Positions 1-64,000 of a stretch of 64,000 bases of DNA are shown here, piece by piece (the first letter of the stretch is position 1; every line of letters begins with the position of its first letter). Made by a program: the position numbers and the translations under genes. Source of the DNA: an uncultured virus (IMG/VR IMGVR_UViG_3300032560_000008) (Duplodnaviria > Heunggongvirae > Uroviricota > Caudoviricetes); the IMG/VR virus record IMGVR_UViG_3300032560_000008, one strand, 5' to 3'. The notes beneath the pieces were generated by a model. That model did no database searches, had not been told where the DNA came from, and saw only the letters and a program-made list of their open reading frames with translations.

Positions 1-112
1 CACCGCCACCACCATCACCACCACCGCCACCACCATCACCACCACCGCCACCACCATCACCACCACCACCGCCACCACCATCACCACCACCGCCACCACC
101 ATCACCACCATC
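1..112 (-). repeat. Tandem GGT/GGC/GAT repeat encoding (G4-7 D)n
   Basis: Plus strand caccgccaccaccatcac repeated about 6 times, in frame within the large structural ORF. Confidence 0.9.
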
Positions 113-3100
113 ATGATCTCCAGAAGGAATAGCATGGTCACCACCATCAGAGCCATTATCACAATAACTATTATCTTGAACAGAAGGAATAACAGAAGGA
201 ACTGATGGTGAAATGGAATCGTAGAAAACTGAAGAGAATGGTGACTGTTGAATTGATTGCTGTTGTGCTACCTGTTGAGCATTAACCTGATTTGATGTTA
301 CCTGGAACTGTGCAGTCCCAAGTTGAACAGAAATTGCGCTTGCATAATATGTTGCAGAAGCCTGTGTAGTAATTGCGTTTGCACCTGTAACAAGATTTGG
401 AACATCATTAATAACAAATTGCAATTCACCATTCGGGAACACACCGGGAGGAATGATGAATACACCATATAGATTTCCTGATGAATCAGTCTTTAAAGTT
501 CCATATGTTGAATTATAACCGTATTGATTCCCATAAACATCCGTATAAGAATGTGAAAGTGAGGAACCACCAGAATTCCATGGTGTAAGCTGAATGCAGC
601 AATTAATAACAGGAACGTTATCAAAATAAGCATACACAACTGTTGATGGTTTCAAACCTGTAACAGAGAACATAACAGGTGTTGAAGGAATATAGGTGAG
701 TAGATTTACACCTGTTACAATATTCCCAATCGTTACAGTAGAACCACTCTGTTGAACTGTAATCTGATTACCTACAGATTGCTGAAGTTGTGTAGAAGTG
801 GATGTAGTCTGTGAAAGGAATGCTTGTGTGATAGTGCCATCTGGGTTTGTAACGGTGCCAGCACCAGTTGTAGCATTGAGACCGTTTGGAACACCAACAC
901 TAGTCCAAGCACCCCATTGTGTTGGGAAAGCATTTGGAAGATTAGCAAAATTTGAATTTTGATTTAGATTTGAAATAACCGCGGGGCCCTGAGTATAATC
1001 AGGATTGACAGTTCCCTGAGGTGAAAGAAGCATTCTACCAGAATATGTATAGAAAGCACTTTCCTCACAATTTCTATATTGCGAAGCATATATCTGTGTT
1101 TGTTGAACTGCTGACGTATATGGAAGTGTAATAATATTACCAGTCTGTTGAACACCAGTTGATGAATTTGGATCAAAATAAAGTTGTGATCTAAATGGAA
1201 TAAATGCAGGTCTTAGAACACAATTATTGGTATCAATAGAAGCAAAGAAATGTTTATCTTTTGTATTACAAATTGTAAAATCCTTGAATGGATCAACAAG
1301 GATGCCATTCTGGAATTGATTCTGACCTGTAACAGATGATGTCATTGTAAGTGAAGCAGTGGATGCTTCAAGTAAACTTAGAGATGTATAATATTCAAGA
1401 GTAGAAATACGATTTGCAAGTGTTCCAATATCAGACATACGATAAGTCTTGGTCTGTTGAATTGTTAACTGAACAGCATAATCGTAACGCTTATAAGTCT
1501 TGGCATCTGAAGGAACAAGTGAAGGATATGCAGGTACTGATGCAATGCCGATTGTCATTGTCCCTGGAACTTCATTTGGTGGTTGTGGATTGGAACTAGA
1601 TAAACCTTCTGTTACTAGAAGTTTGCCACCTGTTGTCAGAGCAATTCTATCCTGCCGCGGTAGATAATATTCTACAGCAGATTGGAAATTTGTTCCTGGA
1701 GAAGGTAGATGAGAACCACCAGAAGGAACATGGAACACAAGATTAGCACTTGGATTCAATGTTGCGGAAGAAACATTTCCTGCATTATTAGCAACTGCTG
1801 TATTTGCGGCATATGGTCTAAAATCAACCACATCACGAAGATCAGTTGTGGTCTTTGAATTGATAGAAGTATATTGAGGAATTTGATATGTTCTGATTGC
1901 ATTGGTATTTGCTGTATTGGCATCATCAATAGGATATGATGCGGCAGTAAAGAAACCAACACCCTGAGATTCAGAATATGTGAAATTGTCAACAGATACT
2001 AGAAGTGTTGCTGTATTTGGTAAAGGATGTGTTGATGAAAGATATGCTAGACCATAGTATGAATCTCGTTGACCATTATCAAGAATAAATGATCCTACCT
2101 GATCTGGATTGTTTGTTGAATAACTACCAGATCCTACGTAAACATGATTTAAATTTAGAATATCAGGAATACCCAAACACCATGGGCCAGATGGACCGCC
2201 AGGGTTTGTTCCAACATTGATTTCAATAAGTGTATTTCTATTGATAATCTTAGATGTTGGATAAGTTGAACTTCTTAGAATATCAACATATGCAGAAATA
2301 CCAAATGCTGCATTGGTGGATTCACCCAAGGCAATTACAGCATTTGTTGCCGTAGCTGTAATTGTTCTAGTAGAAGAAGACATATTAATAGGAACACCTG
2401 CTGGATAGACCTTCTGTGAAACAACACCAGAAGTAGACCCAGAGAAATTGCTATCAACTGTGAGACTTGTATTATTAGAAATTGCAACAATATTTCTGGT
2501 ATTCCCTGTAATATAGATGTAATCACCAACATTATAATCCGTGAGGAATGATGTAGATGAACCTGTTACAGTAGTATTTGAATAGATTGATACAGTACCA
2601 GTCTTGTTTGCAGAATAACCATTTGCCGTTGGAATGATAATGTAACTATATTCCGTAGAAGTAGGAAGTGATCCTGTATAGTCAAACTGTTCTGTTGCCG
2701 AACCCGTAACAGAAGGAAGTGTAAGAGTAGAACCACCGGCAGTATTCACAGTGGCAGTAAGTCTATTTCTATAAACAAACTGTGAAGTGGATCCAAATCC
2801 TGCAGGATCAATTCCCTTTTGACCAAAAGGATGAACCATTATTTCATTGATAGTATCTTGGATCTGTGGAATATAAGAAATGGTTCCAGTGGCGGAAGTA
2901 TAGTACTGAGTAGGAACTATATCTGCTACAGCATTAACAGTATAAGACCCTGATGTGCCTGAATTGTAAAGAATGCTTAGAACCTGATTGAAGTTATAAC
3001 CAGAATTCATCTGAACATCAGAAAGATAAATGTAATACTGTGCTGTAGCAGTACCAGGTGTTCCAGAAACATACTGAACACCGCGGCAATATGCAGTACC

Positions 3101-4393
3101 AATTTTTGTTGCGGAAGAGAATTCACCAGACACACCAGAATTTAGGAATGTATGATTTGAAAGTGCCTGATTTGCAACAGAATGTAGTTCTAATTGAATA
3201 AGATTCTGGTTATTGAAATCACCACAGAATTGATTTACGATTACATAGTAACCATAATTTGCCGTTACAGATTGTGATGCTACAGAAGCAGTGTCTAAGC
3301 CCTTTCGAAGATTCACAATATTATTATTGATGAATTGAACTCTGTAACCTTGGACGTAACCGACACCAGGTGAGCAAACAAGATTCAAATAATTTTGTTG
3401 ATTGGGATCTTGTGAACCCTTATTGGTTGTTGACAATAAGAATGGTGTAGTAACATAGTTACCAGATGTTTCAAATGTTCGTTGTGCAGCCTGTGCTGTC
3501 ACAGCAACTAGTTGTGGATTGTTATTGATTGTGACAGGAAGACCATTCACAAAATCACAAATAGAGAAGAATGAAGAAGTATTTGCAATGTCTGAAGTTG
3601 CTCTAGTAACCAACGTTGGTGTTAGTTGAAGTCTATCAGCACCTGGTGCAGAATAGTTTTGAGCACCTGCTGCATTGTCATAAAGAGAAGAATCAGAAAG
3701 AGCCGTAACAATAGTCTCTGTTGCATCAAACCCAACTGAAATATTATCAGGAACATTTGAATACTTTGAGACAACAAGTGTTTGTGCTGCAACGTCAATG
3801 AATGTTCCTTTTTTAAAGATAACACCATCAGTCACAGTAAAGGCATAACCTTGACCAGAAGCATTTACAGAAGTAGGATTTCCGTATACAGATACAGTTC
3901 CGATTAAAACATTTGCAGATGAAGTAATAGAAAGAGTATCATTTGCAGAATATGTGCTCTGATTATATCCATTCGATAATGTAACAGAATTTAGATACTT
4001 GATGTATAATGTATTTAAATTGGGATATTGAGACTGGTAACCAGTTATAGCATTTACAACTGTTGAATTTAGACCATTCTGATTTGTTACGTAATCGCCA
4101 ATAAAACTAGACACAGAACCGATTGCAGTGCCATTTGAATAGTTATCATTAAGCATTACATAATTATAAGCATTATCAAAGGTGATAGCACAACCTTGAA
4201 CAACCGAACCTTCACGGAAAACGTTTCGACCAAATTTATTGATCTGATCCTGAAGAATACTTTGTGTCTGGTTTAGTTCACGAACTTGAACAGCAGTAGC
4301 TGGCTTATAAAGAATTCTGTAATAATTCTTTGTCTCATCATAATCATCAAAATATGGAGACGTAGATAGGTTTGTTTGAAATTCTTGCGTCAT
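1..4393 (-). CDS. Large virion structural protein (DUF4815/VrlC-like), 3' end runs off the window; Gly/Asp-rich low-complexity tract at the window edge
   Basis: Absent from the ORF track because it is truncated. ATG at 4393 reads MTQEFQTNLSTSPYFDDYDETKNYYRILYKPATAVQVRELNQTQSILQDQI; PYFDD and VQxRELxQxQSILQxQ motifs are typical of this T4-like family; APGADR motif near 3640; the same frame reads GGGGD repeats at position 1. Confidence 0.85.
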   Translation of the reverse strand, partial: MTQEFQTNLSTSPYFDDYDETKNYYRILYKPATAVQVRELNQTQSILQDQINKFGRNVFREGSVVQGCAITFDNAYNYVMLNDNYSNGTAIGSVSSFIGDYVTNQNGLNSTVVNAITGYQSQYPNLNTLYIKYLNSVTLSNGYNQSTYSANDTLSITSSANVLIGTVSVYGNPTSVNASGQGYAFTVTDGVIFKKGTFIDVAAQTLVVSKYSNVPDNISVGFDATETIVTALSDSSLYDNAAGAQNYSAPGADRLQLTPTLVTRATSDIANTSSFFSICDFVNGLPVTINNNPQLVAVTAQAAQRTFETSGNYVTTPFLLSTTNKGSQDPNQQNYLNLVCSPGVGYVQGYRVQFINNNIVNLRKGLDTASVASQSVTANYGYYVIVNQFCGDFNNQNLIQLELHSVANQALSNHTFLNSGVSGEFSSATKIGTAYCRGVQYVSGTPGTATAQYYIYLSDVQMNSGYNFNQVLSILYNSGTSGSYTVNAVADIVPTQYYTSATGTISYIPQIQDTINEIMVHPFGQKGIDPAGFGSTSQFVYRNRLTATVNTAGGSTLTLPSVTGSATEQFDYTGSLPTSTEYSYIIIPTANGYSANKTGTVSIYSNTTVTGSSTSFLTDYNVGDYIYITGNTRNIVAISNNTSLTVDSNFSGSTSGVVSQKVYPAGVPINMSSSTRTITATATNAVIALGESTNAAFGISAYVDILRSSTYPTSKIINRNTLIEINVGTNPGGPSGPWCLGIPDILNLNHVYVGSGSYSTNNPDQVGSFILDNGQRDSYYGLAYLSSTHPLPNTATLLVSVDNFTYSESQGVGFFTAASYPIDDANTANTNAIRTYQIPQYTSINSKTTTDLRDVVDFRPYAANTAVANNAGNVSSATLNPSANLVFHVPSGGSHLPSPGTNFQSAVEYYLPRQDRIALTTGGKLLVTEGLSSSNPQPPNEVPGTMTIGIASVPAYPSLVPSDAKTYKRYDYAVQLTIQQTKTYRMSDIGTLANRISTLEYYTSLSLLEASTASLTMTSSVTGQNQFQNGILVDPFKDFTICNTKDKHFFASIDTNNCVLRPAFIPFRSQLYFDPNSSTGVQQTGNIITLPYTSAVQQTQIYASQYRNCEESAFYTYSGRMLLSPQGTVNPDYTQGPAVISNLNQNSNFANLPNAFPTQWGAWTSVGVPNGLNATTGAGTVTNPDGTITQAFLSQTTSTSTQLQQSVGNQITVQQSGSTVTIGNIVTGVNLLTYIPSTPVMFSVTGLKPSTVVYAYFDNVPVINCCIQLTPWNSGGSSLSHSYTDVYGNQYGYNSTYGTLKTDSSGNLYGVFIIPPGVFPNGELQFVINDVPNLVTGANAITTQASATYYASAISVQLGTAQFQVTSNQVNAQQVAQQQSIQQSPFSSVFYDSISPSVPSVIPSVQDNSYCDNGSDGGDHAIPSGDHDGGDGGGGGGDGGGGGGGDGGGGGGDGGGGGGDGGGG

Positions 4394-4401
4394 TTATTCC
4401 T

Positions 4402-7400
4402 CTAGAATTGAATAACCAGCTGCACTTGTTCTTGTGATGTTCTTGTTATTGTAACAGGATTTTTTAGATTTTCGTAATAAATCACAGTACCTGAGTTCCT
4501 TACCAAATCTGGATACAGAATAAGATTTGCATTATTACATATCCCCGTTGAACCGGAAGTTAATCCTGTTATTGTTAATGGTGATACCGCAGAAGCCTGG
4601 AAAGGTTCTGGACCATCAATGTTATTTAGGAGTAATACTGGAAGGGTTGAACTAATTGTTGCAGAAGCACCAACAGCTGTTGAAATAGTTGCACCAGGAG
4701 TAAATGTTCCTAATACATTTGTTATCATCAAATATGAATTGTTTGAATACTTAATGTAGCCATTTGCAGAAGAAGTACTTACATATTGACCATTCGAGAA
4801 TGTGCCTGTGACAGATGAAAGAGAAACATCGACTTCACCTGTCAATGAAAGTATTTTACCAGAGGCATTTGTAGTGCTCTGAAGCACTGTTTCATATAAA
4901 TCAAATGGTGCGGTATTTGAGGTAATAGTAAGTCTGGCAGTTTGATTAAATGTTTGACCAAATGATGATGTAGCATTAATCAGACCGTTTGATGTGTAAA
5001 TTGAAGCAATGGTTGCATATGAATTTGTTGTAGCATCTACAATAACATCATTTGAATCAAATCTACCAACAACGTTTGTCAACTGAAGTTGTGTATTGTT
5101 TGCAGATACACCATCAATATAAGCAGATGCACCAGAAGTCACCTCTGAAATGAATTCAATACCTGATGTAGAATTGATCTTGAATGTTGCAACATTGGCA
5201 AGTGCAATATTTGCATAAGTTCCTGATGAAAGACCATACACAACATTATTGGGTGAGACATTTGAGAATGATCCAATAACATTCTTTAATTCAAGATATG
5301 TTGAATTGGAATATACACAAACACCAGCAGCATTTGATACGGGAACAGAACTTCCATTCGACGAAGAAATAACAATTTCATTTGTTGCAAATGTGCCAGA
5401 AGATCCCGTAAGAGTAAGTTTTACTCTATCAAAATCATTGATATTTACTAATACATTTGTATAAGAAGGTGTGTTTAGAATACCCAACTTATTATAAGAA
5501 AGATATTGATAGAATGGATCTGTATTGGTAAAAATTTCTGAAATGCAACAATAGAAACCACCAAGTTCAGTCACTGCATCACCACCATGACCACCAATTG
5601 GAGCAATAATTGGCATTAGATTTGCACCTGTTCCGTAACTAGAATTTGCAGTGACCGTAACATTTGCATAAGTATATCCAATGCCAGGATTGATTGTAAG
5701 TGTTCCATATATGGAATTTGCAGCGTCAACAGATGTATTGACAAGTGCAAGTGATACCGAATTAGTACCATCACCTGTGACAGTAATAGTAGGCGCAATC
5801 GTATATTGTGTAAGACTATTAGGAACGGTGGTTTCTGCAATAATTGTAGCATTACCAGTGCTTACACCAGCAGTTTGGAAATACACTGCCTGGCCAGAAT
5901 TAAATTGACCTACAGGTTGTGACACAGTAATATTAGGAACAGTCAGAACAGATGAAATGGTTGATCTTAGTTCAGAAGAAGTTCCTAAAATGTAATAACC
6001 TGAACCTGCTGTCCATGATCCTAATACATTTGAAAGAATAACAGAGGTACTGTTGGCATATGCAACCGTTCCATTTGCACCAATAGCAACATTTGAACTA
6101 TTGACCATAATAACACTTTCACCAATAGTAAATGATGAACCAAGAATAGGAATAGTATTTGCAATACTTAGTGTTACAGAATTAATATTGACCTGTGAAA
6201 TGGAACCTTCAGCATATACATCAGTGATTGAATATGGCTCGATAGCATTTGGAATTGTATAATGATTTTGCGCATGATTTGTGTAATTAAGTAATGAATG
6301 AACCTGACCAGGATTTGTTGTTGCAGGTGTTAAAGCCAAATTAGCGCCATTCCGTGTTGATGCCAAGGCCAACACTGTAGTATTTGAGAATGAAACATAA
6401 TAATAACTATTTGCAGTAAGACCAGGAATTGCCGTATTACCTGCAGGCACTGAATAGTAGATATAATCGCCAACATAATAGTTTGTATTGGCATTTGAAA
6501 TAGCAATAGTATTTGACACAACATATGCAGAATTGGCAATAATACTTGCTGTATTTGTTACTGATACAGAGAATGGAATGTCCGTAATGATTACAGTTGT
6601 ATTAGAAGAAACTACTCTTCGCACATTGGTATTAGCATTTGTTCCTACTCTTATATAAGCTCCTGAGGGATACACTGAATTTGCTGTAAACCCTGAAGCA
6701 AATACGTATGTGTTATTGTTGTAAATTATTGCAGTGCCACTATTGAGAACACCAGCTGAAACTGTATCAACAATAGGATAATTGAGAGAAAAATCAAAGC
6801 CCGAAGATGTTTTGGTAATATCAATATATGTTGCATTTGCAGCAATTACGTATCCTGTGATACCAGTATCCGTTTGAATAACTGTATCACCTGTATTGAT
6901 ATAACCTGAGGGATAAACATAGTTGATATTATCATATGCTTGATAAGCAGTCTGACCAACTACAGGATTTGCACCTTGAATATTACTTAATTCAATATAA
7001 GCATAATTTAGGAATGGTGTTTGATTTGATACAATTACTTTCTTGGTAGAACCAGAATAAGACTGAATTTGTCTGATCTGACCCGGACCAACACCAGAGT
7101 TCAAATAGATTGATGAACCAGTATAATAGTTATCAAGTGAAGAAGAAGTAGAAGGTAGTTGAATTGAATATGCATTAATAAATGATTGAACTAAACCAGT
7201 TTCTGTAATATAACCAGAACCACCATTTGCAACAAAAAACGAGTCGATTGTTCCTGTAACAGCATTATTCTGAACTGCTGTATTGGGAACTACAGGAATG
7301 AAATTAGTCGATGTGAAATATGAATTGGAAATGGAATCAATAGTATACATGTATTTCCACACATATCCATCACCTGTAACAAATGTGCCTGAGGTTGCTT

Positions 7401-7785
7401 TCAAAGATGGTTGAATTGTCGATGGTGCACCATTGTTATTGTTGATGCACTTATAAACATCATACGTATTTGTTACTACATAATAATTGGTGCTGTAGAG
7501 ATTATTTACATTCTGATCGTAACGAGCATAGACTGTTCCTGCTGTCCAAGTATGTCTGGGAACAACATTTTTGATATTAGAAGAAGTAATTAGTTTTCCA
7601 TAGAGAATATCATTATACACATTTTGTTGTGTATTGGCAACAGAATTATCGGGACTTGGAGCATAACCTGAAGAAAACTCGGTTGAATATGCTGTATATA
7701 CATAATACGAATTCTCTCCGCTTTCAACACTATTAATGAAAGCATTGGCCATATTGATGTTATACTTGGTTGTCAGAATAGCCAT
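4402..7785 (-). CDS. gp8: Baseplate wedge subunit gp8-like, with long internal insertions
   Basis: Motifs PRHTWTAGTVY, YYVVT..YDVYKCI.N, TGDGYVWKYMYTI, GGHG.D...ELG and a C-terminal IYYEN..P; position in the baseplate cluster. Confidence 0.85.
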   Translation of the reverse strand: MAILTTKYNINMANAFINSVESGENSYYVYTAYSTEFSSGYAPSPDNSVANTQQNVYNDILYGKLITSSNIKNVVPRHTWTAGTVYARYDQNVNNLYSTNYYVVTNTYDVYKCINNNNGAPSTIQPSLKATSGTFVTGDGYVWKYMYTIDSISNSYFTSTNFIPVVPNTAVQNNAVTGTIDSFFVANGGSGYITETGLVQSFINAYSIQLPSTSSSLDNYYTGSSIYLNSGVGPGQIRQIQSYSGSTKKVIVSNQTPFLNYAYIELSNIQGANPVVGQTAYQAYDNINYVYPSGYINTGDTVIQTDTGITGYVIAANATYIDITKTSSGFDFSLNYPIVDTVSAGVLNSGTAIIYNNNTYVFASGFTANSVYPSGAYIRVGTNANTNVRRVVSSNTTVIITDIPFSVSVTNTASIIANSAYVVSNTIAISNANTNYYVGDYIYYSVPAGNTAIPGLTANSYYYVSFSNTTVLALASTRNGANLALTPATTNPGQVHSLLNYTNHAQNHYTIPNAIEPYSITDVYAEGSISQVNINSVTLSIANTIPILGSSFTIGESVIMVNSSNVAIGANGTVAYANSTSVILSNVLGSWTAGSGYYILGTSSELRSTISSVLTVPNITVSQPVGQFNSGQAVYFQTAGVSTGNATIIAETTVPNSLTQYTIAPTITVTGDGTNSVSLALVNTSVDAANSIYGTLTINPGIGYTYANVTVTANSSYGTGANLMPIIAPIGGHGGDAVTELGGFYCCISEIFTNTDPFYQYLSYNKLGILNTPSYTNVLVNINDFDRVKLTLTGSSGTFATNEIVISSSNGSSVPVSNAAGVCVYSNSTYLELKNVIGSFSNVSPNNVVYGLSSGTYANIALANVATFKINSTSGIEFISEVTSGASAYIDGVSANNTQLQLTNVVGRFDSNDVIVDATTNSYATIASIYTSNGLINATSSFGQTFNQTARLTITSNTAPFDLYETVLQSTTNASGKILSLTGEVDVSLSSVTGTFSNGQYVSTSSANGYIKYSNNSYLMITNVLGTFTPGATISTAVGASATISSTLPVLLLNNIDGPEPFQASAVSPLTITGLTSGSTGICNNANLILYPDLVRNSGTVIYYENLKNPVTITRTSQEQVQLVIQF

Positions 7786-7800
7786 TTTGTCTCCAAATTA

Positions 7801-10800
7801 CTATATAGGTATGGTAGTAGTGATGAATGTATTCTGCTGGCCTACAACAGTAAGAGCGGTTGTGTAACTATTATTGCTTAATACTATATTACTTGGTGAA
7901 CTTACAATAGTCCCTGGTGTATATATCATAGAATAAGGAGCAGTAGTCATCGACGTATTAGCAGTTGCAGTCACGGTTTCACCCAATTCAGAATCGGTTT
8001 GATATAGATAAATGCCCCAAGCAGTATTATTAGATGATGTCAAGGATCCATCGGCTGGCACTTTTATAATCAATGCATTCCCGTTAAAATCATTACTATT
8101 ATCTACAACATAACCACTTAAAATAACGGCACCGTTATAATAAACCGCATTGGATCTGGTAGGTCCTATTTGTGATGAAGGATATGTATATCCTTGAATT
8201 GAACCATTTGAAGAATATGGTAATAAACCGTTAGTAAATGCAATCGAACCAGATGTATTCATTTTAGCAAATGTGGTAGAACGAACACTATCGCTTCCTA
8301 CCAACCATATGTTATCACTTTTATCTATAGACACACCGGTAAATTTTATACCACTTGATTGAATGTCCTCACACCAAACTATAGTTCCACTTGAATTAAA
8401 TTTAATGAGTTGATTATTACCACTGGAAGTAATCACCAATGCATAACAATTACCTTCATTATCAACATCTATGGAACTAATTAAATAATTATCCAATTTT
8501 ATTGAAGTTATATCAATAGACCATACAAAAGATCCTGAAGTATTTGTTTTGGTTATAGTATTGATTAAGCTACTATGTTGTCTGTCTGAACAAGAAGTGT
8601 AAATGTTTCCTGATGCATCAACTGCCATACAGAAGATAGGATTGTTATTATCATACGTATCAAGAATATACTCCCACAATAGATTACCTGAAGAATCATA
8701 TTTAAATAAAATGTATTCTATTCCAGAAGAATTACCATTGGTTCCTGATAGATAAATGTTATTTAAGGCATCGACACACACCAAAACATTAAGATATTGG
8801 CCCAGAAAAGCAATATTTAAATTTACACGTTTTTGCCAAAGAATATTTCCATTAGAATTTAGTTTTAAAATGAAACTATTAAATGGACTAGCTGTTTCAG
8901 ACATTGTTATGATAATATTATCATTTGAGTCGATTGCAATACCACATGCATTATCATATGAACCAACATAATCATTAAGAATATATTGCCATACTACATT
9001 TCCAAGAATATCAAATTTTGTAATGAATACAAACTGAGATGTAGAAGTAATACTAGAACCAACAATATATGAATTGCCTTGACTATCGACTAATACACCT
9101 TGTGAATAACTAACATTATTTTCAAGAGGAATGTCGCCATATTCTACAATCCAATAAGGGCTTGCATATCTACCTTGTGTAAGTAAAATACTTGATGGGG
9201 TAGGTGCATTATTTGCTTGGGTATCTTTGTATCTATATTTCCCAAATAAAGCAATACCAGCAGGATGGACAATATCTCGAACAAATTTTTCATACGTTGA
9301 AAGCATCCGTTCTGCAACAATTTCATATGACATATTCTGATATAGATAACTATCTTGTATGAAGTTAACATCAGAGACAAAGCCTTGATTATTCAACCAA
9401 CTTCCTGAACCAGTGCCGTCCAAATTAAGAACGGCCGTTCCAGTCACTACAGTTTGATTGAGTGTATTTGCTGCCGAAAGAGATAATAGTTCACCTTGTG
9501 TATGACCAAATCCCGAATCTTGTAGATGAACGGCAGATACAATGCCATTGGCATATGTTGCTGTGGCCGTAACAAGTACGTCCTCACCAATAATACCACC
9601 AGAACCATCAGGAAGTCCGAGGGAAGCAATATATGGTTCTATAATTGTAACGGTTGGATTTGATGAATATCCAGCACCTGGATTTATTCTTGTAAGATAA
9701 CTAACGGTGCCTGCCTGGATATTTTCATACGATAATACTTGACCAATCTGTGTATTTAAATTAGCAGATACACCAGCAAAGAATCCAGACCAATTTGGAT
9801 TGTATTGAAGTGAATGTATTTCATGAGAAGTACCAGAAGGTGTAAGTGCAATATTAGCGCCACCTAGAGAAGATGAAAGTGCAAGAGCAGATGAATTTGC
9901 AAAAGTAACATAATAATAACTATTTGCAGTGAGGGAAGGTATTGCCGTATTCCCTGCAGGGACTGAATAATAAACATATGTGCCTACAGGATAAAGTGTA
10001 TTTGCAGAACCAACAAGAATGGTATTTGCCGCAGCATTTACAGATGTTGTATTGGCATCAATCGTTGTATAATTTGAGAGAACAGTCGATGAAAAGTTAT
10101 TGACTTGGTCTATATTCACAACCCATGTTATAGCATCTTGAATAGCACCAATCTTAAATGTAGCACCAGCGCCTGATCCACCTGAAACAACAACATTTGC
10201 ATTTAAACTAATACCCTGACCACCATTCACAAGTGTGAATACTACTTCACCATTTAAATCATATGTCGAAGCAACAGTTGCACGTGCACCTGAGCCCGAA
10301 CCCAAAACATTTAATTCATCGCCTACTTTAAAATTATAACCACCTTCTACAATCGAAATGGTCGTAAGTGAACCTGTAATGACAGGTGCATTTTTAAGTG
10401 TTATTTCTGGAACAGCTTCACAAAGGATCTGCTCGCCATATTTGAATCTTCCTTCAAGAGAGGAAAGATACAGGACGTTCACAACCTTATTGTTTTCAAT
10501 TTTTTGATAATAGTTTTCACAAGTTGCAAATGCAGACCCAGAAGATGAATATATTCTATTTCCAATTAATTTGGGAAGATATGGATTGTTATTGACTTCA
10601 ATATATTTTGGAACTTGCCAAATACCATCAGATGGTTTTAATAAGTAATTATTTGGAATATAAACATCAATATCCTCATCAAATAAAAGTCGAAACAGAA
10701 GTTCATACGATCTTCTTGAACCTTTTGACCGATATAGATCAAGAATATGTTTGACAAGTAACTGAGGGCTTGATATAATAGTTTCTGGGATAGAGGTTAA

Positions 10801-11022
10801 ATATGTATTCTTAAAGTGACTAATGAATGCTTGTTCTGTATTGTCAATGTCTGTCAAATCATAAAGTGATCTTGATTGATAACCAATGTTTGATGGTTGT
10901 TCAAGCCATTCATAATATGCCTTCACAAAGGCAATGAATAATGCTTGACCATTATTCTGATCCCTATAAAAACTAGGGAATTGTGCAGGAATTAATGGTG
11001 AAATAAATTTATTATCAAGCAT
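7801..11022 (-). CDS. gp7: Baseplate wedge protein (gp7-like) with C-terminal beta-propeller extension
   Basis: FVKAYYEWLE, KHILDLYRSKGS..SYELLFRLLF, IQDSYLYQ.MSY and VHPAG motifs; lies between gp6 and gp8; C-terminal repeats of the type DS.GN.Y..G. Confidence 0.7.
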   Translation of the reverse strand: MLDNKFISPLIPAQFPSFYRDQNNGQALFIAFVKAYYEWLEQPSNIGYQSRSLYDLTDIDNTEQAFISHFKNTYLTSIPETIISSPQLLVKHILDLYRSKGSRRSYELLFRLLFDEDIDVYIPNNYLLKPSDGIWQVPKYIEVNNNPYLPKLIGNRIYSSSGSAFATCENYYQKIENNKVVNVLYLSSLEGRFKYGEQILCEAVPEITLKNAPVITGSLTTISIVEGGYNFKVGDELNVLGSGSGARATVASTYDLNGEVVFTLVNGGQGISLNANVVVSGGSGAGATFKIGAIQDAITWVVNIDQVNNFSSTVLSNYTTIDANTTSVNAAANTILVGSANTLYPVGTYVYYSVPAGNTAIPSLTANSYYYVTFANSSALALSSSLGGANIALTPSGTSHEIHSLQYNPNWSGFFAGVSANLNTQIGQVLSYENIQAGTVSYLTRINPGAGYSSNPTVTIIEPYIASLGLPDGSGGIIGEDVLVTATATYANGIVSAVHLQDSGFGHTQGELLSLSAANTLNQTVVTGTAVLNLDGTGSGSWLNNQGFVSDVNFIQDSYLYQNMSYEIVAERMLSTYEKFVRDIVHPAGIALFGKYRYKDTQANNAPTPSSILLTQGRYASPYWIVEYGDIPLENNVSYSQGVLVDSQGNSYIVGSSITSTSQFVFITKFDILGNVVWQYILNDYVGSYDNACGIAIDSNDNIIITMSETASPFNSFILKLNSNGNILWQKRVNLNIAFLGQYLNVLVCVDALNNIYLSGTNGNSSGIEYILFKYDSSGNLLWEYILDTYDNNNPIFCMAVDASGNIYTSCSDRQHSSLINTITKTNTSGSFVWSIDITSIKLDNYLISSIDVDNEGNCYALVITSSGNNQLIKFNSSGTIVWCEDIQSSGIKFTGVSIDKSDNIWLVGSDSVRSTTFAKMNTSGSIAFTNGLLPYSSNGSIQGYTYPSSQIGPTRSNAVYYNGAVILSGYVVDNSNDFNGNALIIKVPADGSLTSSNNTAWGIYLYQTDSELGETVTATANTSMTTAPYSMIYTPGTIVSSPSNIVLSNNSYTTALTVVGQQNTFITTTIPI

Positions 11023-11024
11023 TA

Positions 11025-12845
11025 TTATACAGTCGATGTGCTAATGGTAAGGCCTGTTTCAATATCAATCTCTAGGATAGTATTCCCTGTTACAAAAATA
11101 TTTTCATTTACTGGTGAGGCATAAAATACGACACCAGCTCCACCCATAAAATCATTAATAGTAATATTACCAATGCTGATTTGACCATTTTCATAATTAA
11201 CTGTTCCTATAGCTGCATATGATTGTTGATTTGCAACAGTAATATTCTGAAGGTAGAGTTTATTTGAAGTATTTATGATTGAAAGTCCAGAGGTTGACTG
11301 TTCAAATTGGAATGTATTATTATTAGGATTGTAATCAGTAAATGAATATATCTGACCATTTGAGGTAAATTGTGATGAAAGAATAGAGCCAGGCTTAAGT
11401 GGATTCTGGAATGAAACAGAAAGAGTCTGAGAAGTATTTAAGGATGGTGATACAGACTGTTTCATCACTACAGACATTTCACATGATGAAATGCATGGAT
11501 CCTCATTATTGATTGCTTGTGTAAGTTGAGAATATTTAAACTCTGTATTGAAGTCTTCTAAGGAAGAAGAATTATAAGCAACAATAGTATTCGATGTAAG
11601 ATTCTGAATATCAACAGAAGTATATGAAGTCTGATTAGGATCATATTCTACATTTACATTCAAATCTAGATAGATGTATTCAGGATCAATCATCTTAGGT
11701 GTAATGCCAAGAGTTACTCTATCAAGAAGGAATGCTTCAATATCATTCTTTTCACCATTTGATAGATTATAACCTGCATTTGAAATGGCAGAAACAAATA
11801 CAGTTCCAAAACTTACAGTGTTTGTTGTTTCACCGCCATATGCATAACATGCACGAACATCAGGGAAATTGGCAAGAACTAGTTGTTGAAAATCATTTAC
11901 AGTGACTGCACGTTCCTGTGTCTGAAAACTTCTTGGGGCATTAAATCGGATTGACTCGATTGTTTCGGAATTAGCACCACCAAATGAATTATTTGCACTA
12001 ATAGTAGGAATGATTGCTCCACCGTAACCATTGATAACACCTATATTATCAACTAATGTAAAGTTTGAAGCTTCATTCCCATCAGTACCAGATGTGATGA
12101 CGTAATTTGCAATAATAGTAGAACCATTGGTTGGTGCTAAACCAAATACACCATCACCGAATTGTAGTTGATAATAACCATTTGCAGTGGCTTGAAGGAA
12201 ATATACAGGAGATGTATTACTTACACCAAAGAGACTTGAAGCAGGTGTATAAAGAACATTGCTTGAACCTGAATTTGCAACGACATTTACAGTGATGCTA
12301 TTTGTATCAACATTTTGATTGCTTAAGATAAACTGTTGATTCTGAATGGTAGAATCCACAACATAAGCATCTGTAACATACTTACCTTCAAACACCTGAA
12401 GATTGGCAAATGTGAAAACACCACCTGCAGGATATTGCACTAATGCTTCTTCTGTAACATACTGAAATGTTCCATTCTGATTTTTACCAGCAAAGCGTGT
12501 TCCCCGAGGAAGTTTTAATACAGAAAGATTGCTCTGAGGAAATACACAAGTCAAAAAAGCCTGTGATGAACGATATGATCTTGGAACGTAATTGAGTTCT
12601 TTTGCTTTTGAAATGACCGAACTTAATAATTGTGCAGAATCAAGGAATGATTCAGAAATTGCCATATTTAAATAGAATGCATTTAGATATGTATTATATG
12701 AAAGAACATCCAACAGCACAGATAGATTTGAACCGGAGAAATTATAATCTGCAAACTGTGGTTGACTCTGTAAAAATGAAACTAAGTTCGACTTGAGAGT
12801 GTCGAAATCAAGTGTAGCTAAAGTGATTGATGTATTTGATGCCAT
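11025..12845 (-). CDS. gp6: Baseplate wedge subunit gp6
   Basis: LDFDTLK.NL, DYNFSGS.LS.LLD.L.YNT, ESFLDSAQ, FGDGVFG and QERAVT..D motifs. Confidence 0.93.
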   Translation of the reverse strand: MASNTSITLATLDFDTLKSNLVSFLQSQPQFADYNFSGSNLSVLLDVLSYNTYLNAFYLNMAISESFLDSAQLLSSVISKAKELNYVPRSYRSSQAFLTCVFPQSNLSVLKLPRGTRFAGKNQNGTFQYVTEEALVQYPAGGVFTFANLQVFEGKYVTDAYVVDSTIQNQQFILSNQNVDTNSITVNVVANSGSSNVLYTPASSLFGVSNTSPVYFLQATANGYYQLQFGDGVFGLAPTNGSTIIANYVITSGTDGNEASNFTLVDNIGVINGYGGAIIPTISANNSFGGANSETIESIRFNAPRSFQTQERAVTVNDFQQLVLANFPDVRACYAYGGETTNTVSFGTVFVSAISNAGYNLSNGEKNDIEAFLLDRVTLGITPKMIDPEYIYLDLNVNVEYDPNQTSYTSVDIQNLTSNTIVAYNSSSLEDFNTEFKYSQLTQAINNEDPCISSCEMSVVMKQSVSPSLNTSQTLSVSFQNPLKPGSILSSQFTSNGQIYSFTDYNPNNNTFQFEQSTSGLSIINTSNKLYLQNITVANQQSYAAIGTVNYENGQISIGNITINDFMGGAGVVFYASPVNENIFVTGNTILEIDIETGLTISTSTV

Positions 12846-12851
12846 GATTTG

Positions 12852-13277
12852 TTATCGAACTCTCTGAAGATATACTGAAACAGATTGAACTTCCACACTA
12901 TTTATTATTGAAAAAACAATATTTACATATACATAGTCATTTTGAACATCTGGCGTAACAGTAACACCAAGAAGAATAATTCTTGGTTCATTCTGTGTAA
13001 GTGTATTTGTGATATGAAATTGGAGATCCTGTTGAGCTATAATATCATTTGGTTCAAAAAGAATTCTATTCACGTTCGAACCAATAGTAGGTTGAAATAG
13101 TCTTTCACCGTAATTAGTAAAAATAAGATTTTGAATAGACTGTTTAATTGATTGACTATTTGTTATTCTACCAATATCACCCGTTGCAGGATGAGGTGTG
13201 AAATCATCAAGAAAATCTGAATAAACTACAGGAGTTTTCTTTAATTGTGTTGCATAATCTGATCTTGAACCTGACAT
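12852..13277 (-). CDS. gp25: Baseplate wedge subunit gp25
   Basis: YSD, IKQSIQNLI.T..GERLFQP.IGS and EPRI motifs; directly upstream of gp6. Confidence 0.92.
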   Translation of the reverse strand: MSGSRSDYATQLKKTPVVYSDFLDDFTPHPATGDIGRITNSQSIKQSIQNLIFTNYGERLFQPTIGSNVNRILFEPNDIIAQQDLQFHITNTLTQNEPRIILLGVTVTPDVQNDYVYVNIVFSIINSVEVQSVSVYLQRVR

Positions 13278-13301
13278 TTTCTTTATCCGAATATGAGTGG
13301 T

Positions 13302-14072
13302 TTAATTATGATTGAAAGGTGAACCTGTAATACTGTATACACCGGAAGAAGTAGTATTTCCAGTTGAACACACAAGAGTAAAAGGACCATTTGGAGTATT
13401 AAGTGCAATGGAATTTGAATTGATAGTAAATGGACCATTTGGTGTATTGAATGTAATAGATTCTGCATCAATAACAAAATTTTTACATTTGATATGAAAA
13501 GAACCTGTCATATTCAATTCAACAGAACCAGATGAAGTAACAAACCAATCAGATTTAAGAATATCAGCCTTTACGCCATTGATATTAGTAACAGAATTCT
13601 GTATTATATTCTCATATTTAGAGCCTTCAGTACTAGTAGAGTAATCACCACCAATCGTTTCATGCATATCTAGTTCTGTATGAACATAGTTGTGACCGCC
13701 GATACCAGTCTGAAGATTCCCTGAGATACCTACATACTTATTTCCGTTTACCTGTTCATTCATTGAACCATCGACGTTTGTGTTTAGAACACCAGCAACC
13801 TTCACATCTTTATGACCATCAACTGTTTCGGAAATTCCATCCTTATAATAGTCGTATGCTTTTCCTACAACAGTCTTGGTCCAGTTACCAAATTTGTCGA
13901 TTTCAACATATGTTCCTGCCGTATGTGCAACTTTTAACGATTGATTGTTATCTGCATCATTGATATGGAATTCATGACCGCTTCTGGTAATTGTTGCTTG
14001 ATTGTAGGGATATGTCGTTGCAAAAATGGAATCCGGATGTTTTGCATTGAAATTATCTGATAAATCTGTCAT
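13302..14072 (-). CDS. gp5 C-terminal (beta-helix spike) portion
   Basis: YPYN...T.SGH, H..GTY.EI and repeated V.G spike repeats; follows the gp5 N-terminal gene with a 1-nt overlap. Confidence 0.75.
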   Translation of the reverse strand: MTDLSDNFNAKHPDSIFATTYPYNQATITRSGHEFHINDADNNQSLKVAHTAGTYVEIDKFGNWTKTVVGKAYDYYKDGISETVDGHKDVKVAGVLNTNVDGSMNEQVNGNKYVGISGNLQTGIGGHNYVHTELDMHETIGGDYSTSTEGSKYENIIQNSVTNINGVKADILKSDWFVTSSGSVELNMTGSFHIKCKNFVIDAESITFNTPNGPFTINSNSIALNTPNGPFTLVCSTGNTTSSGVYSITGSPFNHN

Positions 14073-15655
14073 TAACTTACACCTACACCTATTCTCATAT
14101 TTTGCATTTGTCTAGAAAGCATTAGTTGTTTACTTGCAAATCCATCAACAGCAGAGGAAATATTTCCAGTATTTAATACTACACTTTGCTTAAGCTTAGG
14201 AAGAAAATTTGAATTGATATTATCACTAATTTTAGGAAGAAACTGAGATGCAAGAACAGCAGCACCTACAATAGCAAAACCTTTACCTAGATTATTTGAG
14301 ATAATAGATCCTGCGGCATGTGAAATAGATGATGAAAATATATTAGTAAGAAATGATGATGAAAGATTTCCTGAAATTATTGATGTTTCAATTTGATTTG
14401 TAAAATGATTTTGTGTTGAAAAGAAAGATGCTTGATCAGCAGATGTATAATTTGGTTCACCATTTCTTTCTGTATATACTGGAGGATTAACACCAGTAGG
14501 ATCATTCCACACAATGAAGCCTGGATAAGGATCATTAGTTGAAAATTGTTGAACATAAGATGATGGAACATTAGAGGAATCAATTACTGCTGGTGGTATA
14601 GCAGATGTTGCTGTTTGAACACTTGCAAGAGGTTCATTGACTATAGTATCAAAAGCACTTGACACTACGGATGAAACAGCATTTGTTACGGTATTTACAG
14701 CACCAACGGCAAAACTTGTAAGTGAATTCAAACCATCTAATACTTTTGCAATAGCAAGATTTGTCTGATCTATTGCCTGCTGGTTGATTAAATTCACACC
14801 GCATATTTTTATATTTGCCAAAGCATTAAGTGCTTGACCGACTTCTGCTATTCCTGCTGCCGCGGCATTGATTAGACCAAGAACTTTAAAGACACCATAT
14901 TTTTGAGCAAGACTTAAAATAGCATTCTGTATAGAACGAATTACAATACTTTCAAATTGACCTGCAATTTTCTTAATCATTGCAAGTGCAGAATTAAGAA
15001 TATTTGTAATATTAAACATTGCCGAACCAAGGCATGAAATAGAAGCATTCAAATTATTTGGATCAACAGTTTTAAGTATAGTTAGAATGTCAGAAGTATT
15101 GTTTTTATTTGCATATGCTACAGTTGGTGTTTTGGCATTCTTCATATCCTTTTCAACTGCTTTGGTAATAATAGAACCAAGAGTATTTGAAATTGACGGA
15201 GGAACACCAGTGGAATCCAAAGATGCAACAGAAGCAGCAGATGAATTTAATTGTGATCTATAATTGACTGCTTGACCTTGTGCTCCGGGAGGAATACTTC
15301 CTACTGTTGTGTCGATTGTTGGTGCGCCGCCAGATGTTTCACCTTGAACAAGATCACCAGATTTTCCAATCGAACCTGTAATAATTGGATATTGAAAATC
15401 TGCATCAAGCCAGAAACCAATGACCTGAGAACCTTTCATAAGTCCAACAGGAGCAGTGCCCATTCTTCCTACGGCAGCAGATGTTACGGATTGTTGAGGA
15501 AGTGCCCAAGGTAATGCTGAATCAGGAATGTTTGTTGTATCGTCATGTCTTCCGTATACACGAATTTGAACACGACCAGATTGATGGGGATCCTGAACAT
15601 TTACAACTGTTGCAATAAACCAAGCAAATGGTGTTTCTCCCATATTATACATCAT
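14072..15655 (-). CDS. gp5: gp5 N-terminal OB-fold baseplate hub protein with helical extension
   Basis: WF...V.NV.DP...GRV.IR.YG.H, LPWA and GS.V.GF.LD...QYP.I.G motifs. Confidence 0.8.
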   Translation of the reverse strand: MMYNMGETPFAWFIATVVNVQDPHQSGRVQIRVYGRHDDTTNIPDSALPWALPQQSVTSAAVGRMGTAPVGLMKGSQVIGFWLDADFQYPIITGSIGKSGDLVQGETSGGAPTIDTTVGSIPPGAQGQAVNYRSQLNSSAASVASLDSTGVPPSISNTLGSIITKAVEKDMKNAKTPTVAYANKNNTSDILTILKTVDPNNLNASISCLGSAMFNITNILNSALAMIKKIAGQFESIVIRSIQNAILSLAQKYGVFKVLGLINAAAAGIAEVGQALNALANIKICGVNLINQQAIDQTNLAIAKVLDGLNSLTSFAVGAVNTVTNAVSSVVSSAFDTIVNEPLASVQTATSAIPPAVIDSSNVPSSYVQQFSTNDPYPGFIVWNDPTGVNPPVYTERNGEPNYTSADQASFFSTQNHFTNQIETSIISGNLSSSFLTNIFSSSISHAAGSIISNNLGKGFAIVGAAVLASQFLPKISDNINSNFLPKLKQSVVLNTGNISSAVDGFASKQLMLSRQMQNMRIGVGVS

Positions 15656-16887
15656 GAATTATAAGTCCCCTTAATTCCTTCTATAATGCATGTATATCTA
15701 GGTTTTTCAATTACCTGACCGATACGATGATGAATTCTTGTAATCAAAAAATTACCTGAAAGTAACGGATCCATTTTCACAGACCCAGTAAGACCTTGTT
15801 TATTTGGTATTAAACAATTTATCATTGAACCAGCAGTAAGAACAATATCACCTGGAACTCTAATTTTAATAGCATTTTGAAGAAGAAGTGCAATATATGC
15901 TTGTTTATCAGCAAGAGAACCAGGAATATTTGAATCTGGAACCTGAGAATAACTCATAGGTGATAGTGTAAATCGAGGATTTTGTGTATCAAAATAAGTA
16001 TTCATGAATGAAGTAGATATACTTTTGGCAGATGAAATGCCTGCCGTATTAAATTTTGTTGTCGATGTTTGTGCAACATTTGATGTGAATTGCTGTGTTG
16101 TGAAATTAAACACAGTAGTTCTTCTTGGACCTGCAAGATCAATTAGATCAATAGATGATAATTGTTTTGGAACAGTATATGCTAAAATATTGTTATCTTG
16201 TTGAGCAAGAATATTTGTATTGATAGCATCTGATTGTTGGAATTTCTTTACAGCATTGCCTTTGAATAATGATTCAACGGTAACAAAATTGAATTGCTGT
16301 TTTCCATTATTTCTGGATTCAAAATATACGTATGAAGATGATTGAGTATTAGCAGATACTGCTCTTTTCTTGACAAGATTGATTGCTTGATATGGAGACT
16401 TATGAGGAACTGTGATGGTCTGTGGCCCAAGAGTATCCTCGACCGTGAGTGGTTTTTGACTGTTTAAAAAGATGGAATTAGTATGAATATCTTTCACGAT
16501 ATTTGCACATGTATCTGTATAACTCTTTTGAATATAATGTGTTTTGGCAAACATTGCTTCTTGTGAAACACATTGAATAGTATACATCTTTGACTTTTGA
16601 GCACCAGCGGCTTTTACATCCGTAAGTGTATATAGAGCAAAAACAAAGGATGATTTAGTTCCACCTGGTATTGCACATGTAAAGGTAACCATTTCATCAC
16701 CTTGGATTTTCAAGGTTCCAAGTTGATCCTGAGTATCTAGAACTACAATATCTGCAACCATACCTGGAGTAAAAATACTTTCATATATTGACATTGCAAC
16801 AAATGATGTTGTAAGATCCAGGATGCCTCTTTCAGACATCACAATTAGTTTTGATACTTGAAGATCACCAGGTGTATAATTTGCCAT
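15652..16887 (-). CDS. Baseplate hub / tail protein (gp27-like)
   Basis: IYESIF, Y.YFE, VPGD..L.AG and LSGNFLIT.I.H motifs; sits between gp53 and gp5. Confidence 0.65.
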   Translation of the reverse strand: MANYTPGDLQVSKLIVMSERGILDLTTSFVAMSIYESIFTPGMVADIVVLDTQDQLGTLKIQGDEMVTFTCAIPGGTKSSFVFALYTLTDVKAAGAQKSKMYTIQCVSQEAMFAKTHYIQKSYTDTCANIVKDIHTNSIFLNSQKPLTVEDTLGPQTITVPHKSPYQAINLVKKRAVSANTQSSSYVYFESRNNGKQQFNFVTVESLFKGNAVKKFQQSDAINTNILAQQDNNILAYTVPKQLSSIDLIDLAGPRRTTVFNFTTQQFTSNVAQTSTTKFNTAGISSAKSISTSFMNTYFDTQNPRFTLSPMSYSQVPDSNIPGSLADKQAYIALLLQNAIKIRVPGDIVLTAGSMINCLIPNKQGLTGSVKMDPLLSGNFLITRIHHRIGQVIEKPRYTCIIEGIKGTYNS

Positions 16888-16888
16888 G

Positions 16889-17770
16889 CTAACTCGAAAG
16901 AAGTGCTGATAATTGGTCCGAAATGGAATTCAAATAAGTTGAATTGAGAACTTGTATTGATTTATTTGCTTCATTTAGTTCAGTTTCATAATCATAGTAA
17001 TATACAGGAGTCCAATACACAACTTCATCAGAAGGTATAGTAGTGACCAAAGATGAGGCAGAAGTAAATGCAGTATTTGTGAAACTTTGTTTGCCATAGA
17101 TATAACTTAGACTGCCGATTGTTCCAGTGGTTACAATACCAGATGTATGTTGAATATTTAAAACAGATGAGTTTGCAAAACAAACCTGACCATGACCACT
17201 GTTATTAGAATCAAATACCACATTTACAGGTTCATCTTGAATAAAAGTAGAACCATTGAATACGTTATAAGAAACAATTTGATTTGTTGTAACAATCTGA
17301 TCTGATTGCGCTCTGATATAAGATTGTGGTGTTAATGACTTATATTGGTCGACATACAATGGTTGATAGTATGTTTGGAGAGATGATGAAAGATTGTTAT
17401 AAACTGCAACGGAAATTGGATTCTGATTGATATACCAGTTGTTTCTGTAGTATTTGATCTTACTTTGTGCTAATTGGACTGATCCATATTTCTTGGAAAT
17501 ATAAGCATTGAAAGTGTCCTGATCCATATACCATTGATAATACGGATCTACTATATTATTACAGAGATATAATACCCACGAAGCATATTCATCTTCGTAA
17601 TATCTATCAGAAATGTTGTCTGGTCTTTCACTATTCTTAACATCATATTGATAATACAAGTTGGGATTATTATATACACTCTGAAGTACTGCAGCACGTT
17701 CAGTAATGTTAATAACATTCTGCCCTGCATAAATGATGATGGGAAATTTAGAAAAATATTTTTCTGACAT
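16889..17770 (-). CDS. gp53: Baseplate wedge subunit gp53
   Basis: YFSKFP, ERPD.IS..YY, W.....N.I.DPY..W, KYGS and YE.E.NE..K.I motifs. Confidence 0.88.
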   Translation of the reverse strand: MSEKYFSKFPIIIYAGQNVINITERAAVLQSVYNNPNLYYQYDVKNSERPDNISDRYYEDEYASWVLYLCNNIVDPYYQWYMDQDTFNAYISKKYGSVQLAQSKIKYYRNNWYINQNPISVAVYNNLSSSLQTYYQPLYVDQYKSLTPQSYIRAQSDQIVTTNQIVSYNVFNGSTFIQDEPVNVVFDSNNSGHGQVCFANSSVLNIQHTSGIVTTGTIGSLSYIYGKQSFTNTAFTSASSLVTTIPSDEVVYWTPVYYYDYETELNEANKSIQVLNSTYLNSISDQLSALLSS

Positions 17771-17772
17771 GA

Positions 17773-18834
17773 TTATTGACCGGAAACTTGACCAGGAACT
17801 GGACCAGGGACTGGACCAGGGACTGGACCAGGGACTGGACCAGGGACTGGACTTGAATTGTTTGGTGTAATGTTATTCACAAGTTCAGACAATATAGATG
17901 CATGTGATGTAGATCCTCCATAATCCAATTGTGTCCAAAGTTCAATTTCTTTGCATTGCATATTCAGACTTACTGCTGTAGGTGCATTGGTCTCACTAAA
18001 GAACGATGGTGTGCCACCGGCAGCATAATTGAATGATAAACTTTCTATTACTGCCGGTTTAAAAGAATATGTATATTGTGATACAGGAGAACTAAGTTGA
18101 ATTTGAACAATATTTGGATAGGTAAAAAACAAACCATCACTTGAATTTGGAACACCGGGAAGTGAATTTTGTTTTAATACAGTAATAATTTTCTGTAAAG
18201 TTTCTGATTCTGCTTTATTTGAAGGTGTAAGAAGCCATTCAAAAGAATGATTCTTGAAATTTACATTTTGAAATAATACTGTTTGGAATGGATTGATTGC
18301 AAGACCAGAAACAGCGCTAACAGCACCTGCTATTTGTGTATTAGCACTTTGCAATTTACTAATGGCTGATCCAGCAGCACCGGCCGCAACTGCTCCAGCC
18401 CCTGCTTCTAAAGCGCCTATACCTTTTTCAAAAGAAGAAAAAGAAGAAGAAGATATTCCAGATTGTGACAAACTTTGAACTGCTGCACCAACTGCTGAAC
18501 CTAAATTTTCTGTGCTATAATTTAAATGGATAGTATCCATCAGATTTTTGGGTATGGGTAAAATTATATTTGACCCGGTAGATGTCAGAGAAGCATTTGA
18601 ACCAATGGATCTTTTCTGATATTGCATGAATCTTATGGTCATTGTATAGTTATCTAAAACATCACCTGGAAATATAAGAGAAGCACCAGGAAATCCAGAA
18701 CCTTGTCCAGCAAGTTTTGCTGCGGCCGCAAATGCAGAAAGTGCAGAGACTGCACCACCTGCCGCGAAAACACCACGACCAATTCGAGCTAAATCGGAAC
18801 CTGCTGCGGATAAATATTGGAAAACTGAAGCCAT
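17773..18834 (-). CDS. gp48: Baseplate tail-tube cap gp48-like
   Basis: I.LPIP, NP....LF....F....F.W.L.P....E, YP and PT...L...F.E.E-type motifs; start at 18834 or 18840. Confidence 0.8.
   Translation of the reverse strand: MASVFQYLSAAGSDLARIGRGVFAAGGAVSALSAFAAAAKLAGQGSGFPGASLIFPGDVLDNYTMTIRFMQYQKRSIGSNASLTSTGSNIILPIPKNLMDTIHLNYSTENLGSAVGAAVQSLSQSGISSSSFSSFEKGIGALEAGAGAVAAGAAGSAISKLQSANTQIAGAVSAVSGLAINPFQTVLFQNVNFKNHSFEWLLTPSNKAESETLQKIITVLKQNSLPGVPNSSDGLFFTYPNIVQIQLSSPVSQYTYSFKPAVIESLSFNYAAGGTPSFFSETNAPTAVSLNMQCKEIELWTQLDYGGSTSHASILSELVNNITPNNSSPVPGPVPGPVPGPVPGPVPGQVSGQ
17789..17851 (-). repeat. 12-bp tandem repeat encoding (PVPG)x5 at the gp48 C-terminus
   Basis: ggaccagggact repeated on the plus strand. 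Confidence 0.9.
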
Positions 18835-18845
18835 ATACACTTCTC

Positions 18846-18871
18846 TATAAATAGTGTTTTTGATATTTATA
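18846..18871. promoter_or_regulatory. Divergent pair of T4-type late promoters (TATAAATA)
   Basis: TATAAATA on + at 18846-18853 before gp4, and on - at 18864-18871 before gp48. Confidence 0.8.
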
Positions 18872-18878
18872 TAAAACT

Positions 18879-19307
18879 ATGGCATATTCCGGAAAATTTA
18901 AACCAATTAATCCTTCTAAATATAAAGGTAACCCCACAAATATAATTTATAGGAGTTTGTGGGAATGTAAACTTATGATGAGACTTGACAAAGATCCAAA
19001 TATATTATGGTGGGGATCTGAAGAAACCATTGTCAGATATAGATCACCAGTCGATGGTAAGATACATCGTTATTTCATAGATTTTATTGTCAAAACTAAT
19101 CAAAACAAAATTCTTCTTATAGAAGTAAAACCTAAACATCAGACTATACCACCAGTCATTACAGAAGAAAAAAAGAAATCAAAGAAATATTTGAGAGAAG
19201 TAATGACGTGGGGTATAAATCAAGCAAAATGGAAAGCAGCAACGGAATACGCAAAAGACCGCGGATATGAATTTGTGATCTTTACAGAGAAAGAACTTGG
19301 GATTTAA
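18879..19307 (+). CDS. gp4: Head completion nuclease gp4
   Basis: YSGKFKP.NP.KY.G, YRSLWE, W.SEE, HRYF.DF, EVKP and N.AKW.AA motifs. Confidence 0.93.
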   Translation: MAYSGKFKPINPSKYKGNPTNIIYRSLWECKLMMRLDKDPNILWWGSEETIVRYRSPVDGKIHRYFIDFIVKTNQNKILLIEVKPKHQTIPPVITEEKKKSKKYLREVMTWGINQAKWKAATEYAKDRGYEFVIFTEKELGI

Positions 19308-19342
19308 CAATAAATAGTTCACAACTTTATTGGATTTAACTT

Positions 19343-19951
19343 TTGGCCAACGAATCTTATATCTTCACACAATTAGCACGGAAAGGCCGTGCAGAAGGTA
19401 TCACCGACGATGTTCGTCAACGTGATACAAGATCATGGTTTAGAAATGCAGCAGCAACCGTTTCGAGTGTAAACAAGAATCGGATGATGAATGATAAGGA
19501 AAATCTATATTCAAAGATAACAATGAACGATATTGGAAAAATGTATATGTATTTTTATGATCCCAAGCATAAAGATACACTTCCGTATTATGATACATTC
19601 CCGCTTATTTTCTTGGTAGGTTTTACCCATGGTGGCTTTCAAGGTATCAATCTCCATTATCTTCCACCAATTCTTAGAGCAAAACTAATGGATAGACTTT
19701 ACACCATTTCACAAGATACAAAATTTAATGCCGATACAAAATTGAAACTATCATATGAGATTTTAAATAATGCTTCAAAATTTAAATATTTTAAACCATG
19801 TTTTAAAATGTATCTACATGATCATGTAAGAAGTAATTTCTTGAATATTCAACCTAGAATGTGGGATGCAGCACTTATGCTTCCTTCTGCTCGTTTCAAG
19901 AAAGCATCAAATACAACTGTCTGGAAAGAATCACAGGAAATGGTAGGATAA
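19343..19951 (+). CDS. gp2: DNA end protector protein gp2
   Basis: GKMY.Y.YDPK.K..LPYYD.FPL, G.NLHYLP...R and C.K.YL..HV.S motifs. Confidence 0.92.
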   Translation: MANESYIFTQLARKGRAEGITDDVRQRDTRSWFRNAAATVSSVNKNRMMNDKENLYSKITMNDIGKMYMYFYDPKHKDTLPYYDTFPLIFLVGFTHGGFQGINLHYLPPILRAKLMDRLYTISQDTKFNADTKLKLSYEILNNASKFKYFKPCFKMYLHDHVRSNFLNIQPRMWDAALMLPSARFKKASNTTVWKESQEMVG

Positions 19952-19952
19952 T

Positions 19953-20579
19953 ATGGCACTTACACCCATAAGCACGGATCAAACCATTAGCGCAGATCAA
20001 GGGTTTAATATATCCAATTTTACGGAGCATTTAAATCAAACTGGCACAATTCAGACTAATAGATATTTTTGTAATTTCATGCTCCCTGCATTATTTCAGA
20101 AACAAACTAGATTTAAATTTCAATACCCATTGGATAGACTACTTCAATTTAGAGCAGAGCAAGTTAGAATTCCTGGTATTACATTGGACACTATTGACAA
20201 TCGCACGTATGGTGTAGGTATCAATAAACAATTTACAACAAATGCTAGATTTAGCAAAATGCATATTACTTTTCTAGAAAATAAAGCAAGTGATATTTTC
20301 AAACTTTTTTATCTTTGGACTACCTCTGCGTTTGATTATACCGGTATTTTTACTGGTGTTGAAAGTCAACCACAATATTCTGTGGCATATAGAAATGATA
20401 TTGTGCAAGATATATCCATTACAGTTTGTGATAATCTTGGAAATATTTCCAAGAATATAAAAGTTATTGAGGCATTTCCAACAGCTATAGATGATACAAC
20501 GGTTGATTGGAGTGATACTGATAAACTTTACAGAGTATCAGTAGAATTTTCATTTAAGAGATGGCAACTTATACAATAA
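19953..20579 (+). CDS. Tail tube initiator / tube-like protein (gp54-like)
   Basis: NRY, PG..L.T, EAFP..I and V.FSF..W tail-tube-fold motifs; lies between gp2 and gp26. Confidence 0.65.
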   Translation: MALTPISTDQTISADQGFNISNFTEHLNQTGTIQTNRYFCNFMLPALFQKQTRFKFQYPLDRLLQFRAEQVRIPGITLDTIDNRTYGVGINKQFTTNARFSKMHITFLENKASDIFKLFYLWTTSAFDYTGIFTGVESQPQYSVAYRNDIVQDISITVCDNLGNISKNIKVIEAFPTAIDDTTVDWSDTDKLYRVSVEFSFKRWQLIQ

Positions 20580-20594
20580 AAGAGAGGCTTTAGT

Positions 20595-21302
20595 ATGTTA
20601 CCTAAACTGAAATATCCTATGAATGATATTTGTATTCCATCGACTAAAAAGATGGAAACATTTCGACCTTTTCTTGTGAAAGAAGAAAAATTACTTCTTA
20701 TGGCAAAAACAAGTTCTGATCCAGCTGATTATTTCAAGGCAATCAAGCAAGTAGTAAATAATTGTGCTATTTCAGATAAATTTGATGTTGATATTCTTCC
20801 CATCTTTGATCTTGAATATCTATTTTTACGTATCAGAGCATTTTCGGTCTCAAATATTGCAAAGCTTGCCTATAAGGATAACGAAGACAATCAAGTATAT
20901 AATTTTGAAGTTGATTTGAATTCTGTAGAAGTTAAATTTCCAGAAAATGCAAATAAGAATATTAAAGTAAATAAGGATGTTGGTATTCTTATGAAATATC
21001 CTGCAGCATCACTTTTTGATGATAAGGACTTTCTAAAGAGTGGTGATAATTCATTCTATGAATTGATTGTCCGATGTATTGATAAGATTTACGATGGTGA
21101 TGAAATTTACGATCCAAAAAATTATACACCAGAAGAAATCGAAGAATTCTTGGATAGTCTAGGTGTATTGACATATCAAGAAATTATAAAATTTATGGAA
21201 TCGACTCCAAAACTATATCACAAGCTTGAATACAAAAATGCAAATGGAAAGGACAGAGTGATTGAGCTGACTACGTTATCAGATTTTTTTACGTTGGGTT
21301 AA
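20595..21302 (+). CDS. gp26: Baseplate hub assembly / tail assembly chaperone gp26
   Basis: MLPKL..P, FRPFLVKEEK.LL.A, FDLEYLFL.IRA.S and C-terminal DFF motifs. Confidence 0.9.
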   Translation: MLPKLKYPMNDICIPSTKKMETFRPFLVKEEKLLLMAKTSSDPADYFKAIKQVVNNCAISDKFDVDILPIFDLEYLFLRIRAFSVSNIAKLAYKDNEDNQVYNFEVDLNSVEVKFPENANKNIKVNKDVGILMKYPAASLFDDKDFLKSGDNSFYELIVRCIDKIYDGDEIYDPKNYTPEEIEEFLDSLGVLTYQEIIKFMESTPKLYHKLEYKNANGKDRVIELTTLSDFFTLG

Positions 21303-21478
21303 GCCATAATACACTTGAAAACTTTTACCTTACTAATTTTTCACTCATACAACACCATAAGTATTCATTGAGTGAAATTGAGGATATGATGCCATTTGAA
21401 CGTGATTTCTTTGTTGATATGCTTCTGAAATATTTAAAAGATCTTGAAGAACAAAGAAGGAATTTATCTGGTGGCTAA
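21284..21478 (+). CDS. gp51: gp51-like frame lacking an upstream start codon, probably expressed as a gp26-gp51 fusion by slippage
   Basis: The -1 frame reads LSHNTLENFYLTNFSLIQHHKYSLSEIEDMMPFERDFFVDMLLKYLKDLEEQRRNLSGG*; HHKYSL.EIE.M.P.ER is the gp51 signature; T7 run at 21284-21290. Confidence 0.8.
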   Translation, partial: FFYVGLSHNTLENFYLTNFSLIQHHKYSLSEIEDMMPFERDFFVDMLLKYLKDLEEQRRNLSGG

Positions 21479-23711
21479 TGAGGAGACTTCTCTCCCAAAA
21501 CAAAATAATACTCCTGGATTTGCAAAATCTGCTTTGAAGCAAATTGGCGGTGCTACTTTTAGTGCATTGTTTCCAAATCTTAATGCTTTAATTTCTAAAA
21601 ATTTGGATACCCTTGATACTGAGGAGCAAGGTGAGGAACGAGAAGAATATAATATTGAAAGAACATTTACGGGTTCTGTTGAACGTGTAGCTTCATTGAT
21701 TGAGAATAGCAATTCCTTGTTGGAACTTGCACATTCAAATATAGTCAAACAGAATGAAATTCTCAATCATATTATTTCGGAATATGATTCTGGTTCTGCT
21801 TCTTCAAATGCTGGACTGATTGATGCTTTAAGAAGAGTTAAACAATCAAAAGCAAAAGCAACTGAGGAAGAAGAAGCCAGAAGAAAAGCTGAGGAAGGGA
21901 AAAGAGTTGCAGAAGAAGAAGCAAGAAGAAATGCTCAGAAAACAGCTGAGCAAGAAACACCTGAAGAAAATCTTAAAAAACCTGTTGAAAAGAATCCGAA
22001 CAAGCCATCCAAAAAGATAGATTTAAAAGAAGAACGAGTAATTTCACCCGAGGATCTTCTAGATAAAAATGGTAATGAATTAAAAGGTTCTGCAAGAGAT
22101 GCTCGAATTGAGAAACTTGAACGCGAAGGTAAAATAAATTTATTTGATAAAAATGGTAATGAATTAAAAGGTTCTGCAAGAGATGCTCGTCTTGAAAAGA
22201 TTGCACGTTCAAGAGCAGAAACAACACCAGCACCAGAACCAGCACCTGTAGAGACTCCTGCTCCTTCAACAAAAGTAGAAGCACCCAGACCTGTAGAAGC
22301 ACCACCTGAAAGTTTTTGGCAACGAACAACAAGAACACTAGGTAATGTTGCGGAATCAGCCAAATCTGGTATTTCTTCTGTTGCAAGTGAAGGCGCTGAA
22401 ATTGGAAGAAAAAGTTTAAAAATAGCTGGTAAAGCCGTCGGTGCAGTTGACAGTGCACTTGCTGGCGCTGTTGAGACTGTTGCAGGTAAGGTGTTAATGC
22501 CTGCTCTAATTGCAAAGACAATATATGATGGTTTTGTTGAAATAATGGAATTAGATTCAAATGATCCAAATTATAAGGTAAATGTTACAAAAGTTATAGC
22601 ACATTTAGTGGATCAATTTGGTTTGGCTTGGGTTGGTGGTGTTATAGGAACATACATTGGCGCTATGGCAGGTTCTGTTGTTCCTGGATTTGGGAATTTA
22701 GTAGGTGCTGCGGTCGGTCTTATTGGTGGCTTTGCAGGTGGATATGTTGCTTCGGAATTTTTAGGTAAAAGTGTTGATGATCTTGTTGATTCAATTATAG
22801 ATCAAATTGCTGCAAAAACTTCTACCACAGCAGTAGGTAAAGATAAAGATGTTCCAGAATTATTATTTACGCCTGAAGGTATACCTATCACCTTACCCAA
22901 AGCCGTGAATGAAATTGTCAATAAAAATGAAGGTGATTCAAAAGTGGAAGCTTTGAATCTTGATGCAAAAAAGATTGTAATTGATAGTTCCGATGGTAGT
23001 TCCGACAGTTTCTTTTCTAGACTTGGTAAGTCACTTGTTTCGGGTGCTGAAGCCGTTGGTTCTGGTCTATCATCTGCGGCATCAGCCGTCGGAACTGCTG
23101 TATCATCTGCTGCCTCGGCCGTAGGTGATTTTATTGGCTTTACTGCTTCATCTGGTGTTCAAGCAATTCTTGATACTATCAAAGGTCGAGAATCCGGTGG
23201 CAATTATAAGATACATGCTAAAGGTTCATCGGCTTCTGGTGCATATCAGTTTATTGATTCTACATGGCAGAGTTTAACAAAGAAATTTGGTGTCGGAACA
23301 GAATATAAAAGTGCAGCAGATGCTCCACCAGGCATTCAAGATCAAATTGCTGGTAATTTTATTTCTGATATTTTAAAAGCAAATAACAATGATGTGTCAA
23401 AAGTACCTCTTGTTTGGTATACTGGTAATGCTCAAGGGAAAATATCTGAAGCGGCATTAGCAGAAAATCGTGGTCTTACTCCACAACAATATCAAGCACA
23501 TTGGATGCAAGATTATGCTAAGCGTTCCGGTCAACAATTAGCACAAGCTTCTACAGCAGATCAAGCAGCAACTACAGCACCTAAAAATATAGCCGCAAAT
23601 GTTCCTGTTCCAGTTCAACAAGGTTCTGGCACTACTCCTTCTTCAGCACAAGCAACAAACACAACAGATATATCAATAAAACAACGACTAGGGCAAGCAT
23701 TGGCAGCATAA
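21471..23711 (+). CDS. Tape-measure-like tail protein with lysozyme/transglycosylase-like domain
   Basis: Ala/Gly-rich helical sequence, glycine-zipper hydrophobic segment, ESGGNY...ASGAYQF...TW lysozyme-fold motif; follows gp26/51; probable GTG start at 21471 after AAGGA. Confidence 0.65.
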   Translation: MANEETSLPKQNNTPGFAKSALKQIGGATFSALFPNLNALISKNLDTLDTEEQGEEREEYNIERTFTGSVERVASLIENSNSLLELAHSNIVKQNEILNHIISEYDSGSASSNAGLIDALRRVKQSKAKATEEEEARRKAEEGKRVAEEEARRNAQKTAEQETPEENLKKPVEKNPNKPSKKIDLKEERVISPEDLLDKNGNELKGSARDARIEKLEREGKINLFDKNGNELKGSARDARLEKIARSRAETTPAPEPAPVETPAPSTKVEAPRPVEAPPESFWQRTTRTLGNVAESAKSGISSVASEGAEIGRKSLKIAGKAVGAVDSALAGAVETVAGKVLMPALIAKTIYDGFVEIMELDSNDPNYKVNVTKVIAHLVDQFGLAWVGGVIGTYIGAMAGSVVPGFGNLVGAAVGLIGGFAGGYVASEFLGKSVDDLVDSIIDQIAAKTSTTAVGKDKDVPELLFTPEGIPITLPKAVNEIVNKNEGDSKVEALNLDAKKIVIDSSDGSSDSFFSRLGKSLVSGAEAVGSGLSSAASAVGTAVSSAASAVGDFIGFTASSGVQAILDTIKGRESGGNYKIHAKGSSASGAYQFIDSTWQSLTKKFGVGTEYKSAADAPPGIQDQIAGNFISDILKANNNDVSKVPLVWYTGNAQGKISEAALAENRGLTPQQYQAHWMQDYAKRSGQQLAQASTADQAATTAPKNIAANVPVPVQQGSGTTPSSAQATNTTDISIKQRLGQALAA

Positions 23712-23712
23712 T

Positions 23713-25701
23713 ATGGCAAAGAAAAATTCTTCATTTAAAGTTACTTCTTCAAGTTCTGGTGGTGTTACACCTGAGGAATTAGAGAATTTTCAAGCTCTTT
23801 TAAAAAGACTGGCTGAAGAACAGAATTTAAAACCTGAAATCCCAGAACCAACTGAACCAACAGTTGAATCTGTTGTTGAAATGGGTATTGAAAAGAAGAA
23901 AAAAGAAAGAAAAACAAAGTCAGATATTGGTTCTCGAGATGATATAGTTGTTGTTGATAGAAATACAGGTGAAGAATCAAAAATATCACCTGAAGTTTTA
24001 GCAAAACAAGGTTTAAAGAATACATTAAAAAATGGTGGTTCTTCTGCTTCTTCTGGTGATACATCATTTGGCGGTAAAGTATTTGACTTCATGTTTCCTC
24101 AGTTGTCAAAACTTATTAATGCATTTGAATCACAAAATAAAGCAACAGAAAAAGGATTTGATACTGCTGAGAGAAAAAAAGCCTCTGAAATTGGATCTGT
24201 GGCAATTCAAATATCAAATACAAATAAACTTCTTACAGAACTTACAGATGAACAAACTACCACAACATCTCTTCTTGAAAAACTTTTAGAAGTAATCAAA
24301 AAAGGAAGTCATGGATCTTTAGGTAATATAGGTGATATGGTTGAAAATTTACTTGCTGAATCAGGTACTTCTTCACTTTTAAGTAAAGGTAAAAATTTAA
24401 TTTCCGGCGCTGCAAGTGGTGTTGGTGGATTTGCAAAAAGAATTGGTTCTTCTGCACTAGCAACTGGTGCAAATATATTTTCAAAAGCTGTTCCATTTCT
24501 TAGTAGTGCTGGTTCAGCATTAGCAGAAGCAGGTGGTACCGTTGCGGAATTTGCAACAAGTGCAGCAGGTGGTACTATTGCTGCAGGTGCTTCTGTTGCT
24601 GCATTAACTGGTCTTGGTCTTTATAAAGCAAGAAATACACCTGAAGGTATTGCAGAAACACAACAATCATTCAGAAATCTTGAGCAAACTGCAAAAGGTG
24701 AGAGAACAACACAAGAAGCATTTGGTGATCTTCCATCTCCTTCTTCCCCTGACGTATCAAGTTTATCTGAAGAACAGGCAAAAGCATTAATACAATCTTA
24801 TGCTCCATCTGAAGATATTATGAAAAAGTGGATGGATGCTTGGAGATTAGATTCCGATGCAGAAAAAAATAAAAGAATTGATGCATTAGTCAAAAGAACT
24901 CTTTCACATATGAAACTTAGTGATGACGATGAAGCCAAAGAAGTTGCTTATGGTTATGCAAAACAACACAATTATGGTTCATCTTTTTATCAACAGACTC
25001 CATCTATGCTTGATTCTCTAGAAAATCATTTAGCATTGAATATTAGACAAAGTTCGGCTCAAAATTTTGCAAAACGTATGGGTATAGAAGACACAGATAA
25101 TTTACAATATAAAATGATTGGTAATATACCAGTATCTATTAATGGCCAAGAAGTGCCTGATGATTTATACGATGATCCACAACGTGCTCATCTGAAAAAT
25201 ATGAAACAATTTTCGGATGCACAATCTTCTATGCCACAACCTGCTTTACCCGAGCCAGGTGATATTCCACCTTCCGCAATGCCTTTATCAAAAGAATCAC
25301 CTTCAGCATCTTCTTCATTATTACAAAGTCAAGGTAATAATATTGATGTGAATGTTGAGGATAAAAAAGTAGGTGTGAAAGCAAGTGAAATTAAATTTTC
25401 GGCAGATAATATTAGTTTTGAACAAAATGGAGTTCCTCTTGAGGAACTTCAACCAAAACCTGCTACACCACAAACTTCAGAACCATCTACTGGTGCACAA
25501 GCCATAGTTGCATCAACGCAAAGTGAAATGTCTGCAAGGTCTAATGCCACACCTAATGTTTCTGTTAATCCTATTGCAATGCCATCGGCCGAACCTATGC
25601 CTGGCTTAGGCTCTGTCCAATTTCCTTTGAGTAAAGATGATCCCGGGAATCTTGAACCAGCAGATTCAGCCGAACGATATAAAAACATATTTGATTTATA
25701 G
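23713..25701 (+). CDS. Second long tail/baseplate hub protein (tape-measure or gp29-like)
   Basis: Low-complexity Ala/Gly/Ser helical protein in the tail module; no clear catalytic motif. Confidence 0.45.
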   Translation: MAKKNSSFKVTSSSSGGVTPEELENFQALLKRLAEEQNLKPEIPEPTEPTVESVVEMGIEKKKKERKTKSDIGSRDDIVVVDRNTGEESKISPEVLAKQGLKNTLKNGGSSASSGDTSFGGKVFDFMFPQLSKLINAFESQNKATEKGFDTAERKKASEIGSVAIQISNTNKLLTELTDEQTTTTSLLEKLLEVIKKGSHGSLGNIGDMVENLLAESGTSSLLSKGKNLISGAASGVGGFAKRIGSSALATGANIFSKAVPFLSSAGSALAEAGGTVAEFATSAAGGTIAAGASVAALTGLGLYKARNTPEGIAETQQSFRNLEQTAKGERTTQEAFGDLPSPSSPDVSSLSEEQAKALIQSYAPSEDIMKKWMDAWRLDSDAEKNKRIDALVKRTLSHMKLSDDDEAKEVAYGYAKQHNYGSSFYQQTPSMLDSLENHLALNIRQSSAQNFAKRMGIEDTDNLQYKMIGNIPVSINGQEVPDDLYDDPQRAHLKNMKQFSDAQSSMPQPALPEPGDIPPSAMPLSKESPSASSSLLQSQGNNIDVNVEDKKVGVKASEIKFSADNISFEQNGVPLEELQPKPATPQTSEPSTGAQAIVASTQSEMSARSNATPNVSVNPIAMPSAEPMPGLGSVQFPLSKDDPGNLEPADSAERYKNIFDL

Positions 25702-25705
25702 GATA

Positions 25706-25741
25706 AAAGAAAAGCCCTGAGTTTCCCCAGGGCTTTCTTTA
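25706..25741. terminator. Bidirectional intrinsic terminator
   Basis: aaagaaaagccctg-agtttccc-cagggctttcttt hairpin with A/T tails between convergent genes. Confidence 0.8.
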
Positions 25742-26653
25742 TTAGTCCTTTGAAAGACGTTTGAAGAATTCTAAGTCATCATCTTCATCATCTGACGTAG
25801 AAGACTGAACTGCCGCACGTTCAACCTTAGGTGGTGTCCATGGTAGTTCATCATCCTCAGGCTCAGGTGTCTTTGTCCGAGCCTTTGTAAGCTTAGATGC
25901 ATCATCAAGTCCCAAAACCTTATCAAGCTTCTTCTTGAGTTCTTCATAACTCTTGAAGTTGCTAGGGTCAAGGAATGCTTGCAGAGAATGTTGCTGATTC
26001 CAAACCTTCTCCATAGCATCGTCATCATCAAATAGAGGGCCAGGTGTTGCAAATTCTGACTTATCATAATTGCGATACCCTTCAACATTCCGAATCTTGA
26101 GCTTGAATGTAGCACCAGCCCAGAAGTCAAAAGGATTCATTGGCTTTTCATCTTCAAACTGAGGATTCATGACCTCATTTAGCTTATCAAAGATTTTCTT
26201 GCCATACTTAAAGAGAAAAACCTTTCCGTTATTCTCTGGATTGGCAGAGTCTTGGATAACATAAATGTTTGAGATATAACTTAGCTTACGCTTTTGTTCT
26301 CGTGCCTGCTTACGACCAGGTGAATTTTCATCAGATGATTGATTCCAAAGAACGGAATTCAATTCACCGACAGGATCATTCTTGCCGATAGTAGTTAGAG
26401 AATTTTCAAAATACCAAAGTCCAGTTGGGCCTTTGAAAGCATGTTCAAACATACGAATGAATGGAACATCTTCATTAGCAGAAGGAGGTAGGAATCGGAT
26501 CATAGCAAATCCATTACCTGCCTTATCAACATTGGGATACCAGAAGCGAGTATCCTTAGATGATTCAGTACCAGAATTTAGCTTTGAAAGTTCTTGTGTC
26601 AACTTCTCCAAGGAACTCTTAGAAGAAGATTTTAGTGCAGAAAAAGAATTCAT
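25742..26653 (-). CDS. gp32: Single-stranded DNA-binding protein gp32
   Basis: D.RFW.P..DKAGNG.A.IRFLP, H.F.GP.G.WY.ENSLTT, GKKIFDK, NPFD.W.GA.FKLKI and an acidic tail. Confidence 0.96.
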   Translation of the reverse strand: MNSFSALKSSSKSSLEKLTQELSKLNSGTESSKDTRFWYPNVDKAGNGFAMIRFLPPSANEDVPFIRMFEHAFKGPTGLWYFENSLTTIGKNDPVGELNSVLWNQSSDENSPGRKQAREQKRKLSYISNIYVIQDSANPENNGKVFLFKYGKKIFDKLNEVMNPQFEDEKPMNPFDFWAGATFKLKIRNVEGYRNYDKSEFATPGPLFDDDDAMEKVWNQQHSLQAFLDPSNFKSYEELKKKLDKVLGLDDASKLTKARTKTPEPEDDELPWTPPKVERAAVQSSTSDDEDDDLEFFKRLSKD

Positions 26654-26700
26654 ATGTAACCTCGTATATATTAGTATATTTTAGTATGTTAGTATATTGG
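26654..26700 (-). promoter_or_regulatory. Candidate gp32 autogenous translational operator (A/U-rich repeats)
   Basis: Three (T/C)ATACTAA copies directly upstream of the GAGG Shine-Dalgarno and ATG, resembling the unstructured T4 gene 32 leader. Confidence 0.45.
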
Positions 26701-26987
26701 GCCCGTTCTGTTTCTAGGTGGAGCCCATACCCAATGAGGTTATGCCGCTAGGGCAGTTCCCTCAAATGCAACATTATCGTTGGCATTTATAGTTTTTGAA
26801 CTGATTGTGAGTCGTGTCTTACTCATTGCCTACCTCAACCCTTACCACAGCTGATCGAACCTAGTCACCCCCATCATAAACACACGACTTGCATCCAGTG
26901 TTCTGACATACCGTGTGCTTATGGTGGAGGTGGGGAGAGTCGCACTCCCGTCTCAGCAAGTCTATTTGATTGCAATCAACAGCAACA
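26699..26987 (-). ncRNA. ssrA: Circularly permuted (two-piece) tmRNA; tag peptide ANDNVAFEGTALAA
   Basis: Acceptor piece: T-arm GGGAG-TGCGACT-CTCCC plus CACCTCC-A-CCA, ending at 26922. Then an intervening hairpin. Coding piece starts GGGGGTG at 26872 and gives a 7-bp acceptor stem with G3:U70. Tag frame 26784-26740. Outer ends approximate. Confidence 0.93.
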
Positions 26988-26991
26988 TTTA

Positions 26992-27022
26992 TATTTATAC
27001 ACCATTTAAATGGTATTGTCAA
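26992..27022 (-). promoter_or_regulatory. Overlapping sigma70-type and late promoter for tmRNA/gp32
   Basis: TTGACA-17 nt-TATAAA, where the -10 is part of TATAAATA; palindrome ACCATTTAAATGGT in the spacer. Confidence 0.7.
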
Positions 27023-27029
27023 CAAAAAA

Positions 27030-27104
27030 TTACCATCTCAAATCTTCTATAACTTGACTCCAAATAGGATTCCAAATTTGACGAGTATAGTTTTTTTCTA
27101 CCAT
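27030..27104 (-). CDS. DDLRW-family microprotein (24 aa)
   Basis: Manual translation MVEKNYTRQIWNPIWSQVIEDLRW*. Confidence 0.6.
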   Translation of the reverse strand: MVEKNYTRQIWNPIWSQVIEDLRW

Positions 27105-27268
27105 TTTAGATCAATTCTAATTTGCTCCCATAAAAGATATTTCAAATTTTGATATACGTCTTGTCCAGTAACATCCCACCAAATTTTATTCATAACGGAA
27201 TCAGAGAACTCATCATGAAATGTATTATTAATTTGAAGTATTGTGCGATCAATTTTATTTCTTACCAT
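27098..27268 (-). CDS. DDLRW-family microprotein, divergent (56 aa)
   Basis: Manual translation MVRNKIDRTILQ...LLWEQIRIDLKW*. Confidence 0.65.
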   Translation of the reverse strand: MVRNKIDRTILQINNTFHDEFSDSVMNKIWWDVTGQDVYQNLKYLLWEQIRIDLKW

Positions 27269-27465
27269 CTTAGATCATCCCAGATTTGAATCAAGACCGG
27301 TTCTATGACCTGAAACCAAACCTGAAACCAAACCTGATGCCCAAACTGATGCCCAACCTGATCCAAGACCTGTTCCCTGACATGATCCAAGACCTGTTCC
27401 CTGACATGATACCTGACCTGATGGGTGATCTGATATCTGACACTATCAATATCTTTCTTTACCAT
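27262..27465 (-). CDS. xxQV-repeat DDLRW microprotein
   Basis: ORF track MVKKDIDSVRYQ...IWDDLRW. Confidence 0.75.
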   Translation of the reverse strand: MVKKDIDSVRYQITHQVRYHVREQVLDHVREQVLDQVGHQFGHQVWFQVWFQVIEPVLIQIWDDLRW

Positions 27466-27626
27466 TTCAGATCATCCTCGGCCTGATACCTAACATGAAT
27501 TCTGATGTGATCCCAAACCTGATCACTGACCTGATCCCAAACCTGATTTCTGATCAGTTCATTCGTATAAATCCAGTGCTTATCCCGGACTTGCCATTTG
27601 GCTTTGTTAATATCACTCTTTACCAT
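27459..27626 (-). CDS. xxQV-repeat DDLKW microprotein
   Basis: Start placed at the junction ATG (MVKSDINK...QAEDDLKW). Confidence 0.7.
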   Translation of the reverse strand: MVKSDINKAKWQVRDKHWIYTNELIRNQVWDQVSDQVWDHIRIHVRYQAEDDLKW

Positions 27627-27782
27627 TCCAACTGATCCATCATTGCCCATAAAAGATCACAACTAAAATTCCAATAGACTTTAATCATCACATCATTTCT
27701 CAATGAAGCAACCTCCTCATAAGCACTATCACTTATGAGGAGGCCACAGTCCCATGATTTAAAGATGTGATCCTTTACAGTC
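27620..27782 (-). pseudogene. Degenerate cassette (VKDHIFK...DQLEW) whose junction ATG appears replaced by ACT
   Basis: CTGAGACTGTAAAG at the end of the DUF6745-like gene resembles the junction CTGAGATGGTAAAG. Confidence 0.4.
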
Positions 27783-28640
27783 TCAGGTACGAACTTCGAG
27801 CTCACGAAGATCTTCCGGATTGAGACCAAAAGTCCAGGCATTGGCTTCTAAAGCAGTCTTCATATCAGGAGGTACTGGGATTGCAAAATCACGACCAGTC
27901 CCGCACTTGACCATCAAAAACTTTTCCTTACCGGCATCAGGCAAATCAACCTCAACGAGAGTGCCGATCTGTTCGTCCTCGTCCTTTTCAACAACAGAAT
28001 AGTTTAGATCCTCAAGAATTTTGCTCCATCCAACAATTTCACATGCTGCACGACGCATCTCGATATTATCTTGACCCAGAGCCTTTGCAGCAGTAAGCGT
28101 TTCCTTTTCCATGATCCATTCACGAGGAACACGAAGACCATGCCAACTATAAACAGCAAAGCCATCGCGATAGAGAACAGATGGACGATCCTCTGCATGA
28201 AGAACATTGTTCTCATCCATACGAATATGAGAAGGACGATCCATAATAATGGCAAGATCCTGTGAAACCCAGACCCAACCCGAACTCTTGGCAAGTTCAA
28301 TCAGACCATTGGCCTTGTTAAGATCAAGACCAACAACTTCCTGGAAGTAGTCAATGTAAGAAGCCCAGTCAGCTTCGTGACCACCGAAGATGATATTGGA
28401 ATTGAATTCGTCCCAAGTAGCGTTGGGAAAAGTCTCACGAAATACCCGAACCATATCCTTGGGACCAGACGCAAACAAAACCGTCTTGGGAGGAGCAAGA
28501 TCTGCAGCCTGATAAGCCATATTCAATGCTGCAACAGCAGCATCACGATCAATCGTCTCAGTAGAGAGACCAATGTCAATCCACTTGTCACGGTAGATCG
28601 GCATCTGATCCTGCTGTTCCTTGGTAAGTTCCGTAATCAT
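27783..28640 (-). CDS. DUF6745-family protein
   Basis: LT.EQ......DKW..IGLST...DR, G.H.A.W....DYF, LA...GW.W, LH.ED.P...Y.DG...Y.WHG..VP, N.E.RR and C-terminal VPP....A..A.AWTFG motifs. Confidence 0.75.
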   Translation of the reverse strand: MITELTKEQQDQMPIYRDKWIDIGLSTETIDRDAAVAALNMAYQAADLAPPKTVLFASGPKDMVRVFRETFPNATWDEFNSNIIFGGHEADWASYIDYFQEVVGLDLNKANGLIELAKSSGWVWVSQDLAIIMDRPSHIRMDENNVLHAEDRPSVLYRDGFAVYSWHGLRVPREWIMEKETLTAAKALGQDNIEMRRAACEIVGWSKILEDLNYSVVEKDEDEQIGTLVEVDLPDAGKEKFLMVKCGTGRDFAIPVPPDMKTALEANAWTFGLNPEDLRELEVRT

Positions 28641-28673
28641 TTTAAGTTCCTTTCACAGTGTTTCAATAAAGGC

Positions 28674-28702
28674 ATAATACCATTGGTTGCTGATATTGTC
28701 AA
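28674..28702 (-). promoter_or_regulatory. Early sigma70-type promoter for the DUF6745-like gene
   Basis: TTGACA-17 nt-TATTAT upstream of AAGGA and ATG. Confidence 0.65.
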
Positions 28703-28710
28703 TGGTTTTT

Positions 28711-28926
28711 TCACCATCTTAGATCATTTTCAAACTGCCACCTGACCTGATCCCAGACCTGATTCCTGACCTGATCCCAGACCTGATTCCTGACCTGATT
28801 ATAGACCTGATATCTGACCTGATCCCAGACCTGATCCCAGACCTGATATCTGACCTGATTATAGACCTGATTATAGACCTGATATCTGACCTGATTCCTA
28901 ACTTTCTTAATTCTATTCATTACCAT
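28711..28926 (-). CDS. xxQV-repeat DLRW microprotein
   Basis: ORF track; near-perfect 4-aa repeats. Confidence 0.75.
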   Translation of the reverse strand: MVMNRIKKVRNQVRYQVYNQVYNQVRYQVWDQVWDQVRYQVYNQVRNQVWDQVRNQVWDQVRWQFENDLRW

Positions 28927-29090
28927 CTTAGATCATCCTCGACCTGATCCCAGACCTGATCCCAGACCTGATACCAGACCTGATCCCAGACCTGATATCT
29001 GACCTGATACCAGACTGGATGCCAGACATGACGATTGACTTGATCCAAGGCCTGATTTGTGTTCATACGCCTAATCTCGTTCTTTACCAT
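28920..29090 (-). CDS. xxQV-repeat DDLRW microprotein (56 aa)
   Basis: Manual translation MVKNEIRRMNTNQALDQVNRHVWHPVWYQVRYQVWDQVWYQVWDQVWDQVEDDLRW*. Confidence 0.75.
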   Translation of the reverse strand: MVKNEIRRMNTNQALDQVNRHVWHPVWYQVRYQVWDQVWYQVWDQVWDQVEDDLRW

Positions 29091-29197
29091 CTCAGATCAT
29101 CCCTAACTTGATCAAATATTTCAATTAATTGAAATATGACTTGTTCTATGATCAAAAACACCTTCGTTGACTTTTCCCCATACTTGGAAACAAACAT
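29084..29197 (-). CDS. Chimeric DDLRW microprotein (37 aa)
   Basis: GAGG Shine-Dalgarno then MFVSKYGEKSTKVFLIIEQVIFQLIEIFDQVRDDLRW*; could instead be a frameshifted longer cassette. Confidence 0.45.
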   Translation of the reverse strand: MFVSKYGEKSTKVFLIIEQVIFQLIEIFDQVRDDLRW

Positions 29198-29282
29198 GAC
29201 ACCTCACAAAAGCAAAGTCAAAGCAATTATCCTTTAAGAAAGTAGTAATAGTGAATGCCATCATTGTATCTACCAAACCTTT

Positions 29283-29480
29283 CTAGCACGGAGCAGAAGA
29301 ACCTTTTAGATAAAACATAACATCTGCAATTTCTGAAGTTGTAAGAGGCGCCTCAAATGGCGCACCCTGATGCATCAGACGATTTGCAAGTCTGGAAAGT
29401 TTCACAGACTCACGGTCATCTGGTGTAGTCTCAGCAATCCCCATAATATGGGAAACAATCGCGGAAATATTCTTGTTCAT
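29283..29480 (-). CDS. Hypothetical early protein (65 aa)
   Basis: MNKNISAIVSHIMG... start follows AAGGGG, right after the ATPase stop; the ORF-track extension overlaps the ATPase. Confidence 0.65.
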   Translation of the reverse strand: MNKNISAIVSHIMGIAETTPDDRESVKLSRLANRLMHQGAPFEAPLTTSEIADVMFYLKGSSAPC

Positions 29481-29481
29481 A

Positions 29482-30354
29482 TTAAACCCCCTTCGTGCAG
29501 GTGATCTTGACAATTTTACGCCAATTGGTCGCATTTGTCTTACGGATCTTACCAATTTTAAGAACCATACGGAGAGAAAGTTCACGCAATTTGTTGTGAT
29601 TATCCTCGACGTATGCAAGAACATCAGACTGACCAGTTTTATCCAGACCGATATTCTCGAGGAGACCATCGCGCACGACTTGACGAATACGGATCAGGTA
29701 ATCGCGTGTGGTTTTCATGGCAAGGTCGATATAATGCGCGCGAGACATCATGGCCTGCATATGAGGCGCACGTTTGTCACCGCGGTCGATCATTGCATCG
29801 AAATCGTGGTTCGTGATGAAAATGATCGTGCCGTCGAACTGAAAGCTCTTGGGCAGAAGTTCGGCAGACTCTTCGTCGACCAAAGCACCTTCGGTGATGT
29901 ATGATACGATACGTTTGTCGTTGCTGTCACACACGGCCTTGAGCAGATTAATCGAGACGTCATCGAACCAAATGGCGTCAGCATCATCGAACACAAGCAC
30001 TTTGCCTGCCTGACGGTGCTGATACAGCAGTTTGAACAAGCCAGGGGCCCGAACGTAACCCTTCACGATCCGATGATTAGCCTCAGACGGATCATGCAGC
30101 TCGAGCGCCTTTTCGACGGTGAATGACTTGCCTAGACCAGCCGGACCAGACACAACCAGGGCACGAACGTCACCGGCGATGGCGGCATCCGTCATCATCG
30201 AAAGGACGTCAAACCGTTCTTGCAGCTTGACCTCAATATCAGAGTCAGACTCGACGACCAGCGGTTCGGCCGGAACGTCAGATCGCACGGTCATCATCCG
30301 AGCAATGTTATTCTTGGTATTACGAAAACCAGACTTAGGAACGCCACGAGGCAT
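29482..30354 (-). CDS. P-loop (AAA-like) ATPase, early gene
   Basis: Walker A GPAGLGKS, Walker B VLVFDDAD, sensor IFITN; likely start MPRGVPKSG. Confidence 0.85.
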   Translation of the reverse strand: MPRGVPKSGFRNTKNNIARMMTVRSDVPAEPLVVESDSDIEVKLQERFDVLSMMTDAAIAGDVRALVVSGPAGLGKSFTVEKALELHDPSEANHRIVKGYVRAPGLFKLLYQHRQAGKVLVFDDADAIWFDDVSINLLKAVCDSNDKRIVSYITEGALVDEESAELLPKSFQFDGTIIFITNHDFDAMIDRGDKRAPHMQAMMSRAHYIDLAMKTTRDYLIRIRQVVRDGLLENIGLDKTGQSDVLAYVEDNHNKLRELSLRMVLKIGKIRKTNATNWRKIVKITCTKGV

Positions 30355-30383
30355 TAGAAACCCTTTCAAACCATCATATATGC

Positions 30384-30412
30384 ATCTTAACTTATTCCGA
30401 GAAATAAGTCAA
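30384..30412 (-). promoter_or_regulatory. Early promoter (TTGACT-17-TAAGAT)
   Basis: Same architecture as the promoters at 30586-30614, 31009-31037 and 31285-31313, each followed 6 nt later by ATGATG. Confidence 0.75.
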
Positions 30413-30423
30413 CCCCATACCGG

Positions 30424-30579
30424 TCAGTTTTTAAACAAAAGTTCGAAGAAGATGGGCAGGGCGTTAGCCCCACCGTAGCGCAAAGCGGCGCAGAACACCG
30501 CGGCCGAGAGGGCGGCGCCCAGGAGGGCATCGCGGCAGGTAAAGAAAACCAGGTCAAACATTTGTCGCTTCATCATCAT
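30424..30579 (-). CDS. Small hydrophobic early protein (51 aa), probably leaderless
   Basis: Manual translation MMMKRQMFDLVFFTCRDALLGAALSAAVFCAALRYGGANALPIFFELLFKN*. Confidence 0.6.
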   Translation of the reverse strand: MMMKRQMFDLVFFTCRDALLGAALSAAVFCAALRYGGANALPIFFELLFKN

Positions 30580-31061
30580 ATATGCATCTTATACCAATTA
30601 AAGAAAAAAGTCAAACCAAGGAAATCAATGGGTTAGCACTAACGTATTGATATGAATGGGAATAAAAAAGTAAATTTTTTAAACCTTTTTTCGTTCTAAT
30701 AGAATCAATAGGTTAGCACCTCGACCTCGTCGACGTTCCTGGGAATTTCTCAAAATTCTCCAATCATATCAATACGTTAGGCTATAGGTCGAAGCCAGAG
30801 AATACTAATAGAATCAATACGTTAGCCGGAAGTGCCCAATTCTAACGATACTAAGCATGCTAAGTGTGGGTTTATACAGCCTAGAAACCTCTAGCATCGT
30901 CTCTCACATAACGTGTTGATATAATTGGGAAATATTTTTTTTAAAAAAGTTGAAAATATTTTCTTAATAAAATCAATGGGTTAGCACTAACGTATTGATA
31001 TGATTAGTTTGACTTTTTTCTTTAATTGGTATAAGATGCATATATGATGATGAAGCGACAA
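30562..31061. repeat. Perfect 55-bp inverted repeat (30562-30616 / 31007-31061) carrying outward-facing early promoters, enclosing iteron-like repeats
   Basis: gtttgacttttttctttaattggtataagatgcatatatgatgatgaagcgacaa and its reverse complement; about 8 internal copies of ATCAATRSGTTAG. Confidence 0.92.
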
Positions 31062-31280
31062 TTGGTTACCTTCGAGACCCTCCTTGTCCCAGGCAATGAA
31101 ACTGCCAAGGGGTGGTGTATCCTGGGCGGTGAATATCGCCCCAAAAGCCTCTGCTCGGTGGAGTATATCTCCGACGAGTACCTGGTACCTGGCGGTAAGG
31201 ATCGGAAAGGTCGCCCTCTCGGGCCGATCGCCGTCCGACGGGCCCGGATCACTATGCCCGAATGGCTGGCCAAAAAATAG
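31044..31280 (+). CDS. Hypothetical early protein, probably leaderless
   Basis: MMMKRQLVTF...MPEWLAKK; ATG 7 nt after the -10 box. Confidence 0.7.
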   Translation: MMMKRQLVTFETLLVPGNETAKGWCILGGEYRPKSLCSVEYISDEYLVPGGKDRKGRPLGPIAVRRARITMPEWLAKK

Positions 31281-31284
31281 GGGT

Positions 31285-31313
31285 TGACTTATTTTTAAAA
31301 ATAGGTTAAGATC
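31285..31313 (+). promoter_or_regulatory. Early promoter (TTGACT-17-TAAGAT)
   Basis: ttgact tatttttaaaaataggt taagat. Confidence 0.7.
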
Positions 31314-31338
31314 CAACTATGATGTTGAGAGGTTCTTA

Positions 31339-31482
31339 ATGATGTACTACGTTGAAATTGTACTTAATGACGGCCGTGTTGCTCGGCGCACAAATCTTAA
31401 GAAGTCAGTAGCGCAAAAAATGCATGATGACCTAGTTAATGAGTTCATTTTTTTGACATTAAAAAAGTTACATGGGGTTTGA
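31339..31482 (+). CDS. Hypothetical early protein (47 aa)
   Basis: GAGG Shine-Dalgarno then MMYYVEIVLNDGRVARRTNLKK... Confidence 0.55.
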   Translation: MMYYVEIVLNDGRVARRTNLKKSVAQKMHDDLVNEFIFLTLKKLHGV

Positions 31483-31565
31483 TGAAATAATTAAAAAACG
31501 ATTGACTTATTTTATTTTATATGATATATTTGTTTTGTAATTAACAACTACAGTGAAGGGTTAAA

Positions 31566-32525
31566 ATGGCACACGAACTTGAAATTAAGAATGGCAAGGC
31601 CTCTATGGCTTATGCTGGACCTACACCTTGGCATGGTCTGGGCACTTGCGTCCCCGATGACCTGACCCCCGAGCAGATGCTCGAGGCAGCAGACCTAAAT
31701 TGGAAGGTCGAGAAGATCCCGGCCTTTGCTAACGTCGGCGGTAAGGACGTTTCCGTCGGTCGGTCTGCTCTGGTACGCACCTCTGATAATACAATTCTTG
31801 ACATTGTTTCTGATGACTGGAATCCCGTTCAAAATTCGGAAGCATTTGAATTCTTCAACGACTTTATTGCCGAAGGTGACATGGAAATGCACACGGCAGG
31901 GTCGCTGAAGGATGGCCAAATTGTCTGGGCGCTTGCAAAGGTCAAGGACGGCTTTTCCCTTTTCAAGGGTGATGAAGTGGAATCGTATCTTCACTTCTCG
32001 AATTTCCACAAATATGGCTTTTCTACCGACGTTCGGTTTACCCCGATCCGTGTGGTGTGTAACAATACCCTGACACTTTCCTTGAATACCAAGGTTGAGC
32101 GGATGGTCAAGTTTTCGCATCGTCGTGAATTCAACGGCGACTCTGTCAAGCTAATGCTCGGTGTTGCCGCCGACAAGCTTGCCAAGTATAAGGAAATGGC
32201 TCAATTCTTGGGTCAAAAGCGTTACACAAACGAGAACATGGTTGAATACTTCAAGCGTGTGTTCCCGGTTGCTACATCTAAGACGGATTCCAAGAAGGAA
32301 TTGTCCAAGCCCGCTAAGACAGTTCTTGAAATTGTCGATACTCAGCCTGGTGCAGAATATGCTCGTGGTACCTTTTGGCAGCTATTTAATGCCACTACGT
32401 ATTACACCGATCATCTTGCCGGTCGGAGTCAGGAAAACCGTCTGCAATCGGCATGGTATGGTTCTAATCGGAACCTGAAAACCCATGCCCTTGAAACTGC
32501 CATTGAAATGGCAGAAGCCGCCTAA
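31566..32525 (+). CDS. DUF932/DUF945-family phage/plasmid protein (TIGR03299-like)
   Basis: MAHE....MAY....PWHGLG, A.L.W.V, QN.EAF.FF, TAGSL..G..VW.LA, TPIRVVCNNTL and GT.W...NA.T.Y.DH motifs. Confidence 0.88.
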   Translation: MAHELEIKNGKASMAYAGPTPWHGLGTCVPDDLTPEQMLEAADLNWKVEKIPAFANVGGKDVSVGRSALVRTSDNTILDIVSDDWNPVQNSEAFEFFNDFIAEGDMEMHTAGSLKDGQIVWALAKVKDGFSLFKGDEVESYLHFSNFHKYGFSTDVRFTPIRVVCNNTLTLSLNTKVERMVKFSHRREFNGDSVKLMLGVAADKLAKYKEMAQFLGQKRYTNENMVEYFKRVFPVATSKTDSKKELSKPAKTVLEIVDTQPGAEYARGTFWQLFNATTYYTDHLAGRSQENRLQSAWYGSNRNLKTHALETAIEMAEAA

Positions 32526-32545
32526 TTTAATAGAAAGGAATTAAA

Positions 32546-32779
32546 ATGAACAATATCAGAGTGACTCTATCATTTGAACGTCTTGACGATAAGGAGCAGC
32601 ATATGCTTGAGAATTATTCTCATACATATTTTGCTTCAGATGAAGATACGTACGATGTTCATCTGGAGAAATTCGAGCAACTTCTTACTGCTATCGGATA
32701 TGTTTTAAATACAAATAATCGTCATCTTGAGCTTGTTGATGAAGAAAATTTGAAAGATAGCATTGTAAACCTAAATTAA
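32546..32779 (+). CDS. Hypothetical protein
   Basis: ORF with AAGGA Shine-Dalgarno in the early operon. Confidence 0.65.
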   Translation: MNNIRVTLSFERLDDKEQHMLENYSHTYFASDEDTYDVHLEKFEQLLTAIGYVLNTNNRHLELVDEENLKDSIVNLN

Positions 32780-32838
32780 CCCTTGACATTTCCTTTTATT
32801 TGATATAATATACAATATACGCTGATAGAGGATATATC

Positions 32839-33978
32839 ATGGCTCGTCGTCCAGTACCTAGTCTTGCTGCAAAGAAGATGAAAAAAGTAAAGTTAACCTT
32901 TACTGAAACACAACTCATCAATTCTAAGTACATGGGCGATGAGCCATTATTCCAATCCACTTCTTTTCTTGATGATATTGCTTATGGCAGAGCACAGAAC
33001 TGGTATCACTATATGTGTACTAGGGATGATGCTCGTAAGTATCTGGATGCATATCTTCGGAACGTAAATCGTACTGAAGATGCCAAGAAAATGAAAAACG
33101 TCTCGGATACTTGGTTCCCTGTAAATGCTGGTTGGATTGCCAGGATGATTACACGTGGCGCCAAGCTCCCTGAAGTTCGTTATGAACAACTTGATAGGTA
33201 TATCAAGGAAAGTTATAAGCATCTCAAAGATAAAGAAGAACTTAAATCAGAAGAAGTAAAAGAAAAACCTTCAATTCAGGATCGTATTACTGATCGTGTT
33301 TCTGATTTTATTGCTATGTTTGAGAAAATGATCGACACATCTGGTTGGTCTGTATCAATGTATGAAACTCTGCAGAAACATGAATTGCCGCCTAATTTGG
33401 CACTCAGAGTCGCAGAATATTATAAACCTATTGCAGATGAGGCAGTAATCCTTGCATCTAAGGGTTGTCCTGCATCTCTTGCAGAAGGTTATTCATACAC
33501 GAAAGAACAACATAAGGAACGGTCGACATTCTACACTTCCGTTGTATCTGATGCAGAAAAATATTCTTCAAATACTAAAAAGAAGAATGTTCAGATACGA
33601 AAGCCCCGACCAGTTTCTTTGGATAAAAAACTTAAGAATGTAAAGTATCTTAAGGAAAGCAAGGAATTTAAATTGGTTTCTATTGCTCCAGAGAAATTGG
33701 TTGGTGCTCAGGAATTCTGGCTCTTTAATACCAGATATAAAACGGCTACCGTATTCTATGCACTAGACCGCGGAGGATTGGACGTTAAGGGAGTAACCAT
33801 CACGAAATATGATGAGAACAAAAGTAAAACGTTCCGATTCGGTAGAAAGGCCGATGACCTATTGACAAAATTACAAAATGGTGGTAAAAGGGTTCTAGAC
33901 AAACTCATGAAGGAATTGAATGTTGGTGCGCTACAAAAGCGGATCAATGAAGATACCATTCTACTTAAAGCAATATAG
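32839..33978 (+). CDS. Conserved T4-like hypothetical protein upstream of gp33
   Basis: Long ORF with its own TTGACA..TATAAT-type promoter near 32783; C-terminal RINEDTILLK. Confidence 0.75.
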   Translation: MARRPVPSLAAKKMKKVKLTFTETQLINSKYMGDEPLFQSTSFLDDIAYGRAQNWYHYMCTRDDARKYLDAYLRNVNRTEDAKKMKNVSDTWFPVNAGWIARMITRGAKLPEVRYEQLDRYIKESYKHLKDKEELKSEEVKEKPSIQDRITDRVSDFIAMFEKMIDTSGWSVSMYETLQKHELPPNLALRVAEYYKPIADEAVILASKGCPASLAEGYSYTKEQHKERSTFYTSVVSDAEKYSSNTKKKNVQIRKPRPVSLDKKLKNVKYLKESKEFKLVSIAPEKLVGAQEFWLFNTRYKTATVFYALDRGGLDVKGVTITKYDENKSKTFRFGRKADDLLTKLQNGGKRVLDKLMKELNVGALQKRINEDTILLKAI

Positions 33979-33986
33979 GAGATTTG

Positions 33987-34214
33987 ATGCCAGTTTTAGA
34001 ACATAATACCACATTCATATCTGATATAGAATCCATTCGGCTTGAGAAGAAAATGGATTACATTGATGCTGTAGTACATTGGTGTGAGAACCATGAACTC
34101 GATGTTGAATATGCTGCTGCTCTTATTAAGAAGGATTCTATTATTAAATTAAAGATACAAGCAGAAGCAGAATCTTTAAATATTCTTAAGAAGACCGCAC
34201 AGCTACCTATATGA
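33987..34214 (+). CDS. gp33: Late transcription coactivator gp33
   Basis: F..DIE, YIDAVV.WCE, K.K...EAE.LN.LK....LPI motifs; upstream of gp59. Confidence 0.85.
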   Translation: MPVLEHNTTFISDIESIRLEKKMDYIDAVVHWCENHELDVEYAAALIKKDSIIKLKIQAEAESLNILKKTAQLPI

Positions 34215-34786
34215 CACCGTTTGAATGCTATAAAGACTATCTTGCTTTGAAGAATCATTTTCAAAGCAAAACTTATGATTATCACAGATATTCTGGTAAA
34301 TCATCTGCTTCATTGGATAGTTTTAATAAAAGAAAAGATAAAATTTTCTTTGAAAAGTTATCAAAACATAAAGATCCACACGATTTGATGCTTTCAAATT
34401 TTGTAGAAAAAGATACTGCATGGGTTAAAGATATAGTATACTCCGAGGAAGCTGAAACCATATATAGTGAATGGATCAAAAAAACTCAATCACTTACATA
34501 TCTTATAACAAATGACTTATCAAAATTTAATGATGATTTTAATTCGAATTTTGCTGTAATTGATAATCAACCACCATATATTTTTAATTTGTATTTGGGT
34601 AAACAAATCTCCTTAGAAACTATATGTGTTCTTTCTGATTTAACAGGATGTATGAAATATTGGAATAAGATGCTCAAGGACAATCCAATATGGGAAACAT
34701 TCTCTCTTAAGTTTAAGAAATACACACCATTTATTAAATACGACAAGGAAAAGATTAGGAAAATAATTGTTGACAAATTTTCCTAA
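34211..34786 (+). CDS. gp59: Helicase loader gp59
   Basis: FECYK.YLALKNHF....YDY..Y.GK, F.KRKD..FFEKL, YL...ISLET and KY.PF motifs. Confidence 0.9.
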   Translation: MTPFECYKDYLALKNHFQSKTYDYHRYSGKSSASLDSFNKRKDKIFFEKLSKHKDPHDLMLSNFVEKDTAWVKDIVYSEEAETIYSEWIKKTQSLTYLITNDLSKFNDDFNSNFAVIDNQPPYIFNLYLGKQISLETICVLSDLTGCMKYWNKMLKDNPIWETFSLKFKKYTPFIKYDKEKIRKIIVDKFS

Positions 34787-34830
34787 TGTGTTATAATGAG
34801 ACTATAAACCAATATTGAAAGGATTACAAA

Positions 34831-35181
34831 ATGCGTACTTTTACTAAGATGGCTGCCCAGGGTGATTTTGTTATCATTAAGATTGCAGAATTGCCTACTA
34901 ATATCAAGGCTGTGGCTCCTGAGCAAGGCCAGATTGTGGTTGCTCACTCTGAGACGGGTCACAATCACGTGATGGAAGCTTCTCGAGTCAAGGCATATGA
35001 ACTTGAGGTTGATAGTGGTCAGGATATCTACGAATTGTTCTTGAATGTGGAAGCACCTACTCCGATTGAACATCTGCGGAGTTATCACACCCACGAGTCA
35101 ATTATGGTTGATCCTGGCATTTACCGTATTCGGCGACAGCGAGAATATACGCCAGAGGGATGGCGAAAGGCTGCCGACTAA
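34831..35181 (+). CDS. Small His-motif beta protein, probable DUF6745 partner
   Basis: QGD, HSETGHNH, H...H and G.Y.IRRQREY..... motifs, recalled as the family usually adjacent to DUF6745 genes; own TTGACA-17-TATAAT promoter at 34770. Confidence 0.7.
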   Translation: MRTFTKMAAQGDFVIIKIAELPTNIKAVAPEQGQIVVAHSETGHNHVMEASRVKAYELEVDSGQDIYELFLNVEAPTPIEHLRSYHTHESIMVDPGIYRIRRQREYTPEGWRKAAD

Positions 35182-35190
35182 CATTGAAGA

Positions 35191-35216
35191 GCCGGGGAGA
35201 AATCCCCGGTTTTTTA
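35191..35216 (+). terminator. Intrinsic terminator
   Basis: gccgggga-gaaa-tccccggt followed by a T run. Confidence 0.8.
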
Positions 35217-35231
35217 TTGAAGGTTTTTGAT

Positions 35232-35366
35232 ATGAGACAAAATGTTATCCAGCAAGCAATCAGAGATCAGATTTGGGACCAAGTCAAGTATCAGGTCAGG
35301 TATCAGGTCTGGTATCAGATCTTGGATCGGGGCTGGGATCAAATTGGAGATGATCTAAGATGGTGA
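35232..35366 (+). CDS. xxQV-repeat DDLRW microprotein C1 (44 aa)
   Basis: MRQNVIQQAIRDQIWDQV...IGDDLRW; start after GAAGG. Confidence 0.7.
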   Translation: MRQNVIQQAIRDQIWDQVKYQVRYQVWYQILDRGWDQIGDDLRW

Positions 35367-35575
35367 AGAATAGTATTGATAGCGTCAGGTATCAGGTCTG
35401 GGGTCCGGTCAGGTATCAGGTCTTGCATCAGGTCAGGGATCGGGTCTGGGGTCCGGTCAGGTATCAGGTCAGGGATCGCGTCTTGAATCAGGTCTTGCAT
35501 CAGGTCAGGTATCAGGTCAGGGATCGCGTCTTGAATCAGGTTGAGGTTCAGATTAAAGATAATCTAAGATGGTGA
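35360..35575 (+). CDS. xxQV-repeat microprotein C2
   Basis: ORF track. Confidence 0.75.
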   Translation: MVKNSIDSVRYQVWGPVRYQVLHQVRDRVWGPVRYQVRDRVLNQVLHQVRYQVRDRVLNQVEVQIKDNLRW

Positions 35576-35796
35576 GGAAAAGTATTGATATAGCAATGGT
35601 TAAAGTCTATAATCAGGTCTTGATTCAGGTCAGGAATCAAGACTATAATCAGGTCAGGAATCAGGTCTGGGATCAGGTCTATAATCAGGTCAGGGATCAG
35701 GTCTGGTATCAGGTCTGGAATCAGGTCTGGTATCAGGTCAGACGACAGGTGAGGTATCAAATATTTGATCAAGTTAGGGATGATCTGAGATGGTAA
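35569..35796 (+). CDS. xxQV-repeat microprotein C3
   Basis: ORF track. Confidence 0.75.
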   Translation: MVRKSIDIAMVKVYNQVLIQVRNQDYNQVRNQVWDQVYNQVRDQVWYQVWNQVWYQVRRQVRYQIFDQVRDDLRW

Positions 35797-35981
35797 AAGA
35801 AAATATTAACCAGACCTGGAGTCAGATCTTGGATCAGGTCTATATTCAGGTCGGCGATCAGGTCTGGAGTCGGGCCTGGAATCATGTCAAGGGTCAGACC
35901 TGGGATCAGGTCCATATTCAGGTCTATATTCAGGTTGGGTATCAGGTCAGGGATCAGTGTTGGGATGATCTGAGATGGTGA
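35790..35981 (+). CDS. xxQV-repeat microprotein C4
   Basis: ORF track. Confidence 0.75.
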   Translation: MVKENINQTWSQILDQVYIQVGDQVWSRAWNHVKGQTWDQVHIQVYIQVGYQVRDQCWDDLRW

Positions 35982-36106
35982 AGAATAGTATTGATAAAGT
36001 CTGGTATCAGGTCAAAGATCAGGTCAGATATCAGGTATCGACTAGAGTATGGTATCAGGTCAAAGATCAGGTCTGGGATCAGGTCAAGGATGATTTGAAA
36101 TGGTAA
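35975..36106 (+). CDS. xxQV-repeat microprotein C5 (43 aa)
   Basis: Manual translation MVKNSIDKVWYQVKDQVRYQVSTRVWYQVKDQVWDQVKDDLKW*. Confidence 0.75.
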   Translation: MVKNSIDKVWYQVKDQVRYQVSTRVWYQVKDQVWDQVKDDLKW

Positions 36107-36351
36107 GGCAAAGTATTGATAAAGTCTATAATCAGGTCAGGGATCAGGTCAGGAATCAGGTCTATAATCAGGTCAGGAATCAGGTCTGGTATCAGGTCAG
36201 GAATCAGGTCTGGGATCAGGTCTATAATCAGGTCAGGGATCAGGTCATCCGACAGGTCTGGTATCAGGTCAAAGATCAGGTCAAAGATCAGGTCTGGTAT
36301 CAGGTCAAAGATCAGGTCTGGGATCAGGTCAAGGATGATCTGAGATGGTGA
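36100..36351 (+). CDS. xxQV-repeat microprotein C6
   Basis: ORF track. Confidence 0.75.
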   Translation: MVRQSIDKVYNQVRDQVRNQVYNQVRNQVWYQVRNQVWDQVYNQVRDQVIRQVWYQVKDQVKDQVWYQVKDQVWDQVKDDLRW

Positions 36352-36548
36352 AGAATAAGATTGGTAAAATCAGGTATCAGGTCTGGGATCAGGTCTATTG
36401 TCAGGTTGGGTATCAGGTCTGGTATCAGGTCAAAGATCAGGTCTGGTATCAGGTTGGGTATCAGGTCTGGTATCAGGTCAAAGATCAGGTCTGGTATCAG
36501 GTCAAAGATCAGGTCTGGGATCAGGTCAAGGATGATCTGAGATGGTGA
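36345..36548 (+). CDS. xxQV-repeat microprotein C7
   Basis: ORF track. Confidence 0.75.
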   Translation: MVKNKIGKIRYQVWDQVYCQVGYQVWYQVKDQVWYQVGYQVWYQVKDQVWYQVKDQVWDQVKDDLRW

Positions 36549-36724
36549 AGAATAAGATATGGCATTACGCCCGAAGTAGATTTGAATATCAAGTCGGATG
36601 TCTGATAAAGGAACAAGTCAATGGTCAGATCAGAGGTCAGGTTCATAATCAAATCTGGGATCGGATCAGACACCGTATCGAGAATCAAATCTTTTTTCAA
36701 ACCCTAGAGGAACTGAGATGGTAG
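36542..36724 (+). CDS. Divergent cassette microprotein C8 (ends EELRW)
   Basis: ORF track. Confidence 0.7.
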   Translation: MVKNKIWHYARSRFEYQVGCLIKEQVNGQIRGQVHNQIWDRIRHRIENQIFFQTLEELRW

Positions 36725-36825
36725 TCCATAAAATTAATGGTGTTAAAGGCAAGTGTTTAACACAAATTATAGCTGATGTAAAAGACGATCTAAATGTTGA
36801 TCTAGAAGAATGGTATAAATGGTGA
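36718..36825 (+). CDS. Divergent terminal cassette C9 (35 aa)
   Basis: Manual translation MVVHKINGVKGKCLTQIIADVKDDLNVDLEEWYKW*. Confidence 0.5.
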   Translation: MVVHKINGVKGKCLTQIIADVKDDLNVDLEEWYKW

Positions 36826-36833
36826 TAATGATA

Positions 36834-37682
36834 CTATCTATTATTATAATTTAAATGCATCATCATACAACTCAAAGCAGCACCAGACTTTGCAAATTCG
36901 CTCATATCCACGGGAACTACTTCTAAATTAAGCTTTCCCAATGTTTTTTCTAATTCTTTATGACTATCATTTACTGGTGAATATAAGATCTTATTTTTAA
37001 TTCTTACTATATTTGTCCAATCATCATATTTGTGCTTTTCGGGTACTGGAATAACTTCCAGTACCTTTTCTAGTTTTTTGATGTCTTTCTTAGAAAGAGA
37101 AGAAGTAACAACCAAAGCTTGAGTTTCATTGAGAGGGAAAAAAGAACAATCAAGATGATAAAGATTAGGATCAGGTGTTTCAATATCAATTATATGCATA
37201 TTGAAATTATTTTCCATCCATGCATGACTTTCCTTAACAGTTCTAGCGCCATAACAAGAAACATAGATGTTATCTCTGATATATTTTAAATCTGCCTCAC
37301 CTTCCCAATAATACGGTGACTGATATACATTATAACGCATACTTTCAAAGAATTTTTGACCAACATAATCTTCACCGATTCTTGGTGGAGATTGAAAATT
37401 TGCTAAGAGTATAGTATTATTATTTAAATGAGGGAGGTAACATCCAAGATTAGCAACGTAGAATAAATCTTGAAGATCTTTTTCACTGGGGAGTATATAC
37501 ACGAGGGCGTTGGCAGTCACAATTTTATAAAGAGACATAAATTGAGAAAATGCTCTTTCGTAATTATATTTTTCTGAAAATTTATTCATGAGAACATTAT
37601 TTGGTTCTCTGTTATCCACTGTAAAAGGAAAATTCATTAAAAAAGCTGATTCGGACAATTCCGAAGGTGTTTTTTTAATCAT
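36834..37682 (-). CDS. Amidinotransferase / dimethylarginase (pentein) family protein
   Basis: D.F...N, EGEAD, YHLDC and EF.KSGA.LSC motifs. Confidence 0.85.
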   Translation of the reverse strand: MIKKTPSELSESAFLMNFPFTVDNREPNNVLMNKFSEKYNYERAFSQFMSLYKIVTANALVYILPSEKDLQDLFYVANLGCYLPHLNNNTILLANFQSPPRIGEDYVGQKFFESMRYNVYQSPYYWEGEADLKYIRDNIYVSCYGARTVKESHAWMENNFNMHIIDIETPDPNLYHLDCSFFPLNETQALVVTSSLSKKDIKKLEKVLEVIPVPEKHKYDDWTNIVRIKNKILYSPVNDSHKELEKTLGKLNLEVVPVDMSEFAKSGAALSCMMMHLNYNNR

Positions 37683-38122
37683 TTTTTGGGATAATCTCCT
37701 GCATCTCTTGTGATGAATTTATGGCCTATATGCTTAGGATTGAAATATTTAATCACTGTTTGCATAGCTTGTTTAGGATCATAAGATTTACAAGAAAAAA
37801 TGTCTAGATATACTGACATTTTTTCATCATCACCGTGAAACGTGATAGAAGAGGTGGTAATAAGTTGTATTGCCGAAAGACCTCGACCATCTTCACCATC
37901 AACTTTTGCTATTAAAGGATCACCAATTGGTGTCATCTTTAATTCTCTAATAAGCTCTTTTAAGAATGCTCGAACAACATTTTCATTGTCTATGTTTTTA
38001 TTACACAGACTCATATCCAAAAGAAGATGATACCCCCAATGTAACTTGCGATTAGGTTTTCTTGGAGCATCATCTAATTCTTCAGGTTTTATAAAATCAG
38101 AAAATTTTTTAAATTTTTCCAT
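37679..38122 (-). CDS. speD: Pyruvoyl-dependent SpeD (AdoMetDC)-like decarboxylase, copy 1
   Basis: G.HL.LD...C, G.S...LITTSSI.FH and YLDIFSCK.YD motifs; TATAAATA upstream at 38142-38149. Confidence 0.8.
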   Translation of the reverse strand: MEKFKKFSDFIKPEELDDAPRKPNRKLHWGYHLLLDMSLCNKNIDNENVVRAFLKELIRELKMTPIGDPLIAKVDGEDGRGLSAIQLITTSSITFHGDDEKMSVYLDIFSCKSYDPKQAMQTVIKYFNPKHIGHKFITRDAGDYPKK

Positions 38123-38158
38123 AAACAATCCTTCTTTTTCTTATTTATAAGAATTGTT

Positions 38159-38833
38159 TTAAGTAAAAATTTCTAATACCTTTTCAACATAGTCATCACG
38201 ATTTTTTACAAATACCTGTGGTTTCTCATTGTCAACAGCAATGATGATTACTATTTGTGGAACCTTTATGGAAGGAATACGTTCTTCTGCCATGAGAGAA
38301 TAAGTAGTGGCTTGAAGAAAATATCCTTCAATCCATTCTTCCTTTTTAATCTTCAATGAAGTCTTGAAGTCAACAATCGAGAGTATACCATTATACTCTG
38401 CTAGAAGATCAGTTCTTCCGGCAGTCTTTAAAGTATGTGAATATAGTGCTAATTCAGATCCTAGAATTGTGCCGATATTTTCATTTAGAATTGGTCTAAT
38501 ATCTTTGAATGTAGCTATATTGATAGGCATAGAACCTTCAGTATAGTTTGTTTCATTTAAAAGATATTTTTCACAAAGTTTGTGAATGGCAGTGCCTCTA
38601 TTTCCTGCCTGAATAAGTATTTTCTTTGCCTTTTCTTCTCCAACATCCTTTTGCCATTTGAGAAGACCAGACTTATCAAGTTTTCTACCTATTACAGTTG
38701 TGACCGATGGATATATCTCTCCAGTCGGTGTAGTGTAATACCTACCATTCTCTGTAGTATTATCCTTTAAATCTTCACAATCAAGTAGGGAGAGGTCAAA
38801 AAACCTCTCCCTTTTTGGCATCATATTAAACAT
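38159..38833 (-). CDS. PD-(D/E)XK exonuclease (Cas4-like, T4-like exonuclease)
   Basis: YPSVTTV, RGT.IH, AGR.D, IVDFKTS and YFLQ...Y motifs. Confidence 0.88.
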   Translation of the reverse strand: MFNMMPKRERFFDLSLLDCEDLKDNTTENGRYYTTPTGEIYPSVTTVIGRKLDKSGLLKWQKDVGEEKAKKILIQAGNRGTAIHKLCEKYLLNETNYTEGSMPINIATFKDIRPILNENIGTILGSELALYSHTLKTAGRTDLLAEYNGILSIVDFKTSLKIKKEEWIEGYFLQATTYSLMAEERIPSIKVPQIVIIIAVDNEKPQVFVKNRDDYVEKVLEIFT

Positions 38834-38834
38834 A

Positions 38835-39578
38835 TTATGTGATAATTCCTAACTTATCCTTTTCGATGATATAATCCTTTACAAGATCAGACCGAAGGAT
38901 ATCTTCTTTTGTAAAAGTAATAAATTCAAACTGTTTTATTTTCTTGATGATACGAATGAATTCATTGATGCCATTCTTATCACGATCGTAAATAAAATCA
39001 GATTGAGTATAATCACCCGAAAAAATGATCTTACAATTATGACCTACGCGTGTGATGACTGAGTCACTTTCATGAAGTGTAAGATTTTGCATTTCATCCA
39101 CAATTACTACACAATTACTCAATGTAATACCGCGAACAAATGACGTTGAAATAAATTCAACTAGGCCTTTTGATTTTAGATATTCATATGCATCTGACCG
39201 ATCAAAAAGTTCTGTGCAGATAGCATAATACGGTGCTTCATAGACTTTGGTTTTTTCTTTATTGTTACCGGGGAGAAATCCCATATCTCTAGTAGGAACA
39301 ACTGATCTGATGATATACAGTTTTTCATAATCTGTATTTGCATCTAGAACATCCAACAGAGATAGATACATTGATAAAAATGTTTTACCAGTACCCGCAA
39401 TTCCATTAAGCATCAAATTTTTACCACGATCATAAGCATCAAAAGCTATTCTTTGATTGTCTGTCTTTGGTTTGACTTCCATAAGTTCAAAGTTTGGAGC
39501 TTGTCTAGAATTCCCTTGATCTTGATTGTTTCTTCTTCTTTCTTTTCTTGATTGCCGGCGGATAGCGGTTGAAGTCAT
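38835..39578 (-). CDS. phoH: PhoH-like ATPase
   Basis: G.AGTGKT, GFLPG, RG.T, IVDE.QN and GD..QSD motifs; late promoter at 39652-39659. Confidence 0.93.
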   Translation of the reverse strand: MTSTAIRRQSRKERRRNNQDQGNSRQAPNFELMEVKPKTDNQRIAFDAYDRGKNLMLNGIAGTGKTFLSMYLSLLDVLDANTDYEKLYIIRSVVPTRDMGFLPGNNKEKTKVYEAPYYAICTELFDRSDAYEYLKSKGLVEFISTSFVRGITLSNCVVIVDEMQNLTLHESDSVITRVGHNCKIIFSGDYTQSDFIYDRDKNGINEFIRIIKKIKQFEFITFTKEDILRSDLVKDYIIEKDKLGIIT

Positions 39579-39667
39579 GTAATTATCTTTCTATAAAGTT
39601 ATTGACGTAAAGAATGATGTTTCTTTACCTCCTTTCCCTTTGTTACAAGGGTATTTATAGAATGATG

Positions 39668-39904
39668 CTAAAACGTGTTAACTGTGGATCTTGTAAGGCC
39701 TCTTGAATGTTCTTTTTTGATATTCTTGAGAATATCTCTGAACCCAGAATCTGGCTTTTTTGAAATACCGGAAACAATAGCAGGTGCCGAAAGAATCTGC
39801 TCAATATTTGGTTTATCCTTCAGGTATTCCTGTAGTTCACTATAACTCATATATTCTTCAAACACTTCATCTGTGTAGATATTTCTAAGAGTATATGTAG
39901 GCAT
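39668..39904 (-). CDS. Conserved small T4-like protein (FmdB-like N-terminus lacking the Cys pairs)
   Basis: MPTY......T.E..E..MS and KPD.GFRD.L..IK motifs. Confidence 0.65.
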   Translation of the reverse strand: MPTYTLRNIYTDEVFEEYMSYSELQEYLKDKPNIEQILSAPAIVSGISKKPDSGFRDILKNIKKEHSRGLTRSTVNTF

Positions 39905-40068
39905 TAACATTCATCCTCTTCAAGTTCCATTAGAAGGTCAATATTTTTTGATCGGAGAATATTTGTCAATCTTTTATTTTTTCTATGATTGAAATCTTTA
40001 ATGTTTGGAGTATATTCTTCATCTTCGTAATCATAATCCCTAGCCCGGGGATTCTTTGTTTTACTCAT
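39904..40068 (-). CDS. Hypothetical protein (54 aa)
   Basis: Manual translation MSKTKNPRARDYDYEDEE...LMELEEDEC*; overlaps both neighbours at stop/start. Confidence 0.65.
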   Translation of the reverse strand: MSKTKNPRARDYDYEDEEYTPNIKDFNHRKNKRLTNILRSKNIDLLMELEEDEC

Positions 40069-40481
40069 GTCGGCAGTAATCCTGGAATTGCTTCGTTGAC
40101 TAGTTCACGGGTAATGCCCTTGTATGGCATTTTCTTATCTTTAATCGCAATAAGGAGATTGGCATCCTTGGGGTCAATAGTCTCTAGTAATTCAACATAT
40201 AATTGCTCACGTCGAGTCTGCTTTAATGAAGAATGACCACCTTGAATGAATAGATACATCTTTCTACATTCTGCATAGAATCTATGTTGCTGGTCTACCA
40301 GGTCATTCGGCTTATATGGAGGTGCACCCTCGGGCAATGCCCATACAATGGTAGGATCAAAAGCACCTCTCAAAACTGTCTGCAATGCCACAGTATTATT
40401 AGCCCGAAGCATAGCAATCTTTTCTTCTTTGGTTCTTAGATTTGAAACATTTTCTAAAATTTCCGCCACACCTAATTTCAT
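40065..40481 (-). CDS. Conserved T4-like hypothetical protein downstream of RNase H
   Basis: W.LPEG.PPY and RRE.L....LE motifs. Confidence 0.75.
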   Translation of the reverse strand: MKLGVAEILENVSNLRTKEEKIAMLRANNTVALQTVLRGAFDPTIVWALPEGAPPYKPNDLVDQQHRFYAECRKMYLFIQGGHSSLKQTRREQLYVELLETIDPKDANLLIAIKDKKMPYKGITRELVNEAIPGLLPT

Positions 40482-41356
40482 ACAAACTCTCCGATATTTT
40501 CCATAAGATTTTTTAGACGATGAGACATAAAGTAATTCATCAGATCATTCGACTTCTTATTCTTTTGACCTTCAAAACTTTCAATGACCCTATTATATAT
40601 ATCATTTGGAACTTTATCAAGATCAATTAGTTGTTCATTTCTCCGATAGTTTCTAAGCATAATCTCTGTGCAAAATAGTGTAGGATCCTTGTCCATCCAT
40701 TCCTCAAGTTTCTTAGATGACACACCTTTTTGTCGTTCACCCACAACAAGACAATTATCAGCTGAGAGAAAATTAGGAATTCCATCGCCAGAATCACCGC
40801 GAAGAATGTGTTCACGAAGGTAATTTTTAGGATTGGGATGAGTAACCTTTTTCTTCTTTACGGGATCATATTGTTCAACATTCTTGTATTTTTGAAGTTG
40901 AATAAAATCGTGGTCACCTGAAAGGATTAGGATCTTTTCAACATTTTCAAATGGAAGATATTCATCAGTAACGCCATATTTCCTGCAAAGAGATGCAATG
41001 ACATCATCGGCCTCTGCTGTTTCAATGTCAATGACAGTATATGGGAAGTGATCCTTCAATTCCTGACGAATCTTATTCATACATTCAAATATTTGCTTCC
41101 AATTCAATTCAGACTTCTCGATATTCTTCTTTCGATTGGCCTTATAATATGGGAAGATTTGTTTCCGCCAATAGTTTTTATTATCACAAGCAATAACAAA
41201 TTGGCCGTATTCAGAACCAAATTTATTTTTATTCATACGAAGAGAATTGAGAATCATATGCCGTAGCATATTTTCCTCGACCTCAGTATTTGTATGAGTC
41301 CCAAGTTGTGCCATTAGATTTGCTAATACTACCTGGGATAGATCCACAATAATCAC
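40478..41356 (-). CDS. rnh: T4-type RNase H (5'-3' exonuclease)
   Basis: LRHMILN, YWR...FPYYKA.R, EADD.I, SGD.DF.QL and GD.GDGIPN motifs. Confidence 0.93.
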   Translation of the reverse strand: MIIVDLSQVVLANLMAQLGTHTNTEVEENMLRHMILNSLRMNKNKFGSEYGQFVIACDNKNYWRKQIFPYYKANRKKNIEKSELNWKQIFECMNKIRQELKDHFPYTVIDIETAEADDVIASLCRKYGVTDEYLPFENVEKILILSGDHDFIQLQKYKNVEQYDPVKKKKVTHPNPKNYLREHILRGDSGDGIPNFLSADNCLVVGERQKGVSSKKLEEWMDKDPTLFCTEIMLRNYRRNEQLIDLDKVPNDIYNRVIESFEGQKNKKSNDLMNYFMSHRLKNLMENIGEFV

Positions 41357-41452
41357 TTAAATACTCCTCAGAAAAATAAAGAATACATTATTAAAACAAA
41401 TGCTACCAAACATACTACAAAGTATGATATTACTGCTATACTTATTATAGTT

Positions 41453-41842
41453 TCAATCAAGTTTTTTGTCTTTGTCTTTACTTACCTTAATGTTAATATC
41501 GGCATTTTCCACTAAATTGAGATAACCATCTTCATCCTCAATAAAAAGTGATTTGGCAAATATTTGAAACATATGATTCATATCACATTTACTACAAAGT
41601 AATGATCTAATTGCCTCACAGATAAAAGCGCCATATCTTAGATCATCATCATTTTCATCATCTAGATCAAAACCTGCCATGTTTAATCTATCAAATAGAA
41701 AAGGAATGACGGTCTCGATTGTTTCTTGAATATGAAACTGTTTTACAAATTCAATATTATTTTCAACTTCCTCTATGTTTGTTGGAGAACCAAAATTAGG
41801 TTTAATTGGAAATCGAATGATGTTGTTTGATGATTTTGCCAT
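41453..41842 (-). CDS. Hypothetical protein
   Basis: ORF in operon; NII.FP N-terminal motif. Confidence 0.65.
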   Translation of the reverse strand: MAKSSNNIIRFPIKPNFGSPTNIEEVENNIEFVKQFHIQETIETVIPFLFDRLNMAGFDLDDENDDDLRYGAFICEAIRSLLCSKCDMNHMFQIFAKSLFIEDEDGYLNLVENADINIKVSKDKDKKLD

Positions 41843-41873
41843 GGTGTTATTCTATCACATTTTTGAGGTTAAG

Positions 41874-42893
41874 TCAATCATTTCCGATGATTGTACTACC
41901 ATTAAAGGTAAAGTTAAAATCATAGATTTTGCAACCGGTTCCATTAGTGATGGCAATCGCAACATCTCTTCTGGAATCTGGTGGAACATAAAAGATGAAA
42001 AAACCACCGCCACCAGCACCAAGCAATTTGCCACCAATAGCGCCATTTTGAATGGCTTTATCATATATATCATCAAAAAAAGTATTCGAAATATCTTTTG
42101 TTACTTGTTTCTTATCCATCCATGCTCTATGAAGAAGATGAGCAAAATCTTCTACCTTATTTTCACAAAGTAGTTTCATTCCTTCATATGCTTTATCACG
42201 TGAATTGGCAACTAACTGAAACTTATGAGAATCTGTCATAGCATCATTTTGCTTTTTAAGAATTGCATTGGCAGACCTAGGCTTTCCAGAATATACAAGG
42301 AAAAGATTATTTTCTAATTTCCTAAGAGCCTTTTCAGGAATAGAAGGAGATGTAATATCAACACTTCCGTCAGTATTAAACCTATAAAGATTAAAGCCGC
42401 CATACGCCGCAGCATATTGATCCTGCTTGCCGATAGGAAATCCACATTTTTCAATTTCAATTTTACATGCCTCTTCAGCTAATACTCTTTTATTATCATA
42501 CAATTTTGAAAATTTACCAAAAGTATTTTCTTGACTTTGTTTCAGACAATTAAGAATACCTACAGTAAATGCAGATGATGAACCTAAACCTGAACCTTTT
42601 GCTATAATATCAGAAATTGATCCAGTAGTAACAGTATCAGTCATACTGCTCATGCCATAGTATTTTAATGCTTCGCGTGTAATATCGTGTTGTATATCAT
42701 CAAGTGATTCATAAGTCTGAATATCATCATACATTGTTTTGAAATTCATATGACGAGACTGATGAACTAGGGTGTAGATATATTTGTCAATCGTGCATGA
42801 AAGAGCAGCACCAGGTTCCTTTTTATAAAAGGATTCCATATCTGAACCACCAGAGAAGAATGAGATTCTGAGAGGTGTTTTTGAAATAATCAT
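41874..42893 (-). CDS. hddA: GHMP kinase, HddA-like heptose-7-phosphate kinase
   Basis: TPLRISF.SGG.D, GSGLGSSSA, GKQDQYA.AYGG and GGKLLGAGGGGF motifs. Confidence 0.85.
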   Translation of the reverse strand: MIISKTPLRISFFSGGSDMESFYKKEPGAALSCTIDKYIYTLVHQSRHMNFKTMYDDIQTYESLDDIQHDITREALKYYGMSSMTDTVTTGSISDIIAKGSGLGSSSAFTVGILNCLKQSQENTFGKFSKLYDNKRVLAEEACKIEIEKCGFPIGKQDQYAAAYGGFNLYRFNTDGSVDITSPSIPEKALRKLENNLFLVYSGKPRSANAILKKQNDAMTDSHKFQLVANSRDKAYEGMKLLCENKVEDFAHLLHRAWMDKKQVTKDISNTFFDDIYDKAIQNGAIGGKLLGAGGGGFFIFYVPPDSRRDVAIAITNGTGCKIYDFNFTFNGSTIIGND

Positions 42894-43888
42894 CACACTG
42901 TCCTATAGACAAATGTTTCTGATGGTTTCTTTCTACTCTCGGGTGTAGGATATTTTTCCAAAAGTCCCTTGAGCATATGCTCCCATTTGTTCTTGATGAG
43001 ATCAATGTTATACCGAGTATCAACAAAAGCCTTATTCAACTGAATCATATTCTTATGTTGCTTTGTTTTATAAAGTTTGATTGCTGCATCTAGATGTGAT
43101 GCAAAAATATTTGCATGAATTACCTTATTTGAATCACCGTGATACATGATATTTAAACCACCAGATGTTTCAGGCAAAGCACCATAGTCAGGATGTACAC
43201 AAATAAGTCCAGCAGACATTGCTTCCAACATAGCTCTACAACTAGTCTCAAGCCATATAGAAGGATAAGCAAAAATATGAGACTTGTTTAGATGTTCCTT
43301 AAGTTCTGCATTTGGAACAAATCCACGATAGGTCATATTTGGATGTTGTCTGATCCGATTATACAGTGGTTCAAATGCCTTGTCTGATTCTTCCCAACCA
43401 TAAATCTTAAAAGATGAAAATACATCAAGATGAATTTCAGGATGAATTTTTGATAACTCTTCTACAACAGGAACAAGAAGTTCTAGACCTCGATTTGGGG
43501 TTGATGTATATACAAGACGAATGGTTTCATCATCACGATCTTGTAATTGTGGCGCTGGTTCAATACCAGTTTCCAGAACAATAGACTTCTGGTCATATGC
43601 AAGACCATGAATAAGATGATATCGTTGATATTGCCAATTTGAAATAAATACAAATTGATGAATATCATTTAGAAAGTTATTATTTTTAAATTTGGAAGAT
43701 TCCGGGTCTTCGGGCAAGTCGTGAGCCCAAAATATTCTAATCTTATCCTGTTTTAGTTCTCTAGGTCGCGACGAGATAATCTGAAAATGTTCCAATAGAT
43801 TTGGATCAATAATACTAGCCAACTTACGTTTGGCAATTTCAGTTCCACCATTTGCGTTTACTGAAATTTCATTTTCTTCAAATGACAT
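42893..43888 (-). CDS. GT-B (family 4-like) glycosyltransferase
   Basis: GGTE, YTSTP.RGL, YPS.W.ETSC...LEAM.AG and GALPET motifs. Confidence 0.88.
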   Translation of the reverse strand: MSFEENEISVNANGGTEIAKRKLASIIDPNLLEHFQIISSRPRELKQDKIRIFWAHDLPEDPESSKFKNNNFLNDIHQFVFISNWQYQRYHLIHGLAYDQKSIVLETGIEPAPQLQDRDDETIRLVYTSTPNRGLELLVPVVEELSKIHPEIHLDVFSSFKIYGWEESDKAFEPLYNRIRQHPNMTYRGFVPNAELKEHLNKSHIFAYPSIWLETSCRAMLEAMSAGLICVHPDYGALPETSGGLNIMYHGDSNKVIHANIFASHLDAAIKLYKTKQHKNMIQLNKAFVDTRYNIDLIKNKWEHMLKGLLEKYPTPESRKKPSETFVYRTV

Positions 43889-43897
43889 AATATATCC

Positions 43898-44626
43898 TTA
43901 AATCTTGTATCCAGATGCCTGAGCATCATTGTAAAACATCTTTACGGTCTCAATAGAATAGTCATCTAGATTTTTTCCTAGAAGAGGTAACTTCTTAATG
44001 AGATCGGGAGTCATAGTAATAATATCAGAGAAACAATAGTCGGCTTGAATAACATGATTTACTTCACGTGTTGATGCCCACAAGAGTTTAATATTTTTTG
44101 AAGGCGGATTTGCACCCTGCCAATCCTTAATCAGATTCTTTGCATTTCTTCCGGAATCCTGTATTCTTCCTGCAAAAATTGAAACAATACCAAAGTTGGT
44201 TCCTTCTAGATCCCAAACAGCACGTGAATATTGCTTATTTGTAAATACAGCAGTAACATTTACAGACACACCTTCGCGCGTAAGAGTTCGAACTACATTC
44301 CCTGTAGTTTCACCTTTTGTATCAATACAAGGAATCTTGACAAGAACAGGATAGCCATAAGTCTTCGAGAGAGCATCAAGCTTTAGAGCTTGGTCGACCA
44401 TTTCACCGTGATCGTCTGAAAATACTTCAAGACTGATATTGGTATCAGGACGGAGTTCCTTGAGCTTTGGAATAATTCTATTACAGAATTCCATATAGTC
44501 TGTGATACCAGCGGCGCGCATAAGTGATGGATTTGTAGTAAAACCTTTCACGATGGGATTCTTTGCCGCCTCTAGAATTCCATTTTCATCAGCGCCATCA
44601 GCATAGATGTCGACATAATAATTCAT
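43898..44626 (-). CDS. tal: Transaldolase (TalC/FSA-type)
   Basis: GFTTNPSL, S.EV, VKIP, NVTAVF, SIFAGRI.D.G and LWASTRE motifs. Confidence 0.9.
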   Translation of the reverse strand: MNYYVDIYADGADENGILEAAKNPIVKGFTTNPSLMRAAGITDYMEFCNRIIPKLKELRPDTNISLEVFSDDHGEMVDQALKLDALSKTYGYPVLVKIPCIDTKGETTGNVVRTLTREGVSVNVTAVFTNKQYSRAVWDLEGTNFGIVSIFAGRIQDSGRNAKNLIKDWQGANPPSKNIKLLWASTREVNHVIQADYCFSDIITMTPDLIKKLPLLGKNLDDYSIETVKMFYNDAQASGYKI

Positions 44627-45150
44627 TATATAATCCTTTCAATAAGATCAACAGCTTCTTTAATATCTCTAGCAATCATAGTAGGTTTAATATCACTAAA
44701 TTCCGCGGATGTCGTGTAAGTTTCACCTAGAAAAATAGTAGTTAGACCACTTCTATGACCACACACAATGTCTTTCCATCTATCACCGATCATAAAACTT
44801 TTGATTTTATCAATTCTATATAAGGTAATATATAGTTCTACGTGAGCATTATTTGGCTTATATTCTGGTGTATTTCGACCCATAGAGGAATGTATATTCA
44901 ATACACCCATTGAATAGATGACAGCATTCATTTTCCTTAAATCTTCAAGGGATAATTTGCCGTCATTTACGTCGGGTTGATTTGTTACCACAATAATACT
45001 ATAACCCATTTTGTGGATTTTGTCAATGGATTCTTTTACGTTTGGAAGTAATTCAAATTCCTCAAAAGACCATGGAGCAGTTCTTTCTCCGTTTGGTCTT
45101 TCTACAAGTTTATTTATTACGCCGTCACGATCAAGGAATACACACTTCAT
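44626..45150 (-). CDS. gmhB: HAD phosphatase, GmhB-like heptose-1,7-bisphosphate phosphatase
   Basis: FLDRDGVIN, VTNQ, KP and MIGDR..D motifs. Confidence 0.85.
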   Translation of the reverse strand: MKCVFLDRDGVINKLVERPNGERTAPWSFEEFELLPNVKESIDKIHKMGYSIIVVTNQPDVNDGKLSLEDLRKMNAVIYSMGVLNIHSSMGRNTPEYKPNNAHVELYITLYRIDKIKSFMIGDRWKDIVCGHRSGLTTIFLGETYTTSAEFSDIKPTMIARDIKEAVDLIERII

Positions 45151-45758
45151 TACCAGGTAGTCTTTCTCACTTGTAAATAAGGATTGCTAACAAAGCAATG
45201 CCAGATGATACTTTGGAATGCTTCAGAGTGTGGGGTAATTCTATCAGGATTTACAGAAGGAACAACCAATGCAATATCGGCATTCTTAGCAATATAGCCA
45301 TCGGCTTTACCTACGATGCCAATAGTAAAAGCACCTCTAACTTTTGCTAGATCAAGAGCATTGATTAGATTTACAGAAATTCCACGTTCCTTTGAACCAC
45401 CACCGACTGATAAGAATAAAACGGCATCGGTATGATTTAACTTTGAAGTTCTAAGCCACTCAGAAAATACGGTCTCAAAACCATCATCATTGGTTCTAGC
45501 AGTAAGTTCCGAGACATTATCAACAGGTGAATATGCTTCAATGCCACAAAGTTTTCTAAGATCATTGACCATGTGTGATGCATTGCCAGCAGATCCACCT
45601 ACACCAAGAACAAATACACGACCCTTTGAATCCCGCACATCCCATAAAAATCTACTGATAGAACTTACCTTAGCAATAAATTCTTTATTATTACAGAGTT
45701 GTGCAATTTCAAGTACTTCTTGAAAATATTTATCGGTGTGTGGTGACGGAAGCATCAT
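45150..45758 (-). CDS. gmhA: SIS-domain sedoheptulose-7-phosphate isomerase (GmhA-like)
   Basis: G.GGSA.NASH, TA..ND.G, S..G and E..Q...H motifs. Confidence 0.85.
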   Translation of the reverse strand: MMLPSPHTDKYFQEVLEIAQLCNNKEFIAKVSSISRFLWDVRDSKGRVFVLGVGGSAGNASHMVNDLRKLCGIEAYSPVDNVSELTARTNDDGFETVFSEWLRTSKLNHTDAVLFLSVGGGSKERGISVNLINALDLAKVRGAFTIGIVGKADGYIAKNADIALVVPSVNPDRITPHSEAFQSIIWHCFVSNPYLQVRKTTW

Positions 45759-46155
45759 GTATTCTCTTTCTCAATTCTGTTGAACTATAAGAATGATTTC
45801 TAGTATTGTAAATAATTTCGGTTCCCACTTGCATACAGACTGTTGTTCCTGTAAGTGAAATTCTCATATATTCAACACCAACAAATCGTTTAGTAGGCCT
45901 TATGATACCGATCAGATTTTCTAAATCCTTTTCAGTATCATAAGGAATAATCTTGTCAATATACTTACAAGCTTCTAGTTGAATATATCGTTCTAAAATT
46001 GATTGGATAGGCTTATTCTTGTGTTTTCTATCAATGGAAGGATCTGTTTGGAGGCCTACAACAAGATAGTCACATTGTTCCTTACATTCCTTAAGCATAG
46101 CAATATGACCTGCATGGAATAAATCAAATGCAGAACATGTAAACCCTACAATCAT
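45730..46155 (-). CDS. Cytidylyltransferase-family nucleotidyltransferase (TagD / HldE-C-like)
   Basis: FDL.HAGH, L.VG...D, ER and SST.LR motifs; start at MIVGFTCS. Confidence 0.85.
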   Translation of the reverse strand: MIVGFTCSAFDLFHAGHIAMLKECKEQCDYLVVGLQTDPSIDRKHKNKPIQSILERYIQLEACKYIDKIIPYDTEKDLENLIGIIRPTKRFVGVEYMRISLTGTTVCMQVGTEIIYNTRNHSYSSTELRKRIHDASVTTHR

Positions 46156-46976
46156 TGAATCACCATATACGTATTCTTTCCATCCCATGGTGTTTCTGAA
46201 AAGACTGTAAATGTAGGATCTCTATCTCTATCCTTGAACATAGTTCTGAAATATTCATCATTTACTTCCTTTCCAAAAATCTTAGCTTGATACATGACAA
46301 GCCAATTCTTGGAGTCGATGATTGTAGGCATCAATTTCTCACGGTATTCCAATGGAGTTTCCGAAAGAGACCATGTTGCAATAACCAAATCCGCAGGTTC
46401 TACATCAGTAGATTCAAACCTGAAATTTGCATTGATACCTTGCTTCTTTAAATAGTAATCCTGAATTGGGCTAATTTCTGGAATATCAATAATAGTATAT
46501 TTACCAGTAAACCCCATTTTATGAACTACAGAACACATGTCACCATATCCAGCACCAATTTCAATAATGCTTTTATAACTGGACAATCTTTCTGGTGTAA
46601 AGTCTGTAATGACCAAATGACCGACATCCTGAATTCGTTGAATTGATGTATCAAAATCACTCAGAGCACGAAATACTTCTGCCTTTTCAACAGGGATGCC
46701 AATCCAATTTTCTTTTAACGCTTCTGCTACAATAGGGTTTTTATATGCTTCCGAAAGAGCAGCAGCATAAAATTTGCCTGTTCTATATTGAGTTACAAAA
46801 GGAACATTGTGAACACTTGCCCAAAGCCTAAAGCGAGAAAGAGGTAAATGCTTGCAATCATATTCAAAAACTTCACGCATTGTTGGCCAATATTCAGGCC
46901 CATTTACCTGTTTAGCCTTAATCATCTTTTGTGAATTGAGTGAATTATGATCAAAATCAGACCAAATAAACATCAT
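46152..46976 (-). CDS. Putative sugar O-methyltransferase
   Basis: IIEIGAGYG, Y.I.D.P and A.WSLSE motifs. Confidence 0.75.
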   Translation of the reverse strand: MMFIWSDFDHNSLNSQKMIKAKQVNGPEYWPTMREVFEYDCKHLPLSRFRLWASVHNVPFVTQYRTGKFYAAALSEAYKNPIVAEALKENWIGIPVEKAEVFRALSDFDTSIQRIQDVGHLVITDFTPERLSSYKSIIEIGAGYGDMCSVVHKMGFTGKYTIIDIPEISPIQDYYLKKQGINANFRFESTDVEPADLVIATWSLSETPLEYREKLMPTIIDSKNWLVMYQAKIFGKEVNDEYFRTMFKDRDRDPTFTVFSETPWDGKNTYMVIQ

Positions 46977-47386
46977 TCAGCTCCACTTTCATGAGCTGGT
47001 GGTGTTTGCAATATTGCTTTTCGTTCAATAAAACCAGTCCGAATTGTCTTAGCATTAAAATACTTGACCATCATATTTTCAACAATTCTTACATCATATG
47101 GCTTGCATGAGAATACATCTAGATAGACTTCATCATTTTCATCCACAAAATGAGCGCAAATGTTTGAAGTTTCGATAAGTTGAACTAGAGTATATCCAGA
47201 CTTATCTCCTGATCCAAACTTTACAATCTGTGGTTCACCATATGGAACCATGTCAATTTCCTTGACCAGTTCCTTTGCAAAATTATAGATATTATCATAA
47301 TCTGTAATTGAATTGTGATTACAGCCTGCAGCATCCATAATACAGTGCCAACCCCATGGGGTTACCTTATCAGTCACATATAACAT
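46973..47386 (-). CDS. speD: SpeD (AdoMetDC)-like decarboxylase, copy 2
   Basis: WG.H...D...C, GYTLVQLIETSNI.AHF and YLDVFSCKP motifs. Confidence 0.82.
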   Translation of the reverse strand: MLYVTDKVTPWGWHCIMDAAGCNHNSITDYDNIYNFAKELVKEIDMVPYGEPQIVKFGSGDKSGYTLVQLIETSNICAHFVDENDEVYLDVFSCKPYDVRIVENMMVKYFNAKTIRTGFIERKAILQTPPAHESGAE

Positions 47387-47396
47387 TTTATATCCT

Positions 47397-47666
47397 TTAG
47401 TGTGCTTGAACTTCGGCTACGTAACTTACCGTATCAATACGGAATGAGCGCCAACCATTATTTTGAACATCCCATGCGCGGATGACTTCTTTATTTTCCC
47501 GATGAAAAGTCTTTTCACCTTCGGCTTCCTCTAGATACTTAGCAGGAAGTCTTTCGGGCTTTAGTGTGCAACGAAGAGTTCGTTCCTCACCATTCATCTT
47601 GGTAAAAACAACTTCAATAACCTTCGTACGAAGATCATTTAAAATAGAATCACGTTCATACATCAT
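47397..47666 (-). CDS. Small SH3/WYL-like beta-barrel protein
   Basis: V.FTK.NG..R...CTL and WD....GWRSFR motifs. Confidence 0.7.
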   Translation of the reverse strand: MMYERDSILNDLRTKVIEVVFTKMNGEERTLRCTLKPERLPAKYLEEAEGEKTFHRENKEVIRAWDVQNNGWRSFRIDTVSYVAEVQAH

Positions 47667-47667
47667 A

Positions 47668-47937
47668 TCAAGTATTCTCCGCCAAAAATTTCATAGTACC
47701 GGTTCGTTGTTCTTCAAGAAGAACCATTGTCTTGAACTGTTCATATCCACCAATCATCATACCATCAATAACAATTACAGGATATGTTTTGATTGTAGGA
47801 TACTTTTCTAGTAATACTTCTCGAGTAAAATCTTCATTCAGCTTATATTCAGTATAAACTATATTCTTGTTGGCCATAAGTTCCTTGGCCTTAAAGCAAT
47901 AGCTACATGATGGCTTCGTGTAAATCTCAACTTGCAT
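47668..47937 (-). CDS. nrdC: Glutaredoxin
   Basis: CSYC active site, T.P and IGGY motifs. Confidence 0.9.
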   Translation of the reverse strand: MQVEIYTKPSCSYCFKAKELMANKNIVYTEYKLNEDFTREVLLEKYPTIKTYPVIVIDGMMIGGYEQFKTMVLLEEQRTGTMKFLAENT

Positions 47938-47954
47938 AATATAAACTCCTAATA

Positions 47955-48176
47955 TTACTTCAATGCTTCAGTGGTTGAGGTGTTGAGAACAATATATGCC
48001 TCTGAAGCATTATTCATTGAAGCAAAATAAGCTTCATACTTATCTACCGCTTCCTTTAAATTCTTTGCCCAAACAAGTCGTGTCTGCTTTGACTGAACTG
48101 AACTTGCACCTGCCTGTAGTGGCTGTAGTCTAACCTCACCTTCAATCAAGTATAAATTTACTACTGGTCTAGCCAT
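47955..48176 (-). CDS. Hypothetical protein
   Basis: ORF with GGAG Shine-Dalgarno. Confidence 0.6.
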   Translation of the reverse strand: MARPVVNLYLIEGEVRLQPLQAGASSVQSKQTRLVWAKNLKEAVDKYEAYFASMNNASEAYIVLNTSTTEALK

Positions 48177-48208
48177 ATTATATCTCCATAGTTTTAGTTT
48201 GTCAACAA

Positions 48209-48931
48209 TTAAGTTAATGATAGACTCTTATCTTTCATTGATTTCTGATAAGCATTCATCTTATCAAGAATACCCCTATTTCTAAGTTCTTTGAAAATAA
48301 GATTTTCCCGTGAGAATTCACCTGATTTTTCAATACCGGCTGATCTCATGTCTCTCAATTTCTTCTTGAGAATATCAAAAGTATTTATATCCATCTTATT
48401 TTTAATCATAGTATTGATAAGATGAACGTAATACATCACTTTTCGTTTCAACATAGGATCAGCAGAAAAATTGTAATTCCCATGTTCAGGCTTTTGGATC
48501 CATACATCATCTTTAAGTGAATAAACACCTTGACCAGCAGGATATTTTTCTGAAATATCTTGAGCATATGGCTCTAAAGGATATCCTAAAACTCTTACGT
48601 TATGTGAAAGAGTCCATAGCATTTTCTTGTCTTGTAGAATGTCATCAACTTGTTCTCTATTGGAACCTAATTCATTTCTAACAAGGACAATGTGAACATC
48701 AATATCTGATTTGCTTGTATAATTATAGTTTGCATTGCCACCAGTCATAATTACATCTTTAATCAATTCTGACTTGATATTGGCAAACTTTGCCCAAGTA
48801 TCTGCAAATCTTAAAAGAACTTTTCTAACTTCTGGTTTTAATTTATCATCAATCCACAAAACAGGATTTAAGGTTGTATGATATTCAAGACTTACTTTTG
48901 TCTCAGTTAGAAAGTTCTTAAAAGATTGCAT
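48209..48931 (-). CDS. Pol-beta-superfamily nucleotidyltransferase-like protein
   Basis: TGGNANYNY...SDIDVH, GVYSL...W and GEFS.ENL.FK.LR motifs. Confidence 0.75.
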   Translation of the reverse strand: MQSFKNFLTETKVSLEYHTTLNPVLWIDDKLKPEVRKVLLRFADTWAKFANIKSELIKDVIMTGGNANYNYTSKSDIDVHIVLVRNELGSNREQVDDILQDKKMLWTLSHNVRVLGYPLEPYAQDISEKYPAGQGVYSLKDDVWIQKPEHGNYNFSADPMLKRKVMYYVHLINTMIKNKMDINTFDILKKKLRDMRSAGIEKSGEFSRENLIFKELRNRGILDKMNAYQKSMKDKSLSLT

Positions 48932-48959
48932 TGATACCTTCGTTTTTTATTTATTTATT

Positions 48960-49337
48960 CTACAAAATTTGTACTTGCAATTTTGTTACTCCCACAATAT
49001 TCATACCAAGCATACGAGCACAACCCAAAGTTACATCAAGAGTTCTGTTCTTAATAAAAGGCCCACGATCATTCACACGAACTATAATTGATCTTCCTGT
49101 TTCGTTGTTTGTAAGCCTTAAAAGAGTTCCAAATGGTAATGACCTATGTGCAACTGTCAAACCGTATGGATTAAATCGTTCTCCGTTAGCTGTTTTCTTT
49201 CCTTCTTTATACCAAGAAGCATTAGTAGTATATTCCTTATGAAAGGAATCTTTTCGTGTTTCTCCAGAATGTGCAGTCGTTATGATCATCAAAAATATTA
49301 CACACAAACAGAGAAACATCTTAAGATGCTTTCTCAA
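48960..49337 (-). CDS. rlpA: RlpA-like (DPBB) lytic transglycosylase with N-terminal hydrophobic signal
   Basis: ASWY, TANGE.F, AHRSLPFGT, VRVNDRGPF and LD motifs. Confidence 0.88.
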   Translation of the reverse strand: MRKHLKMFLCLCVIFLMIITTAHSGETRKDSFHKEYTTNASWYKEGKKTANGERFNPYGLTVAHRSLPFGTLLRLTNNETGRSIIVRVNDRGPFIKNRTLDVTLGCARMLGMNIVGVTKLQVQIL

Positions 49338-49436
49338 GTTGTATCTCCTTAATGGACATTCGAGGAGTAGGACCTCAGTGTGCCCGTTGTTAAAGCGGGT
49401 TCGCTATGTCATTAAATAATAGAATCTTTTTATTTA

Positions 49437-49517
49437 TTACCGCTTACGATTGAGAGCCCGAGCTCTCCGCTTTGACGAGCCGATCTTCCGTCGGCCTTTC
49501 TTCTTTGGAGCTGCCAT
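49437..49517 (-). CDS. Tiny basic peptide (26 aa) overlapping the end of the GIY-YIG gene
   Basis: AAGGAAAAG then MAAPKKKGRRKIGSSKRRARALNRKR*. Confidence 0.5.
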   Translation of the reverse strand: MAAPKKKGRRKIGSSKRRARALNRKR

Positions 49518-49920
49518 GTTCTTTTCCTTTCTTCAAATGTGAACGTCGAATCCGACAAGATATCCATGCATTATAGTAATCATCACGTTCAAGGACTCTT
49601 TCTTGAAACTGGTAAAGAGCTTCAATATAACTACATTCACCTTTAGTTTTGCAAAGAGCAAGTATCTCTCGTTTAAATTTGTTTGTGCCGAGAGCTTGAA
49701 CATCCTGTTGTAATTCAAGATTGGATCCATAATAGGTTTCCCAATCAGAATCTACAACATATTTTTTCTTTTTTCCTTTCACCATCTTTGTTCGTTTGAA
49801 CTTCAGAAGTTTTTTACCAATATACATTTTCCCATTGGTAAGATTGGTTATCTTATACACATAACCAATATACACCATAAGTTGGGTTTTGTCAACTTCT
49901 TTATTCTCATAAAGCCACAT
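49444..49920 (-). CDS. GIY-YIG (Seg-like) endonuclease-family protein
   Basis: GYVYKITN..NG.MYIGKK, Y.GS, F.REIL and YYN motifs. Confidence 0.82.
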   Translation of the reverse strand: MWLYENKEVDKTQLMVYIGYVYKITNLTNGKMYIGKKLLKFKRTKMVKGKKKKYVVDSDWETYYGSNLELQQDVQALGTNKFKREILALCKTKGECSYIEALYQFQERVLERDDYYNAWISCRIRRSHLKKGKEHGSSKEERPTEDRLVKAESSGSQS

Positions 49921-49957
49921 AAAAGGTAATCCATAATATTACCTTTTATTTATTACT

Positions 49958-51049
49958 CTAGAGTGAAAGAGAACTCAATGACTCTGATGTTACATCCATC
50001 TTAACTGCACCAATAGTATAAGAGGAAAGTTCTACTTCCTGTGGTGCTACCTGCACATTCCCACCAGAAATCCACTTTTGCGTCCATGGGAGAGGATTGG
50101 TTCCTGTTTTAAATTGTGGTGTCAAATCAACAGCAGACAATCTTCTATTGGTAATCCATTCTACATAATCAGAAAGAAGCTTATAGTTTAGACCAATCAT
50201 TGATCCATCTTTAAAAAGATATTCTGCCCATTTCTTTTCCTGATTTGCTGCTGAAATAAACATGTCAATACATTCCTGATATGTATTTTCTTTAATTTGA
50301 GCAAAGTCAGGATCATCCACTGGTAGAATTTTTAGAAGATGTTGCGTTGAAGCAAGGTGAAGGTTTTCATCTCGACAAATAAGCTTGATGATCTTGGCAT
50401 TACCTTCCATCTTCTTTAATTCTGCAAATGCCCATGAACAAGCAAACGAAACATAAAATCTAATGCCTTCAAGGATATTCACAGACATCAAGGCAAGCCA
50501 CAGTGCTTTCTTATGAGCATATAAATCATCTTTTGGTGCAAACAATGTAAGTTCATTATTTTTATAAATCAAATCATCGTAGTATTTGCTAATATCTACT
50601 GCACAATCAAGGATTTCTTGAATGTCAGTAATTTCATCAAAAATCCTAGATGGATCTGGATAGATATTCCGAATGATATGAGTATAAGAACGAGAATGAA
50701 TAGTCTCGGAAAATGCCCATGTTTGAATCCATGTTTCAAGTTCTGGTAGAGAACAAATCGGGCTAAATGCCGTAGTAGGTGCTCTACCTTGAACTGAATC
50801 GAGAAGAATCTGGCGTTTTAGATTTGATGTAAAAATATGCTTTTCATGTGATGAAAGAGATTTGAAGTCAATCGAATCCCTAGTAACATCAATTTCATTT
50901 GGTCTCCAGAAAAAACCAAGTTGCTGTTCGGTAAGCTTGTCAAAAATAGAATATTTCTGACGGTCATACCGTGCAATCGTTACAGAATCATCAAGGAAAC
51001 ATTTTGCTTTTAAATGATTTTGATTGTTGATTGTATTGAATACAGACAT
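49958..51049 (-). CDS. nrdB: Ribonucleotide reductase class Ia beta subunit
   Basis: FFWRP.E, LDS.QGR, ETIHSRSY, LEG.RFYVSF, RDE..H and APQE motifs. Confidence 0.97.
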   Translation of the reverse strand: MSVFNTINNQNHLKAKCFLDDSVTIARYDRQKYSIFDKLTEQQLGFFWRPNEIDVTRDSIDFKSLSSHEKHIFTSNLKRQILLDSVQGRAPTTAFSPICSLPELETWIQTWAFSETIHSRSYTHIIRNIYPDPSRIFDEITDIQEILDCAVDISKYYDDLIYKNNELTLFAPKDDLYAHKKALWLALMSVNILEGIRFYVSFACSWAFAELKKMEGNAKIIKLICRDENLHLASTQHLLKILPVDDPDFAQIKENTYQECIDMFISAANQEKKWAEYLFKDGSMIGLNYKLLSDYVEWITNRRLSAVDLTPQFKTGTNPLPWTQKWISGGNVQVAPQEVELSSYTIGAVKMDVTSESLSSLSL

Positions 51050-51060
51050 TTAAAATTCCT

Positions 51061-53352
51061 TTAAATAGTGCATGAATCACATTCATAATCATCTTCAATC
51101 GAAGCTTCAAGTTCTGGAAGATTTACATCTAGTTCACCAGCACCATCATATGTATTGAAATAATACAAGGTCTTACCACCAAACTTATAATGCATGATCA
51201 TATGCTTAAGCATATCAGTCATTGAAATTTTTTCTTCAGCATAATGCTTTGGATTATAGCTAGTATTCACGGAAATTGCTTGGTCAATAAATTTCTGAAG
51301 AACTGCACAAATTTTGAGATATCCTTCAGGTGACTTTTGATCCCATAAGAGATCATATTTATTCTTTAATTTTCTAATTTCCGGCACTACCTGTTTCAGA
51401 ACACCATCCTTAGATTGTTTAATAGTAATAAGTGATCGTACTGGTTCAATACCATTTGTTGAATTTGATACCTGAGCAGATGTTTCTGCTGGCATCAGAG
51501 CCATGAGAGTAGAATTACGAATACCTGTAGAACAAAGTTGATTCCTTAATTGTTCCCAATCATAATTATATACAGGTTCAACCAAACTGTCAACATCTTT
51601 CTTGTAGGTATCAATGGGAAGAATACCTTTTGAATACTTGGTTTCAGATGAAAGAGGGCAAGCACCCTTTTCAACGGCAAGATCGGCACTTGCTTTGATT
51701 AGATAATATGACCATGCTTCAGCATATTGATGAAGTTTCTGAAGACCTTCATTACTAATATTATCATATGATAAATCATTTTTAGCTAACCAATAAGCAA
51801 GATTGATAATACCTACACCCAAAGGCCTTCTATTCATAGTGCCTTTCCGCGCCGCCAATACAGGATAGTTTTGATAACTTAACAATTCATCAAGTGCTCG
51901 AACTACTAAGTCACATGGCTTTTTAAAATCATTTGGATTCTTAATCTTTCCCCAGTTGATTGCTGCAAGAGTGCAGAGAGAAATTTCACCATTGGGATCA
52001 TCCAAAGACTCAAGTGGTTGGGTAGTAAGTGTGATTTCGCAGCACAAATTGCTCATACGAATAGGAGCTAATTCTTTAATAAAGGAACCATGATCATTTG
52101 CATGGTCGACATTCATTAGATAGATACGACCTGTATCTTTTCTTTCATTCATAAACTTGGTGAAAAGTTCTAGAGCAGGAACAGATTTCTTTCTAATATC
52201 CGGATTGTTTTCTGCTTCCTCATAGAGAGTTCTAAACTTATCGACATCAATAAAAAATGCTTCATAGAGTTCTGGAACATCATGTGGTGAAAATAAAGTA
52301 ATATTTGAATTGGTCAATAGACGTTCATACATTACTTTATTGAATTGAACTCCATAGTCTAAATGTCTGATCCGATTTTCCTCGACACCCTTGTTGTTCT
52401 TTAAAACAAGCATATCTTCAATTTCAAGATGCCAAAAAGGATAGTATAGAGTTGCGGCACCACCACGGACACCACCCTGAGAACAAGACTTTACGGCAGA
52501 CTGAAATAGTTTATAAAAAGGAATTACACCAGTATGTGATGTATCACCATTTCTAATCTTTGAATTGATAGCGCGAATTCGACCTGCACCAATACCAATT
52601 CCTGCTTTTTGTGAAACATAATTTACAATCGAAGATGTTGTGGCATTGATTGAATTTAATGAATCATCTGTTTCAATGAGAACACAGGAACTAAATTGCT
52701 TGACGGGTGAACGAAGTCCAGCCATGATTGGTGTTGGAAGTGAAATTTCAAAGTTCGAGAGTGAATCATAAAAATCTCGAACCCACTGTAGTCTAGTATT
52801 CTTTGGATAGTTTCTGAAAAGAACCATAGGAATGAGAATAAAAGCCATTTGTGGCGTTTCATAATATTTCTTGGTAACTCTATCCTTGATAAGATATTTG
52901 CCGCGAAGTTGCTCCATTCCTGCATAGGAAATATTGAAATCTCTCCTATGATCTATAAAAGAATCAATTTGATAAAATTCTTCCTCTGTATAATGACCTA
53001 AAATTTCAGAATCATAATATCCTGCCTTCACAACATTCTTTACGTGTGAATATAGATTAAGAGGTTCATGATTATTATAAACCTCCTTCCGTAGTTGATA
53101 ATTGATAAATCTTGAAGCTACATATTGATAATTCGGTGTTTCTTCAGAAATAAGTTCAGAAGCAGCTTTGATAAGAGTTTCCTGAATATCAGTAGATTTG
53201 ATTCCGTCATAAAATTGAATTTGAGTTTTTAATTCAATTTCTGAAACTGATACACCGGTAACATTGTGGCACCCGTGCTCTACCATTTTATGGAATTTAT
53301 TTAGATCAAGAAGTTCCCGATCTCCGCTTCTTTTCTGAACATAAATTGTCAT
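51061..53352 (-). CDS. nrdA: Ribonucleotide reductase class Ia alpha subunit
   Basis: ATP cone, QFSSCVL, SNLCCE, CTL and TLYY motifs; C-terminal CDSC. Confidence 0.97.
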   Translation of the reverse strand: MTIYVQKRSGDRELLDLNKFHKMVEHGCHNVTGVSVSEIELKTQIQFYDGIKSTDIQETLIKAASELISEETPNYQYVASRFINYQLRKEVYNNHEPLNLYSHVKNVVKAGYYDSEILGHYTEEEFYQIDSFIDHRRDFNISYAGMEQLRGKYLIKDRVTKKYYETPQMAFILIPMVLFRNYPKNTRLQWVRDFYDSLSNFEISLPTPIMAGLRSPVKQFSSCVLIETDDSLNSINATTSSIVNYVSQKAGIGIGAGRIRAINSKIRNGDTSHTGVIPFYKLFQSAVKSCSQGGVRGGAATLYYPFWHLEIEDMLVLKNNKGVEENRIRHLDYGVQFNKVMYERLLTNSNITLFSPHDVPELYEAFFIDVDKFRTLYEEAENNPDIRKKSVPALELFTKFMNERKDTGRIYLMNVDHANDHGSFIKELAPIRMSNLCCEITLTTQPLESLDDPNGEISLCTLAAINWGKIKNPNDFKKPCDLVVRALDELLSYQNYPVLAARKGTMNRRPLGVGIINLAYWLAKNDLSYDNISNEGLQKLHQYAEAWSYYLIKASADLAVEKGACPLSSETKYSKGILPIDTYKKDVDSLVEPVYNYDWEQLRNQLCSTGIRNSTLMALMPAETSAQVSNSTNGIEPVRSLITIKQSKDGVLKQVVPEIRKLKNKYDLLWDQKSPEGYLKICAVLQKFIDQAISVNTSYNPKHYAEEKISMTDMLKHMIMHYKFGGKTLYYFNTYDGAGELDVNLPELEASIEDDYECDSCTI

Positions 53353-53370
53353 TAATATATCCTATTAAAA

Positions 53371-53481
53371 CTAAGGTGTGTAATCAAACACCTTAAAATT
53401 ACTTTCATAATCCTCAACTATGGCCGTGCAAGATTCTACCCAATCACCGCAATTAACATAGAGTAAATTATTTATAGACCC
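53371..53481 (-). pseudogene. Startless remnant of an LpxH-like metallophosphoesterase C-terminus
   Basis: Frame reads GSINNLLYVNCGDWVESCTAIVEDYESNFKVFDYTP*; Y.N.GDWVESCTA.VE motif; contains TATAAATA at 53469-53476. Confidence 0.55.
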
Positions 53482-53482
53482 A

Positions 53483-54127
53483 TTATATAAACTTAAAGTA
53501 GTTTGTCAACTCTTTATATGCAGATTCCGCTACTTCCTTGTGTTCTTTTTGAGTGCCGTTTGATCTACGTAGATCACTATAGTGGATCCACGATCGAAGA
53601 GTTCCTGCCATATACAACTTGGAAAGAACGAGGCCTTCAGGAAGAACTGCTCGAGCTTGTTCCTTAGCAATACCATGTTCAATGGCCCACTTATATGCAT
53701 CAAGTGTTGCATTCTTCACAACATTTTGCATGGCCTCCCAATTCTTGTTGAGTAATTCATCATCCGTTTCAATAGAATTTTGTCTATTCTTTGTATCTTG
53801 AAGGCGTGCTTCTTTAGTAATAAAACCAAGATCCTTAGTTGGATCGGCATAACGTTGAGAGAATTCTTGAAAAGAGAATGAGCGATGCCGAAGAATTTGT
53901 CGAGCAATATCACGAGTGGTATTAATTTCCATTGTGACAGACAACATTTCGAACGGGGACCAATGTTTGTTTTTAATAAGATACTTTAATAACTTATCAG
54001 ATGTTTCAGAATTCATTTGATTTGATGGATTTGAAACTCTTGCACAATAAGCAATAAATTCTTCTGGAGTTAGATTAACAGAGTCAATCACAGGTTGTGT
54101 AATTGCAACAATTTTAGCTGTATTCAT
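53483..54127 (-). CDS. thyX: Flavin-dependent thymidylate synthase
   Basis: CARVSN, HWSPFE, RHRSFSFQEFSQRY, EQARAVLP and Q.EH motifs. Confidence 0.96.
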   Translation of the reverse strand: MNTAKIVAITQPVIDSVNLTPEEFIAYCARVSNPSNQMNSETSDKLLKYLIKNKHWSPFEMLSVTMEINTTRDIARQILRHRSFSFQEFSQRYADPTKDLGFITKEARLQDTKNRQNSIETDDELLNKNWEAMQNVVKNATLDAYKWAIEHGIAKEQARAVLPEGLVLSKLYMAGTLRSWIHYSDLRRSNGTQKEHKEVAESAYKELTNYFKFI

Positions 54128-54306
54128 ACTTGTTTGCCTCTATGCATTTTAATAAAAGTTCTCATTTGTTGCTTTATTGATTCAATATCTTTCTCTGTTC
54201 TAATTCTTTGAGGTTCACATTCATCAACCTCGTAGCAGAGCATTGAAATTGTCAATCTTCCTATAGTATTCCCTAATATATTAACAGTGTTCCAATATTC
54301 ATCCAT
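54124..54306 (-). CDS. Hypothetical protein
   Basis: ORF overlapping neighbours at stop/start. Confidence 0.55.
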   Translation of the reverse strand: MDEYWNTVNILGNTIGRLTISMLCYEVDECEPQRIRTEKDIESIKQQMRTFIKMHRGKQV

Positions 54307-54309
54307 TAC

Positions 54310-54579
54310 TTATTCCTCTTTATCTTCAAAGATATCTTCTTCATACCAGAAGTAATCTTTTATATTTTCAACAATAGTTCTGTATGGTTCATGAACAACC
54401 ATTTTGGGACTTGGATCAGAATTTATAACTATTTCCATACACATTTCAATGATTAATTCGGCAAACTTTTCTAATTCATTATCGACATAAACTTCACAGT
54501 CACGCCCTTCCTTGATAAGGGACCCATTATATTCATCAAATCCTGCTTCTTTGGCTAATTCTTTAATAAATTTATTCAT
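54310..54579 (-). CDS. Hypothetical protein (IKELA..AG / LEKFAELII..C type)
   Basis: Probable start MNKFIKELAKEAGF. Confidence 0.6.
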   Translation of the reverse strand: MNKFIKELAKEAGFDEYNGSLIKEGRDCEVYVDNELEKFAELIIEMCMEIVINSDPSPKMVVHEPYRTIVENIKDYFWYEEDIFEDKEE

Positions 54580-55031
54580 AGATATACACCTGCATTTTTC
54601 TTGTCTTTCATAATGTGGCATTGCATATCCTGTCGGAATTTTTCACGACCTTCAGCACTTTGTGTGGTGAAATTTATCATGTAAGCCAATGTTCCGCTTG
54701 ATCCAAAATACACACAAGCATGAGTATGAGTTTGAACTATCACTGTGTATGCTGGTGTCATTGCAGCACCACCCATGCCTCCATATCCCAAAGAAGTGTT
54801 TCCCCACACCTGGGGAAACATGATCACTTCAATGTCTTTTTCATATGGGCGTCTGGTTTTGTCTATTCTGGGAGCCAATCTATCGTTTTTCATAGATTCC
54901 TTTTTCTCAGTTTCAGTCATTTTACTCCACAGTGACCAATCCCGACCTTGATAATGTATATCAGGAAGATCGCGATAAATGGCTGCAGCCACCGATTGAT
55001 GAACTGCTTCGATTGGTGATCCAAGTTGCAT
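54576..55031 (-). CDS. Hypothetical phage protein
   Basis: FPQ.WG.T.LG.GG.GG.AMT.AYT motif; GAGGA Shine-Dalgarno. Confidence 0.7.
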   Translation of the reverse strand: MQLGSPIEAVHQSVAAAIYRDLPDIHYQGRDWSLWSKMTETEKKESMKNDRLAPRIDKTRRPYEKDIEVIMFPQVWGNTSLGYGGMGGAAMTPAYTVIVQTHTHACVYFGSSGTLAYMINFTTQSAEGREKFRQDMQCHIMKDKKNAGVYL

Positions 55032-55074
55032 TTTAAGTCCTCTTAATTATGAATAATAGCAAAAGCAAAGCAAG

Positions 55075-55290
55075 TCATTGGTAAAAACTCCCAGGCTGTC
55101 CGGTTGCGTTGCTGTTTGTGCATGCAAGCCGGTGATCTGAATGATGTGGACATCTTTTGTTGCCGCAAATTTCACACGCATAGCGAAAATATAAGTCTTG
55201 ACCAGTAAGACTTGTGATAAAATCAGCCTCTGGCAATTCTTGACGGCGTTTGTCCTGACACGACAAACATCCGCATGGTTTCTCGGTCAT
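55075..55290 (-). CDS. Small Cys/His-rich (Zn-binding) protein
   Basis: C.C..C and C..CGNKRCP...DH...C..SN..GQ.GS motifs; start MTEKPC after GGAGG. Confidence 0.65.
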   Translation of the reverse strand: MTEKPCGCLSCQDKRRQELPEADFITSLTGQDLYFRYACEICGNKRCPHHSDHRLACTNSNATGQPGSFYQ

Positions 55291-55489
55291 TCTGGTGCCT
55301 CCATCATTCCTCTTCTTCCTCAACAGGGAATGAATCCATCTTGATCCCAAAAACCAAATTTCTGCATGGTTTCTGTTAGTGATTCCATACAATCATCACC
55401 TACAACCAACCGATTGATATAATATACCAAACTGTTGATAATTTCTTCATCTTTATAAAGTTGCATTATTGCATCCTCCAATATATTAT

Positions 55490-55696
55490 TCATAAAAAAA
55501 TAACCATTCCGTCAGTGTTTAGTGCAATTTCATTCTTTTCAAGACCCTGTTGGATCATTTCAATCACTTGCTTTTTGGGATATGTTTTGGTCAGTGTATC
55601 AACCAGATAAGTTGGATTAATGCCACCATGATCAACAACAACCGAAGCAGATTCCAATGCTTCTTTCAAACGGGATAAATGATTTTTTTCAGTCAT
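55490..55696 (-). CDS. Hypothetical protein
   Basis: ORF track. Confidence 0.55.
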   Translation of the reverse strand: MTEKNHLSRLKEALESASVVVDHGGINPTYLVDTLTKTYPKKQVIEMIQQGLEKNEIALNTDGMVIFL

Positions 55697-55774
55697 TTCA
55701 CTTGCTTTTTCTAGTTTCTGTTAAATTTTAACATATTATATTTTATCTGCTCCCGACTTTATCAATACTTTTCC

Positions 55775-55936
55775 TCACCATTTTAGATCATCCATGGCCT
55801 GAACACCGCCATTTTCTACCTGATTAACATGATTCCAGACCCGATACCCAACCTGATACCAAGCCTGATACCAGACTTGCCAACTGACCTGATTATAGAC
55901 CTGATCCCTGACTTTATCAATACTTTTCTTTACCAT
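55775..55936 (-). CDS. xxQV-repeat microprotein D2 (53 aa)
   Basis: Manual translation MVKKSIDKVRDQVYNQVSWQVWYQAWYQVGYRVWNHVNQVENGGVQAMDDLKW*. Confidence 0.7.
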   Translation of the reverse strand: MVKKSIDKVRDQVYNQVSWQVWYQAWYQVGYRVWNHVNQVENGGVQAMDDLKW

Positions 55937-56097
55937 CTTAAATCATCCCAACCCTGATACCAGACCTGAACCTTGACATGATTCCAGGCCCGACTCCAGA
56001 CCTGATCACCGACCTGATACACAACCTCATCATTGACCTGTCGTCTGACTTGATTCCAGACCTTTCCTCCAACTTGACAAATCTCGTGAAATATCAT
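55930..56097 (-). CDS. xxQV-repeat microprotein D1 (55 aa)
   Basis: Manual translation MIFHEICQVGGKVWNQVRRQVNDEVVYQVGDQVWSRAWNHVKVQVWYQVGDDLRW*; ATGA overlap with the upstream gene. Confidence 0.7.
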   Translation of the reverse strand: MIFHEICQVGGKVWNQVRRQVNDEVVYQVGDQVWSRAWNHVKVQVWYQGWDDLRW

Positions 56098-56510
56098 CGT
56101 ATTTGCTCTGCTATCATTTTATAACCTTTTGCATTGGGATGCACACCATCCGATGAGATTACTGGAATATAAATTATCCTGTCATGATGTTCAGAGGCCA
56201 CACTTTTAACGATTTCCTGCACATATGGTTTGATAGCCGGTACAATCCAAAACACAGTATCGGCTTGCACTCGGTTGCGAATCATTTCCAAATCCTGTCG
56301 AGAACCTTGTTCAGAGTCGTTGCTGCCCAAACTGATGACAACAGTTTTTGCAGTCAAGTCTGCATTTGCATAGCGATGAAGCCAAGCATGACTGGTGATA
56401 CCACTGCTTGCATACACAGCACATTCTGCACGATACTGATGTGTGCCAACTGCTATGCTGTCACCTAAAATAAGACATTCAAAAATCATTTTGATAAAGA
56501 TCTTGATCAA
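56094..56510 (-). CDS. Minimal SGNH/GDSL hydrolase
   Basis: GDS, G.ND and DGVHP...GY blocks; start uncertain. Confidence 0.8.
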   Translation of the reverse strand: MIKIFIKMIFECLILGDSIAVGTHQYRAECAVYASSGITSHAWLHRYANADLTAKTVVISLGSNDSEQGSRQDLEMIRNRVQADTVFWIVPAIKPYVQEIVKSVASEHHDRIIYIPVISSDGVHPNAKGYKMIAEQIR

Positions 56511-56530
56511 GAGTCATTCTTATTCCTCTT

Positions 56531-56725
56531 TTAAGACCATGGTGTGCACCAGGTAATATTGATAAACCACAAACCAAAACTTTTGTGGAGACCTGCATCA
56601 TACCACATATCTTCGCGGCCCCAGTATCTCACCTCTGGCTTTAACCAATTCCACCAATACACATACCACCAATGTGGATCACGATCAGGTCCACCCCAGG
56701 TTATGCCTATCCAACTAATTTTCAT
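56531..56725 (-). CDS. Trp-rich hypothetical protein
   Basis: ORF with ATGA overlap. Confidence 0.55.
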   Translation of the reverse strand: MKISWIGITWGGPDRDPHWWYVYWWNWLKPEVRYWGREDMWYDAGLHKSFGLWFINITWCTPWS

Positions 56726-57120
56726 TTGTATTTTTTCAATAATTCCAATGCAGTTTCTATATCAAAAGAGTCCCATTTGTCACAATGTCCTCCAGTCCAG
56801 GTTTCTGTGTTATACAATGGTGACTCAGGATTTTTACAAATGGCTGGGTCAGACCGTGTTGAATCTGAAACTTGCCATGATATACAGGTACGGCACTGAC
56901 CCCACCAATCATAATGAAGTCTCAAACTTTCTTTTTTTGTCATAATATCGGCACTGTGTCCACACTCAGGGCACTTCCATACAGGATCAAGCGTCAATTG
57001 AGCATGGTCAATTAGACCCGCTGGGCTACCCAACCCGCGTTTGGCAGCATCACGAGTTGTGGGGTTAATGCCTATCCCTTGTTTCATTTCAACTTTGCAT
57101 CGTGGGCACAACATTTTCAA
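56722..57120 (-). CDS. Cys-rich Zn-ribbon hypothetical protein
   Basis: CPRC, CPECG and C..C motifs. Confidence 0.6.
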   Translation of the reverse strand: MKMLCPRCKVEMKQGIGINPTTRDAAKRGLGSPAGLIDHAQLTLDPVWKCPECGHSADIMTKKESLRLHYDWWGQCRTCISWQVSDSTRSDPAICKNPESPLYNTETWTGGHCDKWDSFDIETALELLKKYK

Positions 57121-57161
57121 TCAACTTCTACAACTCTGGCAGTGCCTTGCTCATCATCCAA

Positions 57162-57437
57162 TTATTTTTCAACGATCACATATTCTACAATGGTTTTTTC
57201 TCGAGGTTCAACTTGATAAACAGAAATATCTTCAGGTCCTTTATCTTGCATTTCAGTTGAACCTCGACCCCATGAAATCATCCAAAATGTGTTGTCAATT
57301 TTGTTGCGATATATTTGAGAATAATAAGTAGTCCATCTTGATTTTCCATCAATTTTTGCTACAGTTACTTCTTCATAATTGTCAACTTCGTCATTGTCGT
57401 CCCATTTTAAAATGGCTTCGGCTACTTCTTGTTTCAT
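57162..57437 (-). CDS. Hypothetical phage protein
   Basis: RW.....I, GSTEMQD and VEP.E..I..Y motifs. Confidence 0.65.
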   Translation of the reverse strand: MKQEVAEAILKWDDNDEVDNYEEVTVAKIDGKSRWTTYYSQIYRNKIDNTFWMISWGRGSTEMQDKGPEDISVYQVEPREKTIVEYVIVEK

Positions 57438-57448
57438 TTTATTTTCCT

Positions 57449-57697
57449 CTAAAGTTTCACATATTCAAGATTTTCTAACTTATACAATTCTTCCAATAGC
57501 ATTTGCTCTGCTGCTCGTGCTTCATCCCAATACAAAGTCAATTTCTTATTGGATCCACTGTCTGTGTATTCCATTTGTGCATCATATCGTTCGGCACGTT
57601 GCTGTCTTGAAGTATAGTTAAACCACAATTTACCTAGATTGGTTTCTGAAAATGCTTTTCTTGCAGCCTGGTAATTCACGATATCTTGATTAGTCAT
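57449..57697 (-). CDS. Hypothetical protein
   Basis: Probable start MTNQDIV. Confidence 0.55.
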   Translation of the reverse strand: MTNQDIVNYQAARKAFSETNLGKLWFNYTSRQQRAERYDAQMEYTDSGSNKKLTLYWDEARAAEQMLLEELYKLENLEYVKL

Positions 57698-57893
57698 CTG
57701 TACTTTCCCATGCATGATGAATGATAACCCAATCTTCTAGACATTCTTCAAAAGAATAAGTGGCATCAACATGTTCTTTGCCAAACTTGGCATACATCTT
57801 TTCAAGCCAAAATGGATAGTAATCTTTTCTGATTTCATCTTCTGACATTGTATCCACATCACCGTCAGGCAATTCATAACTATAATAACGCAA
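57690..57893 (-). CDS. Hypothetical protein
   Basis: SE.EI...Y...W and CLEDW...H.AW motifs. Confidence 0.6.
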   Translation of the reverse strand: MRYYSYELPDGDVDTMSEDEIRKDYYPFWLEKMYAKFGKEHVDATYSFEECLEDWVIIHHAWESTDD

Positions 57894-57896
57894 AAT

Positions 57897-58145
57897 TTAA
57901 TCTCCGTCAAACATTTGTTGAATTTTATAAATTGCCCAATCAGTGTCACCTTCACACTGCTCAATGACATTGATGCATTTTTGAATGATCAGGAATGCAA
58001 ACTTGATTCTGTCAAAGTGATCATAATAAACTGGTTCTCCTGAAGGTTTGTAAATGGGTTTCGGTTCCATCATAGAAGGATCAATATAATGACTTTGTCT
58101 CTTGGTGGTAGCGGCATCAATACATTTTTGTATTTCATTGTTCAT
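57897..58145 (-). CDS. Hypothetical protein (KFA.LI...C type)
   Basis: ORF track; resembles 54310 and 58562. Confidence 0.55.
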   Translation of the reverse strand: MNNEIQKCIDAATTKRQSHYIDPSMMEPKPIYKPSGEPVYYDHFDRIKFAFLIIQKCINVIEQCEGDTDWAIYKIQQMFDGD

Positions 58146-58292
58146 TTTTTGAAAGTTCTTTATTCAAAGTGTTTATTTCTTCCAATAATGATATTATACG
58201 AGTTGCTGCTTGTGCTACAATATCACTATCGACATATCTGCCTTCATCATCCAATCGCAATGCAAGCAATTCAAGCCGTTCCGTTAGCGGTG

Positions 58293-58559
58293 TCATTTTC
58301 CAATACCTTTGTAATTTTTACAGTTATCAGCACCACAATTATGTGCACAACCAATGGGACATTCTTGTTTTGCTAGTTCTTTCATTCGCTTTAATAATTT
58401 ATTAAGTGGATCTATTTTCATTGATCTACAACAAGAAATAGTAATGGGATGAAACTCCTTTCCAGAATCTGATACTTCCACAACATCCAGATAATTATTG
58501 AAAAAATCCTGAATACATAGTTTCAGTTCATAAAGGTCAGCAATTTGATCATAGTCCAT
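58293..58559 (-). CDS. Hypothetical protein
   Basis: ORF track. Confidence 0.55.
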   Translation of the reverse strand: MDYDQIADLYELKLCIQDFFNNYLDVVEVSDSGKEFHPITISCCRSMKIDPLNKLLKRMKELAKQECPIGCAHNCGADNCKNYKGIGK

Positions 58560-58561
58560 TT

Positions 58562-58834
58562 TTACTCACATTCATCTTCTTCATTAAGAAGTTCAATACC
58601 AAAATGCTTCAACAAATCTTCTGATTCTGGATGAGTCCAATCATCAGCTGCATCATTATACTCAGCATTGCTATTCAAAACCTTAATACATTCCTGAACA
58701 ACCAAATAAGCTAGCTTTGTGGGATCGAGGAATTGTGTTGTCCTAACTTGGACCGGTTGATCTTCGTGCTGAACTAGTTCGTTTTGATAAACCCAACATT
58801 GTTCCACTAATTTATTCACTAAATCATTATTCAT
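58562..58834 (-). CDS. Hypothetical protein (KLA.LV..EC...L.HFG type)
   Basis: ORF track. Confidence 0.55.
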   Translation of the reverse strand: MNNDLVNKLVEQCWVYQNELVQHEDQPVQVRTTQFLDPTKLAYLVVQECIKVLNSNAEYNDAADDWTHPESEDLLKHFGIELLNEEDECE

Positions 58835-58835
58835 T

Positions 58836-59081
58836 TTAATCCTCCAACTTATTAATCAGATTTTGACAAAGTTTCCGCCACTCATCACGTTGAGTTTTGA
58901 TCTTATCATAACTCAATTCATTATAGTCATTTGCAATGAACAACACCAAATCACGATACTGATTGAGCTTTTCAAGTTCAAATGCAGCTGCTGTTAGTAA
59001 TGAAGGTGATTTATGATAGGACGGAAGGGAATTCTCTGCTCTTAGTTGATTAATCAATTTCAATGTATCAAAAAACATCAC
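58836..59081 (-). CDS. Hypothetical protein
   Basis: ORF overlapping the primase stop. Confidence 0.55.
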   Translation of the reverse strand: MMFFDTLKLINQLRAENSLPSYHKSPSLLTAAAFELEKLNQYRDLVLFIANDYNELSYDKIKTQRDEWRKLCQNLINKLED

Positions 59082-60100
59082 ACCTTACTCCAAGTTGCCA
59101 AAGCCAATTTGGCTGCCAATTCTCTATAAGTATTTGTATCAATGATGTGCTTTATAAAGTCAGGGCTTAGACCTTCCAGAACCATATCATTTACATCTTT
59201 AATATCAAGATTAGATGGGAATATACATACATTATATCCCTGAATTATGCATTTGTCAATCTTTTTCTTTGTTTCATGGCTTCTAGGTTCATTATCATAG
59301 CAAATAACTAGATTTTCTTTTGGTAATGAGCTAATAGTAGAAACTAGATCACCGCCTGCAGTTGCAATAGAATTTGGAATAAACATAGAATCAAAAGGTC
59401 CTTCAAAAACATATACTTTTTTATTGAAATCTACTTCATCTAGACCAAAAATCTTAGGTTTACTCTCGTCATTTACTAAAGTAATATATCTAGTTTTACT
59501 TAGAGGAGATAAGGATCTTCCTTGAAAAGCATGCATGCTCTTATCTTTATCAAAGAAAGGAATGACAATTCTCCCTTCATCATGTTTTAAAGCATTTTTA
59601 TCAAACTTAGAAGGAATTAGTTCATTTGACCATGCAAAGAAATTGGGACACCAAAATATTTTTGCATGAAATGGATTTGGTATCTTCCTTTCTGAAATAT
59701 AAATTTTAGCAGGATGATCGTAGGGAAGTTGACTAATTTTTTTAAGACCTTTCAGTGGCCCAGACTGAAGGAATACAGGCCGCTTCATCTTCTCGATGAA
59801 AGCATTTAGACTTTCCTTACCATCATTCTTATTTTTTAATAATTCTAATTTATATTCGGAAAATAATTGATAATCTACAGATTTGAGAAATTTCTCAAAT
59901 GAAGTAGTAAGTGTGCAATTATGACAATGAAACAATGTCACACCTTGCTTGGTGTAAATATATGCTCTGGCTTTCCGTTTATCAACTTGTGAATCACCAC
60001 AAATTGGACATGAAAAGTTATAGGTATTTCCAGACTTTTTGGAATAATTCCTTAGTCTGTTTGACAGTGTAGATATATATTTGTTTTCTAACCAATTCAT
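59078..60100 (-). CDS. gp61: DNA primase gp61
   Basis: CPICGDS...K.R, CHNC zinc finger, R.VIPF, FQGR, EGPFDSMF, DNEPR and KD.NDM motifs. Confidence 0.95.
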   Translation of the reverse strand: MNWLENKYISTLSNRLRNYSKKSGNTYNFSCPICGDSQVDKRKARAYIYTKQGVTLFHCHNCTLTTSFEKFLKSVDYQLFSEYKLELLKNKNDGKESLNAFIEKMKRPVFLQSGPLKGLKKISQLPYDHPAKIYISERKIPNPFHAKIFWCPNFFAWSNELIPSKFDKNALKHDEGRIVIPFFDKDKSMHAFQGRSLSPLSKTRYITLVNDESKPKIFGLDEVDFNKKVYVFEGPFDSMFIPNSIATAGGDLVSTISSLPKENLVICYDNEPRSHETKKKIDKCIIQGYNVCIFPSNLDIKDVNDMVLEGLSPDFIKHIIDTNTYRELAAKLALATWSKV

Positions 60101-60184
60101 AATAATGACTCTATTGTTTTAAGCTCAATAGAGATTATACACCATCCAATTGAAAAGTCAATGGAATTGTTTCGGAAGATTCCA

Positions 60185-60616
60185 TCAACGCATAATGAGT
60201 GGATTTACTTTTAAAAATATTTGAATTCCATAATCAAGAATATATCCAATAACAGCACCAGAACCGATTGCAAGCCAAATCAACTTTTCAAGTTTTGTGA
60301 TTTTGTCGTTTACAAGTCTATGTTGAATGTTTGCTTCACTTCGCATTTCTTTGACTTCTTCTAAAATTTTGGCATCTCGTTCGTCGATTGTATTATAGAT
60401 TTTATCAACATGAGCGTCCATATCTTCTCTTCTTTTCTCTAATAATTTTAGAATGAAATCATTTGATTTTTCTTGTTGTGTGATTCTATGTTCTTGAACT
60501 GCTAATAGCTTTGATAGATCGGAAGCAACTCCAGTAAGTTTTTCGATAGCATCTTCCATTTTTGAAAATCTAGATTCATTAATAGGAAGTGGTTCTATTG
60601 GTACAACGGCCATCAT
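60185..60616 (-). CDS. Coiled-coil protein with C-terminal transmembrane helix
   Basis: LLAV.E.RI motif; C-terminal hydrophobic WLAIGSGAVIGYIL. Confidence 0.7.
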   Translation of the reverse strand: MMAVVPIEPLPINESRFSKMEDAIEKLTGVASDLSKLLAVQEHRITQQEKSNDFILKLLEKRREDMDAHVDKIYNTIDERDAKILEEVKEMRSEANIQHRLVNDKITKLEKLIWLAIGSGAVIGYILDYGIQIFLKVNPLIMR

Positions 60617-60622
60617 ACACTC

Positions 60623-60778
60623 CTATGAAGGTTTCTTTTTCTTATTTTTAAGCAAAGGATCATAACCTTGAATTGGTCCTGCTGATGTGGAGCCCATTCC
60701 AGAAGCGCCTACAGCATTTGTTGGAACTGCCGATTCTGTCTCAGCAATAAAATCCAAAAAAGATAAAAGATTATTCAT
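60623..60778 (-). CDS. Small hypothetical protein (51 aa)
   Basis: Manual translation MNNLLSFLDFIAETESAVPTNAVGASGMGSTSAGPIQGYDPLLKNKKKKPS*. Confidence 0.55.
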   Translation of the reverse strand: MNNLLSFLDFIAETESAVPTNAVGASGMGSTSAGPIQGYDPLLKNKKKKPS

Positions 60779-61172
60779 TGATACTTAACCTCAGTGCTTT
60801 GATTATTCCAGAATCCATAGGTATAACATCTGTATAAATTATAGTTTCATCACCGATATTATATATGACATCAGGAAGTGCATCAAGTAATACCAAAAAA
60901 GGTTTCACATATTCAAATTCATTTTTTAATTTTAAATATAAAATTCTGACCGTGTGATTTCTAAACACATTCCGTAACAATATAATATGATTTAGAATCA
61001 ATCGTTCTTTCAGTTCACCACATTCTTTATACTTAAAGATAAGTTTTTTGATATATCTTATCTTGTTTAAATCTTCCATAAACTCTTCGGTAGATTCACA
61101 ATGCGGATTATCATAATATTTTGCACAATATAGTAAAAAATTACTATCAGTTAAAAATTCAAATTTAGTCAA
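60771..61172 (-). CDS. Conserved T4-like hypothetical protein
   Basis: NF.LY.AK.YDNP.C...EEF.EDL and LKERLILNH.I...NVF motifs. Confidence 0.8.
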   Translation of the reverse strand: MTKFEFLTDSNFLLYCAKYYDNPHCESTEEFMEDLNKIRYIKKLIFKYKECGELKERLILNHIILLRNVFRNHTVRILYLKLKNEFEYVKPFLVLLDALPDVIYNIGDETIIYTDVIPMDSGIIKALRLSINE

Positions 61173-61182
61173 ACTACTATCT

Positions 61183-61428
61183 TTATTGCGGTTCGGTCTT
61201 TGATTTAATTAAAAGTGAAGCACCGGCAGTGGTGAACATAGTACCACACGCGGCAGCAAATTCCATCGGGTTGAAATCCTTTTGCATAACCATAACCTTA
61301 TAAACTTCCAATGTAAAAAATACAAAAAATGATAATGTAGTCAAAACACGAATAATATCAACAGACATGTCATTTGAACCGGTAAACGCGGTCTGAATAG
61401 CATATCTAAAGTTGATACGTGTTTTCAT
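61183..61428 (-). CDS. Small two-TM membrane protein (holin-like candidate)
   Basis: Two hydrophobic segments and a charged tail K.KTEP. Confidence 0.55.
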   Translation of the reverse strand: MKTRINFRYAIQTAFTGSNDMSVDIIRVLTTLSFFVFFTLEVYKVMVMQKDFNPMEFAAACGTMFTTAGASLLIKSKTEPQ

Positions 61429-61429
61429 A

Positions 61430-61723
61430 TTAGAAAGTACTCATCGTTGTTCTAATCCATGAATTGTTTGCAATACAAACATAAAAATGTGTTGCATCAT
61501 ATGCAAACTGTCCCTTCACACCAGTCGATGAGGAATTGGAAGGAACAGTTGCTGAAAATGTAGATACATTTTGTGTTGAAATTAGAACATTTGCAAAATT
61601 TTGAAGTGTGATTGTTTGAACATTTGCAGTTGTGTTAGCGTTTACTAACACGACAACTCTATCAGTAAGAGCCATCGTGTTAGCAACAACTAAATCACTA
61701 ATCTTTTTAGCATCATTAGCCAT
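61430..61723 (-). CDS. Small virion/fibre-associated protein
   Basis: KKISDL N-terminus and P..S...G..GQ.AYD...FY.C.A.N.W.R module. Confidence 0.6.
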   Translation of the reverse strand: MANDAKKISDLVVANTMALTDRVVVLVNANTTANVQTITLQNFANVLISTQNVSTFSATVPSNSSSTGVKGQFAYDATHFYVCIANNSWIRTTMSTF

Positions 61724-61742
61724 AATATCGACTTTCGTTTAA

Positions 61743-62735
61743 TTACGCGATTGGATCAACTGCTGAATTGGACTGAGTAATATTTGCTGTTCCATATACA
61801 CCAGTAGTTGTAACACCATTCACACCTAGTGAACCCATAGCAACCAATGTTTCATATGTAACACGACCTGTTCTGCCACCGGTACCTTCTCTACGAACTA
61901 CCCAACCCGAATGTGTAGCCTGAGGATATACAGAACCAACATCAACATAACCTGTGGCTGTATCACCCTGGATTGTATGACCAGCATGTTCAGTTGAGGA
62001 AGCATTTGCCGTTAGTAGAAGATTAGCACCACCTGGTGCAGCAGAAACTGCAAGAGAAGAGGCATTCACGAATGAAATATAATAATATGTGTTTGCAGTT
62101 AGACCAACGATTGCTGTATTTCCAGCAGCAACAGCATAGTAGAATCTATCATTTGCCTGCCAATAAGAATTAGCAGAAGCTAGAAGAATTGTATTAGCTG
62201 AAGCATTGATATATGTTGAATTGGCGCCAATCTGAATTGCAGCAGGAGCAGCAATAGCAACTGTTGGTGCAGTGATATAACCAGCGCCAGCAGTCTGAGG
62301 TAATAAAGAATCAATACGACCGGCATTCCCTGTTGTATTAGCATGAGCATTCACAACACCTGAAGATCCACCATTTGTTACGGTCAAAGTAGCAGTAGCA
62401 TTAGCCTGATAACCAGAACCACCAAATGTTACATAACCAAGAACAATGCCACCACCTGATGTGCTTAGCATTGTTGCATTTACACCAAAAACCCCAACGG
62501 CCATATTATTGATAAATGCACCTACAGTTGTATTGCCAAACATATTATAATCTACGTTTGCACGTGAACCTGGTGATGTATTGCCAAAATGAGCATTTGC
62601 ATCCATTGATACTGGATTGATACCATTCCCCGAGCCCTTTGCTAGAGCATAAGTACCAATTGGAGCACCAACTGAACTTTCTTTTGTAGTTGAAGAATTG
62701 GCAGTAACTGCCTGATCGTTTTGTCCCCACTGCAT
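61743..62735 (-). CDS. Virion structural protein
   Basis: M.WG..D start, H.GWV.R..GTGGR.GRV.YETLVAM motif, G.GY..APTV repeats; AATAAATA upstream. Confidence 0.7.
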   Translation of the reverse strand: MQWGQNDQAVTANSSTTKESSVGAPIGTYALAKGSGNGINPVSMDANAHFGNTSPGSRANVDYNMFGNTTVGAFINNMAVGVFGVNATMLSTSGGGIVLGYVTFGGSGYQANATATLTVTNGGSSGVVNAHANTTGNAGRIDSLLPQTAGAGYITAPTVAIAAPAAIQIGANSTYINASANTILLASANSYWQANDRFYYAVAAGNTAIVGLTANTYYYISFVNASSLAVSAAPGGANLLLTANASSTEHAGHTIQGDTATGYVDVGSVYPQATHSGWVVRREGTGGRTGRVTYETLVAMGSLGVNGVTTTGVYGTANITQSNSAVDPIA

Positions 62736-62778
62736 TTTTGTTCTCCTAAAGAATCTTTTTATTATTTATTAAAAGTGA

Positions 62779-64000
62779 TTAGTGACCCATTGCTTTAAGC
62801 ATTGATGCACGACTAGCGCGAATAGCTGAAACAAATGCTTCCTTTTCCGCGGGCGTTCTTTTGACATTATGTGCATTATCAAGCATACGAGCAACATCAG
62901 GTGTCAACACTGTTTCTTCACCGTTCTCGTGTTTTAGTGTTGTTTTAGCACCACCAGCCATAGAATTACGGGCTTGACGAATTCTATTGATTACATTAGA
63001 ATTTGCTTCCGTATCATCATCTTCTGGCTTTTCAATAGGATTCTTTCGTGGTCGACCGCGACCTTCATCTAATACTGATTCTTCACCAAAAATTTTCTTT
63101 GTAGCACCCTTTATAATCTTTTCAATTTCCTTTGCACGACCAGGATGTTCTTGTGTGTTATGAACTTCTAAACTTTTTTCATTGCTTTCCTTCATACCGT
63201 GTGCGCGAAGTTCTTTAAAATCTTCAGCATCAATCTTCTTAGGATTACCAGCTAGTGCAGCAATTTTCTTCTGCTTTGGTGATAATTCCTCTTTCATTCC
63301 GCAAGTGCACATTTTCTTTTTGCACTTCTTGCATTTTTCCTGAAGATAACCAGATGTTGTCGGTCCAAGTCCTCTGGAACCGCCTTGATCATTTGTGTTA
63401 TATGATTGCTTGCCATCACTTGAACCATATGGTGCTTCATTTAAACCAAGTGAAGCAGCTAATTCTTCAAGTGTTTCAAGTTCATCATCAGAAAAGTTTA
63501 CATCTTCCGCCATCTTTTTCTGTTCATTTTTTTCTTTATTTACTTTTGATTTTTCCTTTTCTTCCTCTTCAGATCCACTTTCCTCACCATCAATGTCCTT
63601 ATTATCCTTTTTAACTTCTTCATTAGCAGTTAACTGCTTTAAAGAAGGTTCAATCTTTACATCAGTCTTACCACCAGCAGTAATCTTCTTTGGATCACCA
63701 GGATGAGATTCCATGGTCTTTTCCAAAATTGCTCGGGTAGTTTCAATGACTGAAGTAGGTAGACCAAATTTATTATCTGAAAACACGGCTTGTTTCTCCT
63801 CTAAAACTTTTGATACAATACTTGCATTTCTTCCAAGAGTTGATTTTTCTGAAGTTGGTTCTGCTGAATTCTCTCGTGCAACATTCTCAACTTTTCTACG
63901 TTTTTCAGTACCTTCTGGAACTGAATCAGTTTCTTTTTCTTCTTCCGCATATACTTTGCCAGTATGTTTCCGAATTTTTTCAGCATGTTTTCTATCGGCA
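62779..64000 (-). CDS. Charged low-complexity protein (probable head/core internal protein), 5' end outside the window
   Basis: The frame is open from 63999 into the ORF-track GTG at 63786; Glu/Lys-rich with GRGRPRK and LSPKQKKIA...KID..D motifs. Confidence 0.65.
   Translation of the reverse strand, partial: ADRKHAEKIRKHTGKVYAEEEKETDSVPEGTEKRRKVENVARENSAEPTSEKSTLGRNASIVSKVLEEKQAVFSDNKFGLPTSVIETTRAILEKTMESHPGDPKKITAGGKTDVKIEPSLKQLTANEEVKKDNKDIDGEESGSEEEEKEKSKVNKEKNEQKKMAEDVNFSDDELETLEELAASLGLNEAPYGSSDGKQSYNTNDQGGSRGLGPTTSGYLQEKCKKCKKKMCTCGMKEELSPKQKKIAALAGNPKKIDAEDFKELRAHGMKESNEKSLEVHNTQEHPGRAKEIEKIIKGATKKIFGEESVLDEGRGRPRKNPIEKPEDDDTEANSNVINRIRQARNSMAGGAKTTLKHENGEETVLTPDVARMLDNAHNVKRTPAEKEAFVSAIRASRASMLKAMGH

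Follow-up and report, generated by a model that had tools for sequence, protein, structure and literature searches.

Tetrad-repeat mini-gene arrays and a tract-less DUF6745 gene in a T4-like lake phage: a candidate split form of a phage module

Mini-gene arrays, DUF6745 and the partner gene in the window

The window, which is the whole stretch of 64,000 nucleotides analysed here, belongs to the genome of a T4-like lake phage. Four arrays of small ORFs (24-83 aa) were located at 27030-27782 (array A, minus strand), 28711-29197 (array B, minus strand), 35232-36825 (array C, plus strand) and 55743-56097 (array D, minus strand), where a preliminary description of this DNA had placed them; the cassette coordinates and the repeat statistics agreed with these positions. 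The arrays comprise 17 mini-genes with four-residue units (tetrads) and the family tail, along with four atypical small ORFs, namely the repeat-less W-ended ORF at 36718-36825, the 26-aa MVK-headed ORF at 28637-28717, a linker ORF and a remnant at 55743-55781. The resulting number of approximately 21 is close to the approximately 20 cassettes described before.

Arrays A and B were translationally chained to a DUF6745 gene (27783..28640, minus strand) encoding a protein of 285 aa. Array B consisted of three cassettes at 29084..29197 (37 aa, degenerate tetrads, tail DDLRW), 28920..29090 (56 aa) and 28711..28926 (71 aa), all on the minus strand. The tetrad-less MVK-headed ORF (28637..28717, minus strand) has a start codon overlapping the stop of the third cassette (ATGGTGA) and a stop codon overlapping the start of the DUF6745 gene (ATGA). 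Array A began with the repeat-less linker ORF (27620..27782, minus strand), whose start is uncertain and whose stop, behind a DQLEW end at 27620, overlaps the MVK start of the first of four minus-strand cassettes. These were found at 27459..27626 (55 aa counted from the MVK start), 27262..27465 (67 aa), 27098..27268 (56 aa, decayed tetrads, tail IDLKW) and 27030..27104 (24 aa).

Array C, composed of nine plus-strand ORFs, lay behind the gene for the DUF6745 partner protein. Its first cassette (35232..35366) encodes 44 aa from MRQNV, while an upstream ATG at 35160 is likewise open, and was followed by cassettes at 35360..35575 (71 aa), 35569..35796 (75 aa), 35790..35981 (63 aa), 35975..36106 (43 aa), 36100..36351 (83 aa), 36345..36548 (67 aa) and 36542..36724 (60 aa, decayed tetrads, tail EELRW), and by the last, tetrad-free ORF (36718..36825, 35 aa, EEWYKW end). 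Array D held two minus-strand cassettes at 55930..56097 (55 aa) and 55775..55936 (53 aa), the start of the former lying in an ATGA overlap with the stop of the gene for an SGNH/GDSL-like hydrolase (56094-56510), and a cassette-head remnant of 12 codons, MVRKSIDKVGSR, at 55743..55781 on the minus strand. Arrays C and D do not adjoin the DUF6745 gene, lying 6 and 27 kb from it.

The partner gene (34831..35181, plus strand) encodes a His-rich protein of 116 aa with conserved His motifs, assigned to phrog_27831 and having no Pfam family and no solved relative. It adjoined DUF6745 as a regular neighbour at 75 of 80 viral loci and at 39 of 40 bacterial ones, in agreement with the earlier statement that the two families usually occur side by side. 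In the window, the two genes are separated by 6 kb and lie on opposite strands, unlike the adjacent arrangement elsewhere. A sigma70-like promoter match was detected before the partner gene (34770..34797, plus strand; TTGACA-16-TATAAT, 12/12, TG extended), as a consensus match only, and a similar site before DUF6745 (28702-28674, 11/12) was located inside the 26-aa ORF. The bacterial DUF6745 copies lay in prophage early regions, with CI/S24 repressors, P63C, RusA, C5 methylase and integrase as neighbours. Both observations favour a putative early function. The module stands amid replication genes, which are gp32 and gp59 in the window and polymerase and clamp loader in Ma-LMM01.

Repeat unit and variation of the mini-genes

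With Tandem Repeats Finder, each of the four arrays showed a 12-nt period. Three in-register CARGTY units occurred 56 times and the junction GAYYTRARATGGTRR occurred 15 times, each compared with 0 in 100 shuffles, and every match to either lay inside the four arrays. Among 129 xxQ[VI] units, the first position was mostly W (39), R (31), Y (13) or K (12), and the second was mostly D (38), Y (34) or N (25). The sequence ..ATGG TRR was present at all 18 cassette ends, so that each stop is overlapped by an ATG; between successive mini-genes, the stop of one overlaps the start of the next in ATGGTRA, and an SD-like AGGA/GGGA precedes most of the ends.

The preliminary description had argued for selection at the protein level from the open frames and the kept terminal Trp and junction. 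The open frames say little alone, since a 12-nt repeat opens all three frames, and the SGIRS and LIPDL frames were indeed likewise listed as open. The conserved DDLRW tail is also poor evidence, because it shares nucleotides with the SD-like stretch, the stop codon and the start of the next gene, and the tails of other lineages are quite different. The Q and V residues were, on the other hand, constant across 18 lineages through differing codons, with CAG in 7 and CAA in 11 for Q, and with GTC in 15 and GTT, GTA and GTG in one each for V. Judged from their coding patterns, the mini-genes look like real genes conserved at the amino-acid level.

All strain differences in the mini-genes preserved the reading frame. 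Cassette 7 of array C (36345..36548) was missing as a whole unit in L012, a relative with 99.99% identity, and a DNA run (X1) contained a variant of cassette 6 with a 24-nt deletion, corresponding to two units, at 36124. An identical copy (216/216 nt) of cassette 2 of array C (35360..35575) was present in array A of another relative, L013, which also carries two chimeric cassettes. These findings demonstrated that the arrays turn over fast and in frame by loss or gain of units, loss of whole cassettes and copying between arrays.

The empty tract site of DUF6745 and its relation to the mini-genes

The product of 27783-28640 matched Pfam PF20530 (E 4.8e-35, 121 bits versus a cut-off of 27) and phrog_31813, which confirmed its earlier designation as DUF6745-like together with the alignments and an AF2 model (pLDDT 90.5). 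The family is large, with 11,968 representatives at E <= 0.001, and a clear tetrad tract was seen in 40 of the best 150. As the preliminary description had stated, the tract of the relatives stands directly ahead of the G.H[DE]A.W motif, and the copy in the window lacks such a repeat; the alignments mapped the tracts to residues approximately 73-86 of the window protein, exactly the empty spot. Searches with the mini-proteins retrieved N-terminal DUF6745 fragments running into xxQV tracts. These sequence comparisons showed that the mini-gene repeats are homologous to the internal tract of DUF6745. The tracts of other relatives share only a period-4 aliphatic pattern (SV, AV, QL, SSL, AAT), with unrelated DNA. 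AF2 modelled the tract of a fused relative as a helical hairpin, but with a pLDDT of only 44-61. No functional hint was obtained from PADLOC, NCBIfam, Pfam and fold searches, no solved relative was found, and the literature search returned no paper containing the word DUF6745.

The fused systems, in which DUF6745 (PF20530; phrog_31813) is accompanied by the small partner (phrog_27831), have the same N- and C-terminal domains, the same partner gene and a phage early/replication setting as in the window, and the same four-residue repeat occupies the position that is empty in the window protein. Examples are the prophage copy L098 of Methylopila jiangsuensis (412 aa, internal tetrad tract), gp38 of the Mycobacterium phage prophiGD102-1 and a protein of Caudoviricetes sp. 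MW202476 (425 aa, xSSL tract), while gp174/gp175 of the Microcystis phage Ma-LMM01 represent a tract-free long form. In the window, by contrast, the protein lacks the tract, which is instead represented by approximately 17 separate coupled mini-genes in the four arrays.

The distribution of the two forms was compared at 127 distinct DUF6745 loci. At least two mini-genes were found nearby at only 1 of the 52 loci with a tract versus 40 of the 75 without (Fisher p 6.6e-11, for rows that are related and were partly chosen by the repeat itself), and 27 of the 75 tract-less loci had no mini-gene in the locus DNA examined. The window DUF6745 fell in a clade of 53 rows (FastTree support 98), none with a tract, of which 33 had mini-genes and 20 did not; the majority of the tract-less and split forms were within one clade. 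The mutual exclusion and this clustering support the earlier proposal that the repeat was externalised as a diversified library.

A complex model of the window DUF6745 with the 71-aa cassette (28711-28926) gave ipSAE values of 0.70, 0.73 and 0.83 (median 0.73), when compared with 0.01 for the best of three controls and 0.00 for the control with a replaced core. The partner pLDDT was at least 78, and the runs had at least 67% of contacts in common. The modelled interface involved DUF6745 residues 10-25, 42-48, 60-68 and 76-113, flanking the empty tract site. Of 157 solved complexes, 116 attained the mark of the tool, as did 2 of 215 mismatched pairs; with the user-supplied alignments, these figures apply only approximately here. 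The pass cannot reflect a memorised structure because no solved relative exists; the score itself expresses the confidence of the model, and amphipathic helices dock readily. The repeat-less DUF6745 of the window is thus predicted to bind such a mini-protein, and the suggested role of the cassettes as trans subunits gains support from this modelling.

A probable split DUF6745 module and the alternative explanations

We consider that the arrays and the tract-less DUF6745 are, on balance, probably a split form of a phage DUF6745 module. The majority of the relatives, prophages and temperate phages among them, encode DUF6745 as a single protein with an N-terminal domain, a tract and a C-terminal domain, the tract having 10-50 units of two variable residues, one polar and one aliphatic residue (such as QV, SV, AV or QL). 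In the window, approximately 17 free-standing mini-proteins of 24-83 aa would take the place of the tract; their genes form translationally coupled chains that surround DUF6745, follow the partner gene and occupy a third site at a distance of 27 kb. Each mini-protein is predicted to be a helix docking on the tract-less core beside the tract exit point; if this is true, one core could bear many exchangeable surfaces.

The mini-proteins could instead act alone or on the DUF6745 of another genome, as free effectors, decoys or dominant-negative partners of a tract-bearing DUF6745 of prophages or competing phages, which we regard as rather unlikely. Tract-bearing DUF6745 genes are frequent in prophages, arrays C and D are distant from DUF6745, and three records (G003, G004 and G005) carry true arrays with neither DUF6745 nor the partner, G004 also holding a 221-aa ORF composed solely of tetrads. 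The linkage of cassettes to DUF6745 put forward earlier is not absolute, these three records being exceptions. However, G003 and G005 are fragments, and the arrays of G004, estimated to be 92% complete, lie at both contig ends, so that the missing 8% may hold the DUF6745 and partner genes. The mutual exclusion is moreover what a split predicts, arrays A and B are chained to DUF6745 itself, and the modelled complex passed with the phage's own core.

A function of the 12-nt repeats at the nucleic-acid level, for example as iterons bound by proteins, as sites of recombination or replication or as structured RNA, with the small ORFs being incidental, is improbable. Within a genome, the codons for Q, V and D/N hardly vary even at synonymous positions, against the genome codon usage (in the window, CAG 94% and GTC 82%, in contrast to a background of CAA 68% and GTC 13%). 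The unit keeps a fixed 8-nt core, ATCAGGTC, while its variable nucleotides 1-4 are nearly devoid of C; a constraint at the DNA or RNA level may therefore exist, and the location among replication genes would suit it. Nevertheless, Q and V persist while their codons differ between lineages, other tracts keep the period-4 aliphatic pattern with unrelated DNA, and all variants are in frame. In every lineage, start, stop and SD signals also punctuate the arrays at intervals of 70-250 nt, with heads and tails particular to that lineage, and the tract is translated within a conserved protein in the fused relatives.

The donor-cassette role raised in the preliminary description, in which silent arrays would supply sequence by recombination to an expressed recipient, in the manner of antigenic variation, is very doubtful: cassettes do move and form chimeras between arrays, as in L013, but the genome has no recipient tract, its sole DUF6745 gene having none to take a cassette, each cassette carries a start, a stop and a coupling signal of its own, and no recombinase or reverse transcriptase was found beside the arrays. 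Least likely of all, the mini-proteins would be RiPP-like precursor peptides modified by DUF6745 and/or the partner, as many small ORFs, each with a variable core between a common head and a common tail, adjoining two proteins annotated without function, one with conserved His motifs, might suggest. The occurrence of the same repeat in-line inside DUF6745 of thousands of relatives fits poorly with a substrate that is cleaved, the neighbours yielded no known family of RiPP enzymes, proteases or exporters, and the head and tail that the ORFs have in common coincide in part with the coupling junction.

A split DUF6745 module would exert its effect in early infection, on a variable target of host or prophage origin and most likely in counter-defence, by analogy with the nearest studied look-alike, gp54 of phage Tweety. 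This early-region protein, encoded beside immunity genes, has, with Che8 gp57 and PMC gp51, unique N- and C-terminal parts around 15-48 tetrapeptides with a 12-nt unit, according to passages of PMC2884959, where third codon positions are described as fixed and first and second as varying, from which its authors infer selection for variation. Changes in its tetrapeptide-repeat number overcome Phrann gp29/gp30, as stated in a passage of PMC9262239, making it a tunable counter-defence. Homology of Tweety gp54 to DUF6745 was ruled out (Pfam, 0 families at E <= 0.01; hhalign against DUF6745, probability 0.1%), and the counter-defence role is thus an analogy only; no partner homologue was found adjoining gp54. 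Its unit is AAxx instead of xxQV, and its tract is internal with no mini-genes, in contrast to the separate mini-genes of the window. By the same analogy, repeat variation would retune the module as repeat number does for gp54. An in-frame tandem repeat with copy number varying between isolates is also known from variable region 2 of Bordetella phage BMP-1 bbp36, going by the description in a passage of the citing paper (PMC2884959), although its element is 24 bp and, unlike that of the window, is not split into separate genes.

The DUF6745 gene, its partner and the cassette arrays

The gene at 27783-28640 matched the Pfam model PF20530 (DUF6745) over residues 83-278 with a score of 121.2 bits (E 4.8e-35), the gathering cut-off being 27, and its assignment in the preliminary description was thereby confirmed. 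Alignments of 21 and 12 sequences indicated that the window protein keeps the family-invariant residues G.H.A.W, WHG, ACEI.GW, CGTGR and the C-terminal RT, and no tetrad tract with a lag of four was detected between its N-terminal domain and the G.H[DE]A.W motif. The 116-aa gene at 34831-35181 (+), referred to here as the partner, matched phrog_27831 alone. The two genes had been described as usual neighbours, and a partner gene was indeed found beside DUF6745 in 75 of the 80 viral loci and 39 of the 40 bacterial ones, as a rule on the same strand and no more than 100 nt away. The exception was the window together with two close relatives, in which the partner is located ~6.2 kb off on the opposite strand.

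DUF6745 is a phage and prophage family, and a large one (clustered at 50% identity, it has 11,968 representatives with E <= 0.001, of which 2,529 reach E <= 1e-30), of which literature searches retrieved no study; no paper contained 'DUF6745' or any of four typical tetrad strings. The bacterial copies were located in early regions of prophages, with CI/S24 repressors, P63C, RusA, a C5 methylase, RdgC and an integrase as neighbours. Among cultured phages, the module was found only in the Microcystis Ma-LMM01 group, where gp174/gp175 represent it amid replication genes, in one siphovirus genome from spring water and in one prophage of Mycobacterium. No match naming a function was obtained from Pfam, PHROGs, PADLOC, NCBIfam, PDB or the Atlas: phmmer gave 0 matches of the partner to PDB at E <= 10, the Atlas matches of the partner were only unnamed clusters, mostly viral, and DUF6745, the partner and the cassette had no match above noise in PADLOC and NCBIfam. 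The AAA ATPase (29482-30369), DUF932, phrog_11903 and gp59 were detected by tblastn in 10, 16, 18 and 16 of 125 distinct DUF6745 loci, respectively, and were rejected as constant parts of the module, the pattern being the synteny of T4-like relatives.

Consensus matching identified sigma70-like sites before the partner gene (12/12) and DUF6745 (11/12), which along with the prophage contexts points to early expression of the module. In three lake metatranscriptomes (X22-X24), contigs 90-99% alike spanned portions of the DUF6745 and partner genes. The arrays lay outside these contigs, but the contigs break in repeats, and RNA libraries can contain DNA, so that the result has no bearing on the mini-genes.

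The four arrays of small ORFs were recovered where they had been described, as A at 27030-27782 (-), B at 28711-29197 (-), C at 35232-36825 (+) and D at 55743-56097 (-), and Tandem Repeats Finder detected a 12-nt period in all four. Three in-register CARGTY units occurred 56 times and the junction GAYYTRARATGGTRR 15 times, each confined to the arrays and each against 0 in 100 shuffles. Seventeen cassettes contained tetrads and tail, and another 4 ORFs were atypical. The typical cassette consisted of the head MVK/R-x-x-I-D-K, 5-18 tetrads x-x-Q-V and the tail DDL(R/K)W. Every cassette stop overlapped the next start in ATGGTRA, in most cases with an SD-like AGGA/GGGA 9-12 nt upstream, within the tail codons. 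When true starts were read, the minus-strand chain ran from array B through a 26-aa MVK-headed ORF, DUF6745 and a linker ORF with the end DQLEW to array A. Array C comes after the partner gene, and array D, which follows an SGNH-like hydrolase gene, terminates in a 12-codon head remnant. The window is peculiar in that the library is spread over three sites with DUF6745 and the partner pulled apart, and in that close relatives are at hand showing whole-cassette loss and inter-array copying. A tblastn search with an 83-aa cassette found no match in 50,697 phage records, a weak test with the low-complexity filter on.

The cassette repeat and the internal tract of DUF6745

The same 83-aa cassette used as a query gave 51 matches, some of which were DUF6745-like N-termini running into xxQV tetrads; P0123, P0128, P0130 and P0139 are proteins of this kind, with the DUF6745 N-terminus continuing into an xxQV tract. 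The profile of the 12-sequence alignment matched the arrays at its tract positions only. In full-length relatives, the N-terminal domain and the YG.HDA.W motif are separated by 10-50 tetrads, at precisely the point where the window protein has the short stretch FPNATWDEFNSNII. The alignment confirmed the claim that homologues have an internal repeat at the position that is empty in the window protein. Judged from these comparisons, the mini-gene repeat is the DUF6745 tract, and the structural reading of the preliminary description, in which the repeat was externalised from DUF6745, is supported. The tracts come in several flavours (xxQV, xxSV, xxAV, xxQL, xSSL, AATx and SAAx), whose sole common trait is an aliphatic or small residue at every fourth position. 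Flavours other than xxQV (xSSL, AATx, xxQL, SANL, RDNI and, in L123, SAAx) were seen in a set of loci comprising L266 5356-6633 (MW202476), L094, L099-L102, L105, L106, L114, L119, L120, L123 and L127.

The distribution of the two forms was examined in 200 loci, 120 collected via DUF6745 and 80 via the repeat DNA pattern, the latter route biasing the set towards repeats. DUF6745 was present in 163 of the 200, corresponding to 127 loci distinct by their last 120 residues. A tract of 28-237 residues was found in 52 of these, of which a single one was accompanied by at least two mini-genes outside DUF6745. The 75 tract-less loci had at least two mini-genes in 40 cases, one in 8 and none in the DNA examined in 27. 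The internal tract and the mini-genes were mutually exclusive in this descriptive sense (Fisher p 6.6e-11, descriptive only because the rows are kin). In a tree computed with FastTree from the last 195 residues (119 rows, with eight rows shorter than 240 aa left out; a quick method, unrooted), the window DUF6745, represented by the close relative L012, fell in a 53-row clade with support 98, which contained no tract-bearing members, 33 with mini-genes and 20 without. As seven further cases of the split form, that is, tract-less DUF6745 with detached mini-genes, fell among tract-bearing forms, it is possible that this form arose more than once.

The reverse search, in which viral contigs were scanned for four in-register units, detected at least 133 stretches. 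Among the matches listed, 80 stretches with flanks represented 65 distinct contigs, which held internal tracts (23), mini-genes with DUF6745 within 10 kb (14) or no DUF6745 in the locus (28). Seven of these 28 loci were read, and five were unrelated simple repeats. L148 (the match in record G002), L156, L170, L178 and L208 were rejected as arrays, being unrelated simple repeats, and the true arrays among the loci inspected were L140, L154 and L190. A PF20530 search of the whole records G002-G005 gave no match, and the whole records of the three true-array loci contained neither DUF6745 nor the partner. Given these three records, the link between arrays and DUF6745 is strong yet not demonstrably absolute. 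G004, the record of L190, has 80,291 bases (estimated 92% complete) with arrays at both contig ends, and a 221-aa ORF in it consists only of xxQV tetrads.

Constraint and turnover of the repeats

The tetrads of the window used CAG at 94% and GTC at 82% (95 units), compared with CAA at 68% and GTC at 13% in long ORFs, and within each genome nearly one single codon was used for each Q and each V in the tetrads. Across 18 lineages, Q was encoded by CAG in 7 and CAA in 11, and V by GTC in 15 and by GTT, GTA and GTG in one each, the residues remaining constant. Since the codons vary across lineages while Q and V persist, the pattern fits selection that acts on the protein, with repeats that would be homogenised by slippage. 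Nucleotides 1-4 of the unit varied freely with almost no C (2, 2, 3 and 9 of 129), and the synonymous positions 9 and 12 were nearly constant (G 108/129 and C 103/129). Heads and tails were lineage-specific (MKSVK..KARTEP, MNSV..QIDE, MKQVS..KENLK and MKLKSV..RTIHR), and the overlapping stop/start design was common to all lineages in which they differed. It follows that the DDLRW tail serves, in part at least, as a signal for coupling.

Turnover was observed in two close IMG/VR fragments, L012 (99.99% identity over 16.4 kb) and L013 (~99%). L012 was without exactly the cassette at 36345-36548. Array B of L013 had two cassettes compared with three in the window, one being a chimera of array C cassettes, and its array A contained an A1/C1 chimera cassette followed by a 216/216-nt copy of the cassette at 35360-35575. 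The DUF6745 genes of L013 and the window differed at 18 nt, only 3 of them amino-acid-changing. In contigs of a lake DNA run, two units (24 nt) were deleted at 36124, and several joints fell within array C. The frame was kept in all clean variants. At L013 7760-7987, the first cassette of array A has ATT in place of ATG at its MVK start, and the sole possible start is then an upstream ATG (MGNDGSVG..).

To our knowledge, gp54 of mycobacteriophage Tweety is the only tetrapeptide-repeat phage protein that has been studied. It is described in PMC2884959 and PMC9262239 as 40-48 AAxx tetrapeptides between unique ends. The review PMC9262239 states that escape mutants with more or fewer gp54 repeats overcome the Phrann gp29/gp30 defence, and in PMC2884959 the Tweety authors read the fixed and variable unit positions as selection for variation. 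The window units and gp54, as the latter is presented there, have in common a 12-nt unit whose third codon positions are fixed and whose first and second positions vary (PMC2884959), and the hypervariable DUF6745 tract resembles gp54, which, in the account of the review, retunes counter-defence by repeat number (PMC9262239). Membership of gp54 in DUF6745 was rejected, with an hhalign probability of 0.1% and no Pfam family. Tweety was not found by tblastn with DUF6745 queries, nor was a partner homologue beside gp54. The likeness of gp54 is one of function only. The tract unit SAAx of locus L123 resembles the AAxx unit of gp54. A diversity-generating retroelement was rejected for the window, in whose 58 ORFs of at least 90 aa no reverse transcriptase family was detected.

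Predicted binding, proposed role and phage setting

The model of the tract-less DUF6745 was confident (pLDDT 90.5). Foldseek gave 0 matches to PDB at E <= 0.001, and VIA-align against 48,161 chains went no higher than Z 4.1 (68 residues), which is no PDB match either; neither result shows a new fold. In an AF2 model of a fused relative, the tract formed a helical hairpin (H57-97, H106-163) with a pLDDT of only 44-61, extending both helices that flank the empty site.

Complex modelling of the window DUF6745 (21-sequence alignment) with the cassette 28711-28926 (cassette alignment) gave scores of 0.70, 0.73 and 0.83 (median 0.73), against 0.01 for the best control, with a pLDDT of 78 or more for the binding partner and no less than 67% of contacts common to the runs. 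Among solved complexes 116 of 157 attain the score mark applied, and among mismatched pairs 2 of 215; these counts are rough here, as our own alignments were supplied. On the core side the modelled interface involved residues 10-25, 42-48, 60-68 and 76-113, and on the cassette side residues 12-71. The models support a binding of the mini-protein to the tract-less DUF6745 that remains predicted. Of the roles suggested before for the cassettes (trans specificity subunits, decoys or donor cassettes), that of trans subunits is the best candidate, likewise as a prediction from modelling.

We tentatively offer a reading that we regard as rather doubtful as a whole, in which a conserved core, the tract-less DUF6745 probably with its partner, would be armed in trans by any of ~17 exchangeable helical mini-subunits for early counter-defence or host takeover, as a new modular hypervariable class spread through freshwater phages. 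Slippage of units would diversify the mini-subunits and exchange between arrays would shuffle them; with such a protein-level cassette library, a lytic phage could display many target-binding surfaces simultaneously or switch from one to another. A split form in which one core is predicted to bind many detached, fast-recombining repeat mini-proteins would give a virus an undescribed means of diversifying a protein surface, and would add tens of genes per genome that are very small and usually left unannotated.

The window belongs to a T4-like myovirus, with genes for gp32 (25742-26653), gp59 (34211-34786), baseplate proteins gp5/6/8/25/53 and RNase H, along with nrdA/B, ThyX, PhoH, transaldolase and two speD. 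Among deposited phages the window has no close relative; megablast of 26800-37000 found nothing similar in 50,697 phage records. The window gp32 was 50-64% identical to gp32 of cyanomyoviruses and Caulobacter phage Cr30, and lake-water metagenomes contained DNA near-identical to the window.

A permuted phage-borne tmRNA was found at 26649-27039 (-), where it immediately follows array A and precedes gp32, with matches to Rfam RF04321 (107 bits) and alpha_tmRNA RF01849 (79 bits) and the tag peptide ANDNVAFEGTALAA assigned by ARAGORN. The alpha-type match may hint at the host group of the phage. The region 30372-31324, ~950 nt without a convincing ORF, contains nested inverted repeats with 128-nt arms (80% complementary) and direct repeats of 23-44 nt. 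Contigs of the DNA run X1 break there, leaving loose ends at 30323, 30354 and 31052, and the region may represent an origin, or else an element that is variable or mobile. The two S-adenosylmethionine decarboxylase genes are located at 37679-38128 and 46973-47386, and a sugar-nucleotide-like cluster at 41874-46188 comprises GHMP kinase, GT1, transaldolase, HAD, SIS and cytidylyltransferase genes. A SegE-like GIY-YIG endonuclease gene (49444-49920) adjoins nrdB, and a TnsA-like endonuclease gene (18879-19307) lies among the baseplate genes. Positions 1-110 of the window form a CAC triplet run of 36.7 copies with a 21-nt super-period.
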